Source: Phallusia mammillata
Taxonomy: Eukaryota
Length of the DNA stretch: 64,000 bases
Reading direction: 5' to 3'
NCBI GenBank assembly: GCA_965637545.1
Contig: OZ281494.1
Span: 12,524,001-12,588,000, forward strand
Part shown: piece by piece, positions 1-64,000 of the stretch
How positions within the stretch are numbered: position 1 is the first letter of the stretch
Layout of the letters: every line of letters begins with the position of its first letter
Notes under the pieces: generated by a model
Told to the model about the DNA's origin: nothing
Database searches by the model: none
The model's input: only the letters and a program-made list of their open reading frames with translations
Translations under genes and position numbers: made by a program

Positions 1-1780
1 CGATAATTGTATCTCTCTGTTTATGACCTCAACTTGCTGACGTCATGGCTAACAACAATCTTTTATAATTAGTTCGAGAATAAAGGATGTATGCGTTGTC
101 TTAGAGCCAATGCCATTAAGCGTTTAACACAGTTATGACATGCAATTACAGCACGTTGTATTTGGAATTGAGGAGCTACGGCAATGGGTAAGCATCTGGA
201 AAAGTTTGATAGGCAGCTAATATTTAAACATCTTTCACTTCTATTTATCTTCCACTGGAGTTTTCCAAGCAACTTTGTTTTTGTGTTTGTTTAGTTTTGT
301 TAAAAAAACGTTTCTATGATAACTGCTTTTTAAGAAATATATATATATAGTCAACAATATTTTTGCTAACTACATTAAAACCAGCATATAAGACGCGAAA
401 ACAAAAAGTTCATAGATGCACAACATGAGGCCCACAGGACAAATTAGCCCCTAATCGGTGACACGCGTAAAGGTTCTATAAAGTTTAAAATTGTACTTTT
501 TAATGCTGATGTCCTGTTTTCTAATTTGTTCAAAAAATAGTTGTTTGGGAAACTAAAATAAATGGACCCACGACCCTGTTTGGCTTCTGCCCCAAATGTA
601 AATGATAGTTATTCTCGGTAACACAGCTTCTGCGAATATGCTTTACTAAAACAAAGCAAAATTATCATTACTACAAAAACTGCAAATAATTTTGAAACTT
701 CTTAAACTAATGAAGTTAGTAATTTGACTACATCACACATTTTGTGAGTGTACGCACGACTATAAAAACTTTTAAGACCTCGTCTCGTTTACCATACATA
801 AAACATTGATCCCTTTCTAACACACCTGCCTAACTGCAACAACTCACCCAGTGTAACAAAATAAATTCAACGTAAGTAGTTATAAGTCTCAATGTATAAG
901 TCTCTAAATTCGAAACATTTTTCTGTAAAACACGTTTGCGGTTGCGGTTACGCCCTTCGTGCCGATTGTTTATACGGTGGCATATTTGCTACGTGTTTTC
1001 GGTTATTTAACGGGGTGTGGTGGCGTTTGATGGTACTCCGACACGTACAAGAATGACAATTCATTTTTGTCACACCGATAAAATTCTTGCCGCATGAAGC
1101 ATACTGTAAGAATGTTTCACATTTGATTTATGCAAATACTATTTTAGGCAATTGGAGTTAACTAGATGTGTTCGGACGTTTTTGTTCAAACTGCTTAGAT
1201 TCCGCTATACTTGCTTCAAAATTTGTATGTTACTTTGGAATAGGTATGGTTGTTAAAGTAACATAAACTGTTCGGCAACGCGCAGTAGTTTGGGGACGTA
1301 TTCCTATATTTAAACCGTACATTGGGCCAAATGTGATTTATTGTACTTTGAAAAAATATTCTTCGCAAGAATGTGCTGCTTGCAAATAATAATTAATAAA
1401 ATAACATAGTTATACGACGCTTCGTTAAAAACATGAACTAAATAAAAACGAAAATTCAAACCTTTTTTGATTTCTTGTATAACTGTTTAAAAAACTTTGA
1501 AAGTCATCCCAAAGGTCGAACCCTGATCTAATCATTGTTTTTATTTTCGATTTGCTGCGGGGCATTCATGTACTACAGATTGTGGCGCCGAGATTCGCTT
1601 GTTGATAGGTTTCCTTTCTGTCTACCGCTTTAGGGAAAGTGCGGTTGGGTCATAACATTTTACAAGCGTAAACTCTATGCATAAAAACCGTCGAAAAACG
1701 TAATAGGAAACAAACCGTCGAAACAAAGTCAACCAATAACTTAATTGTTTTTTTAAATCAGAGGTCATTGTTTTCTAAAA

Positions 1781-2418
1781 CTGGTGTCGGCAACGTTTGA
1801 CTTTTTGGGTGGTTCACAGGACGTTCACTAAATTTGTTGATCAACTAGATATGATTGCATACTATTTATTGAAGGAGTATCAAAATGTAAGCTGGTGATA
1901 ATTGTATATGACTTCTTAAAAATCGGTTTTAAAGAATTATGTTTCAAGCCCAAATGGTTGTTTCGTATAGGTACTTCAATCTTGCTCGAAACAGAAATGG
2001 TCCACGACATCATTTTTACTGGGCCGGGGTCCATGGCTCGAAACGAGTTGAGAACCACTGCGCTAGACAACCAGCTTGGCATATACTTAACAGCAAAAGG
2101 TAGAGATTTACCGAATATGAGGTTTGCCGAATTTATTTGGCCGGATGGGCGGGTTTTACACAGATTCGGTTTCGACCAAATAATTTGTTGCGATTCGACC
2201 GAAACTGAATCGTTTACAAACACAAATTTAAAGCGTAAAACGTGTATTTTCTGCTTAATAAAACCTAACGCAATCTTTCAAACTACGCAATAACTAGTAT
2301 CGCGCCAATTATTATAATTTTTAAACATTGCCGTTTTTCCCACTTCAGACACAAAGTCAGTATTTCAACCTAAAATGTACATGGCCCGGTAACAAACTCT
2401 TCACGTTGCCGACCACTG
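1781..2418. mobile_element. Non-autonomous hAT-type MITE, probably with nested relics
   Basis: Left end CTGGTGTCGGCAACGT and right end ACGTTGCCGACCACTG form an imperfect TIR. Flanks TTCTAAAA (1773-1780) and TTCTAAAT (2419-2426) are a 7/8 match to an 8-bp TSD. A second hAT-like terminus (GTTGAGAACCACTG) lies inside at about 2047-2060. Confidence 0.7.
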
Positions 2419-3189
2419 TTCTAAATCATTTTACCTTTATAAATAGACTGTTGAGTGGTTGTCTGTCTGGTGCAAAATTGCATGTCCTTATTTAACTATT
2501 CACGAGTCGGTCCTCCTATTTTTTGTGAAACACTCCTTTCTTTACAAAAATTATTTTGCTAAAGACACACAGCAAATAACGCCTGTACAGGTCAAAACTC
2601 TAGCTAAATCTGCATCTTGCTTACAACTTAAGATTTTATACGCGTTTACATTCCTGGAATCAGCCCCGTGGCTGTTTAACTGTGCAAGATGGCATGATTT
2701 AGTTCATGTACTTTGTCCAACTTCAAAAAACATGTCAGGCGCGTTAAGATGGCAGGTGCGATATTTTCGTACAAGTTACAATCGTGTAAAATCTGTCTTT
2801 GTGCAACCGCATAAGCTTGGATGATAAGCTCGAACTCGAAAGGTGCACAGTTCAAACCTCATTACATGTCTATGAAATACAAAAGAAAATGCGGTCTTCA
2901 GTTGGTTTAATCGTTATTCACATAGGGTGCGGTGCATTATACTTTTTTACCTTTCGCTGTTTGCTTCGTTACTACGCAGTGCACAGCACTATACGCATAT
3001 TGTATTGTCAACGTTTGGTCAGATCCAAAGTTGTTAGTCTAACTTGGCTTTTCGAATCGCGTTTAAATTCGGGTTGGGGTTTGGACGAAACAACCCTGAT
3101 TTGGGCCTGACTTTACCCTAGTTGATCAAATTTGTATTTTGGGTGAAGTTCAGTCTTTATTTGAAAAAACACGGGTTCCGTTCTGGCTT

Positions 3190-3262
3190 TGGTGACAGGA
3201 TTAGAACCCACACTTTTGTAAACACAAAAGGCGGTTGAGCTAACCACACAGGCATGTGCAGG
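3190..3262 (-). repeat. Possible tRNA-derived SINE head relic
   Basis: Minus strand has an A-box-like GCCTGTGTGGTTAG and a B-box-like GGGTTCTAATCC about 30 nt apart. A similar GGTTCTAATCCTGTC occurs at about 50143-50158 (-). No intact cloverleaf. Confidence 0.3.
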
Positions 3263-3620
3263 TGCAGATTAAGCCTTACACAACTATAGCATGAGATTTT
3301 GTCGCTGACTGTGCAGTGAACGCCTTTTGCTCCGTTTTTTGCTGACACTTGCGAGAGCAGATAATTTGTTGCAGTTGTTACTCATGACCCAATTTTATTA
3401 TTTTTATTTTTGTAGGTATGGCGTTTACCATCTATCCAGCAATTGTGCCCTTTACTTTGTCATTTATAGGGTCTTACCGGGCGCAGATATTTCTGAATAT
3501 TTTGGCGCGATTGAGTTTGTTTCATCGGGATAAATAAACTCAACTCCAATACCGTGCTATAGCACTGATACATAGAGGCAATCAAACAATGGCCCTAAAA
3601 TACTGCTTAGTATTGTAGAT

Positions 3621-4240
3621 CAGTGGTCCCAAACTTTTTTAGACACGACCCAAACATTTTCGAAAATTCATTTTGTGATTTTCCGCGACCCATGGTTATG
3701 TATATTTTTATCTGGAAAAAATGAAACGTCTCGAAGAGTTACTTTTTATAAGCCAGTACCATACATAGTCAGCCAGAAAACTTGTCGCAAAACGTCACAA
3801 GAGAACACTGCGTCGATACGTTAAAACAAGCTGTTATAAAATTATTATTACCCAACTGTTTAAAGCCGTGGAAAAATAAAGGGTAATGGCACAAATACAA
3901 ATAGAGAACTTTTTTTTGAAATGTATGATGAACTGTCCGTTTAAGTGAATTATCCGTTTAAGTAGATTATGCGTTTAAGTGAATTGTGCGTTTAAGTGAA
4001 TTATGCGTTCAAGTGAACTATGCTTTTAAGTGAGTTATTCGTTCAAGTACATCAACTGTTTAGTTGAACTATGCGTTTAGGTGAATTATGCGTTGAAGTG
4101 AGTTATGCGTATAAGTGCGTTATCCGTGGAAGTAAATTATGCGTCGAGGTGAATCAACCATTTAAGTGATTTGTTCGACCTTGAAATTTGTGCCTTTAAT
4201 GTAGTTTCACCCATGAGGTTCATTTGGGTTGAAGCAATGT
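3621..4240. mobile_element. Degenerate hAT-like MITE carrying an internal minisatellite
   Basis: Starts CAGTGGTCCCAAAC followed by a GCGACCC motif typical of hAT-Charlie MITE ends. The right end is eroded (GGGTTGAAGCAATG) and no clear TSD is visible. Confidence 0.4.
3928..4170. repeat. 17-bp tandem repeat, about 14 diverged copies, consensus GTGAATTATGCGTTTAA
   Basis: Head-to-tail units visible directly, with no spacers. Confidence 0.9.
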
Positions 4241-5778
4241 GGCCTAATTTTGTGGCTCAGAAAAACACAGTTGAACCGCTCGTGACCATGAGCAGACTCC
4301 TGAACTTTGTATATCAATCCCTCGATCAGCCTTGTTTTGCTTTGTAGTTGACAGGCCAACCGCGGTACAATACATAAAAGTTTTTGCACGATGCAATAGT
4401 TGCACGTTAGCAAGAACCTAAAAGTAATTTATACTTAACATTTCCCTACGTATAATGCAACGAGCGAAAATACCAATATGCAGCACAGATTAATTGTCAA
4501 CAGAATTTTGTTTGTTCAAAATTTCGCTGTCGATGACGACTTTCATATTGTTTTGGTTAGTGGGGTCGAAACTACGTTGTGTGTAAGTTTGCAGTAAAGC
4601 GGGTTGCAGTAAAAAAAGTAAATTCGTTTTGATCAACAGCGACTTATAGTGGCGTTGCACAAAACACAGTTTTAGAATTTTGTGTAACTGTGTTACAACC
4701 GAAAATAAAACTTAACGTATTAGTAGCGCCACCTAGCGGTGCTCCGAAGTTAAAATAGTTTGCTACTTGCTCATTTAAAAAAAGCTTTCAATTTAAGCCA
4801 CAATTGCTTGTTACGGCACCGGTTACGTCAAAAACATGAGATGAATCAATTTTAGTTTGGCCTACGGCAATTCGAGCTCCCTGCTTGAGCCGGTGACGAC
4901 AATTACGTGTTACTGCGAGTCACCTTTAACCTTTAGAAACAAGTCGTTTTGTCCGCAGAGCAATATTCGTGCAGCTACGCTTCGGCCGATAACAATCTTT
5001 CTGTCGGCTTTAATTTGTTGTCACTTTCAGACAGTAAAAATTACATGATGCTTCCATCTCCCTGGACGTTTTTTCGGATTTTTAAACCTATTTAAGCAAT
5101 GTACAGTTTATTGGATCAAAACAAACGGGTCCCACCTTACGGCTTACGCAGTCAATGCACATATACGATTGGTTGTCAAAAGATGGTTTGCGTCGTCAGG
5201 GCTACTGGCTTGTATTTTTTTCTGACAAGTTTGTCGGTCTAACTACAAAAATCAAAACGAGATATTTTAATGTTTAGTACAAAACACATTTTTGGGGAAA
5301 ATGTGCACTCTTTGTTTTCAGCACGGATCCATTAGCCTGCGGCAAAAACTTTTTTTAAATCCGTCGTTTGGTGAATGTCAGGATGACTACAGCAAATGTT
5401 GCTTTTTTTCTTGTGCGTGAAATTGAAGGTTAAATGCGGCAATTTGTGTATGGCAGGTGCGGTAAAGGTTTTTATACGCGCAGCATGGTAACAGTGAGCA
5501 ATGTTTTTTAGAAAAGGTGCACCGTGGCAGAGTATATAGTTTATAGTACTATTCACTGTTTTGTTCTCAATGCGAAATTAGCTAAACCTATCAAAATTTA
5601 AACTTATTCTATCGCTTTTAGCAACAAATATTTAAGGTATAAATAAACTACTATTCAAAAATTCAAAAAAAGTATTGTCTTACAGTTATTTTCAATAATA
5701 ATTTAGCGCTACATATATTGTTCCATTTGTTTTAAATGTTTTGTAGATTGTCACTCAGTGAAAGTCGGGTGTTAATCA

Positions 5779-8371
5779 ATGATGCTGTCATCCGTGCTCG
5801 TGGTTTGTGCCGCAATCGCCATGGCAACAGGGCGCTCAACCGGACCACCACTGTCTTCGTGCGGGACCATGAAACCAACTGGTCACATTAACTCTGGATT
5901 TCAGCCTCAAGATCTCGGTTTCACTGCGTTAGCAAGCGAACTGGGAACAGACTTTTTAAGTAATTCTCTGAAAAATATTATTTTTTTTGTAAAAATACAT
6001 AGTTCTGGTTTAACCATAAGTCAAAGTTTTTTTTATGTATTCTAAAATCAACTTTAGCATTATTTACTTTTGGAGGACCATGTCTGTAGAGAATAGCAGC
6101 ATGTGCTCCATCGTTTTCGTCTATAGTTCTAAACCTGAAAAAACATTTTATCCTTTACTTAGTTACGTAGTCATTGTAGACTAATGCAAATAGCTTGTGA
6201 GCATTTTTTTATAATGACTTTCAACAACTTTTTTTGAAGTCACCGTTACCGGTACACAAAACTTGAAGGGGATTTTTATACAAGTTCGTGACAGCAGCGA
6301 TACTGCGGTGGGAACGTTCACCACAGAGGGAGTTCCGGGATTTCAGACTCTGCCTTGTTTCGGTCGCCCAAACAGTGCATTTGCACATTCTGATGGTAGC
6401 GACAAGGGATCCATTGTCGCAGCGGTGTGGACGCCCCCGGACGATTGCTCTGGTACTCTTACGGTCAGGTGAGAACAGTGAAAATCCCAAAAGTGCGATG
6501 TGATGCTTGATATTTAATTAACTTAAATTGTCATTGCCTGATCAAGTACATTGCAGCCGGATTAAAGTAAAGGTCAATCTTTGTAAATGGATCATAACCA
6601 GGGTTTTAGTTACGGCAACGCGATTTAAACCCGCTAGTAACTTAGATTGTGAGAAATGCAATTAAAAATTGCCACATATGATGAGCATATAGCTACTTTT
6701 ATTTGACATTTACAGGGCTACTGTAGTCGTGGCATTCATTACCTTTCAAGTTGAAATAACTGATACACTGGTTTGTCCCCCACCAATTACCGAAGCTCCA
6801 ATGACGTCAGAAGAACCACCACCCCCACCTCCGATGACGTCAGAAGAACCACCACCACCTCCCCCTCCGATGACGTCAGAAGAACCACCTCCACCTCCGA
6901 TGACGACAGAAGAGCCTCCACCTCCCCCGATGACGACAGAAGAACCACCACCCCCACCTCCGATGACGTCAGAAGAACCACCACCTCCCCCTCCGATGAC
7001 GTCAGAAGAACCACCACCACCTCCCCCTCCGATGACGTCAGAAGAACCACCTCCACCTCCGATGACGACAGAAGAGCCGCCACCTCCACCGATGACGACA
7101 GAAGAACCGCCTCCCCCTCCGATGACGTCAGAAGAACCGCCACCACCCCCTCCAATGACGACAGAAGAGCCCCCACCTGCCCCGATGACGACAGAAGAAC
7201 CTCCTCCCCCTCCAATGACGACAGAAGAGCCCCCACCTCCTCCAATGACGTCAGAAGAACCCCCTCCAATGACGTCAGAAGAACCCCCTCCAATGACGAC
7301 AGAAGAGCCACCTCCAATGACATTAGCACCAATGACTAAAGCGCCGATGACCACAAAAACAATGACTGAAGCCCCAGCTGCCATGGAAACTACTGAACTA
7401 GGACGTGTGGTTCCAATAACTCCTTCCAAGTTGCCATCTGTTGTTGGTTCTGGATGTCGCTACTCAGCCATGACCAAAGTTCCTCCCAACAGTAAGTTTA
7501 ATACAAAACAAAAAATAAGTTTTTGTGGTAGTTAAAACTAATAAGATTCTACCTATTTCCACTACAGAATACATTTCCAGTTTCGAGACAAGATCAACAG
7601 GAGGTTGGATGTTGGCGGGAAGGCGAAATCCTATGTACGCATTTTCTTCCTTCCGATTCTTTCATCGGAGTCGCAACATTTTTAGGCAACCGAAGTGGAC
7701 TCGAAATATGGGATCAACCCCATCTAAAGGCACCGGTCCAACTTCAGCGGCAGATGGTGCGAACCTTATAAATTTTTTAACTCTTGTTGCATGTACGACT
7801 ATGCACAGCTAAAGCTATTTAGGCTAGATTAGGGCTGAAAACATAACAATTTGTTTTACGAACAGTGTTGTTGTGGAAATTAAAGAACACATTTAATTGC
7901 AGGGAAGTATTATATGTACTTGGAAGCAAGCGAACCAATGCAGCAAGGGGACAAAGTCAGTTTGTACACAAGAAACGATCTCCGGGGCTGCTTTTGTGTG
8001 CAATTCTACCATCACCACAATGTCCAGAACTTCAAAAGACCATACGACCAACACAAGCTGACGGTTCACTCTGGGTTTAGGATGAAAAAAATGAGCAGAT
8101 CCAAACCCCACAACTCGTGGCAAAAAGTTGCAGTTCAGTTTGATGAGAAATTCTATACCAAGGTAAGACTAAATCGTTTTTCAACTGTTTGTGAAAGCAG
8201 CATAAATTCCGCTTAGTCAAGGTTGAGCGAAAATAGCACCAGGCCAGCTTTTATGGCCATCTGCTATAATGTTATGTTTAGGTACGAATCGTCGGTACGC
8301 GTGGAAAAGACTGGAGAGGTGACATGGCGATTGATAAAGTTTCTATCACCGCTGGAATGTGTCCGAAGTAA
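5779..8371 (+). CDS. Secreted protein: signal peptide + reeler domain + Pro/Thr/Glu repeat stalk + MAM domain (about 557 aa)
   Basis: Exons 5779-5959, 6240-6468, 6716-7491, 7568-7634, 7686-7756, 7903-8162, 8282-8371, all GT-AG and in phase. Hydrophobic N-terminus. Reeler motifs SCGTMKP.H, LKGIFIQVR, VGTF, AFAHSD.SDK, WTPP, RATVV. MAM motifs WTRNMGSTPSKGTGP, YYMYLEAS, CVQFYHH, GDMAIDKVSITAGMC. AATAAA signals follow at about 8430-8556. Confidence 0.88.
6801..7316 (+). repeat. Coding tandem repeat, 17 copies of MT(S/T)EE-P3-7
   Basis: Units of 24-36 nt beginning ATGACG(T/A)CAGAAGA, inside exon 3 of the reeler-MAM gene. Confidence 0.95.
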
Positions 8372-9219
8372 ACCAGAAGGCATTCGGCAAAAATGAAAAT
8401 TAAATGGGCTTTTGTTCAATCAGTTGTTTAATAAAAATGTAAATAAACGAAATTAAAATCATATTCACTTGCCAGACAAACATGACTTTTGTGCGCGGTC
8501 TGTGGACATCTTTGGTCCAACCACAAAACTTTTTGCTCTGAATAAATGTGAATAAAGAATGGAATGTTGGTTTATTACCGTGAGTTGGGACTTTTATACA
8601 TGTTAAAAATTATATGTAAATAAGTGCAAGCGCTGTGGACGGTTATATCTGATGACCACTCGCAATGCCCATTATCATCCGCACTCCATCTGTTTTGCGA
8701 ACAAGTGTACGATTTTGGTAATTTTTTATAAAATTTTGAAACTAGAGGTTCTTAAACATATACTGATTCTGACGACAGGTTGAGAACCACTGTATGCACC
8801 AGGCTGGCAGAATTTAAACATAATGCAACAACAAAGTACGACAAGAGGATTTAATTTTTATACATTAAAATACTTAAGCAATCATGTTTTCCCTCTTGCC
8901 TAATTTCCTATTTGAAATAACCAAAGTTTTCACAAAAAAGTTTGTATATTTTGCGACCAAAAAAATCAATCAGGAAAAGAAAATGTTAAGCCAGAACCCA
9001 GATCACACATACTATTACATTTTTTTTTGCTTTTGAGAAAATGAGAATACATATGCAGAGCAAGGGGCAGATAAAAAAATGCAGTGAATAAAGAACAATG
9101 AAACATATGTATGTACACAAAAGATCTGGCATGTGTAAGAAGAAAACAAAATAAAATGGCACCTCAAACTCATAGCCAGTCCAAATTCCAGCATAATTTA
9201 TACAAGGAGCAGTGGTATA

Positions 9220-10185
9220 TCAATATAAAGGTCGGCCATCTGGACCAAACTTGTGAACTTTTGCATTGGCTTTGATCCATTCATGTGCCATGACATCATC
9301 AAGCGGTAATCGGTGCCGAGGGTTTCTTTGCAACAGCTTTCGAATCAGGTCCTTGGCACCATCTGAGACATGAGGTGGAAATGTGTATTGAAGTTGGGTG
9401 ATTCGCTTGTATGTGTCTTGGTTTGACTGTGACTCGAATGGAGGCTTGCCAACCAAAAACTCATAGCACAAGATGCCAAGAGTCCATAAATCGACACCTT
9501 CATCATGATTTTTTCCTTCAACCATCTCAGGTGGCAAATAATCCAGAGTGCCACAGAGAGTTTGTCGCTTTGAAGATGGAGCATGGACTGACCAACCGAA
9601 ATCAGCAATTTTTAGTTCTCCACGGAGACCCATGAGCAAGTTCTCAGGTTTGATGTCTCGATGTATGACTTTTTTGCTATGACAGTACTTCAGTGCATCT
9701 GCTAGCTCGGCAATGTATGTTGCTGTCAGTTCTTCGTTAAACCTACCTTGCTTCATTAGTTCTTTGAACATTTCGCCTCTTGGGGCATACTCTAAAATCA
9801 AGTACACCCTTGTTTCATCATGAAAATACCCATAGAGCCTCAAAATATGGGGATGTCGTAAATGGGATTGAATTTCAATTTCTCGACGCAGTTGGTGCTC
9901 AACATTGCTTTTTACCAGCTGTGATTTGAACAGAACTTTAAGAGCCACAATGAATTTGCTTTCCCGTTCTCGAGCCAAATACACACTTCCGAATTTGCCT
10001 CGGCCCAGGGGTTTGCCAATATCAAAGTTTTTTAATGACCACTCCTTTTTCTGGGGTTTATTTTGGGCTCCAGACTTTGTGGGTTGTTTGTCTTCCTGTT
10101 GTGACTTCTTGTTCACTTCACCCATCGGCACTTTTGCAGAACTGGAATTCATCTTTGTAGAAGAGGAGACAGTTGGTGGATTCAT
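9220..10185 (-). CDS. AURKA: Aurora kinase (A/B-like), intronless CDS, 321 aa
   Basis: [73 protein letters not shown] and a C-terminal RxxL motif. Family assignment is firm; the A versus B label is not. Confidence 0.95.
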
Positions 10186-10559
10186 CTCAAAAATAGCTTT
10201 AAATGTACAGAACTTGCAGAAATAAATGTAAAATCAACATAACCTAAAACATAAATTTGTTTATGTATTTTTTGTTTGCAAAACAGTACAAAACATTGTA
10301 GGGTTTTTAAATTTGAATGACAAACCATTCATAGTGATTATGGATCATTTAGAAAACAATAAGTTTAACTATTCCATTTTGGAATATTAAAGTAATTAAA
10401 CTAATAACATTTTCATGCCGTCAGCTTAATAATAAGGATCCTAAAACTGCAATGTGTATTTGCAAACATTCTAAGATTAAAACACACTAAAATTTAAAAC
10501 TAAGACGAATAAAACGACTGTCCAAACGCTAACAACAAACAACTACAAAGAACGATGGA

Positions 10560-10600
10560 AGCGAATCTCATTTCAAAAATGCGCAGAAATGTGACGTCAT
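10560..10600 (-). promoter_or_regulatory. Candidate Aurora promoter with CHR (TTTGAA) and CRE
   Basis: Minus strand reads TGACGTCACATTTCTGCGCATTTTTGAAAT about 390 nt upstream of the ATG, in a locally CpG-containing patch. Confidence 0.35.
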
Positions 10601-10969
10601 TATTGTGGACGCATGGTGGCGCTAACGTAGCAAGTTTAAATTATTTCGGGGTGCTGTATCATCAAATATATTTATCATTGGTGCTTTATGGCAAGAGTCA
10701 GCAAATACATTTTAGTGCGACTCACAATAACGAGCCTTAGAGTCTTGGAACCCGAAGTACAAAAAAGCAACACATTTAGTCAAATTTATTTCTTCTTGTA
10801 AAAATTTTAAGCCCCGTCTACTGATCAATAGATTAAAGGCGTTCTATGTGCACACGTGTACATTTTCGAGACCACCAAGAGACCTTTTTATGAAAAAGAA
10901 CTTAATCGTTAATCCGTGTTAAGTTGCATGATTGATTGTTTTATGTGACGTAAGTTTGGCAGTTATAAT

Positions 10970-11534
10970 CAGGGAGTCGAACCGGAACTGAACCCGAACC
11001 CGCGAAGCGGTTTGAGCGGTTAATTTCATTAAACCCGAACCGAACCCGAACCGCTAATTACGATGTTCTGAAAACCCGAACCGGAGTTGAACCCTATATA
11101 TTCTTTGGCGTTGGACCTGAACCGGAACCAAACCAGTAAAAAAATGAAAAAAATATATATATTTTATGATTTTTTGTTCAAAACAGCGCACTGAAGAATA
11201 CGCGAGACTTTTTGAGCGTGTCAAAAATAACAGTGCACGGGCAAAATTTTTTTTGCGTTTGATAAAGCCAGGTAGATGATGGGTAGAATTAAATTGAAAC
11301 GAATAAAAATTTGAACCGGTTTAAAAACCGCAAACCGGTTCGGACCGGATAATTTGCCCAAACCGGAACAAAACCCGAACCCGAAAATATACATTTTTAA
11401 AAACCGGACCTGAACCCGGCTTGGTGATTGTTTTCTTTCACCAAGCGAAATAAACTCAACTCGATCCCTTAAAAACAAAACCAAGTGAACCCGAACCGAA
11501 CCTAAACCCGTATGACAAGCGGTTCGACTCCCTG
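10970..11534. mobile_element. hAT (Ac-like) MITE with subterminal AACCG/AACCCG repeats
   Basis: Perfect 15-bp TIR CAGGGAGTCGAACCG / CGGTTCGACTCCCTG. 8-bp TSD GTTATAAT / GTCATAAT (7/8). Many GAACC(C)G motifs near both ends. Confidence 0.9.
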
Positions 11535-11760
11535 GTCATAATTGTACCTCCATGCTCCATCAAATGGAGGCAAAAAAATTCAATCGGGATTTTTACACCA
11601 TGATTTTCAATCTTTATCACTCTTTTTCGGCCAACATAACGTTTATTGTTGTAAAAAGGCACAACGCGTCTTAAGTGCAAATTGCGAACAGGTAAGCACC
11701 ACAGGCACAGTAAAGCAAACAATAAGACAAAAAAGGTTTTTCAGCATATGAATTTCATTA

Positions 11761-14700
11761 TTATCTTGGAGAAGAAGCCTTCTTTCCTTCTTCCCTCCAG
11801 GTATTGGTGTCCCAACTATTTCGAAATTTTGTTTCAATGCTAGGTTCAGAACCTAGACCATAAATAAAAACATCTGATTACATAATCATTAAAAAGCCTA
11901 AACGATAAATTATTACCAAGGCATATGCGCTTGAAAAGTCCGAAAGAAAAAATTATTCAACATACCTGACACAACAAGTAGTGTGTTGCCATGACTTGCC
12001 GAGAGAGACACAATTGACATATCCACTGGAAGATTATGAGGTGTAACTTCTTGGGGTTCAAAGGTGGTTTTGGATGATGAACTAGGGCGACCCAACTGAC
12101 CTCGAGATGGTTTACCCCACGAATACAACTTTGCATCACTAGTTGCAGCCACAGTAAATGTACCCCCACAACTGACAAACTGAAATCTGTATGAAACAGA
12201 TTTTAGATTTGTTTACAAAAGGTATATGTTGTAATCAATATAAGTTATGCTCCTTTCATTGTTTAACATCCAGTACTATTGACCACCACTGTAGGTGCAA
12301 AGGACAGTGCCAATATTATGTGTAAACTTACCCAGGACTGGAGTCAATTTTTACTTCATTAGGAATACGAGACACAGTGGTCTTACTTGGACTTAAACCA
12401 AGTTGCCCATGTGCATTGTTTCCAAACATAAACAACCGCCTGTCTTCTGCAAAGCAACAGTCAAGATATGTAAGCCCCAAGGTTATCATTTAAACCATAC
12501 AAATTGTTATTTATATTAGTGTCAAGCAAACTAGAATTAATGATTTACTACAAAAAAAGTACAAAGAAGGAGATTTTTTTCCATTGCTAAAAAGCGCAAA
12601 ATCAACATTTTGTTACATGATAGCAGTCAGTTACTTCAACAAACGTTTTTAACATACACTGTGACAACATAAGGCTTGTGCAAAATTTTTTGTTAAAGAT
12701 GGCAATGAAAACTTGTAGCTTACCTGTTATAACTGCAGAATGTTGCATGCCCAGTGCAACCTTGTAAATATTTCCAAGAGAAAGTGGCTCTGAGCGAAGT
12801 GGAACAAAACAAGACGCTTCATCAGTTTGCTTTGTTATCTGATTGTTGTGAACAACATCCAAACCTAATCTAAATTGTGCATGAGAACTCCATAAATTCT
12901 GTTGTATTTTTTATGTCAAGAAAGGGCAGAACACAAATATTTAGTCTGTTGACTTTACATGTAAATTAATTTACTTTACTGTTAGCCTAAAAATTTATAT
13001 GAAAACAAATAACAGTTTATCTACTGTATTGACCATTACTGTTGGTATTGACTTTCACAACAGGCTGGTTGCTCAACTACACAAATGGCTGTAGTTTTGA
13101 CCTACCTGTTATGGACGTTACTTCCACATGCAAGAAGCATTTTATTTCGTGTTAGAATCATTGAATAATCCGACCCACAATGAACAGATAGTGGTTCTAT
13201 TTGTTCTGGGATTGGGACTCGGGTCGGAACACTTTGAATATCATCAGAACTTAACCCAAGTCGACCTGAAATAGCCAACAAAAAACACTTTTGGGCAAAC
13301 AGTAATGTGTTAAAATTGATCATACAGACATAACGGCCTAAAAAGAATAAATCTTGGCACTGTTCATGTATTGCCTTATTTCTATCTACAAAAATACACA
13401 TCAAAAACACATTGCCTTACCATTGTCACCTCTTCCCCAGGCAAAAACTTCATTGTCACTTGTTACTGCCAACATGTGATACGAACCAGTTGCAATTTGA
13501 AGCAATTCACAGCCAAGCAGTTTTTCAACAATAGTTGGCTAAAACAATGTTAAGATTAGAATTTTTGCTTTTTTAAACACCTGGTTTTCATTGTAAATAT
13601 AGAAGGCCCAAGCAATAAAATGCAGCAACACTTGGACAGGAACTAATATGTTTTATTTCAATAATAAGACTAACTGAACCCAAAGCAAGTTTTGCAAATA
13701 AGGTGCACTCTATGACTTTATCCTTAAAAACCTTTTCTATATCCTGCAATGTTCCATGACCGAGACAACCATTGCTTCCACTTCCAAATGTCATCAGTAT
13801 TCCCCTGTCGGTCAGACATGCTGTGTGCAAATCTCCACAAACAACTCTATAAAGCCACACAAATGAATCATGGAACTAATTGTGCAAAGAACTAGTTATT
13901 TGAAAGTCTAAATTCAAAGTTTAGGCAGGCAATTAAAAGGTTTGAAGTTGGGCTTCATACTAGCATAACCTCTCCCTACTCCCAGCTCACAAAATAGTGT
14001 TCAAAATGGAATAGAGGTGCAAAAAATGATTTCATCAACTTACTGTTTAATGCTCACACCAGAATGACCCTCCATAAACCTGGGCACAAATGATGGAATA
14101 TTTTGCGAGTCACCCAAAGCCCCTGGTAGTGCTGAACCTGCAGTGGCCTCCCACATAATAAGCCTTCCATTATTTGTCACACAAGCTTTTTTCGTTCTGC
14201 CAATTGTTGCTTGAACAACCTTAACACAAGAGGATGTACTGCTAATACATAACAGTATACAGTACAAGACCAATTAACATGAAACAATAATTCAAAACAT
14301 TTTCGGAAAAAATAATCATTTTCAAAGCCATTTCACACAATGCATGTCTGCAAAGTCAGAACTTTTGTTCTTGCATACCATTAGCTCACAGGTCATTTTT
14401 TATGTTTATTCTAAAGATACTGCTTTTTACAAAAGGTTTATGCATATGCTCATTCTCAACCTGTGTATCAGAGTGTGGCAATGGAAGCTTAATTGGTGAT
14501 GAAATTCCTCCACCCCAGTTGTACACACAGTAGTGATAAGGATTCTTGTTCTAAATGAAATTAAAAGATCAATTTTAAAAATGTTGACAATTTCTGCCAT
14601 TAAATTACTCCTTAACAATGATGCTAAACAGAAGACTCACAGAGGAAATAGATTCAACAGACATCGTAGATGATGTGTGATGAAGGGAACTACCAGTCTT

Positions 14701-17111
14701 ACGACGCACACCAAGTGGTACAGATGATTTGGCATTTCTATGAATGAAAATTTGGATTGCTATTTAAATTGAGCACTAAGCGTTGACAAGAAACAATTGG
14801 ACAGGTTTCAAATCAGTACAGATCAACTAAAAACTACATGGTTACATTCGATGCCCCAAAGAACATCTGCACTAACAAGTGAATTTGCATGGATTCCTTA
14901 CCTCCATGACTGCGTCTGTTTTTTACATTATACTGATATCAAACATTTGCGCTGATACCAGTTACTTATGAGAAATAGCAAATTGGCCTTCCTGACCTAA
15001 CAGTTCAATTTACTTACACTATTAACACAAACCAAAGCTTTCAATACAAGCAACAACAGCAGACATCATTGTGTTAAATATATGTCTAAACATCTATACA
15101 TCCAAAGTACTTACTTTACTTCTACAGCTCCAATATTGCAGTATATATCTAATTGGGAGTACATGAGGACAGGATAGCACATAAGTTGATGAGCAGATGG
15201 TCGATTAGAAGGTTCCCCATTTAACATAAGTTTTAGCAAATCAGTAATACTTGAGCTGTACATCTTGGGAAAGTCTGTGTTGTAACCACACTTGACGATC
15301 TTTATCACAAGTGCTGGCAAATTCTACAGAAGAAACATTTCGTAGTAAGGATTTGGTATTTAGGGCTAAGTAATTGAGTTTGCCCCACAGAAACCATACA
15401 TTTAATATTTAAGTTGAATACTAATGCAAATAGTTTTATTCTGCAAAACTCTCAAAAACATAGAACATAAAAAAAACAAATATATTTGAGATATTTTTTT
15501 ACCTGTGCCTCAAAAGCTTTTTTAAGCATCAGCAGTTCATAAAGTGTGCAACCAAGTGCCCATATATCACTTTTCTGGTTGTATGGATCACCCCTACATT
15601 GCTCGGGTGAAATATAACATGGTGTACCTACAATCTATAGAAATAATAAAAGAAACTGGTTAAAAGAAAGATATAAATATTTAGATTTTATTTCATAATT
15701 TACTTCAAAGAACAAAACTAATGATAGTGTTTTTTTATTATGTCAAATTAATCTTGGCTTACACTGAAAGCCTTGGTTTTGGTATTCAAAATTTTTGAAA
15801 TCCCAAAATCCGATATTTTGCACACAGTGCACTTTCGATCCAGCAAAATGTTTTGAGTTTTTAGATCGCGATGTAAAATGTTTTTGGAATGAATATGCTG
15901 CAACGCTTCAACTATTTGCATGAAAAAGCTCAAGACTTTCTGAAATAACAAGTACATGTTAATGAACACCAACTGGATGCTCTAAATTAGAGGTTTCTTA
16001 ACCAGGGGTGTGAGAAATGATGTCAATACAAGGGCTCACTCAGACCTACCTAAGTTAGGACTAGATTTAGAATATTTATAGAATACATAACACACCAAAA
16101 TATACAAATTTAAATTAAGATTATATTGCCACATAGCAGAGTTTTAACTTTGACGATTTTTTCCCCAGGTAAAAAACACCCAAAATACAGGTTGTTAGTT
16201 TTGTTCCGGCTTCTCAATGTTCTACTTACAGTTTCTTTTAGATGCGATTTTTGTTGCTTTAAGTAGTCATGTAAGGTGCCACCTGAAACAAAGGCAGGTT
16301 TTGTAATAAATGGGAAATATATTTATTTGCCACAGAGACAAAATGAAAAACACGTAAGTGTATTCTGTTGGCAATCAAATTTGTATAACAACAAAAATGG
16401 TGGAGCACCCTGAGCAAACCAATTGTTTATAATTTACCAACCTTGTGCATATTCCATTGCGATCACGAGTTTATTGCCTTCCAGAAAGTTCTCATAGTAA
16501 TGGATTATATTGGGATGGTTCAATACCTGTGAGGTCAAGTAACAGCTGAATAAGTTAAGTTTATTTTACTTGGTGAAAAAACACATAGAGACACAATAGC
16601 ACTTAACAATTACCAAGCTGGGAATACTTGCAAGCGTTGAAACATTAAGGAGAGCAAAACAGTGGATCATGACAAAACTTACTATATTATTTTATGAAGT
16701 GTTACATGGAACACAGGCCATAAATAGAAATAATGTGTTTCGACACAAATTACTTTTCATCACCTTTTTTAAAATCTGAACCTCGTTCAATGAACTTGCC
16801 CGTTCCTCAGCTGTTAAATCTTCCATTGAAATTTCTTTTAAAATAAGCAGCTTTTTGTCTGAGAGCCTCATTGCCAAATTAACAAGGCTACAAATCAAAA
16901 GCAAAATATTTTTTATGAAATTTGGAAGACACTGTTTTATATGTTTTTCGGACAAACATGCACAGATTTTGTACAATTATTTTTATTATAATATACAAAT
17001 TTATGTCTTAAACAAAAACATTATGTACGATTAACGAATAAATGGCTAAAAATGAAAAACCTACCCAAATGCTCCCTTTCCAACAACCTTCACTTTTTCG
17101 TACTTTTCCAT
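11761..17111 (-). CDS. NEK8: NIMA-related kinase 8 (kinase + RCC1 repeats), 17 exons, about 718 aa
   Basis: Exons 17111-17065, 16887-16764, 16526-16442, 16282-16230, 15939-15763, 15634-15503, 15323-15115, 14737-14641, 14550-14461, 14219-14044, 13846-13732, 13538-13421, 13265-13106, 12869-12724, 12446-12332, 12186-11966, 11852-11761, all in phase. [46 protein letters not shown]1 blades [29 protein letters not shown] and [12 protein letters not shown]. Confidence 0.93.
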
Positions 17112-17468
17112 AATTTAAAGTCTTTTAGGTAACAATCAGTTCACAGAACCTTGATGCCACAAAGCATAACTATTTTTAAGCAAACATATTTTCTGCAAGC
17201 ACCAAGTAATTTTGAAGTGGACCATGTTTAACATGGATATAGTATTGCTAGTAGTATGCATGAAATACATTGAACATATAAAAGTTTTGACCACATGTTT
17301 GATACACCACATAACAGCACTCGGTCAATAAAACATGCCTTGTTAAAAAACCATTCTCTGTGTAGTCCGAAAAGGATTTGTAATTCTCTGTGTAACTCTG
17401 AAAAGGGTTGTAAAAATTACACTAACAAATAAATGCTGACATACCCACAGCCACAGTGCAAAATTGTG

Positions 17469-18527
17469 CTACCTGACAATTTGTGTAACTGTAGATGAGC
17501 TTTCACAATCCATTGAACTAACTAGCTTATTGTGAGCCATGGAATGCAGAATTTCAAAATCCATTTTATTTGGAAGTAGCTGAAGACTATTCAACATAAA
17601 ATCACTTTGTGGATCATGTTTTGCTTCTAACATAGCACAGCTATGCAGCAGCAAGCGCTTTGGCATTGGTCTAACATACTCATCTGTAAAACGATGCAGT
17701 GGAATGTTCAATTCATGGTCAGGTGCATTCAGTAATAAATGTTCTGGGTTAATTCTATTGGAATCGTGGATATCTTTGTGTGCAGACAAACTTGTGATTA
17801 ATTGTTTCTTGTTGGTCCAAACAAAATCATCTTGCTTCAAATCTGGGTTGTAATCAGGGTCTGAAATAAATAATTTTCCAGCTTTTGCTTGCTTTGTGCT
17901 ACTTGCATTTGATTTGACAGCCACATCCAAGGTTTTGTCCTTTTTCGGGGAGTTTACTTTGCGCTGTTTGGTCTTCTTTGAACCGGTTGGTGCCATTGAA
18001 ACAACTTTATTAAACAAAGCGTCTGCAATTTTGCTCAAGGCCTCTTCTTCTGCAGGACTAACCATGGTGTACAAATTCTCCCCATCCTTGCTATAATTTC
18101 CTTGTCCAGGTAGAGCAATGTCTAATAATTCCGGAGATATTAACAGTTCTTCAATTGCATCAGCAACTGATTTGTATCTTCCTTCTTTGGTGTACTTGTG
18201 AAGCGTCATCATAGATTTTTTAATTACTACCTGTAAGTCATTTTCTGTTGGTTTGGCCATCATTTGGTACAACACTGGGGGTGTCATGAAACGGTATTTG
18301 TGGATTAGAAATTTATCACGCTCAAGAAGCGCATCTATTGCTTCAGCCAGTGTGCTATACTTAAAGCAGAACCATTGAAATCGCTCTATGACCTCAACAG
18401 GTGCATATCCAAAGTTGTACAGTGTAGTGGAGTGACTTGGGTCATTTTCTGTATCTTTATGGCTTTCTTCCTTTGATGTATAGCTAACACATTCTACATC
18501 AGTTTCAACAGCTGTCATTACAACCAT
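17469..18527 (-). CDS. Uncharacterised intronless protein (about 352 aa) with two RHH-like motifs and a basic NLS-like segment
   Basis: 1.06-kb open frame in AT-rich DNA with protein-like composition. First ATG at 18527 lies 13 nt after an acceptor-like TCCTTTAG (18541). The end AG|GTAG could instead be a splice donor. Confidence 0.75.
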   Translation of the reverse strand: MVVMTAVETDVECVSYTSKEESHKDTENDPSHSTTLYNFGYAPVEVIERFQWFCFKYSTLAEAIDALLERDKFLIHKYRFMTPPVLYQMMAKPTENDLQVVIKKSMMTLHKYTKEGRYKSVADAIEELLISPELLDIALPGQGNYSKDGENLYTMVSPAEEEALSKIADALFNKVVSMAPTGSKKTKQRKVNSPKKDKTLDVAVKSNASSTKQAKAGKLFISDPDYNPDLKQDDFVWTNKKQLITSLSAHKDIHDSNRINPEHLLLNAPDHELNIPLHRFTDEYVRPMPKRLLLHSCAMLEAKHDPQSDFMLNSLQLLPNKMDFEILHSMAHNKLVSSMDCESSSTVTQIVR

Positions 18528-18817
18528 GATACCTGGCAACCTAAAGGATAAAATTATAACCTAATGTAAACAAAGTTTGCATGGACGTTTAAGGAAAGAG
18601 TTGGATTGAGCATTAACCTTTATACTTTAATGTCAATGTACATACACATAAAAAAGTCATGGCTTCTCTTCTTACAATATTATCTGTAATCAATCATCGA
18701 AAATAACTCATGTTGAAAATTAAACATTATTTATAGCAATATATACTATAGAAAAGTAGTTATTATGTGATGTTACACCTAACCAATGGTGGCAGTGTCT
18801 ATTTGGAAACACATATT

Positions 18818-19750
18818 TTATCCGAACAAAAAATCCATTGCTTTGGTGATCATGGTGTTCGTTTTCTGTGGTGTGGAATTGTTCACTTGTGGACTTGAGG
18901 AATAGACAGAAGCTGACAGATTTCGAATTGGCATAGTTCTCTGACTCATGTTGTGAGGAGAAGTAACAGATATTGAGCTTTCTTCTAAAAGTGATTGACC
19001 CTCTCCATTCGGTATAGAATTGCAAGCCATAACTCCCAACATCATATTGTCACATAAAACTTTACCATTTCTGCTGAGTGCCTTTTTAGCTTGCAGAAGT
19101 GTTTCATAATGGATGTGTATCCAATTTCCACCGTTACCTGCTACATGATAAGACAAAATTGTACCAAACTGGGAAAACTGCTTTAAAATGAGTGACGTCT
19201 GCTGAGGAGGAAAACCAAACACAGTCACCCAAGTGCTTGTGATTGCCTGTGGGGATACAAAGCTTTCTGATGACATGCCTTCATGTGACGGAGATGTCAT
19301 TAAAACAGAATGTCTGCTTTGTTCATTCAATCTTGAGGGTGAAACATTTCTTGTAGGTGAAAAAAGTTTCATGTCCGAACCAAATCGTTCTCGTTGGCTT
19401 GCATGCTTTTCCAGCATCGCGATATCATCCATTAGTGTTGCAAGTGGTGGTGCACCTCCTTTTTCCTTGATATGTGCATCACTGCCAGTGCTAAGTAACC
19501 TGTAATGCTCATCAGGTCGTTGAGATGTTGATCTCTGCATAGTTTTTTGGCCAAACAGTGGAGAAGTAGATGGTTGATGCTTGCTTCCTGTAAGTGACTG
19601 GTTCAAAGGAGCTGGTGAACTCACTTGTGAAAGGTTTCCCATTAGGAAACCAGGCAGAAACTGGTGGCCATGACCTGATGGATTGCTTGGTGAAGTTGTA
19701 ATATTTGTTGCCAATGGAGATCCAAGATGCATTGGTTCAGCCGAATCCAT
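18818..19750 (-). CDS. NUP35: Nucleoporin Nup35/Nup53, intronless CDS, 310 aa
   Basis: EPMHLGSP, FLPGFLMG, GAPP, RRM-like WVTVFGFPP..ILKQFSQFGTI..NWIHIHY..QAKKALSRNGKV, PIRNL, and terminal amphipathic helix ITKAMDFLFG. First ATG is 19750; the track's 19771 start is a TTG. Probable 5' UTR intron at about 19778-19902. Confidence 0.95.
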   Translation of the reverse strand: MDSAEPMHLGSPLATNITTSPSNPSGHGHQFLPGFLMGNLSQVSSPAPLNQSLTGSKHQPSTSPLFGQKTMQRSTSQRPDEHYRLLSTGSDAHIKEKGGAPPLATLMDDIAMLEKHASQRERFGSDMKLFSPTRNVSPSRLNEQSRHSVLMTSPSHEGMSSESFVSPQAITSTWVTVFGFPPQQTSLILKQFSQFGTILSYHVAGNGGNWIHIHYETLLQAKKALSRNGKVLCDNMMLGVMACNSIPNGEGQSLLEESSISVTSPHNMSQRTMPIRNLSASVYSSSPQVNNSTPQKTNTMITKAMDFLFG

Positions 19751-20402
19751 TTCAACAACAGTATTTAACAAAAAAGACTAAAATATATTTGGAATCGAAC
19801 AAAATATGTTTTCAGTTTTTTGCTGCTTAAAAACAGTAAAAGGAGGTTGAAGCTAAACACACCAAGAGTATTTTGTTTGCACAAAAACCAAATATACATA
19901 CCATAGTGTTTTACTTTTATCAATGGCTAATTGTACTTAAGCTATTTGTCGCAATTGTTTGTTGTTACAAATCAGTGTGGTTTTACCAAATTAACTTGAA
20001 CTACCACATTAACAAACAATAATATGTTAGACCAACAATGAAGTAACATAATTTACCCTTTTTTACTTGCTAATATGTAAAAAAATATGTGATACATACA
20101 ATCCTACTGCACCTATAGTATAATATGTGTAAATTTCATGTTGATAAAAGACGTTTATGGCCAGCACATATGGAATATATTTGGGTAAATATGTTGTCAT
20201 ATTTATAGATGTTACGCTATGTTCCCGAAATGCTTGTACATTTAGCAAAGGCTCATTTTGAAACTTAAGTTTCACAGAACATTTTGTGCAAGTGTGGCAT
20301 TGATGCGATAACGCCATCATGTTTATATCGATAGATGTTAATGTATGCGTATTAATAACTAAAAAATATTTACTTTTCAATAGTATGTGCGCTGAAAATC
20401 CT

Positions 20403-23263
20403 ACGCGATCCTGGCAACCAGCAAAAAAAGGCTCCAGCAACCACGCAAGGGGTTCACTTTAGACCCCAATATCTCGCGAACCAAACGAAGCTGAACAGAA
20501 AAATTTTAAAACAATACTTTTCAAAGCATTAATAAACCATCAATGGCACTCGTTTGAAAAAAAATTAAAACCACGAATATTAATACGCTTATGAATATGA
20601 CTGCCTAATGCTCTGTGATACGTTTCGCGGCATAAAAGCCAATGACATATTCTGTTTCTGCAGAGCATGCCGTTTTCAAAAAGCCCTAACTCGGTATTTG
20701 AACTTCGGGGGCTCTGCTCCGAATACTAATTTGAAGTTCATAACTCGCGCATAATGTCGCCGTTCCCGCTCGCCAGCAATCAATGACGCGCGACAGCTTA
20801 AAATGTTCAAAAATAGGTTCACTTCCGACCCCAATATCTCGCAAACCAAAACCTCCGGTTTTCCGACTGGCTCAAATCGTGAAGGCCGGACCTTTTGATA
20901 GTCATTACTATGTTTTTTTGACAAACTTTTTACTTGACAAAATTACTGATAATATTTAATATGACTGTTAATATTAATATGAAATATTAACCAAATAAAT
21001 AATCAATTTTATTTAAACGGTTTGTACACTGCATTTGTCACAGTACCAGACTACATTTTTGTCACAAACATTATTTGGAACTGTTACCTTTACACAGCCA
21101 GGGTGCTACCATTCCTTACATCTGTCGCATTCAGTATAAAACTGCTTATTGTCATAGCTAACCTACACTTGCAGTAAACTGGAATCTCAAAGGAGTCGCT
21201 GATGGGCTTTGTAACTGCCGGACCAGAAATTATTTCGTTCGGAGAAACTTTTCTGTTTTTCAGCCACTTTCCAATCATCTCGCGCAAACTCGCCTCCTTA
21301 AACTCCGCGTCTTCAGGTCGCATACCGATGCAAAGCGCAGCAGCAAATGCTATCGCGAACGGACCGCAGTTTCCTGATCCTACTCTCTGTCGAGACACAT
21401 GGGGGAAAACACAATTATTATTTTTGTTTTTACAGGTAATAAGTTTTGAAACGGGGAGTTGTTCTTCTATCTTGTATTTTGTGTTACCACTGTCGTAAAT
21501 CATAACAGTGGAGTCATTGTCTGAAAATACATTGGACGCAGTAACCCAGTGATTGCCCTGGACATTTATAATTTGAACAAATTTTTGCTGAGGTGTGTAA
21601 ATAGGGGATGTGTCCGTACAACCTAAAACGCGAAACAACTTTGCAAGCCTCCAATATGAGGAAACTGCTCAGAAAGAATGTTCATTGCTGAGTCTATGTG
21701 ATTATCGCCAAGCCACCAAGTCATCTGACGTTAAAGAAAACTTCGTTTCCCACTTTGTTGCACAACAGCGCCGAGCTAAACCTGATTGTTCGTGCTCGCA
21801 TAAACCTTTTGTTAATTGACGCTGATTTCTCTTCTTTGCATTGACCTTTCACTGAAGTGTTGAGCCAAAGCAGTCCCGCAGAGACACTGCGGGAGGTTGC
21901 CGATACTTTCACATGTATTTATCTATAGCTGTGAGCCCGTTTTTGCCACTTTTTTCAGCTTCCCTTGATGCTGTTTGTTTTCGCTTTCTCTTTTCACCTA
22001 TCCTTATACCATCTTTGTACTCGCGAACCAACCCAAGATGACTGTCTGCATAAACTTGTGCAAACTCATGTAAGCCTTTAAATATTCTTTCTTGACACCT
22101 AGTCCTTTTTAGTTCCTGTTGACTTTTTTCCATAATGCCTTGCGTTCGATTGTCTTTGGTAAAGTTCTGCTCAGTTCTTTTCTGCACTTCATTGTAAAAA
22201 TCAGAATAACCTTTATAAACCTGAGTTTCACCGTGTCGACCAACATTCCCAAGCATCAAACTTGACCACAAGGCCAGTTTGGGAAGTGTGTACTTGATAA
22301 ACTTTTTCATTAATTCAGGACAATAAAATTCGTTATCCTGCCCACCGTTTAAAACAGACAATTTTGCCTTTTCAATAACCTCACCAAAATAATCTGTAAA
22401 CGGATTGCCTCCACTGGATCTGCTTCAAATTCAATGGTTTCTCTTTCTTCTGTTTCATTTTTACTGCCTTTTTGAATAGTTTCACGTGCAATTTTTGTTT
22501 TAAACAATAAGCTTCCAATTGACAAGAATTCGTTCCGCAAGAGGATAGTTCTCAAAGAGAATAGAACGTCTCTTTGTTTGCTTAGTGAATATATACCATT
22601 GTCCTTAAGATAACGCACGAGCCCGTGATTAAAAGACTTTGACCGCCTCGGAGCACGGAGATGCGGAACAGAAGAACCGCGCGTCGCAGGTATCGCCTCA
22701 CGCAGCGCACGTTCAGTCAAGGTGCAAGTAAACAACTTTGACCCAGAAAAACAAGTCCTAACTTGCACAAAAACAAGTCGAAATATACAATTTATTTTAT
22801 ACACTAAAATATGAGAGTTTTACACTAAAATATGAGACTATAAAAAAATATCTTTTAGGCCATTTTCATCGGTCGCGCGTCATTGATTGCTGGCGAGCGG
22901 GAACGGCGGCATTATGCGCGAGTTATGAACTTCAAATTAGTATTCGGAGCAGAGCCCCCGAAGTTCAAATACCGAGTTAGGGCTTTTTGAAAACGGCATG
23001 CTCTGCAGAAACAGAATATGTCATTGGCTTTTATGCCGCGAAACGTATCACAGAGCATTAGGCAGTCATATTCATAAGCGTATTAATATTCATGGTTTTA
23101 ATTTTTTTTCAAACGAGTGCCATTGATGGTTTGTTAATGCTTCGAAAAGTATTGTGTTAAAATTTTTCTGTTCAGCTTCGTTTGGTTCGCGAGATATTGG
23201 GGTCTAAAGTGAACCCCTTGCGTCGTTGCTGGAGCCTTTTTTTGCTGGTTGCCAGGATCGCGT
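20403..23263. mobile_element. Mutator/Foldback(NOF-FB)-like DNA transposon remnant with 392-bp inverted repeats
   Basis: 20403-20794 is the reverse complement of 22872-23263 with about six mismatches counted by eye. The interior has decayed transposase C-terminus, protease and PHD coding sequence. No TSD is visible at these boundaries, and the superfamily call is from recalled motif resemblance. Confidence 0.85.
21013..22640 (-). pseudogene. Frameshifted transposon ORF: transposase C-terminal part + Ulp1/C48-like cysteine protease + PHD finger
   Basis: NEFYCPELMKKFIKYTLPKLALWSSLMLG..RTQGIMEKS resembles the region of the last DDE Glu. Ulp1-like motifs WLGDNHIDSAMNILSEQFPHIGGLQ, NHWV, IYDS, QRVGSGNCGPFAIAFA. 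PHD YCKC/YDNKQFYTECDRCKEW*HPGCV..WYCDKC. Several frameshifts and an in-frame TAG. Confidence 0.82.
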
Positions 23264-25083
23264 TGGTCGTTGAAAAGCTTCAAAAGCGTAAAATGTTCAA
23301 AAAAAACTTCTGAAACGTACGTGTTAAAACTTTTGAAACTTATCGTCTTTAGTTTTCGAGAGATCGTATTGTGCGAATGTGCGCTGGTTTCAGAGAAGAC
23401 AAAGTTCAAACTTCAGACTTGTTTCTTAAAATACAAAATTGCTAAATTTACGCCAAGGCGGGAATGGTATATCTACGATTTTTTAGTGCCGGCCATTGTA
23501 CAAACAATAATATTTATGATTTATTTTAAAAGAATTGCGTTATTTTTGCAAAAAAAATTAGAAAAAGAGTTGCTGACCAAAGCAAAACTTCTGAACCAAA
23601 CATTTCTAACGATTTAATACATTGCCTAAAAATTTGAATTTTTTTTTGCGACAACTTTGCCATCAACTTTCACTACGGGACTTTCCCGTTGTAGATCCAC
23701 AACGAGGAAGCGATGTTTTCGTACGAAAGTTTGCGTTGTCTTGTTCTTGTTTTCCCACTTGGATTAGTGACCCAAGTAACAAAAAAAAAACGTTTAACGC
23801 ACCATCAAAAAGCATCTTTTTGTTCTATGTAAGTTATATAATTTGGTTGTGTGATATATGGTGAAAATTCCTGTGGTTATTTGAAAAATTGTGGGAAATG
23901 TTTGTGTTTCTTAATCGATGGTGCTATTGTTTACAAAAACACAATACTCTGCTGTAGAAGCAAATATTAGATTTTATCCCTCCTTTGGTTAGTACTTACA
24001 AGTGGTGACCCAAAATAGATATATTAGTGTGTTCATGTTCATCTTGTGCATGTTTGTTATAATAACTATAAAGATTAAGTAACAGCAATTAGCTGCCACT
24101 TGTTTTGGGATAATCTTTATTTTTGTAAACTTCCATTGCTTCAACATTAAATTTACTAAGTCGGTGGATTGATATAAAAGTAGTTTTTTAAACTGCCAGT
24201 CATAAAACACCAGTGAGTTGTGTCAACCACCAACACCAAGTATCTTACTTGTTTCCGCGTTAAAAACAGTCACTGTCAAGGTGTACATACATTTATAAGC
24301 AGTAGTTGTGGTATCAATTAGTGTCTGACCAAAATGTCATATTTGACTGGTTGGAAACAGTAAAAAAAATAATTATCCAACATTTAAAGGTGTTTGCATG
24401 GACAGATACTAGAGACAAGTATTAAGAAAAATGTATTTTATGCTTGTAATATGCATTACAAATTGCAACTCATGGTAAGTTTAACACATGATGATTTGTA
24501 ATGAAAGGTTTTCTAAAGCTGATATGTAACCTACTGGTTTAGTGAGTAGTGAGTACCACTGCAACGATTTGTAGAATTTTAATAGTGCTTGTTTCCTACT
24601 TTTGTTTTTCTCATTCATTTAAGTGCAATTCCATACTACAATACAATGTCGCAAACACTGGAGTTATAAGCACTTCATCCTGCATTAAGAAAGTTTTCTG
24701 ACATAACTTATGAATTACTGTATTTTATTTATTTTAATATTTTATGAAGTGCAATGCACTACAATTATTTTTCCTTATTTTCCTTCCATATAACTCTATC
24801 CAACATTTGCAGCATGTTTTACATTAACATGCAAATGTACATAACTATACATTTCACTGTATAGTAGTCTATGAATTACAATAGACAATGATGTTGAAAC
24901 ATCATGTTCTATACAAATATATTGTATATATTGGGTTGTTTGTTTTATTGTTAGAATCTTTAAAACCCGGAATTGTGTATGTAAGTAAATTATATTTTTC
25001 ACATTTATTTTTAAAACACTTTAGATCTGAGAATAAATTTAGAAAAGTCTAAAAATGTATGCATAAATAAGATCTGAAAAAAG

Positions 25084-28000
25084 ATGAACGCATCCACGCA
25101 ACCTTGTTTCATGCTTACTGGGTTTGAAAAGACTGAAAGACTTGAACTTGTAAATATCATAAAGCAGATGAATGGACTTTTCATATATGATCCTGCTGAC
25201 CAACAGGTAGGATATATATATATATAATAAGAACAGTTTTGTTAACTGATACATTGCTTGCAATGTTTTGGGGAAACTTTGTCAATAGGAACAGAAAATT
25301 GTAGGAAATACTGAATTACTGATGTTTGGTAGTGTTCACAGATTAATATTGTTTAACATTTTCCTTTTTGAGCAGAAAAATCAAAGCCAGTATATTTGTG
25401 TAAAACATAACGACGCTTGGACAAGTGCTATTGTCATCACCAGGTGTTAAGAACTCTTTTATTCATGATCAACATGTATTCAGATTATTGAAGCAGATTC
25501 CCTATTGATTTTTTGGTATTTGTAGGCATTTCTTCCTGGCTGTACTCATATGATTGCTAAGAAACCATGTAAAAGTTTAAAGTTTCTTTCTGCTCTTGCA
25601 ACGGGTAAGTACTATTTTGAATGTTTTTTTTGCTGAAATAAATCCACACAATGAAAAGATTTTGCTGCCAGTGTGCAGGGCATTCAATCAATAAATGTGT
25701 TGTCAAAAAGCTTTGTGTCAAAGTGAAAAATTACACAAATCTGAAATTTTAAATGATGTGGTAAATTAAAAATATTACCACAAAAATTTGCCTAAAATAT
25801 TTGCAAAAAAATGATCCTCATTTGTTTTTTATTGATTACCCATGCATATGCCCTTTTAGTCTTGTGTAAATACACCCTGTTTGCCCCCTGTCAAAGTAAC
25901 ATGCATATCCATTGCAAAATATGGCATGTTCTCAGTCTACACAAACATGAAGATTGGATTGGAGACAGACAGGGTCAACATTCTGTCAGCTGTGCAAATA
26001 AACCATAAGCATTCACTCAGCAGGCTGTAGGAAGTGCTTTAACATATTTGTCAGGTTTGGGTTCCTCAAAAAGTAGGTGGTGTATTTGAACCAGTGTAGG
26101 TATAGGGGCACTTCCCCAGAGGGAACACAGGTCTTATGTCCCTATATGATTTACATTAGTTGTTTGTTTGTTTTTTGGACAAAACTTTATAGGGGTAGAT
26201 AAGGTCAAGATGGTGTGCCAGTACATAAATTTGATAAAGTTTGATATTAAAAACATTTTTTTTTGTTAGAAATATGTTGGACATTTAATACTTATAGCTG
26301 TTTTAATAACTTTGCTAAGATGCATTGACTAACTAGAATTTATATTTCCTGTGTTACATTGCTAATTTGAAGAAATTTGTCTAAGCCACTAAAGAGGCTA
26401 TTTGTGATTGTTAATTTTTTTCCTTATCCTACATTAAAACAAACAATTATTTCAAAAAACTATGCCACCCTAGCAATGCTCCTATGGCAATAGATAACAC
26501 TCATTCCAGCAGAGTGACAAATCCCCTGTCTACAGAACAAGGTACTTCAACAGACAGGCTGTAGGGGTTGCTGAAAGGCAAGGTTAATCCCACCCTTGAA
26601 CCAAAACGCTTAACCATGGCGCTATACCCCATACTTGCCTCTGTCATGGCCAATTAGGATAACTTCCAGTGACTTACTGATGTTGGTTGGCAGGCAAATG
26701 GATTCTGAAACAGGAGTTTTTACGCCAGAGTTTAAAGTCTAAGTCTTGGTTGAATGAACAAGATTATGAATGGACAGATAAGGACAGCGGCACCAATGAC
26801 ATGGTTGAACTGTTTAAGGCAAGGGTTTGTGACTTTAGTTTGGTGTTGATGTTTGTAGTTGATTTATTTAAAGAAATAGACAAAATTACTATTGGACGAA
26901 GGGCATGTAAAAAGAGGTTGTTTGTCTTTGCAAAAACTTACACACATCAATTTCAGAATATAAGTTTGCTGCTAAATGTTAAAGTTGCTTGTTTTGGATT
27001 TAATGTAGCTTCGAGTTTTGCCTTGGTTGTTGTACACTTGTGCGAATTAACCGGTTTTTATCTCATTTTTCACGAACTTTGTGCATTTAGCAAAATCGTT
27101 TTTTTTTTTTTGTTTATTTGAAAGGAGATCAATTATGTGCCAAATATATATTACATATTTTTGTCCACAGTTTTAACTAGACAGGTTATAGTGTAACGTC
27201 GCCTTTCTAAAAAACAACAGCACAAAGGCGATTAACGCGAACGCCCATTTTTACATTACGTTTTACCTCCTAACTATTGTCGACGAATATGACAATTTAC
27301 TTTCTTCAGCGACAAATGCATCCATTTTATGTTATTCTAGTTTTTAAAATTCAAGGTTGTGTTTTCAGGCGCCAAGGCGTTGGCGAACCAAGATTGCTAC
27401 GCAGAACCAGAGGCCGCCATTTTGTGGCTGGAGAGTTGGTTTCGAAGTACCAAAGAAATATTTCTCCACTTACAAAAAGTAGGCAAATTGGTAATTCTTA
27501 TGCACTGTAAAATCTATGCCAAGTCTCCAACTTATTTATTCCATAATCCAGTTTCGCAGAACTAAAGAGCAATTTCCGTGTTTCTAACATTTTTTTCGGT
27601 TTATTTAGTATTCAGCATGAGTCTAGGAATTTCAGGATGACTTGACAACGCGTGAAAATGTTTTTGATCGCTTCATATCGTTTTTCTGTCCTTTGTTGAC
27701 AGCATTTATGTATTCCCAAAAGTTTAAGTTAATATTTTACGTCGGCTTGACACCAAGTTCAGCTGCAAACTCAAGCTTATGCAGAATGCCTGCGGCCAAC
27801 CAAAAAAGCAATTTCTGTTGTGTAACGGTAGAGTTAAAACACAGGTCAAGCGCAGGTCACTAGAGTTGCGTTTAAGTGACAAGGGGTTCGCTTTATAATC
27901 CCCTCACCTTAAAAGCCTCTTCGTGCTTTGAAACATAGCGCTGTGAGAAGGAAAGTGACTTCGATTTCAAATGTGCACGTTTTTATTCCATCCAAAACCG

Positions 28001-30901
28001 TGGACAAAAATGGTGGTTCCGCAATTGCCATTTGTGAACTTGCAACACGGCTGATTGGTTCTAAGGGTAACTGTTTTTGTTGAAGTACGATTTTAAATGC
28101 TGTTGACCAAACAGGGAGAGTTAGAAAACTTTTTTTGTGGAGATATAGAGCTTTTTTGCATTTGTTTTTTTGCACGTAGAGATAGTAGGTAGACACAAGA
28201 AAGGTTATGTTTTAATTTAGGAATGTAGAGCAAATAACAAGGAGTGGAATAAAACACCTGATAACTGGATTGACTCTGTATAGGTCCGGTAGAAGCATGT
28301 TTATTGTACTTTTCAGAGAAGAAATATTCTGTAAATGTTAACATTAACTTGCTGACTGACCCGGTATTTACCAAAAGTGTACTACAACCACCGCTAGACC
28401 ACTAAATATGTGTTCTGGTAATAGCCTTCAAACTCTCATAGAATCCATTGTTAGAAGCTTCGATTGCTAGAGCTCAACAGATCAAGTTAGTTTTTTCAGC
28501 TAATCCCACCCAAAGTCAATGACAGACCCAAGTAATCTTAAGCTGATGTGTTGTAAGATAACGGCACAGGCCTAGGTGCAGTTCCAAATGCATGAGTGCC
28601 TGTTTGACGAACCGTTGTGTTTTTCCTTAGGTTTTTATATTACAAAACTATTTAGGTTGCATGCATGTTTATAAAATCGATAATAATTTTTTGTATTTTG
28701 TAGTTTTATTGCTTGTCGCGGTTTTAAATCGTGACAGTCTTGCTATGCTTGTGTGCAGTTTGATATTTCAGTTTGTAAGGGTGTGATGTGTAGAAAGTGG
28801 TAAATTATTACGTTATATCAGCACCAATGTGTTTAATTGGATGCGTGAGAAAAACAGAAAATCGAATATTCCAAGTTATGATGATTTGCAGAAATCTATC
28901 TTGCTCTTCTATATTTTAGCCCTTGCTGTTTGTAGATTTTGTAGTGACTGACGGGGCCTTTACAGCTAATGGGCACATATAGGTTTTGAAACATTTTCGT
29001 TTAATGCTTTTGAATCCAATGCATTGCTTCTTTTTTATCACTTTGATATCACGGACGGTTAAAAACGATACACTCGATTGTGCCTTAACAAGCATTCGAG
29101 TAGGTAATGCACGTTTTACGGTCATGTGCTATTTCGAAGGCAATATGAAAACGTTTTCCAGGTTATTAATCTTTTAGGGATTGGAATTTAAAACCAGTTA
29201 TTTGCTGCCAAATTCTCAGGTTGAACTTGCCATGTCTAAATACCTTCCTACCGCTGTACAATACCCACTGTGACAAACCTCCAATATCACAGAACTTTGT
29301 AGCACCTGCTCGCCTAAATCCTACTTGAATCCGAATTGAGCCAGGGATAATCCGAAATCGACATTCTAGTACCCAGATGTCTGCTTGATGCCGAGCCTCG
29401 AGCTTTGGATCGCGTTGTAATTTTTCATCCAACCACTAAGTCCCTGTCAAACGTAGGCTTTGCTCAGCCAATACTTTGACCTCTCGTTAACCTACTCGTT
29501 AATCAAAGGCTGGTTTGTACTACACCGGTTCGGCCGCAGCATTCTTGTTTTAGGTCAATTTCGACTTATGTTGCTGTGTGTGGTTTTCCTGTCTGGTCTT
29601 TGCGTGCAATCGTTTGTACATTTTTGTTTTACTGTCTTGACGAAGGCCGCCTGCATAGAATGTCGAAGCAATGCAGCTGCCAAAAAGAAATATTATAAGT
29701 GTTACAGTATTAGTTTGTTGGTTATGTTCTTTTTACATTTTCGGCATTTTTAGCAGTGGAAAATCATCATGAGTGGTTTGAAAATATTATTCAGAGTAAA
29801 CCCGTTCTCATTGGTCCGAGAGCAACCAATCATAAAGTATGGATCAAAGTTCAAATATTTCTTGGGATGTTTTCCGATAACGATATTAGCGCTCTGTAGT
29901 ATTACATCATCAGTGGCCTGGATTCGAGTCATGTCATATTGAACCAAACACACTTTTGAGGTGAAGTGTAAACTTGTCCCATCGTTTCTTATCGTATCTT
30001 GTTGGCGTTTACTTGATGTTACTTCGTAGTGGTACATGAATGTAACATACACTCTTGTCTGGTTGTTACGTGTAAGTTATGCATCAGCAACATTTTATGG
30101 CCAGCTTCGAAAAACTCATCTGTTCTTTGACAAGTATATTTTAAACTTTTTTTGTTTTGGTTTTGGCTTACAATTTGACAAAATAGTTTTTTTGCCGAAC
30201 AGACAGTATAAACGATCGCCATGTAGAAAATATTTGAAATGTTATGCTTGGAAATACTGTATAGGACTGTTTCATTACAAACATTTTAATTTTTTGTGTC
30301 TTGTTTCTTTTTCATCTGAAATGGTTAACCATATTACAAGAGTTTGAAGCTAACTAATTGTGAATAGACACCTTTTAAATGTGACTATTATTTACAAAAA
30401 TGATACAAAGAAAACCGTTTTTAAACGTTTTAATTTTATGTATCAGCTGGATTTAAATTCAGCAATTTTAATTTCACCTTAAAATTATTACAATTTTTTT
30501 AAATGATTTATTTTGTTAACCAGGTCGAATTGTTCAGTAGTCAAATTGCAAGATGCCAACGTCGATATTTTTCGATCACAGGTTGTTGGAAACTGGCGGA
30601 GGCTCTGCGAACCAAGTACAAAACAGCACTTCAGAGTCTTACACTCACATACTCGTTCATCCAAGTACGTCATTTGTTACGTCAGACTTGTGACACGATC
30701 ATTTAAATCTAGAATTCTACATGTAATGTTGAACCAGTGTGGCAAACACTGTTAGTCTGCCACAGTATAATGGCTAAATGTTTTTGCGTATATTTTCTTA
30801 TGAGACCCTTTTTCACAGGACTAACAAAGAATGTGCAGCGATTCCACAACCGGGGAATTCCCTGTCTAATCTATGAATATTTGGCGCAGTATTTGATCAA
30901 G
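25084..30901 (+). CDS. SLF1: SLF1 (ANKRD32/BRCTx)-like, exons 1-6 encoding tandem BRCT domains
   Basis: Exons 25084-25206, 25526-25604, 26694-26818 (or 26824), 27369-27478, 30582-30664, 30819-30901, in phase. FMLTGFEKTE, CTHMIAKKPCKSLKFLSALATGKWIL, WLNEQDYEW, APRRWR, FCGWRV, LLETGGG, YTHIL, YEYLAQYLIK track the SLF1 N-terminal BRCT pair as I recall it. Ends in an open phase-0 donor with no stop. Confidence 0.85.
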
Positions 30902-33900
30902 GTAAATGGAGTTTTTATTCAAATGGCAGTCATTCTTTTTTCCTGGAACAGAATGTAAATCATTTTCTGCTGAGACCCCATGCCATGATTTGTGGCTGTA
31001 GAATTTAGTTTTTGCGGGAGGTAGTTTACTTGCAAAGCTGTTGTAAAAGGCAATTGAAATTATGTTGCAGTTGCTATTGCGACAACCGTTTTACACTCAA
31101 ATGCATATGTGAACCTAACGGTTGTTTTTTTTTGTAACATGCGTCTGAAAGTCATAGCGTACCCAGCTGTTCCAGTGCTATGGATCAAAAGAATCAGTTG
31201 GCATTTTGTAAATGTCAAGGAAAAACAACGTTTCACATGCGGTAATCCCCCGATAAGTTAGAGTTGTTAGTTTAAATACCACCGTGGAGAAATTCTTGCT
31301 AGTCATAACTGACTACTAAATGTCCAGTGGTAGTTGTAGAGTTTTACTAAATAACGTAAATTAAAAATGCACATTAGAATTTTCTTCAAACTGCTTATTG
31401 CGTAATAAAGTAAATGCCATGACAACCGGTTGGTAGTGGAAACGCCGTTAGACCTGACCACGTGATGAATAATTTACTGGCGGGTATTTATCGACAATAT
31501 TCCGTTAAATAATTTAACGTCACCTTTTTACGACCTATCCCGTTCGATCTGGTTTGTTTAACTCTAATGTACGCAACTTTTTGTCTTGTATTTATGGAGT
31601 GCCATTTTTTGGCTCTTATGAGTGCCCAAAATGGTATGTGGACTCGAAACTTTTTCATTATGATATCTTATTTTTTTAATTGTGGGGTTCTTACTAATGT
31701 TTTCAGATATTTAACTCACGAGAATGCTTGCTTGTCCTTTTTACGCATTAATAAGAACCATTGCATCTACAAACAAATCTTTTCCAATTTTGAAATAACA
31801 ACGGTCCTGCAGAAATTTCGTTAACAACAACTGCTTTAATGCGACTTTGTTTTGGGGCAATCTCGAGTTTTGGCATCAGTCCTGTTCTGTTTAGTGTCGA
31901 GATATTGTTGTCGCCAGATGGCGCACAGGATAACTTTTTAAATTCAATTGATTTGGATCAATTGTTGTAGCAAGGGGGTTGAAAGTGATCCTCAAACAAC
32001 CCTTTGTGGTTTTAAACAAAATTAGTTACATTGTCTCAAACACCTACACGTCGATATAAATAATAATTTAAATCGACAGAGAGATTAAATTAAGTTACAA
32101 TATAAACTCTTTCAGTTTAAAACTTCAAGAAATAATACCTGAAATGAAGAGACTGCACTTAGGCAGGCATCAGAGCCGAACTTGAATTCATTGGTTGCAT
32201 ATCCAACTTTGATTTGCTCAGTTAAATGGGAAGAAAATGATAGAAACAGAATGTTTTCCCATTACATCATTACTTAGAGAGAGCTGTAGTCACAATACAG
32301 TACCACAACACCAGTTTCCATTACACTTCTTACATAATGGCGCGAAACTTACAATTGGCGGCATGTAGCTCGTCTAGACCAAGATACGTGACACTGCTGA
32401 ATGCCTGACCCGTCGATCAGTTTGAAAACTCACTGATCAAGTTTCAATTAAGGCAGATCCACAGACGAGTTTATTAGCAGTCGCTTAAAACGTGCTTTGG
32501 CTGTTATTTTTAATTAAACTCACAACGACTGGTCGTGTTATGGTGGCCAAACTGGTCTTTTAACTCGTTTGTTGTTTTTATTGTGTGGCTGTTTACTGCA
32601 CTCCTTATGCCGTCAAAAATCTGAATTTGCTCAGTCAAAATCCGGGAAATCCCCGAATTTGCGACTATCTAAACCTTTGAGTTGACAGAACGGTCACGTG
32701 ACCTGTCAACGACTCGGGGTCATAAATCAAAGCTTTCCACCACTTCCAATTCGCCGCAATGTCGCGGTCGTTCTTCACGGGGATTAACTTCCCCTATTGT
32801 CCATGATGTCAACACCCGAATTTTGTACTTTTTGTTGTTGCCCCGATGGCGGCTTGAAAAGGGTGTGGGTTTTGGCTCGAATTTGATTGTCGGAACAAAT
32901 TAAACCCGGGTTCTGGATTTACTGAGATTTTTACCATTTTAGAAATATACATTGGTTAGGTTTTAATGTAGTTCTGTCAAATATAACGCCCTGAAAAAAA
33001 AACTGAATGTTTTGAATGTTTTCTGAAAAGCGATCTATAGTATTGGTACATTAGCATAGAATCGTCAAGCTCTAAAGGTTGTCCAATCAATTGACCCACA
33101 TTAAGTTTAGCACACCGATTTGTGAATGTTGGCAACTTTTTATTCACTTTACATGTATATAGTACATCTTATATTTAGTGTGGAAATCCGTACCTAAAAA
33201 TTTAAATTTAATATCTTCGTGCAACAGTTAAAAGTTGGTTAAAATTCAGGTTTATTCAACAAAAAAATCATTTTTTTATCCACGTAGAACAAAATATCAG
33301 TTACGATGCTACAATTTAATAAATCAAGTTAAACGTTCATTAACTTCACTTTGTAGAACTTTATTTACTCGAGACGCCATTTTATCGGCTTTTAAAGAAC
33401 TGTAATATTTTTGGCGTTTGTTCGATATATGTTCACCAGCTCTTGATTTTTTCCACTTTTTGAACAATAACCCTGGAAACCTCCTTCGAACTTTCAAATA
33501 GTTTATTCGCAACAAACACAATGAAATCGTTTATTTGATAACAATAGGCGTGACACCGAGGCAAGTATTTAAAGAAGGATAATTTGAAAATTAAGTATGT
33601 CCCAGCCGACTTTAATAAAGTTAATTTGTTTTACCGATTTAAAGCATTATTTCTATTGCTCCGTCAGTTTAAACCTAACACCTCACTATAAAATGATATT
33701 ATTGCATGTTAGAATTTACGATTTACTGTCACTTATCCAACCACCTATTTGCCAGCACTTAAGTTTTATTCATAACACATCAGTTATCCTATGATTATCA
33801 TTTTTGCGCCGTGAAAAAACAATTTAAGCTATCACATAAACACTTTTAGTTTTACACACATAATTTTGGCGATTGATTTAGTTAATTATCCGTGTATACC

Positions 33901-36900
33901 TCTCAATAATACTGTACAACATAACAAAACCTTGATATGTTTTCCAAGAAAATGTGTTTCACCACTGCTTTGGAGAAATATTGGCTAGTTTCTCTCCACA
34001 TTTTTTTGGTGAATTGGTTGGGTACCGAGTGTGTCTTTGAATGTTGAGACGGATTGACGTCAATTTAGGGAAATGTATTCGCTTTGACAGACACAGATGA
34101 CAATAACGAAACGGCAATTGATTTTAAAAAAACTATGTGACATCTGTAAGCTGCAGACAGTGCATACTGTTTCGGCCTATAAGGTCCCATCAGTGCAGCT
34201 GGTGACAAGACATAAGCCGTGTTGGCTAGTGTGATCATCTAACGGAACTTCAGTTTGCTGGGACTATGTTTTTCACCCTAACACATTACACACTTTTATT
34301 TGAGATCTAATTTGTAGAGGGCAAGAAGCATTGCTAAAGCTGCAGTACTCGCAACATTCGTTAGTGGGGCTTGAGCAGTATTCACTTAAGCACAGCTCGT
34401 ACTGCTATACAACACTTATCTAAGTCATGTTCCGCTTAAAACCACCAGATAAGCAAGCAAAAGGAGCTGTACGCAGAAGTTTGCGGTTTGATTGCGACTC
34501 ACCGCTAAATGTAGTTTGCCTTCATGTTACAACTCCCATTTGTTTAAAGTGTTCTCTGGGAGAAATACAGACGTTTCATCGATCTGTTGTTTTTCTTTAA
34601 ATTTGCACCGACTCCTAAATGATGTTTGTTGTGTCTGTTGTTAAACCCGCCAGTCGTTTGCACGTCATAATACTCATCGATCAATCGTCGAATAGCTCGA
34701 AACAAAATGGCTGACTCTTCAAGGAAGTACCAGCACTGTGTGGTCTCCCTTACAATGCAATGGAAACTGTGCTTTAATAGTTTCAAAACGCTAACCCTTT
34801 TTATCCGCTTTCGGAAGAGGCTTCCACTACTTCTTGCAGTTTGTTGTTGGAATCTTTTCTGCATTTCTTGCCTAAATAAACCTGTGTTTGTTAGTTAGTA
34901 GATAGTCGGTACACCGATTAGATCAAAACAAATACTCTTGACAAGTTATGCTTTGAATATTCACTACAGTGATGAATTCTTTCAGGGTTTAAAGTGGAGA
35001 ATTAGATGTTGTCAATGTAATCCATGTTACATCTCTGATTTAGGACATCTGTGTTGTAGCTTGAAGTCTTGTGTTTTGGTTAGATTGTGCTTCGTGTCCG
35101 TTTGGTTTCATTTGGCAGCTATATTACCGGTATTAACAAGTGGAAAGTATCAAACGGAACGGAATAAAAGCAAGCTTTTCCCAACCAGGTATACCCACCA
35201 AAAAAAAAAGATTTTATGGCAATTTTACGACGCAACGCCATTACATCACTTTTAATAAAGGTCACATAAGTTCGTCAATTCAGGCAACTACAAAACAATT
35301 TCAACCTTTTCTGAAACCCCCGTGAACTTGTTTTGATTCAAAACCGGTAACAGTTGCTCGCTTGCGGTGTGCGCATGCGTCATAGGCTGTCACGGTTCGT
35401 TGATTTTCACTTCAAGGTCGCCCGCCCTGAACCAGCTGGTTGTAACACAGGCATGGATGCATGTCCGTGAGTCTATTGTCCAGGAAACGGGTTTCCACGC
35501 TTCGCTCATTGGGTTTTGGGATCTTGTGTGGCAAGAAATGTGAATAATTTATGTTTGTTTGTTATTTACTTTTTAAATCAATTTGTCGATGTGTTTACGC
35601 TGTTCAGGATACCAATGCTTCCAACCTAAAGAGTTTTCCTGCCACGAAGCACAGCCTTTTTGCCCGTCAGTCGTGCACAATTCTAAGAAATGTGTAAAAC
35701 TTTTGCTTTTTGTAAAGCGGCAAAGTTTGTTGAATTAATGAATATACTTGTGTGTCTAACTCTGTACGTCGAACTGTAAAGTGGAGACGGCGATCAGGCT
35801 GTCCAAACATTAACATATAATATGGTAAACGCTCGAAAAACGCATTTAGCAGTTGGATTCGAACCCACAACTACAACTTTGGCTACATCGCGCTTCTCGC
35901 AGACCTGATGTTCAGAGGTATTTTTCGGGTAACGTTCAAACCAGTCCTCCTTTCACTTTTCTCACAACACTGCGTCGATTGTTGCATCCTACTCAGACCA
36001 ATAATCATTTCGACAATAGAAAACTCATTGCCAATACCGCAGTCGCCACACAACGGTTCACACTCCTTTCTACACAGTGGCTTATAAGGGGTGAGTGAAT
36101 CGATGTCGATTTTGCGAGTAACTGATTTCCGATAACCGCTCTTGACCTGCCATGATCTGAAACTGTAGTCTAGCCACCCTGGTCAATTTACTTTTCAAAA
36201 ATTTATCTGTAGGAGAGTAGATTTCTGATGTGATACACCGTTTATAGGTTAGTAGATAGGGTACTTGTTGCATTTTAGAGGTATTTTTTAGAGCTATGTG
36301 AATGAAATGAGTAATATTTGACTTGGGGGTGACTTTGTGAAACAAATCGGATCGACCAGGTTTCAATTAACAAGCGCGTCGATTTTACAATACTGACCTA
36401 TTTGTGTTTGTCTTTGACGTCGTTTGGATTTATAACCTAAGTTACTTTAGTCACTCGCAGCAAATGTTTTGTTTTGAGTACTTCGATAACAAAGAAATCA
36501 GATACTTCCATACAAGATAACAATCGTTTACCATTCTCAAGAAACCAAAAGTAACGTTTTTAATTTTTACTACATTTCTTGATGAAATATTTCATGTTGT
36601 AATTGTTATTGGTGGTAAGAGACATTGCTTGTGAATCCTAGTGCCGCCATTTTATGTCTTGTTTCCTGGGTCACATCGTGGATGGTGCAGCATTTGACCT
36701 ATCATATCATTTGCGTAAGATTTTACAATGCACAAAGCAAATTTAAACACAGCTAAGTGCTAGGAATGAGACTGTAACAATGTTTTTACTTTACTTTGTG
36801 CAAGAGACATATTACTAATTCACGCAGTGTGTTTGTGTGGTTTTTATTTTTGTGTTAAAAGGCAAACTAAATAATGAACTAATGTAAATAAAACTTTATT

Positions 36901-36948
36901 TTTGGAATACATTCTTTTTATTAGAACGTTTATAGGATTCGTATAGAT

Positions 36949-37448
36949 CAGGGGTTCCCAACCGGTGGTACGCGTACCACTAGTGGTACGCGAAGGTTTT
37001 TTAAGTGGTACGCGAGTAGCTTTCGTTTTTTTTTCACAAAAATTTGGATTCACAACTTTCTATTTTGTTTATCTGGTTTTGTTTGCAAAAAAAATTCCCC
37101 AAGCCTCTTCTTATTGTTACGTAACTATTTCTGTTGTTTCGTATCATTGCGATTTACAAACTACAGGTCATGTCAATTGCCAACAAGAAGCACAGTTGCT
37201 TTGAAAAGTTGTACAACGCTGTGGGACAGTGGGCGTTGATTACGGCAAATGATTGCTCAGCCAATTGGTGGACAGTAAACAAAAGCAAAAATATCATTAA
37301 ATTTGCTTTAGTGTTATTTTAGTAGGCCAATATTATTATTCTTAATAAAATATGATTCGATTAAATAAGTTGTTCTGCAAGAAGTGGTACGCGTGGCAGT
37401 ACAAAGCGTTGAAGTGGTACGAGATCGAAAAAAGGTTGGGAACCCCTG
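36949..37448. mobile_element. hAT-Charlie-like MITE, 500 bp
   Basis: Perfect 15-bp TIR CAGGGGTTCCCAACC / GGTTGGGAACCCCTG. Perfect 8-bp TSD GTATAGAT (36941-36948, 37449-37456). Repeated GTGGTACG subterminal motifs. Confidence 0.95.
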
Positions 37449-40400
37449 GTATAGATGATATAGAAAAACTCTTACAGGTGATAAAACCGTTTGTACAGAA
37501 CTAAAGACAGAAAAAAACCACAAAGCCAAAACTACAGCTTGAGCGTTTAAATTTGTTTCAGCTGATTTATGCGGTTTTCATAAGCACATGTAGTCTATCC
37601 ACGTGATCTTGTCTTCCAGATCCGATTTAATTTTACTTCTTAAATCAAAATGTGGCTGAGTATGCAACTTTTCTCAAACCAAACCGGCATGAAAATACAA
37701 TAGGGTAATTTTACTTTCACCAGTAAATGTAACTTCAAAGTCTTGGCATGTGTTTTTGCCGGCATGACCCGGTGTTCACTTTTCGCTGTCTCGCCGTCGG
37801 CGATTGTTGACTTGACTTGTGTGTTGTCCGACCCAGCTCAGCAAGGCACCGAGCACTTGTACAACCCTGCAATTATGTCTGTACATTTCAATGTGGCTAA
37901 ATGACTCATCGTTATGTGGCCGCACAAAATTGCTTTTAAGACATCGACTGCGGTTTATGTGTCAATTTTTTTTAATAAAGTCGTTTGCTGTTTGTTTGTA
38001 TTGCTACTACATCTTGCTCCTGGTATGGTTTAATTCTTGAAAAATGCATTTGAATACGCTTTGTTTGGTTGTTTATTCTTCAATATTCACCCAAAGGCCT
38101 CACCCCCATAGCCAAAAGCGTGTTAACTTTTGAACAAAACGCAATCCGCAAAAACGGAGGAACTGTTGTTTTGCAAGGCGATCTTTCAACAGTAATTGAC
38201 ACATAAAGACGATGTAATGCTAAAAATGAGTGTATAATTATCAATAGTCCTTCCCAGTTAAAACTAATAAATTGTACAATTCTTTCGCAAGGCATTATAA
38301 CTGTGATTCTTAGAACTGTACCATATAGCAAATTTTCGTTGTGTCGATGTTTTTGTGTTCCTGCAGAAGGTGTTTCGTGGAAAGCGTGATTTGGCAATAC
38401 AGTATTTTGTTTAGGAACTACGATTCACTTCTGCATTGAGTTGCAATTGTTTTTAATTAGTTTTGAAGTGTGGTATGTACTGCAATACAGGTCTATGAAT
38501 AAATCGTGGGTTTGGTCCTCGAGTTTAGAGAAAATCGTTATAAAGATGCAACATTTTGTTTATATCCGTTAAAGATGCAACCATTTTTATGAGTGTAGTT
38601 CATGTTCTGGTCTTAATGCATGATAAAAAAATTACCAAGAAACAGCTATAGTACGCTTTGCCAATTAATATTCACTGCCCAGTTGGAAGATTATCTCCAA
38701 ATCACGCACTTGTAATGTTTCAGTACATATTTGTATCACGTACGATTTTCTGGTCACAATCAAAGATAGGCTATATTTGTTCGTTTTTATCGAAAAGTTT
38801 ATATCGGATCATACGTGACGCTAGGGTAAAGATCTTACATGATTTGTTGAGAATATACTCGCATAACAAGTACATGTAGTCCAGTGTTTTTTTAAGGTGT
38901 TTTGGGCAAATTTCTCCAGCGGTTTCCCAAAATTTGGAAATGGCTATTTTTTGGTATTTAAATGAAACACTTGCGGTCTCTTAAAACTACTTAGCGGTCA
39001 CCCAAACCAAACCTTAAAAAAAACCTGCATGTACCTGTGGTTTTCCGCTATTAAACCATGATAAACCTATCTATGAAACTATGAAAACGGGGCCAATACA
39101 TTGAATTTTATGAAACGTTTTTGGCTTGTATAGTTTTCGAGATACGTTTTTGCGTTTAGAGTTGTGCACATGGTAGTTCCCTAAAAGTTGTTTACGCACA
39201 AATTCTCACGCTCCTTCGGACCAAGACATAACTCAAGTCCAAGCCATGACGACCTTGTCATACGAGACTTACTGATTTCGTCATCACATGTGCATTTGAC
39301 ACTTCCACAGCAAACATGCATTGTCGCAGAGCCCTTATTAACTTGCACAGCTTTACTGTAATCTGATACGTTTGCTTTGCATTCAACTTTCACATTATAT
39401 ACTTACTAAACATGTGTTAAGATTTATCCAGGGCAACATCTGTCCCGATTTGTGAAGTAGAAAGCCTATCTCGGCGTACGAAATAAGTAACTCTTTATAC
39501 GTGTGCCCCTACCATGACGACATTTAACCTAAACTTAATCCTTGTATGAATTTCCCTTTAAACTGCATTTAAAATGTTCAGTAATTGTAGTGAAAGAATA
39601 ATTAATTAAACTCTGATTTTCAAACAGTGAGTAATGGTGATTTTAATCAAATGTAATAGCAAGTATAAGTATATTTCCTTGTAAATATCATTTTGGCATT
39701 ACCCGCAAAAGTTGTTTACACTTTCAAAACACATCTTTACCGCATTCGACAGCTCCTCTAAATGCCATATCAGTATAATAAATGTGCGGTACATCGTATT
39801 TATTTCCGGCAGGTTATTCGCTTACAGCCCTAACTACCCCTTTGTAACCACTATCTGAAACAAAGTTGGTAAAACAACATTTTAAAGTGTTGTTCCGACA
39901 AAGTGTGTGTGTACACAAAGTGCTATGTTTTTATCTCTGTTGAATTTGATCATTATGCATTTTATTAATTATAGGAGATATGCATTTGACTATGAACTTC
40001 GGTGGCGTTTTCATGAGAATCGCATTACTTTAGCAATGCGCCAATGCCCTTTGGCCTATAGTTTTCCAGGGGCGGATACGTTTGACGGAATCATCACAAA
40101 CTGTGTGACAAATGTACATGAGGCGTAAAACTCAAATTTCCTCGACCTTTCCCACATTACACAAAGCAAATAGGCAAGCTCAATTGAGTCGTGTCATTTG
40201 TCAGGTTCGGTGCAATCATTTTTCCTTTATGAGCTACTCACAACACACGTTAGATGTAAACGTTCAACGTTGCATGTTGGCTTTTGTCCCTTGTATTTTG
40301 TTTGAATTGGAATTCATATCGGCATTACGCTTAAATAGTTGCGCAATAGGAACTAAATTAAAGTAAATGCCTTAAAAATATGGACAAAATTATCTACCGG

Positions 40401-43400
40401 AAATACAATAATGCTTTTGCGCTATAGCAAAGGAAATCGAGTAAAGTTAAAACACAATCAATCAAGGTTTTGTGTCGCCTGGTTGAAATAGGAAAACACT
40501 TAAACCACAACCCGATTTACGCTTTGCATCGTTGATAAAAGCGGGTGCGACGATACAAGATCCACGGTTCACGTTAATTTGCCCCACACTCAATCTGCAC
40601 TGTAACACGATCCACGCTTGTGTTTCAACCGTCCTCAGAGCCTTAAGTGTCGTGCGAAGGCGCTCAATTAATCCCCCATGTCCGTGGCGCGACTGTTGCA
40701 AGGTGCGTGGCGTTCATTGTGATTTCAAGCACGCCGCCGTCGCCTCGCCTCAGCACGACAAAGCCAACCTGACTTGTGAACCTGAAACGGCCGAGCAATT
40801 CATCTTCTGTATTTTGTCTGCAAAAGGGCGTGGGGGACTGGTTGTTTTTTTAGCCCCCTTTTTACGCTCGTCAATGGCGGCTAATGGCGCGAGTTTTGAC
40901 CCGCTTCAATCGGTGTGCGGATATCGGACCAGACGCCACAACAAAACTGCAGCGGCGCTTAAATTACGTGATCACGTTGAAAAGTATTTGTTTCGTCTGT
41001 AGTAAGGCGATACTCGGTACTCTGAGGTTGGTATTGCTTGAAAAGAGCGAGTCAGGAGAGAGTGAGAGAAAAAAAGAGCTAAAAAGAGCAAGTGTGGCTG
41101 CGGAACCAGCGGTTATTGACGCTCATTCTAGGAAGCTAACTTCTTCATTAAAGTGACTGTCAGGCGTCGGTGCGACCATTTTTCGTCGCGCTCCGTGGAA
41201 GAAGGGAGCAGACTGATAAACCGAGCCGCAAATCGGATTACCACAGCTAGTGTGTGCAGTATTTTGCAGTGTGGAAGGGTGCACCTGCTTGCTAAGTGGC
41301 AATAAGACGAGTTGACCAATACGCCGAATTTATTTATGGCGTGGTGCTTTAACTTAGTTAATGCGCGCTGGCAACAAATGAGTTTTTACATGTTGATCGA
41401 CCAGGCGCCAGAGAGTGTTGATTATTCGCTGTTCGTCAGATAAATGATCCGTTACTTCATTTTGTCACAGACGTAGTAACATGCGGTTTCCCAATTAGGG
41501 TTTTTGCAATACTGTGAATGTGTTTGTGCCCCTGAACGAAGACGCCAAGAAGCTTCAAGTATGTTTTGGATCCAAGAAGAATGAACTGCTGAAAAACATG
41601 GACGTTTTGCTTGCAACGTGGGAACTCACCACACATTGCTATGCATTGTTTCTGCCGTGATGCTGATTGGGTATTACCTGTATAACGCCTTATTAATTCT
41701 TTCACACGTGATAATGGACTATAGAAACTCGGGTAAAGTTATGTTAAAGTCAGTCCGAAATTGGCATGCCTTTTTTACATCTTATAACGCGAAAAAGTTA
41801 GTAGAAAAGTAAGTAGACAATTAGTTGATTCAGTGGGACAGAGAAAGAAAAGCAAGGTAAAGTTTATTTTTATTGATGCAAAAAAACGAAGCTAGAGCTA
41901 AACCAGTCGTGAGTTATCTGTTTTCGTTGTAGAGATGTTTGGATAGCAGTATAAGGAGTTTTTTTGGTTTCAATGTTTAATGGAATGTTTAAACGTTTGT
42001 GGGTGCACTCCGGTTCATTGACATCAAGTAACCCGTACATGGGCGCGAACAGGTCGTCTTTCTGCATATGGTTGTTTACTAGTCGTTACTCATGGAGATA
42101 AACAACCAAATGGGGAAGTCGATTCTATTCGAAGCTAAATATCTTCACTACTTTGACGAAGTAATAAGAGTTTAGGATTTAAGGAAAGGATTAGGATTTA
42201 AAGCAGGTGTAGTAAGATCTGTGCTCTCAACCGGAGGTAAAATGTTCTAAAAATGCTCAAACGAGGAAAAATTGTGAACAGTATAACCGTTTGTATTATT
42301 TGTTGATATTTTTAAGTCTACTTTGGACGATTAGACACCATTTTTATTGCAGTATGGTTTATCAGACAAAGCTGGTTAAAAAACGCGTTTCGTGCGAGTC
42401 ATATCGAACTTGTGCTGATCGCTACTTCGGTTACGTCACTGTCAACCAGAGAGGCTTTTCATTATTTCTGTACTAGTGTACACCCTTGCGACACTTTATT
42501 GCAGACTCTTTATTAATGCAATATGATCCAGTTAATATTGTCAGGCAAATGTGAGAACTAAACCCCGGGAGGCAGATCGGCAAACCACAAGAACCAGGCA
42601 ATAATTCATCTGCAATATTAATTCCACCAGCCAAAAGTCAGATGAGAGAGACAATTATAGAGCTAGACTTCCATGTTATAGTATAAAAAAGGCGATTTAT
42701 TTTGAACCCACATTATCGTGTCGCAATGTAAAAAAGTCATGTTCTAAATGTGATTTTCTGTGTACTTATTTATCATTTTCGTGTCCATATTTTACGTATA
42801 ATGCCACTATGTTTTGTATTCAATAACGTGTGAAATTGGTAGCAATCCCAGCCACGTTTCCCATTCAAGCGCGCCACCAGACCACGTGTTATAATCTCCT
42901 TGGCGCAGGGCAAAAAATGGCGGCCTGTTGTCTGGGTGTGATTGGTCTGACACCTGGTGTCTCGGTCACATTTCCGGCCGGTTACCATGCACAGGTCACG
43001 TGATTACAAAGTACAAATCGCGTGAAATAAATTTTGCAAAACTTTTTTTCCAATTATTAAGGTATGTGACTTGTTGATATGTTGCAATAAACACACATGA
43101 ACCGCATCTTATTGTTTTATATTTTTCTGTGTCATTTTTGTGACAGGTTTTGTGCCGTTGTTGGCATAAATGTTTTTTGCTTGCTGTGACATTTGTGGTT
43201 GCGACAAATTTCATTATGTTACCGTTGCTGCATTGTAACAAACGACCATCATTCCCAGTTTTTCATAGCCTGTTAAAGCTTTTCTTTGCATTGATTTACT
43301 TGCTTTTTGTGTCTTACTTTTGATGCCATGTGTCTTTATCACAATAAAAGATTTTGCATGAATATGAGAGCAACACGTTTTTGGATAAAAGGTTAATAAG

Positions 43401-43842
43401 TCCTGTATTACAGTGTAACTGCCTTCCTCCATAAACTGAACCGGCACACACAACATGTATGTATAAATGTGACGGAGTATTTACAGGTTACATTCATGTA
43501 TACATACATAGTAACGATACGAAATACTACTTCAGTATAGATCACACATTAACAATTTTGACATATTGTTACAACACCTACATGTGTATAATTATTTACA
43601 AACAATTACAACACAACACGCCAGTGCATTAAAACGATTTCTTGCCCAGTGAGATTTGAAACCCAAAGCAGTTTATCTTGGACGGTACAATTTCTTAAAA
43701 CGAAATTCGCCAAGGACAAAAAAATGCCTAAACCTTTGTTTGAAAAAGAGTGTTTATTGAAGTGTTTGTTACATTTATAAAGAAAGTCGCCTGTTTGGTT
43801 TAATACTCAATGATTACATAATGTGTTGAGTATGTTTTAAGC

Positions 43843-46800
43843 TTATTGGTCAGGCCTTACAACTTTGCCAATGAACAGAGTTGCCCCGGTAGGCTCATGT
43901 CGTATAAAGTACAAAAAAGGTTTGTTGATCACCACCTCGTGTGCAGTATTACGTGACGATACAGTAATGAAAGACGCCGCTACTGCTTTAACTCCGTATT
44001 CATCCAACTCCAAAACTGCCTCGTGGCCAGCGTTGCTTACAAATGCGTTTGGAAAAGAGGTCATCGGAGACAAATCGGCCTGTTCAGGAGAGAATATGTC
44101 CCTTATTCCCATTTCCTGCAGTGTGTTTTCCATGTCGGCGATTTTGTGTCTTGCAGTGAAGTTAGGCATCCTTATGTCGCACTTCCAGAGACGCGACAGT
44201 GGTTTAGCGGCGTATGAGGCACGCAAATACCGCCGAATCTCATCCCGTGCTGCGGGACCCGACAATCGGCTAAAATCACCCGCGACACGAGGCATTATCA
44301 CGATCATGCTGAGTTGTAGACCTGTAGAAACACATGTTTGCTTGGTAATTTTGTTTCTTTGCAAAACAGTAGGCACAGGGTTTAGGTTCATCTGACAATT
44401 GCTTTTTACATACGTCATTTTCACTTCAGTTGTCCAATCCGTTAACCCACAGGCCCCAAAGCGTAGAATTATAAAGACGGATAAAAGCTGCATTTTGTAA
44501 CTGGTGGTTGGATTACCCGAAGTTAACTCCTTTACCCCAAAATATTGTGATATACCTTCACAAATCGTACGTTATCTTAATCATAACGTATATAATGTAC
44601 TCTGCGTTGCATGACGTAATATGACGCTTATTTCCGGTGCAATGCGCCATAAACCTGAGGTTGTTGGTGTGTTTTGTAAGTTATGGTGTTATGTAAGCTA
44701 GTGGTTGTAACTTGACCATTTCTGCTGTTATTCTTGTGCCTGATGGTGGCGATAGGTAGAACTTTTTTTCAAATAGCAAGAACAAAATGGTTATTATGGA
44801 TATTTGTTCTTTTGGTTTTGCCACACAACCCAAAATCGTGTTTAAATGGTGACTGTTTTACCAGACAAGACGCATAGAGAGTACACAGCGGCTGCTTTTG
44901 GACAGTTGCTTTGCACTTAACCTGGTGTGCTGCTCAGCGAGTGAATACTGGTTTCATTAGGCTGTAAATGCGTAACGATAACCTCTATAACTCTATTGTG
45001 TTTTGTGTGTTAAAATGACGACAGGCACATCCTGTAGCGATCGGTAGCAGACGTTTGGAGCGAATACGTCATACATTTGTCGCATTGTTGATAATAATTG
45101 CGCTGAGCGGAATCAAACCGTGAAACTCAGTGTTTAACGATTACGTTTTTGTTTGGAAAATATTGCTGTTAGCTGTTGCTGGATTTTAAGAATATTGTGT
45201 AGACGTTTATTTTCCATGGCAAAGGAGCGATCAACTAAAAAATACCGACAGCATAAAAGAAAGCTAATTCCAGGAAAGCGGAAAACCCAACTTAAAGTAT
45301 GTGCTAAACTTTTACTTGTTTACCTAATATTGCTTCATAAAACGTAGCGGAGTCAAATGTATAAAATCCAAAACCTGTGTTTGATGTCCGTTGATGCGGT
45401 TTGAATTGAGTTGGGTAAGCCCACGTTTTGCCCTTTAGCATATATTGTCAAACAGGGTATTTTTTTATTCTTTTTGACTATTTCTGCATCACATTGTCAA
45501 AAATCGCGTCGTCATGGTCAAACGCGACTTGTTGACGTCAGCGTTTCCTAATGCAGGTGTACGACGTTGGACTGAGACGGATAATTACATTAGCTCGTTT
45601 GTCAAATGTGCCTGGTGTTTTTACAGCAAAGTCGCTGTTTGACAGGTCGTGTTTTGTCCGCGCTTGTGTGATTGATATCAAAATTCGCTTTGTTCCATAT
45701 TACAGGCTGTTTGCCAATATTTAGTGACGACGTGCACTTAAAACGTCTCTCTATTAGTTTTTGTATTTTACAAACCAAACTGTCCCGGTTCTAAGGACTG
45801 ATTTTTTTTAAGAGCCAGGTTGGTTTTAGAGCGGGTTTACGCACTAACTTTGTACTTTCAGCAAGAATGTATTTTTTATTTTTTCTTAAGGGGTAAATTT
45901 GTCGATAAAATGTTGAGCAAAGTGTATACACATTTATATATGTTGCAGTCTTAACACCGAAAAAACTTTCACAGTGGCTAGTATCATGACCAATTACCCC
46001 TGTTTTGCTAACAAGCAATGTTGCAAGACCACCAACATTGTTGTCTTATACTTTACCTTTGAAGGGTAGCAAAACCACTTGGGCGTCCAAGGTATCAAGG
46101 TCTTCAAATCTGCATTTGCTCGCTCTATGGGGATCAGAACGCATCATCGAAACAGTGACTTGATTGGTTGGTGACACCATGAAAGGGCCCGGCCGGGTTA
46201 GGTGCTTTGCAAAGGGCACAGACCACGCTGCCTGAAAGTAAAAAAGGTTGTAGTTGTAAAATTTTAAACTACATATATTTGGAATTAGAATCCCTTATGT
46301 GTTATATTCCCAAAAACTTGCTGGTTATGTGTTTTGATCTCTTTGCGGTCTAATTAGGTACACTAAAGTGTTCACTGAAGATGACAAACACAAATATACT
46401 TTTTAATAAACACCTGTGTATGTATAAATCATTCATATAAAACAGCGTATTTTACATCCATCAATGGGCAAAAACTGACAACAGTTGATTTATAAAACAC
46501 ACAAAATACAACGGACTTTTTGATTTGGAAACAATCATTTTAAAAGTGCACATGGCCACTTGACAGTTTGCTAACAGACTGGGTGTTTCTTTTATGTAAG
46601 AAAAACGTGGCAACGCCGTCTACATACCACTAAAACTTAGCGCTATACAAATATCACAAAACCGCAGTTTGACATTAATCTGTATGAACAGCGCCACCTC
46701 AAAATACTTTGCTTTTACTGGCCTCCCAGTCCGACTTTTGTGGTTTGTTTTTAACGTGCCCAGGTTCTTTTTGCTATTTGTCATTTGGTAAGTTTAGTGT

Positions 46801-48612
46801 GCTGGTGTGTCTGTGACAGGGTTTAAAAGATCCGCCCTTTGGTTAAGCTGATAAGGTTCGTTTAGCGCCCCTGAAACTTGATAGCCATGTGATTTGTGTC
46901 ATACAGTTTCTTGTGCTAAAATATTATTGTGATTTTAAAGACTGTCGATGGGTGCTCAAACTGTGATTGACATTGGCAAATTATATCGTGGGTTTTCCTA
47001 GTTCAATGCATCAGTTTCTTTTAAACTGCGCAATAGTTTGTTTATCAACGTTTTCTACCCTTTTGTTGTTTTATTTATTGTTAGTGGTAACCGTTTTGTT
47101 CAGATTTAACCACTCGTTAACGATTTAAACATGCTACCGACACAGACACGTTGGTATTGTTGCCGCTAGACTGCGCTATTTAGTCGAATCGAAATGTATG
47201 AAAACTGTAGAATTTTAAATGAGGATTTAAAAACTTGCCCATTTTTCGATTTTGGTTAAAATACACATTAAACTTTAAAAACTGTACTTATACAGAAATC
47301 GACCTAAACCAAAGCGCGCTCAATACAGACGAAATTACAGACACATTAAACTAGTTTAAAACATCAAGTTTATAGAGCTCGTTATGCATATAGCTTATAT
47401 ATAGTTTAAAACATACTAACAACCCCCAAAATACTATGGTGTCTTGCATCTTACCTTCATCGATACGGCATTGACCAGAAAAATTTTCGTGAAAGTCGTC
47501 ACTGCCTCTTCCGGTATAAGCTCGGGAATTTCGTTGTGGGTTTCCTTTGCCACGAATCTGTTCATCTTGCTGCGGGACTGACGAGGTTTGGTCGAGAAGT
47601 CAAGTCGCTTCACAGGAGCCTTGTGAAATCTGTTTCAAAAAACAATGTTTGTGTGTGTGCGTTTTGTTTGCCTGGTATGAATTGTTCTATGTGTTTGTTC
47701 ATGACAGACGAATATTTGAGTTTTGAGTTCAGTTTATTGAAGAATACAACGGCCCAATTAGACTTAAAAGCGACATGCTTTGTTATTCAAACGTTTCAGC
47801 AAATGCTTATGCCATCATCGGTGATATGAGGGGCAACATTGGTTTAGTTTAACTACAAAAAGTAAAAGTTACAAAATAAGCATTTTTGCACTTAAAACGT
47901 ACCTTTTTGTCGATTCCTTAAAAGTTTTTAATATCACCACATGATTATCGGCAAAAATTCGGTTCGCTCTTCTCAAGGTGTAGTGCGAGTTATTGGCGAA
48001 AACTCGCAGGCACATTTGTGCCTCTATATCAGCCGGATTTTCGAACTCCGATAGTCGAAGAGCCTTAACAACTTCTTGGTATGAGTTTCCTCCCAAACCT
48101 AAAATTAAAAAAAATGTTTTTGTCTATTAATGTAGAAAAAACACGTTAATGTTACAAAGGTAACGTTAATGTTACAAAGGCTCGAAGCTTTGTTCTAATT
48201 TTGTATCTCACCTGGGGTTAAAATCGAAAGGACTGCAAACACAGAAATCGGCGACACAACCACGTTTGCATCGGCGTCACTAGATTGCGCTGTTCGGTCA
48301 AACACATCAAATCCGAATTCGTAGAGGGATCGGGCTGCTGGCTCCGGAAACGCTGACGTAGGTCGGAAAACTGCACACGTGGCTGCAACGAAAGTTACGC
48401 TGTTTTAAGATTTATTATCAAAAATATCAATTTGTAATTTAGAATATTAAAAGTGTTTTCAATATTTTTTAATTACTTTACGAAATGTACCAACCCATTC
48501 CAAGTAATGCCAATTCTCACTACTGTATGTTAGTAAAATGATGACGTCACTCACCTGACGTCAACAGATAGGCGACGACAGCGATAACACACGCCACATT
48601 GAAAGCGGCCAT
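43843..48612 (-). CDS. Secreted serpin A, 6 exons, about 417 aa, predicted P1-P1' Arg-Asn
   Basis: Exons 48612-48555, 48382-48212, 48098-47903, 47629-47455, 46231-46057, 44321-43843, in phase. Signal peptide MAAFNVACVIAVVAYLLTSATCA. NVVVSPISV, ANRIF, FLVNAVSMKAAW..PF, hinge/RCL DEYGVKAVAASFITVSSRNT, INKPFLYFIRHEPTGATLFIGKVVRP. AATAAA (-) at about 43753. Confidence 0.93.
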
Positions 48613-48764
48613 TTTTGGTTTGTTAACCTTTAAGTAATTGTAACGGCTGAAAAAGGCGGTTTATTAAGGTAAAAAAGCGAGCACGGACATGAAGAGTTTT
48701 CTGACAATTCTCTTTACTGCGATTTAACTTTAAAAAACACTGTGTTTTCCCACTTTTTGCATGA

Positions 48765-48859
48765 TGACTCATTATTTCACGCACTGCAAATTCGCCAGTG
48801 TAGTTTTTTAGTGTAGACTGTAGTAGCGCAATGACGTCATCCGGCTCCTATTGACGTCA
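48765..48859. promoter_or_regulatory. Candidate serpin A promoter: AP-1 site plus two CRE palindromes
   Basis: TGACTCA 48765-48771; TGACGTCA 48832-48839 and 48852-48859, 150-250 nt upstream of the ATG. Confidence 0.35.
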
Positions 48860-51082
48860 TGCTTGGCAATAGCGACGGTGGTCATATATCTGAACTGAAA
48901 TTATTGTTTTGTGGTTTTTGAGTATTTACCAGTCCACCTAAATTTTCGGTAAGCACACAACTTTAAGCACTAAAATTAAACTACACTGCAACTGTCTGCT
49001 TGCACATTTTTATCCAAACGATGCATTTTAAATAAAAACTGTTCGGTCTTCGTCTTGTCGCATTCTAGCTGTCTTCACGAAACTAGTTCTGTTTCCATCC
49101 AATGTTAAGTCATCAATTATTCAAAACTGATTCAGAATCGCGGTCGATATTTAGTCACGTGGGTTTTAATTTGGTGGTGTTTTTATTCCCGTGAAGTTTG
49201 TGCTTGTATACGCGCCAAGCTGTTCAACATTCATACAGTACACAGATGTTCATCTTGACGGGGCTCATTCTTTTCTCCAAACGTATTCCAGTTTCTGGCT
49301 GTTTGAAATCGAAATGCATTAATGCAACCTTTTAAGTCACACAAGCGTCTAAAATGCATTGACTGAAACGCAGTTGAGTCCAATTTTGCAGTGACCTAAT
49401 TTGGAACTCGAAAAACCTTAAAGTTGTAGCGACTTTTTTATCAATAAATTGCGGTCTCAAGTTCAAATGTTTTCTTACTTTTCCACTATCACTAACTAAG
49501 TTGGCAACACGCAAGCAACTTTACGTACAAACGAACATTTATGAACTCCTAACCTTATACCACAATCCTTAAGCTTTTCGACTGGCCTACTTTTGCTGCC
49601 ACATTTGGTTTGCATTCAATATCGGTTTTAATAACTTCCCTTTCGGCACCGCTGGGCGATACGTTTTTATAACTCCAGGCGGGGATGCAAAGAAGGGCGG
49701 TATGAATCGACGGTTCTAGTGACGTTATCGCTAGTTTGTTTGAATTGAAACCGAGGAAATGGTGACTTTTTAACGCACGCGTCAAGGAACCGTGCTTTAG
49801 GAGAAACGCCCTATTTGGGTTTTTGCATGTGGCGTTTCGACGTTGCGTCCATATTGGGCGGGTTACACCTGCGTGAAAATTTCGCCGACACGACTTTTTG
49901 AAAAGTGATTCTTGAAACACTTGGCTGTTTATTTGTTTGTTTTTTTGTCCCTTGGGGTGGAGGAGCAACGACTGAAGGCACTGTGCTCACAAAGAGTCCG
50001 TCTTTGAATTTTCTGATTCATTGTTAGCCCGTCCGATATGTGTTGTTGAAGTTTTTATTACTTTTTTTTAGATTCAACCGACCAGTTTTTTTATAGGTGC
50101 ACTGTCTCTTAAGTCTCATATTAATGGCAACAGAAATGGTCGGGACAGGATTAGAACCAGCAACCACAGGACCGACATTTTGATATGTATTTCTAATTGT
50201 TATTTGCCGTGTTTGTAAGCCTTCCATCTCGTTGACGTATAAACTCTCCTGCGTCATTTTGTTTCCACTTGACGTTGTTGTTTTTATATTGTGTATGCTT
50301 CATAAGGAAATCGGGCACTAACGACGTACATCCGAGCTAGGATGTTTCCTGTCAGTCTAAATCCAATTATCGAGCTTTATTTGGAAGACTCAACTTCTTC
50401 CCATGCGAAATTTAGATCCCAGATGCAGTGAAGTGGTGTCAAAACTGGATGACCTATACAAGGACTAGGCTTGGTTTAACATGTTGTTGTGAATAAAAGA
50501 TCAGGATTACGTAATATTAAAAAAAACAGGTTGTTGTGTCTACCGGCAAATACATAACAATTGGTCTGTTTCTATCATTTCTTTTCGTATTACATTTTGT
50601 CTTATTTTGGATTGGCAAAACTGTTGCCAAATTCTCCAATCTAATTTCTACCATTAAGTTGTCTGCTCTACCGCAAATCTATTTACAACGGCACTCTTAC
50701 TTTTCTTTGTTTAATTAGAACCAAAATCGCAGCAAAATTTACAGACACTATCAACATTTTTATTGAGTCTGTACAGAAATAAATAAAACCCACGAAAAAT
50801 ATACAGTTTGTGTTCGGTACAAAATAAAGAACGACATAAAACAGCAACAAAATGGACAACAACTGGAACTTTCAAAATTATCAAGCGTTCGTATTTCCGC
50901 GTGGTGGCACTCGGGAGGCAATCTAGTACGCAATGTCCTCTAGCGTGATGTCACAAACCTTTTACAGAATGCTAAAAGTGTTTGCGTTTTAACAGCCAAA
51001 ATGAAAACTGGAATATCGTGCACACTTAGCATTAAAGAATTGCTTAAGATCACACCATAGGACATGTTCCATGTGAGAGTTT

Positions 51083-54000
51083 TTATGTAGCGATCGGATT
51101 TACGACTTTGCCGGCAAACAGCAATGCTCCTGTGGAATCGTGTCGTATAAAGTACATGAACGGTTTGTTGATGGGCCTAAAGTTGTTAACTGCAGATCGC
51201 GTCATAATTCCTATAGACGTAGCAGCCGCAGCCTCGACACCATCTTCTGCCACGTTGAACGATGTTTTGTGACGTACATCGTTGACGTAGAGGCCACCGG
51301 AATTAGTCAAGCGTGACAGATCAGCTGATTGGCGGTTGAATATATCTTGGATACCCATGCGGCTTAAAACTGACTTCAGATCGTCGATCGAATGATCAAT
51401 GTTAAATTTCGGGAGCGTGATTGCGCAGAGTCCGATGTCACGTGATCCTCGGCGTTCTTCTGCAATTAATAAGAAGTAAATGTAACGGAGTTATGTTCAC
51501 CAAATGGCAGAAACTGTACTGCGGTGTCAAACATTTGCACTATTTAAGATTTTTCGTAGATTTCACTCGATTTCAGTTAAAAGTTTTTATGAAAGCAAAT
51601 CTCACATAGCAACATTTTTTTTACATGACCAAACTCTTCAAAATTACATAACTCAAATTTGTAATGCGTTTTTTCACGCGTCTCTATGTTAATAATTTGA
51701 CTGAAAAGTATTTTACAAATTGATAGTTTCCACCAACCTCGCCATATTGATCGTACAATGTTGTCGAGTTTTTCCCTTGTACTTCCTTGCTCGTTGTCAT
51801 AGAAACGAGTAAAGTTTCCTGCCTGTTTTGGCATCACTAGCAGCATGCTGACGCCCTCTGGAGAGAACAAGTCATATTTGACATTTATGTTTGTTAAAAT
51901 TTAGTCAAATAAACGCAGACTTTAGTAGCTGTATCAAGTGGGTTTCCCAGTGCGGAGGTATATGTGCGTATATGCGTCTATAACGGCTTTCAGGTAAGCT
52001 TATATACACAACTATAGGATGGGTACAACGTTATTGTGACCAATCCGTATGTTTTTTCTCCACTTTACCGATTAAGTTTTGTTTTACGAATGTAAGCAGA
52101 ACGTAAACGCTCAATTGCTGCGTTTACATTAAAAATGCCTGTCTGCAGTAAAGACTGGTTAATGTGTCCAAAAAACGCATTTCCTTTTCGGTAGTCGTTA
52201 CACGCTGCTCACAACATTAAATCGACCAGTTCCAGGTACTATAGTCGTACACAAGTCTATGTTGTATTGTTTACACAACATGTCTGCCTTTTGTACAACA
52301 GTGCATGTCAGGCCCACACATATACATATTTCCGCATTTCATTCCATTGCGCTGCTTTGTTGGAAATCATTTACATAGACATATGCTCTGTAGTGTGTTT
52401 TTAAAGGAAGTAGTACAGTGGTATCTGCTACATATGTTTTGTGTGCACGTCTATCTTATTTGTTTTAGTGGTTAAAAGCATTTTCGATGTGTTGGCGTTG
52501 GTACAATAGTGCACCAGCTGCAAAGTATAGCAATGTTTCACATAAGGCGAGATATTACCCCGCCACGTGCAGTCATTTGTGGCGGTTCGCACAAAACAAA
52601 GTGATAAAATATGTTTACAAATATTTATAGGTCTTAAAACTAGCTTTACCTTCCAGTGTTAGGACAGTAATGTCGCTATCCGTGATTTCATCGCCGTGCG
52701 TTGTGCAGAAATACTGTTTATGGAACATGGTTGGCACTTGAATGGCAGTAGACTCACTCAGCCAGAATTTTCGCATTTTGGTGCCTTCCGGTTCGAACTT
52801 GGCTTGCCATGGCGCCTAATGACAAATCAAAAAAGTTTACGATCAGCAAGTTTTGCTTTGTTTCTGGGTTAATTTAACTTGGCTGACAGACGGTCTTTCT
52901 TGTAGCGCAGTGTTAGCTGCAAGGTTTTTGCGACTGTCTGCAGATTGAGATAAGGCAGCACGCAAGGTCTGCTTAAAGTTGAACAAGATATAGCCGTCCA
53001 CGCATTTAAATGCAGTTGAGCGTAGTCTGCTTAAGCTTCTGTTTTACTAACTTACCTTCATGTAAAGTGCGTTGACGAGTATGAGTTTTGTAGACTGGTC
53101 AACAGCGCCCTCAGGCAGCATTTCAGGAATCAGGTTTCGTGTTTTCTTCTTAACATAGCGGTTGATCTTTTGCCGACATTGTTCAAGTTTGTTTGTGAAA
53201 TCCATTCGGCGAACTTGTGTTGTGTTAAGACTGAAAAATTGTTGACGTGATTTTAAACGCTTGCAGCATGTTGGGTGTTTCGAAGAACCACATGATTTGT
53301 TATGTAAGATTCCTAGTCTACACCGCAGCATGCTCGAACCGGAAATACAAGCGCATAAGCCCGGTACTCACCTCATTTGTTTCCAGAGTTAGGCCCAAAC
53401 ATTAGATTAACCAATGAAGTTGGGACACTCATGTGACTGAAAGCAAAGTCCCAAACCTAACTTGATAAGGTCAGCCCGATGTACATAAATTTATAAGACA
53501 AGATGCTTTTCATATAATGTTTAAGCCATAAAGACTTCGGTGCCTACAGTTACCAAATGCCAATAAGCGAAATACAAAATAGACTTTGGTTACATTGAAT
53601 CTTGTTGCTTTTTTGTGATAAAGCAAAGTTGTACGAATTAGTTGCAACTTACCTCCGCTTCAGGTCGGTCCTGTATTGCCTTTTCAGCTTAACGCTCTTG
53701 TCGGCATAAATCCGGTTCGCATATCTCAATCGAAGTTTCTTGTTGGGTTTGAACACTTTGTCGTACATTTCGCAAATTTCCTCTTCATCCAAACCTTCCG
53801 TGTGCATGGCTGCGTTTACTTGCACCAATGACTCGCCTCCAAGACCTGCAAGATAATTTATATTACACAAAATGCAAAAATATTCGAACCCTATAACACA
53901 GGCTATAGATTATTCTATCCTACGCTTTGCCACATGGGAAAGCTTGGTGACCGGCTGATTCGGTATAACAACGCCTGTAATAGACCTGGCGTACTATAAT

Positions 54001-55333
54001 TCAAACTGCAAATGTTTTCTGTTTTCTTAAAACGATAAAAAGTAGTTAAACGACGGAAAATTGCTTTAGCCCGATCTCTAAAGTCAAAATAGAAATGTGG
54101 AAAAATAACAAAAAAAAGAAATAACAGCAGACATGTGGGCGGTAGGACCAGACGTTTATACATCCAACTAGAATAACCTAACTGAATAAACAACGCTTCC
54201 GTTTTATGCAAACGCCATAGGAAACTTTGGAAACACTGTTTACAGTTTACACAATTCAAGAGGAGGTTTTACGTTTGTCGGCATGCTCACCTGGTCTCAG
54301 CATAGCCAGTGCTGTATACATAGATAGTGGCGATACGGCTGTGTTGCCTGGCAACTGGTCAGCTGCCATGCTGTTCATGAGGTCACAGGCGAAGTCTTGA
54401 ACTGATTTAGCGGCTGGCAATGTGATTGGTCGTCTTTTTACGACTGTTTCTGGCTTTTGCTGATGTTGGTGTCCTGGTATCACCTGGGAAAAAATGTTTT
54501 TAGTTTTGATGTTAACGAAAAGTTTTTAAATTTGGATTATAGACTAAAAAGTTTTTAGTTTTAATACAAAATTGTGTTAGCTGCGTCTCTGGTTGTTATT
54601 CATTGTCAATGCTAAGGAGTGCACTTTTTCTTATCTTTGATCTTTGCGAAATTATGCGAAAAGCTAAATTAAGCATTTGGCTAATGTGTGGTGTCTAGGC
54701 TAAGTTGTATTAAATATTTAGATACTCGTGCAGCGATACAGGATCTTGTAGACTAAACACTGAACGTGTTTACGTCCTATCTTATATTTAGATTTTATTC
54801 AAAAGGAGCATGAAATTGAATTGACTGTAATGTCTAAAATCAATTTTCGATCGATTTAAAATAGCTTTTATGGAGTAGAGCTAAAAATTCCGCATGTCAT
54901 AAATGTCCGCGAATCGATTCCATTACACATGTGTATAAATAAGCGTAACATGTCATGTCAGCAAATTCTCCTTACCTGTGGGTCGGTGCTGTAGTCGTAG
55001 AGGTCGTAACCTAGTAAACAAACCACGTGATAAAATTTTTGCCAGTCCACTATAATGCAATGCCATTCAAATTTGAACATGGAATAATCGCGAACTAATA
55101 CCGAGATTGGCTAAAACAAAATTAAAATATAAAAACAAATATGGCAGCTCTAAGAATGTAAGTTATATTATTCAATCACTTGTTCTTACTAGTTTTTCTT
55201 GTAAAAAGGCAACTAGCATTTCTTGAAATCTTATTGTAATTTACTTACCACCTTCGGTGTACAAAGTCTCGTAGTCGAATGCGTTGACGAAGGAAAAGAC
55301 TGTACAGAAAATTGTGAGATGTTTCCAGTCCAT
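51083..55333 (-). CDS. Secreted serpin B, 8 exons, about 447 aa, predicted P1-P1' Arg-Ser, acidic Tyr-rich N-terminal extension
   Basis: Exons 55333-55249, 55010-54976, 54483-54291, 53845-53653, 53230-53056, 52815-52650, 51857-51738, 51459-51083, in phase. Signal peptide MDWKHLTIFCTVFSFVNA. NTAVSPLSM, ANRIY, LILVNALYMKAPW..KF, LPKF, hinge/RCL AEDGVEAAAATSIGIMTRSA, INKPFMYFIRH. AATAAA (-) at about 50759. Confidence 0.93.
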
Positions 55334-58300
55334 TCTTCTTGAAATTTGCAGCAAAAATCTGGTTATAAGACTAAATAATCTACAAATGTATTCTGCAAAA
55401 ATATAGCATGGTTAGGTTTAGGTTAGACTGTGGAATAATTCTAATCTTATAAAATCTTAACCTTGTTCCCCTGAACTGTTGGATTTTCATTTCAAAACAT
55501 TAATTTTTATTAGAAAACTTTAACCACAAAGCTTCAAAACTGTTTTAATTTTTTTTTCAATCCTGCTCAGATAAAAACACGATGTCAGGACTTGACTTTT
55601 CAAGTGACAATGGCACTGTTTAGAAAAATGTCAACGCAACAAAAAATGTTTCGTCAAACTGCCCGCGAAAATCAATAAATTGGCTGCAAAATATTTCCAG
55701 ATATATGCAGTCACGCATGGGCCAGAGTTAAGAGAGAAAATTCACGTCTCGCGAATCCGATACCCACCCTCTTGAAACCTTTTCACGCCTTCCGAGGGTT
55801 TACATCCGAATCAGATGCGATTCAAGCATCAGGCATTTAAGCACCCAATAATTTAGGCAATGAAGCTACGGAAATACGTACTTTGCTGGCCGCCAATTCA
55901 ACTTTACATTCAATAGGTTTGTTTTACAATACCTGTCTCTACCCATGATTTGTCAAAATAAACTATATTTGGCTTCGTTTCATGTTCGTTTCCACGAACT
56001 GTGGTGTATTGAATCGGGTTGCATGTCCCATGCTACAACGCCTAACCCCAAGCTGACTTTAATGAACTTTTGCTACTGTGCAGAAGTAGGTCACTTTGAA
56101 CTGCACGTGTGCTAAAATTCCCTATATTTTCTTGTAGGATTAATATTTCTAACTTAAGTTGTAAAATTGTCCAGTTGTTTTTCCTTTTCTTTTACACACA
56201 GCAACTTTTCTTCTATACGGTAGACCGTTACCACTTTAAGGTTGTTGGTCAAAACGCAACCGTTAATTTAGTATTTTAGTTGGTAGCATAAGACGCAAAC
56301 CACTCAAAAATTCAAAAGTCCAGTAGTGTACAATTTCCATTTTAACATCTTGCTCTCCTGTCTGTCTGACTGATTTTAATGGTTGCAAAATTCTTCTACG
56401 TTTGTAACAAAATGTTCGCTATTTATATTATCCAGTTGCTGATTTTTTAGGTTAAAAAATGTCGGATTAAGATGTTCTCCACACGCTACATCGTAATTGC
56501 CGCCGTACAGACCACACACCTCTTAATAACGACCACCGCAGTTCGCAATGTACGCAACGTTTTTAAGTGGCCCAAGGTGATTTCCTTATTGTCATCTTTA
56601 TCTCTGCTTACGAGTAATCAACAACCGAACGAGCGCGATTCTCGGTGTTGATGGTTTAAGTCTTAAGTTGACCTTGCTGCTTTTATTCTGCAAGTAACTG
56701 CGGTTTACCAACATTAAAACAATTCAATCGGTAAACTCATCGTTTATAAAACTTTATACGCTTTATAAAACTACCTGACGTTGCCTTAAGATTGCATTCA
56801 ATACTGAAAATCTACAACCTTGTTTGTGCGAGCAAGGACAGATAAAACAAAATATTTTCCATACTTTGCGGCAATATTTTTCGTCTTAAATTAGACTAGA
56901 AGAGCGGTTTATCTTCAGAAATCAAATTTATCCGTTGATATGTTTACACCTCGTCGGATATACCGGATATTGAACGAATCAACAGGCGTTAATCTTCGAA
57001 CACACAAACACATTGAAAGGCTTTTGACATACCTTGGGCAAATTTTGTGGCTTTTGTTTCGAGATAACTGCATAGGAATTTCATTTTCACGTAAATGCGA
57101 TCGTTTCATACAAACATGTCTGTGAGTTAAGCGCGCGAAGAATTTGACATTTTTGCAATTTGAGTTTACAGTTCTACAATCGTTACCAAAAATGCAAAAA
57201 CTATGAACGAAAGAACCTGCCAACAAAACAAAAATACCACTGAAGTCATAATGCAAAAGCCCATCCTTTGAGGCGACGTTTTTAAACCAACCACAAAAAT
57301 TACAAAACTTCCAAGATTTTCCAAGACAACATTTTAAAGAACCTTCGCCTTTACCTACCTGATGCAAATTTGACTGGTTGGTTTACACTGTGCCCCTGTC
57401 TTGAATAGCAGTAATACATTTTCCTTACCGCCACTCCCCCTCTCTACCTTTCAACTAAACCGCTTAGGCAAAACACCTGTGCCTTCTTAACAGTCAATCA
57501 AATTAATCCCAAAATTACATCCTAATCTTACAAATTGGCAAAAAAAACGTTAGTAGTTATCGCGTTGCGAAGAATACCTACAAATTGACCGTTTAGTGCG
57601 CTACTGGGCGATATAATGACTTTAATTTGATTGTCACTAGACCAATTTGGCGAAACTACAACTTTGTGACATAAAACTGCCGTGTACCAGCACCTGTTAA
57701 ATTTTTGGACGGTTTTCAAACTTTCAAAAATCATCCCAAAATTCACAAAGTTGTTCAAAAATCACCACAATTTTAAAAACATTTTGATTTTAAGGACCGT
57801 AGCAACTAGCAACGTTTACATTTGACAAACAACGACATGAAAGCAAGCTGCATGAAACTCATTTGAAACCAACTTTATTCGCATACAAATTGATAACCAT
57901 CCCAACAAAAACTCCTTCAAGTTTAAGCGCCGACTTTTTTGTTGTCTCAACCCTCTTGTCTGTTGCAGTTTATATGGCTCAGCTTATCATACCACCCCAC
58001 GCCGCTTTTGCGTCACCAGTCAACACTAGAAAATCTCGACAAATAACTTAAATTTCATTCACTCCCACACGCCGAGCTCCTATGAAGTTCCCTCGAAACC
58101 TGGTGAAGTTCTCCCTGCGTCATGAGGCCTTGTGACGTCACATTGGGTTTGCAAACAACTTTTATGAATGAAGACATGCGCGGTGGCTGACGTCTTGACG
58201 ATAGCGGGACACATTTTTCGCTTCCTAATCTTTGCTGAATTTGTCTAACTTATCTTGTGCACCTTAAGCAAAGGCCTGACCTTCCTACAATCAAGATAAG

Positions 58301-60304
58301 ACACGAAATACTTTACTCTAATACACAAGTGTTGACATTGTAAGACCGGTTTCTAAGTCGGATTCAAGAACAGCTTTTCAGAATTTTTAAATATTTATAG
58401 TACACTTATCTTACAGTGACGTCATAAGTTTGCTATGATGTCACAGACGGGCAAAATCCAATACTTTTTTAAACTGAAAGAAAGTAAACCTTATTAGAAC
58501 AATAACAGCACGAAGTTATTAAAACCTATTGCGGTCATAAATGTCACTATATTCTAAGAAACCTCCCACGGAGTTCATTACGGATCGTAAGGGGAAATGT
58601 GACCTTAAGTACCCCGCTTTATGACGCATTGTATTCTCACGGTTAGCGTCAAAGTCTAAAATAAATTTGAATTCACACGGTTATCTTTCCGCGTTTGAAG
58701 CACTATACAGTTGAAATAGAGGTTTTCTTTAGGTTTTTGATTTTTTTATTGCTGTAATTCTTTGGGGAGATGTAGTGCAAATTTGCTAACCGGCTATTTT
58801 TGTATAAATTGAGATGGCTTTATTGTTTTCCTTCCAGCGATGTGCCATATTTTCGTTCTGTCTTCAATTCGGCCGAGATTGGGCATTTTTATAGTTTTTC
58901 GGTTTCGTTGCAAAAGCCGAAAAACTACCCTTTAAATAACATAGCGTTACATGAGTGGTTTGTAGGAATTCCAGCACAACTCTTTTTTACTAAATTGTTT
59001 TACGTAGTCCCTGTCTATGCAACACCAAGACGATTCTAAAAATACGCACAAAATAATATAATATAGTTGTAAGTCGTAGCTACAGTTATGATATTTCGGA
59101 ATATAAAAACAAATGTACGCTGTCAAAACATCTACATAAAAATATCCTAATTTAATTATATCTGTCCACATACACTCAAGCATTTTTTTAGCTAGATGCA
59201 TAGCTCATGTCAATGCTCTGTTTTAAAAGCATAACTATGCCTACTGTCTAAAGTTTTTCCAACATCGGTTTACAATTTAGACTACTCTGTGATGGTCGCG
59301 TAAACATGCTGGACACAAACAGAGAACCAGGGCAATGACGTGGCACTCTGTCTACATCACGTGTACGACACTTATTTATTGCACCCAGTGTTATAGGAAC
59401 AAACTGTTTACAAGCTAATGCAATTGCTCGTGGGTAGAAATGCTAAGTTGGGACCACCATGCGTTCACGCTTGTGATCACCTTGATGATGGCAGCATAGA
59501 CCTAAGGAGGAAACCGTTTTCACCCACAAAACAACAGACAGACTTAGTTTACCAGCTGTTGTTTTTGGCCCAACACTTGATCTCCCGTAAGTAGCATACC
59601 AAGATAAAACGATGCTATCTGTCACCAGCACATATGGCGGCCTGAACTTAAAACCTCCTGGGAGGCGGACGCATATGGATGATATTGATTTTAAGCTGTC
59701 GATTTCTGCCGACTTTTTACGGCTGTTTATCATCTTTTACCACACTAGATGCGTCTGTTAAATTTCAATTCAAGTTTGACCTTTTTAAGTTCAAGTAGAA
59801 GACTTGTGCACAAAACCCGCGTGACTTTACGAAAACATATTTGTGCGTTTCAAGTTTAAGTTTTAAAATTGGTTGGATTTTGCTTTATTTATTTGCTACA
59901 GATTGCTTTTTAATTAATTTAATATTTGCTCTGATGTACATTTGAGTCCTGGAGACAAATTCTTATCTACACAGACAATCCTAGCCCGGCGTTTTAAATG
60001 TTTAACATTTTTTTCGAAACAGTGGTGGTGCGTTGCTAATTAATGTGTACATGCGTATGTGGAGCGCCAGGCCTCACAGAAGATGTCGTCATAAGTGTTT
60101 ATGTCGTCTTGAGATGCGTTTTTGTGTCTTGTCGATACGTTTACGAAGCCCTATGCCTTGTAGTATATAGAAGAGTAGTGGTTAAATTAAGTTGGTTCTT
60201 TGTATGTGCAACCGTCTTTTTCTTTCCCCAAAATTGATTCCATACAAATCTTGACTTCGTTTTGACTTGATTCAACATACCAAATAATCACGCTATTTTT
60301 TTAG

Positions 60305-63300
60305 GATCCACCTCCTTCTATTGGCGAGTATAGCGCATTTCCATCTGCGACCCAAGCATCTGCACCCGCTCCCACCTTGTCTGTTGACACAAAGTGTTTT
60401 GTTCAACTGAGTAAATGTGACGATCTTTTAAGTCCAAACTCCTACAACTCTCTTATTTCGGGGAAAAGATCCCAGAAGGAAGCATTCCAATCTGCAGAGA
60501 AAAAAGAGCAACTGGAAAAGATTTCCCCACACCAGAATGAGGACCGCCTATCTCCGAATAGCGAAATCTACCCCAGTCAGGAGATACTTACTCCGCTAAG
60601 AAAACCCACATTACAAATTAAACGCCTGGAGGAAACTTTTGGGGACGGAGAAATTGAACCACCTGTCCGTGTTATCCCAGTTGACCCCGATAGTTCGTCG
60701 GATTCTGAAAAAAGTTTAGATTCGCCAAATTCACCGAGTGACAAGAAAGAGGGGATGACGTCATATATGAAAATGACGTCATCTGACGCGACGCCTAATC
60801 TGTTTGAGAAGCTGCGTTCGACACATCCGACGGTTGAGGTTTCGAATCCCGTCCCAGCCGAGACTTCGTCGGCAATTCGTCAGCTTTTTCCCGAACCAAT
60901 TGAGACAAAATTCGAAATCCTAGCTGATGACGTGCACATGACGTACCGCCATGTCACAACTAAGCCAACACGCATGTCCGAAATCACCGTTCCTGCTGCG
61001 CTGAAGGCCAAACACGAACAAATTAAACGGTTTTTAAAGTTATTGAGGTAATAAATAATTTTAGAAGTTGTCAACTAAAAACGTTACGGTTGACCGCACA
61101 AAGCTCGTTATGCTAAACCGCTTTGAATTTTAAACACAAATTTCCACAGCCCCGTTACTGACAAGAGAAAGCCAAAAAATGATGACGTCGTAATCGATTG
61201 TGACGCAATTGATGACGAAGAAGTTGCCTCCCGATTTGGTAAGACGGAAATGTCGATGGTGGAAAGGTTTGCAGAAGCGGAGCACACAAGATCAGTCATC
61301 TTTATCTGTAACAACTTCCTTTCAGCTGAATCTTATCCTCCACCTGACCTTATCTATCTGCTCATGAAAAAATATATCCTGGTAAAAAAAACTTTTTTAA
61401 ATAAACTTCTCAATCAGGATTCATATATTTTAACAAATAACGACTGATATTATTTGTGCAACACAGGTGACCAAGACGATTGGCAAACTTGTTTTTAACG
61501 CATTGTCTACAGTCAAATTATAATCGCCTAAATTAAAACAACCTGACTAACAGCATACAACACTGCAAAACAAAACTATAGTGTCGCGACAAACTTTTCT
61601 AACCTATGAAGATTTTTCAGCAGCGCTAATGCAACTTTGCCAAGAAACTGGCTTCAAACCCTCATTCATCTAAATATTTTGCTCCTTAGGATTCCAACGA
61701 CCTCAATGAATCTTTTCAGGCACTGGCCTTCCTTCACACAACCTTACTTCTTCACCCACCCTCTGCACCCTACATTCGTCATGATGACGTATATCAAAAG
61801 GTATGTGCATGACGTCATCATGTCTTTCTGATGTCTGCAGACTAGACACGCCCTTAGACTATATTGTTTGCATTTTTGATTTCAGTCTCGTTTTTGGCAT
61901 CGGAGTTTGATAAATCTAATTGAAATAGACGTAGTGATTCAACGTTATAACAACAGCGGTTTATTCACTGCCCAGGGAGTAATGAGTAGGTGGTTATTAA
62001 ACCTAGTTGAAACCTGCACTCGTATTGTTCCACCGGTCAAGCACGTCCGGTCGTATGTCGTGATTCATTTTCATTGAATAGAACTTTTTACGCCCAAAAG
62101 AGTGGGTTTGTTTCTTTTTCTTGAAAAATGATACATCGCTGTATGTTGCCGTTTTTCAGATTGAAATAAAAGCAACTGCGTTCGTTTGTTTTTACTATTG
62201 CGCACTTGCTAAAATCCAAAACTGTGTGACTTTAAATGAACGTTAGGGTCATTATAGCATTTTAGATGTACTGCATATATTTTTGCGTGATATTTGACAC
62301 TAAATCTTCACAAATTATACACAGGGACATAGGAGTTTGACTGCAAAAAGAAAATGCTTCTTGCCACTTAGAGCAATTTTAAACGAGTAAAAATTAAAAG
62401 CAAGTGTAATTTTAACTGTTTAGTTATCAGATTTACTAATTGCACGCGGTTTTTTAAAGGCATTGGGTATGTCATCTTCAACTGATTCAAGTCTCCTCAG
62501 CGCCACCAAGTTGAACCTGCACGGGTCAAAGTTCATATGGAATCAGCCGCGGGAAGAATCTCATGAGTGGAGCTTTGTTTCTACGACCATAAAGTATAAA
62601 CAGTTCTTCTTTCCCTGACGCAGAAAATAAACTTACGACTTTTATATGTTTAGACAAGCTATAAACTGCAGTGATCCTAAGCGTCGGAAGATAGCAGTAA
62701 GTTTGTTTTCGTATCTCGCCAACGTTTTGGAACAGGACAGTCGATTATTACGTCAAATGCTATGGCCGCGGTCTCGATCTGTCCGTCAGTCGACTGCTTT
62801 GCGAGAATTGTTGAATTTGTACCGTGACGTCATCGATATCACGGCTCCTACGACACCATCGTTAGAGGTAACTTCAAATATGCTGTTGTAGTTTTTTCTA
62901 TCTCAAGTTGCCTGTTGTCGTTGCAGAATTTTACCCAAGCTGAAGATGACGATATTATTGTACAAGACATCCCCGACGATGATTTTGAGGATAAAACACA
63001 AGGTATAATAAGTAAGGTGTATATTTAGTTTTATGAGGAACACATCTAGTGTATTTTCTTGCACCTCAGGAAGTATCCGCCCTAAACGTATTTGGCGATT
63101 GATTACTCTTCTCATTAACCGTTAAACATCAGTTAGTGTACACAAAATGGAAATTTTTTGTTCGTTTACCTGTTATATCAGAATGTCGTCTAAAAACATT
63201 CATGCAACCTGTTGATAAATTAAAATTATCGCCACGTCAACAACCTATACAAGCTGTCGTCATTGCGTCTGGATAGATAACGTAGCTTCAGGAGATGATT

Positions 63301-63910
63301 TTGAGGACACAAGTTCACTGTCCACGGAAACTTGCTTTAGCTTGGGAAAGGTAGTGAATGCGATTTGCGACATGGTCTTACAAGGTAACTGTTTATCCTC
63401 TTTGTGGTTTCGGGCCCGCTGTTTGCAATTTTTTCATTAAATTACTTTTTGTTACGTATCAATCGTTGCCAACTGCAAATCATTTGTTAACAAAGCTTAT
63501 CATGTAAAAAAGTTTTTTAGTCGTTTTCTGATACAAACACTGATTCGAACTGAAGGAGCAGAAACTTGCCATTTATGACTCATGTAGTTGTTTTCCAAGA
63601 TAAAATCTGTGCCTGTATTGTTTTACTGAATGTTGAACGCCTATACACATGTTTGTCACTTTTTTCAGTTAATTTAAATAAATGCTGCTTTACATAAAGG
63701 AAGTCGAGAAACATTTTATTTCAATTTATCTAGAAAACCCCGAATCTATCGACGTTATAATTCAGTGTTTGTCCGAATCGTTTAAGGAGGCGAACCCTTT
63801 AACCCTGGGTTGGTTATTTCGTGAACTTCAGCCGTTGATTTTCGTCCGCATGGCCCGTTTAATGTTGTATCAGATGTGTAAAGAAGAAAGGACACAATCC
63901 ACCCGAAATG
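60305..63910 (+). CDS. SLF1: SLF1/SIMC1-like, exons 7 onward: disordered linker + Nse5-like helical domain; continues past the window
   Basis: Exons 60305-61047, 61150-61381, 61690-61800, 62460-62593, 62654-62867, 62927-63002, about 63286-63384 (several in-frame acceptors), 63734-63910, in phase. YPPPDLIYLLMKKYIL-DSND..FLHTTLLLHPP resembles SLF1 YIPPVCVLHALLENVL..LSALLHLHPP as recalled. No ankyrin repeats are visible inside the window. Confidence 0.72.
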
Positions 63911-64000
63911 GTAAAAGGTGTTTGTAAATAAGAGGTGTTTGTAATTATTATATTTACTTATTTTTCTGTGTCGTTTTGGTGTGTTTTGTAGCTTTAGAAA

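What the first reader, a model, noticed from the sequence alone, without database searches (positions are those of the whole stretch)
25084..63910. SLF1 gene split by a 29.4-kb intron that hosts two antisense serpin genes
Seen: BRCT exon 6 ends YEYLAQYLIK|GT (30901, phase 0) with no stop. The next plausible + strand exon I found starts TTTTAG|DPPPSIGEY (60305, phase 0). The joined YLAQYLIKDPPPSIGEY matches the BRCT-terminal pattern I recall from TopBP1 (YIADYLMQESPPHVENY), and later exons supply the SLF1-type YxPP and LHPP helical motifs. All other introns modelled here are under about 3.2 kb. Inference: one SMC5/6 loader gene with a nested serpin pair and about 13 kb of extra non-coding DNA, likely mis-annotated as two genes.
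Basis: partly seen in the sequence, partly recalled or inferred. Interest (0 to 1): 0.75.

Follow-up and report, generated by a model that had tools for sequence, protein, structure and literature searches.

The report
SLF1 gene hosting two serpin genes
The DNA-repair gene SLF1 in this animal genome is one gene whose sixth intron, 29.4 kb long, holds two backward-facing serpin genes; such gene-within-gene layouts are common in animals, so this is a sound annotation point, not a surprise.

Summary
The observation and the main interpretation hold. The letters at both sites are as described.

RNA-derived contigs from 4 of 4 runs laid, from 4 studies, join six 5' exons. All four then run on past 30901 into 30 letters that occur once in the window and once in the genome, at 60306-60335. 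So 30902-60304 (29,403 nt) is one GT..AG, phase-0 intron of one transcript.

On the minus strand it holds two serpin genes (Pfam 119.7 and 117.1 bits). They are old paralogues, 44% identical in their last exons.

The host looks like SLF1:
- Exons 2 and 3 have the human SLF1 tandem BRCT (8ir2) as best PDB hit, at collinear positions.
- An ankyrin domain lies just beyond the window. It aligns without gaps to the SLF1 ankyrin domain 8pef and keeps the H4K20me0 pocket residues.

Not shown: the exact 3' exon model, the Nse5-like fold, serpin expression, the age of the nesting and the "mis-annotated as two genes" guess.

Nested antisense genes are routine in animals. Unchecked AI notes of this scan report three more cases in this genome. 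Interest is low.

The parts
25023..25206 (+). SLF1-like exon 1 (5'UTR from at least 25023; ATG at 25084; start of BRCT1)
   Evidence: Contig pieces and the joint 25206|25526 in 4 of 4 runs. The peptide is MNASTQPCFMLTGFEKTERLELVNIIKQMNGLFIYDPADQQ. An in-frame stop lies just upstream of the ATG. This exon had no PDB hit of its own.
25526..25604 (+). Exon 2 (BRCT1 core, including the K56-equivalent lysine)
   Evidence: GT..AG joints in 4 of 4 runs. The best PDB hit is human SLF1 tBRCT 8ir2_A, E 0.001, chain 42-62, and the lysine aligns with K56.
26694..26818 (+). Exon 3 (end of BRCT1 and linker), followed by a GC..AG intron
   Evidence: Joint 26816/27367 with 4 ambiguous letters; shifting by +2 gives GC..AG. 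The best PDB hit is 8ir2_A, E 0.0035, chain 65-93.
27369..27478 (+). Exon 4 (APRRWR linker and start of BRCT2)
   Evidence: Joints in 4 of 4 runs; peptide. No PDB hit on its own.
30582..30664 (+). Exon 5 (BRCT2)
   Evidence: Joints 27478|30582 and 30664|30819, both GT..AG, in 4 of 4 runs.
30819..30901 (+). Exon 6 (end of BRCT2, ...YEYLAQYLIK, phase 0)
   Evidence: Contig pieces end at 30901/30902, and a loose end runs on into the letters of 60306-60335 in 4 of 4 runs. No PDB hit on its own.
30902..60304 (+). Intron 6 of the SLF1-like gene: 29,403 nt, GT..AG, phase 0
   Evidence: Donor GTAAAT and acceptor TTTTTAG. It is spliced out in contigs of 4 of 4 runs. The partner 30-mer is unique in the window and in the genome. 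The window has no N.
43846..48404 (-). Serpin A, nested antisense (span supported by Pfam)
   Evidence: PF00079 on ORF pieces: 43846-44571 (119.7 bits, profile 210-370), 46049-46294, 47872-48123 and 48198-48404. Another piece at 47437-47634 (genome 12571437-12571634) matches profile 106-169.
51086..54525 (-). Serpin B, nested antisense (span supported by Pfam; the first exon may lie further upstream)
   Evidence: PF00079 on 51086-51490 (117.1 bits, profile 261-370), 52618-52815, 53652-53909 and 54259-54525. The piece 51580-51900 had no hit. It is 44% identical to serpin A over 111 aa of the last exon.
36939..37458 (.). MITE-like interspersed repeat inside intron 6
   Evidence: At least 39 copies at 89-99% identity on C1-C8, from 3,306 first-look candidates. 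The 25-nt terminal inverted repeats are 84% complementary.
60305..61047 (+). Exon 7 (long linker of low conservation; starts DPPPSIGEY)
   Evidence: The start is fixed by the RNA loose end. The donor at 61047 is inferred from frame and splice letters. 20 of 21 listed runs hold 96-100% of its sampled words. It found 0 relatives in 1.84 billion proteins.
61150..63910 (+). Exons 8-15 or 8-16 (helical region upstream of the ankyrin domain); exon borders are inferred, not seen in RNA
   Evidence: An open chain with no internal stop: 61150-61381, 61690-61800, 61886-61989 (or 61886-61978 plus 62424-62593), 62654-62867, 62927-63002, 63277-63350, 63700-63910. The gene continues past the window into L002 (= window 64001 onwards): 145-244, 536-611, 776-1061 and 1373-1545 (ankyrin repeats), 1735-1943, and 2158-2512 with the stop.

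Best explanation
One protein-coding gene, an orthologue of SLF1 (the BRCT- and ankyrin-bearing, Nse5-like localisation factor of the SMC5/6 complex), starts at 25023 and runs past the window end to about window-equivalent 66512. Its sixth intron, 30902-60304 (29,403 nt), is removed as a single canonical GT..AG, phase-0 intron. The splice joins the end of the second BRCT repeat (...YLAQYLIK) to a long linker exon (DPPPSIGEY...). Inside that intron, on the opposite strand, lie two multi-exon serpin genes that are old paralogues of each other. There are also about 21 kb of non-coding DNA with a few short interspersed repeats. The intron is roughly ten times longer than any other in the gene simply because it is the host of nested genes.

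Shown: the five upstream splices, the 30901 to 60305 junction, serpin identity and orientation.

Inferred: the 3' exon borders; that the same transcripts reach the ankyrin domain and the stop codon; that the protein reads phospho-RAD18 through its BRCT pair and H4K20me0 through its ankyrin domain as human SLF1 does; and that the serpins are independent expressed units.
For: RNA evidence:
- One contig per run (3,941, 3,810, 2,650 and 1,496 nt) in 4 of 4 runs from 4 studies lies on six exon-sized pieces with five intron-sized skips. Four skips are GT..AG and one is compatible with GC..AG. Each contig then has a loose end at 30902 whose 30-letter consensus agrees fully.
- That 30-mer matches only 60306-60335 (+) in the window, with 0 expected by chance, and one place in the genome.
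- Both exon edges are phase 0 with no stop.
- The two longest contigs carry 3,273 and 3,148 nt beyond 30901. That is enough for the modelled 2,964 or 3,123 nt of remaining coding sequence.

SLF1 identity:
- Exon 2 has 8ir2_A (human SLF1 tBRCT) as top hit of 6, at chain 42-62, with K aligned to K56.
- Exon 3 has 8ir2_A as top hit of 20, at chain 65-93.
- The ankyrin ORF at L002:722-1096 aligns without gaps, query 40-100 to chain 4-64, to 8pef_A (SLF1 ankyrin domain) at 78.6 bits.
- The paper gives the construct as residues 802-934. With that numbering, E808, D838, W842, E847 and N850 all fall on E, D, W, E and N here (PMC11551741, passages read; peptide).
- The same paper describes SLF1 as an N-terminal tBRCT plus a C-terminal Nse5-like domain split by an ankyrin domain. 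Here helical-looking exons lie on both sides of the ankyrin exons.
- The last exon is single-copy in the genome.

Serpins.
Against: - The runs are labelled 'RNA?' (a guess) on record. That they are RNA rests on their contigs lacking introns.
- Only 30 letters of each loose end are shown.
- Contigs drop rare variants, so a BRCT-only isoform or an isoform started internally is not excluded.
- Pfam found no BRCT in any single exon or ORF piece.
- Exons 1, 4, 6 and the last exon gave 0 PDB hits. Ankyrin exon 19 gave only generic ankyrin hits.
- 8pef_A ranks 26th of 392, behind designed and long multi-repeat ankyrin proteins. TONSL (5ja4_D, 75.5 bits) is nearly as good.
- Exon 7 has no detectable relative in 1.84 billion proteins.
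- No full-length orthologue could be aligned.
Confidence: 0.93

Rival explanations
1. There are two separate genes: a short BRCT-only gene ending near 30.9 kb, and an ankyrin/helical gene starting near 60.3 kb. The joined form would be a rare read-through or an assembly chimera.
For: Reading through the exon 6 donor gives a stop after 18 codons, so a truncated product is possible. Contigs cannot show absence of minor forms (tool text).
Against: The joined form is the only form seen in 4 of 4 runs from 4 studies. The junction uses canonical GT and AG at both sides and keeps phase 0. The two sides share only one letter, so a 31-mer graph could not join them by accident. Exon 7 has an in-frame stop immediately upstream and no ATG-bearing extension. 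No contig lay on 30903-31019 (table 2 and table 8).
Confidence: 0.04
2. The genome is mis-assembled: the serpin block, or part of the 29.4 kb, was placed between exons 6 and 7 by error, and the true intron is short.
For: None directly.
Against: The window has no N. It lies inside a 36.4-Mb contig. 54600-60290 and the flanks of the repeats match only themselves in the genome. The only repeats seen inside are 120-520 nt long, too short to cause a 29-kb mis-join in a long-contig assembly.
Confidence: 0.02
3. The host is not SLF1 but another BRCT- and ankyrin-bearing protein, such as a BARD1- or TONSL-like H4K20me0 reader.
For: The ankyrin exon scores almost equally against TONSL (75.5 bits) and SLF1 (78.6 bits). 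The pocket residues are shared by SLF1, TONSL and BARD1 according to PMC11551741.
Against: Two BRCT exons each pick human SLF1 tBRCT as their best PDB hit, ahead of PAXIP1, TopBP1 and BRCA1. The domain order is BRCT pair first and ankyrin near the C-terminus. From my own knowledge, not from a call, that order is the reverse of BARD1 (RING, ankyrin, then BRCT) and unlike TONSL (no BRCT). No RING, TPR or LRR piece was seen in the ORF lists.
Confidence: 0.04

Closest known systems
Human SLF1 (ANKRD32/BRCTD1), the Nse5-like SMC5/6 localisation factor; structures 8ir2/8ir4 (tBRCT) and 8pef (ankyrin domain)
   Same: It has an N-terminal BRCT pair. Exon-level best PDB hits go to 8ir2 at collinear positions 42-62 and 65-93, and the K56 equivalent is kept. 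It has a late ankyrin domain with an ungapped match to 8pef, and E808, D838, W842, E847 and N850 equivalents are kept. There is further sequence after the ankyrin domain, as expected for a split Nse5-like domain.
   Different: The modelled protein is longer: 1,188 or 1,241 aa against 121 kDa for human SLF1 (PMC11551741). There is an extra loop between the second and third ankyrin repeats, split by an intron. The 247-aa linker exon has no detectable relative. The Nse5-like fold and the binding of RAD18, H4 and SLF2 were not tested.
Host/nested gene pairs in animal introns (for example 2mit in Drosophila timeless2 intron 11; mammalian host/nested pairs)
   Same: Guest genes lie wholly inside one host intron in the opposite orientation, and the host splices across them. 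The abstract of PMC3786989 states that intronic genes are about 6% of Drosophila genes. The abstract of PMC11694760 treats host/nested pairs as a general class. Both were seen only in the listing.
   Different: Here there are two guests, paralogous serpins, in an otherwise short-intron gene. Their expression, and any interplay with the host, is not shown.
Other nested arrangements noted by this scan in the same genome (SND1/LRRC4-like, RNF123 intron cluster, DOCK-D)
   Same: The layout is the same: antisense or mixed guest genes sit in the largest intron of a host.
   Different: They involve different hosts and guests. I did not re-test those notes, and the organism name comes only from them.

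Membership tests
SLF1 (SMC5/6 localisation factor 1) | N-terminal tandem BRCT domain | tested here: met
   Exons 2 and 3 each have human SLF1 tBRCT 8ir2_A as best PDB hit (E 0.001 and 0.0035) at collinear chain positions 42-62 and 65-93. The second repeat (exons 4-6) is recognised only by eye. Exons 1, 4 and 6 gave 0 PDB hits, and Pfam saw no BRCT in single pieces.
SLF1 (SMC5/6 localisation factor 1) | [quoted passage not shown] | tested here: met
   K56 is aligned to a lysine in the printed alignment CKSLKF / CKSEKF. The T13 equivalent is read by eye as T12 in FMLTGF; no tool alignment covers it.
SLF1 (SMC5/6 localisation factor 1) | Ankyrin repeat domain with the H4K20me0 pocket (E808, D838, W842, E847, N850; also D881) | tested here: met
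   The match to 8pef_A is ungapped, query 40-100 to chain 4-64. Taking chain 4 as residue 802, all five residues are kept as E, D, W, E, N (peptide). That offset is inferred: the construct covers 802-934 and the chain has 136 aa. D881 lies beyond the aligned exon and was not placed. The same pocket occurs in TONSL and BARD1, so it does not single out SLF1.
SLF1 (SMC5/6 localisation factor 1) | Nse5-like alpha-solenoid split by the ankyrin domain, which binds SLF2 (PMC9708086, passages) | tested here: inconclusive
   Coding exons lie on both sides of the ankyrin exons. No Pfam family matched five 3' pieces. The joined protein was not searched, by rule.
SLF1 (SMC5/6 localisation factor 1) | BRCT pair and ankyrin domain on one polypeptide | tested here: met
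   The BRCT exons are joined to exon 7 in 4 of 4 runs.
Host/nested gene pair | The guest gene lies entirely within one intron of the host, and the host splices across it | tested here: met
   The serpin pieces at 43846-48404 and 51086-54525 lie inside 30902-60304, which is removed in 4 of 4 runs.
Host/nested gene pair | The guest is an independently transcribed, intact gene | not tested
Pfam pieces cover profile positions 2-370 for both serpins without stops inside the pieces. Start codons, signal peptides and exon joins were not modelled.
Serpin (PF00079) | Match above Pfam's gathering score | tested here: met
   The last exons alone score 119.7 and 117.1 bits against a cut-off of 27.

The most novel reading that the evidence does not exclude
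The nesting may be functional and old. Under this reading, the one long intron of the single-copy SLF1-type SMC5/6 loader is kept as a shelter for two antisense serpin genes whose transcription collides with host transcription, so that switching the serpins on lowers full-length SLF1 or favours a BRCT-only product ending just after exon 6. In addition, this protein carries acidic-flanked hydrophobic, SIM-like stretches (VVIDCDAIDDEE in exon 8, DDDIIVQDIPDDDFED in exon 13). It might therefore combine, in one polypeptide, the jobs that vertebrates split between SLF1 and SIMC1.
Probability: 0.07. Interest if true: 0.55.

Novelty: new member of a known kind. Interest (0 to 1): 0.2.

Why it matters
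The main value is for annotation. Gene finders that cap intron length, or that break genes at embedded genes, would split this locus into a BRCT-only gene and an ankyrin/helical gene. That would lose the one architecture that identifies the SMC5/6 loader SLF1. The RNA junction fixes the structure.

It also documents an SLF1-type protein with both reader modules apparently intact outside the species where SLF1 has been studied. The tBRCT K56 pocket and the H4K20me0 ankyrin pocket are both kept. This is useful for comparative work on how SMC5/6 is targeted.

The gene-in-intron layout is not new biology in itself.

Tried and rejected
1. Relatives of the 248-aa exon 7 in the 1.84-billion-protein library: 0 hits at E <= 0.001, not even a self-hit. 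I therefore obtained no orthologue to align, and the "mis-annotation" claim could not be checked. I did not use the search for homologous proteins. Its length window (0.55-1.75 times the query) cannot reach a protein of about 1,200 aa from any single exon, and the operators asked to spare it.

2. Pfam on ten + strand ORF pieces: no BRCT, no ankyrin (those exons lie outside the pieces sent) and no Nse5-like family. Only sub-threshold chance hits appeared.

3. PDB sequence searches: 8 answered. SLF1 chains appeared in 3. There were 0 hits in 4, and generic ankyrin hits only in 1.

4. An automatic exon-chain script for the 3' half picked wrong frames and skipped exons, giving 2,277 nt. I rejected it for a hand-curated chain checked for frame and stops. 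That chain still has two equally valid variants: 61886-61989 joined directly to 62654, or 61886-61978 plus 62424-62593. It also has a 9-nt choice of donor at 63002 or 63011. PolyA-signal positions did not discriminate between variants.

5. A hidden gene in the 13-kb part of the intron: no coding-looking ORF, no Rfam family, and CpG observed/expected is about 1 throughout. There are three short interspersed repeats. The genome search scores only about 40 candidates per call, so rarer repeats may be missed.

6. Synteny, to date the nesting: not possible. No eukaryotic genome other than this one is within reach of the tools.

8. Supplementary files of the papers were not opened. Supplementary Figure S2 of PMC11551741 (an alignment of the SLF1, TONSL and BARD1 ankyrin domains) would bear on my residue mapping.

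The joined (spliced) protein was never sent to any search, family scan or fold.
Full report
WHAT WAS CLAIMED. They would be separated by a 29.4-kb intron that hosts two antisense serpin genes.

THE LETTERS.
- The + strand reads ...TATTTGATCAAG|GTAAAT with the last exon base at 30901.
- It reads ...TTTTTAG|GATCCACCTCC... with the first exon base at 60305.
- From the ATG at 25084, the six 5' exons give 603 nt (201 codons) with no stop, ending in phase 0.
- Reading through the donor meets a stop after 18 codons.
- The frame of exon 7 has a stop directly upstream of 60305.
- The window contains no N.

THE DECISIVE TEST.
- The look-up of sequencing runs, queried with exon 7, listed 21 runs of one organism. 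Of these, 20 hold 96-100% of the exon's sampled words, and they come from 6 studies.
- Most of these runs have 9-28 million letters of contigs against a 240-Mb genome. That fits transcriptomes, although the record only says "RNA?".
- I laid 4 of the 21 runs on window 25020-31019: X1, X3, X8 and X13, from studies P1-P4.
- Each run gave exactly one contig (3,941, 3,810, 2,650 and 1,496 nt).
- Each contig lies on six pieces: 25023/25026/25086/25139-25206, 25526-25604, 26694-26818, 27369-27478, 30582-30664 and 30819-30901.
- Between the pieces are five skips of 319, 1,089, 550, 3,103 and 154 nt. Four are GT..AG. The third has a 4-letter ambiguity and becomes GC..AG when shifted by two.
- Intron-free contigs of this kind come from spliced RNA.
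- At 30902 every contig runs on into letters that are not in the laid stretch. The 30-letter consensus is the same in all four runs, with agreement 1.
- That 30-mer occurs once in the window, at 60306-60335 on the + strand, with 0 expected by chance.
- It also occurs once in the whole genome, at the same place.
- The one-letter offset arises because G follows 30901 and G also begins exon 7.
- The junction 30901|60305 therefore exists in RNA in 4 of 4 runs from 4 studies.
- No contig covered the first 118 nt of the intron.

THE HOST GENE.
- The window is G000:C1:12524001-12588000. I fetched the next 20 kb.
- Downstream of the window, the + strand carries ankyrin-repeat ORFs and a final ORF ending ...EQLKRFNEALGAT*.
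- A hand-curated exon chain runs from 60305 to that stop and stays open in two variants, of 2,964 or 3,123 nt.
- The two longest contigs have 3,273 and 3,148 nt beyond the junction. They are therefore long enough to hold either variant.
- This part is inference: read laying allowed one call, so only the start of exon 7 is seen in RNA.
- The modelled protein has 1,188 or 1,241 residues.

IDENTITY, TESTED EXON BY EXON.
- Exon 2 (26 aa) has human SLF1 tBRCT 8ir2_A as the best of 6 PDB hits. E is 0.001 and it covers chain 42-62, ahead of PAXIP1 and TopBP1. The printed alignment puts a lysine on K56.
- Exon 3 (41 aa) has 8ir2_A as the best of 20 hits. E is 0.0035 and it covers chain 65-93, ahead of BRCA1.
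- The two matches are collinear and adjacent.
- PMC11551741 (passages read) names T13 and K56 as the phosphate-binding residues. It describes SLF1 as a tBRCT plus an Nse5-like domain split by an ankyrin domain.
- By eye, FMLTGF in exon 1 supplies the threonine.
- The first ankyrin ORF matches 8pef_A (SLF1 ankyrin domain, 136 aa) at 78.6 bits over query 40-100 and chain 4-64, so the match is ungapped.
- With the paper's construct 802-934, I take chain 4 as residue 802. This offset is inferred.
- On that numbering, the K20-channel and H18-stacking residues E808, D838, W842, E847 and N850 fall on E, D, W, E and N of ...KGETLLH...ARDHAGWTPLSEACN....
- The last exon is single-copy in this genome.

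RESULTS AGAINST THE SLF1 READING, OR EMPTY.
- Pfam saw nothing meaningful in ten + strand pieces.
- Exons 1, 4, 6 and the last exon gave no PDB hit.
- Ankyrin exon 19 gave only generic ankyrin hits.
- 8pef_A is 26th of 392 hits, behind designed and multi-repeat ankyrin proteins. TONSL is close behind it at 75.5 bits.
- Exon 7 has no relative among 1.84 billion representatives.

THE GUESTS.
- On the minus strand, Pfam Serpin matches four ORF pieces at 43846-48404 and four at 51086-54525.
- The last exons score 119.7 and 117.1 bits. One further piece, 51580-51900, had no hit.
- A genome-wide scan adds the middle pieces and shows at least 72 serpin matches. These include an intronless tandem cluster on contig C8.
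- The two nested serpins are 44% identical over 111 aa of their last exons and have different exon layouts. They are therefore old paralogues, not a fresh duplication.
- Their expression was not tested.

THE REST OF THE INTRON.
- 30902-43845 (12.9 kb), 48405-51085 and 54526-60304 show no coding-looking ORF of 75 aa or more.
- The 24000-64000 scan found no Rfam family.
- 54600-60290 is unique in the genome.
- Three short interspersed repeats were seen:
  - a 520-nt MITE-like element with 25-nt inverted ends at 36939-37458;
  - a repeat of about 120 nt at about 34146-34266;
  - a repeat of about 147 nt at about 38881-39028.

HOW IT WORKS.
- Shown: the host is transcribed across 41 kb or more and spliced so that intron 6, guests included, is removed.
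- Inferred: the product is a modular adaptor. By analogy with human SLF1 (papers), it would bind a phosphorylated partner through BRCT1, read newly replicated chromatin through the ankyrin domain, and carry SMC5/6 through an Nse5-like domain.
- Inferred: the serpins are ordinary independent genes that happen to sit in the intron.

COMPARISON AND NOVELTY.
- Nested, mostly antisense, protein-coding genes in introns are a well-known class. The abstracts of PMC3786989 and PMC11694760 were seen only in the listing.
- Earlier notes of this scan are AI notes that I did not check. They report three more nested arrangements in this same genome and call it a sea squirt.
- The finding is thus a correct and useful gene model: a new member of known kinds, and not surprising.

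VERDICT. Confidence is 0.93 and interest is 0.2.

Noticed in passing
window 26819-27368: Intron 3 of the SLF1-like gene is best read as a GC..AG intron (donor GCAAGG). The RNA joint has a 4-letter ambiguity, and no GT..AG placement exists inside it.
   Followed up: partly
window 36939-37458: A 520-nt MITE-like element with 25-nt terminal inverted repeats. It has at least 39 copies at 89-99% identity on contigs C1-C8, from 3,306 first-look candidates, so it was probably active recently.
   Followed up: partly
window about 34146-34266 and about 38881-39028: Two more short interspersed repeats, about 120 nt at 80-97% identity and about 147 nt at 91-99% identity. Each has at least 39 scored copies across the genome.
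   Followed up: no
G000:C8:2263028-2310179: A tandem cluster of 12 full-length, apparently intronless serpin ORFs (376-423 aa, 349-400 bits), plus broken copies. This contrasts with the multi-exon nested pair. Further intron-bearing clusters lie on C4 near 6.46-6.51 Mb and on C8 near 17.9 and 19.27 Mb.
   Followed up: no
window 61150-61381 and 62927-63002: Hydrophobic runs flanked by acidic residues in exon translations (VVIDCDAIDDEE; DDDIIVQDIPDDDFED). These are SIM-like, as another note on this window says. Not tested.
   Followed up: no
L002:1062-1372 (= window-equivalent 65062-65372): In the model, the loop between the second and third ankyrin repeats is long (...LPVATRSVATPSG / SEGEVSSRIPALEIDLL...) and is interrupted by an intron. 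This is an insertion relative to a plain ankyrin stack. The D881-equivalent residue could not be placed.
   Followed up: no
window 9223-10233 (-), 11916-16976 (-); L003:4327-4662 (+): Neighbouring genes seen in ORF lists by eye only: an Aurora-type kinase ORF, a kinase with RCC1-like repeats (NEK8/9-like), and a RanBP1-domain-like exon downstream of the SLF1-like gene. These names are recalled from motifs, not tested.
   Followed up: no
window 60305-61048: The 248-aa linker exon found no protein at all among 1.84 billion cluster representatives, not even itself. Either this species' proteome is absent from that library or the exon is not in any predicted protein there.
   Followed up: no
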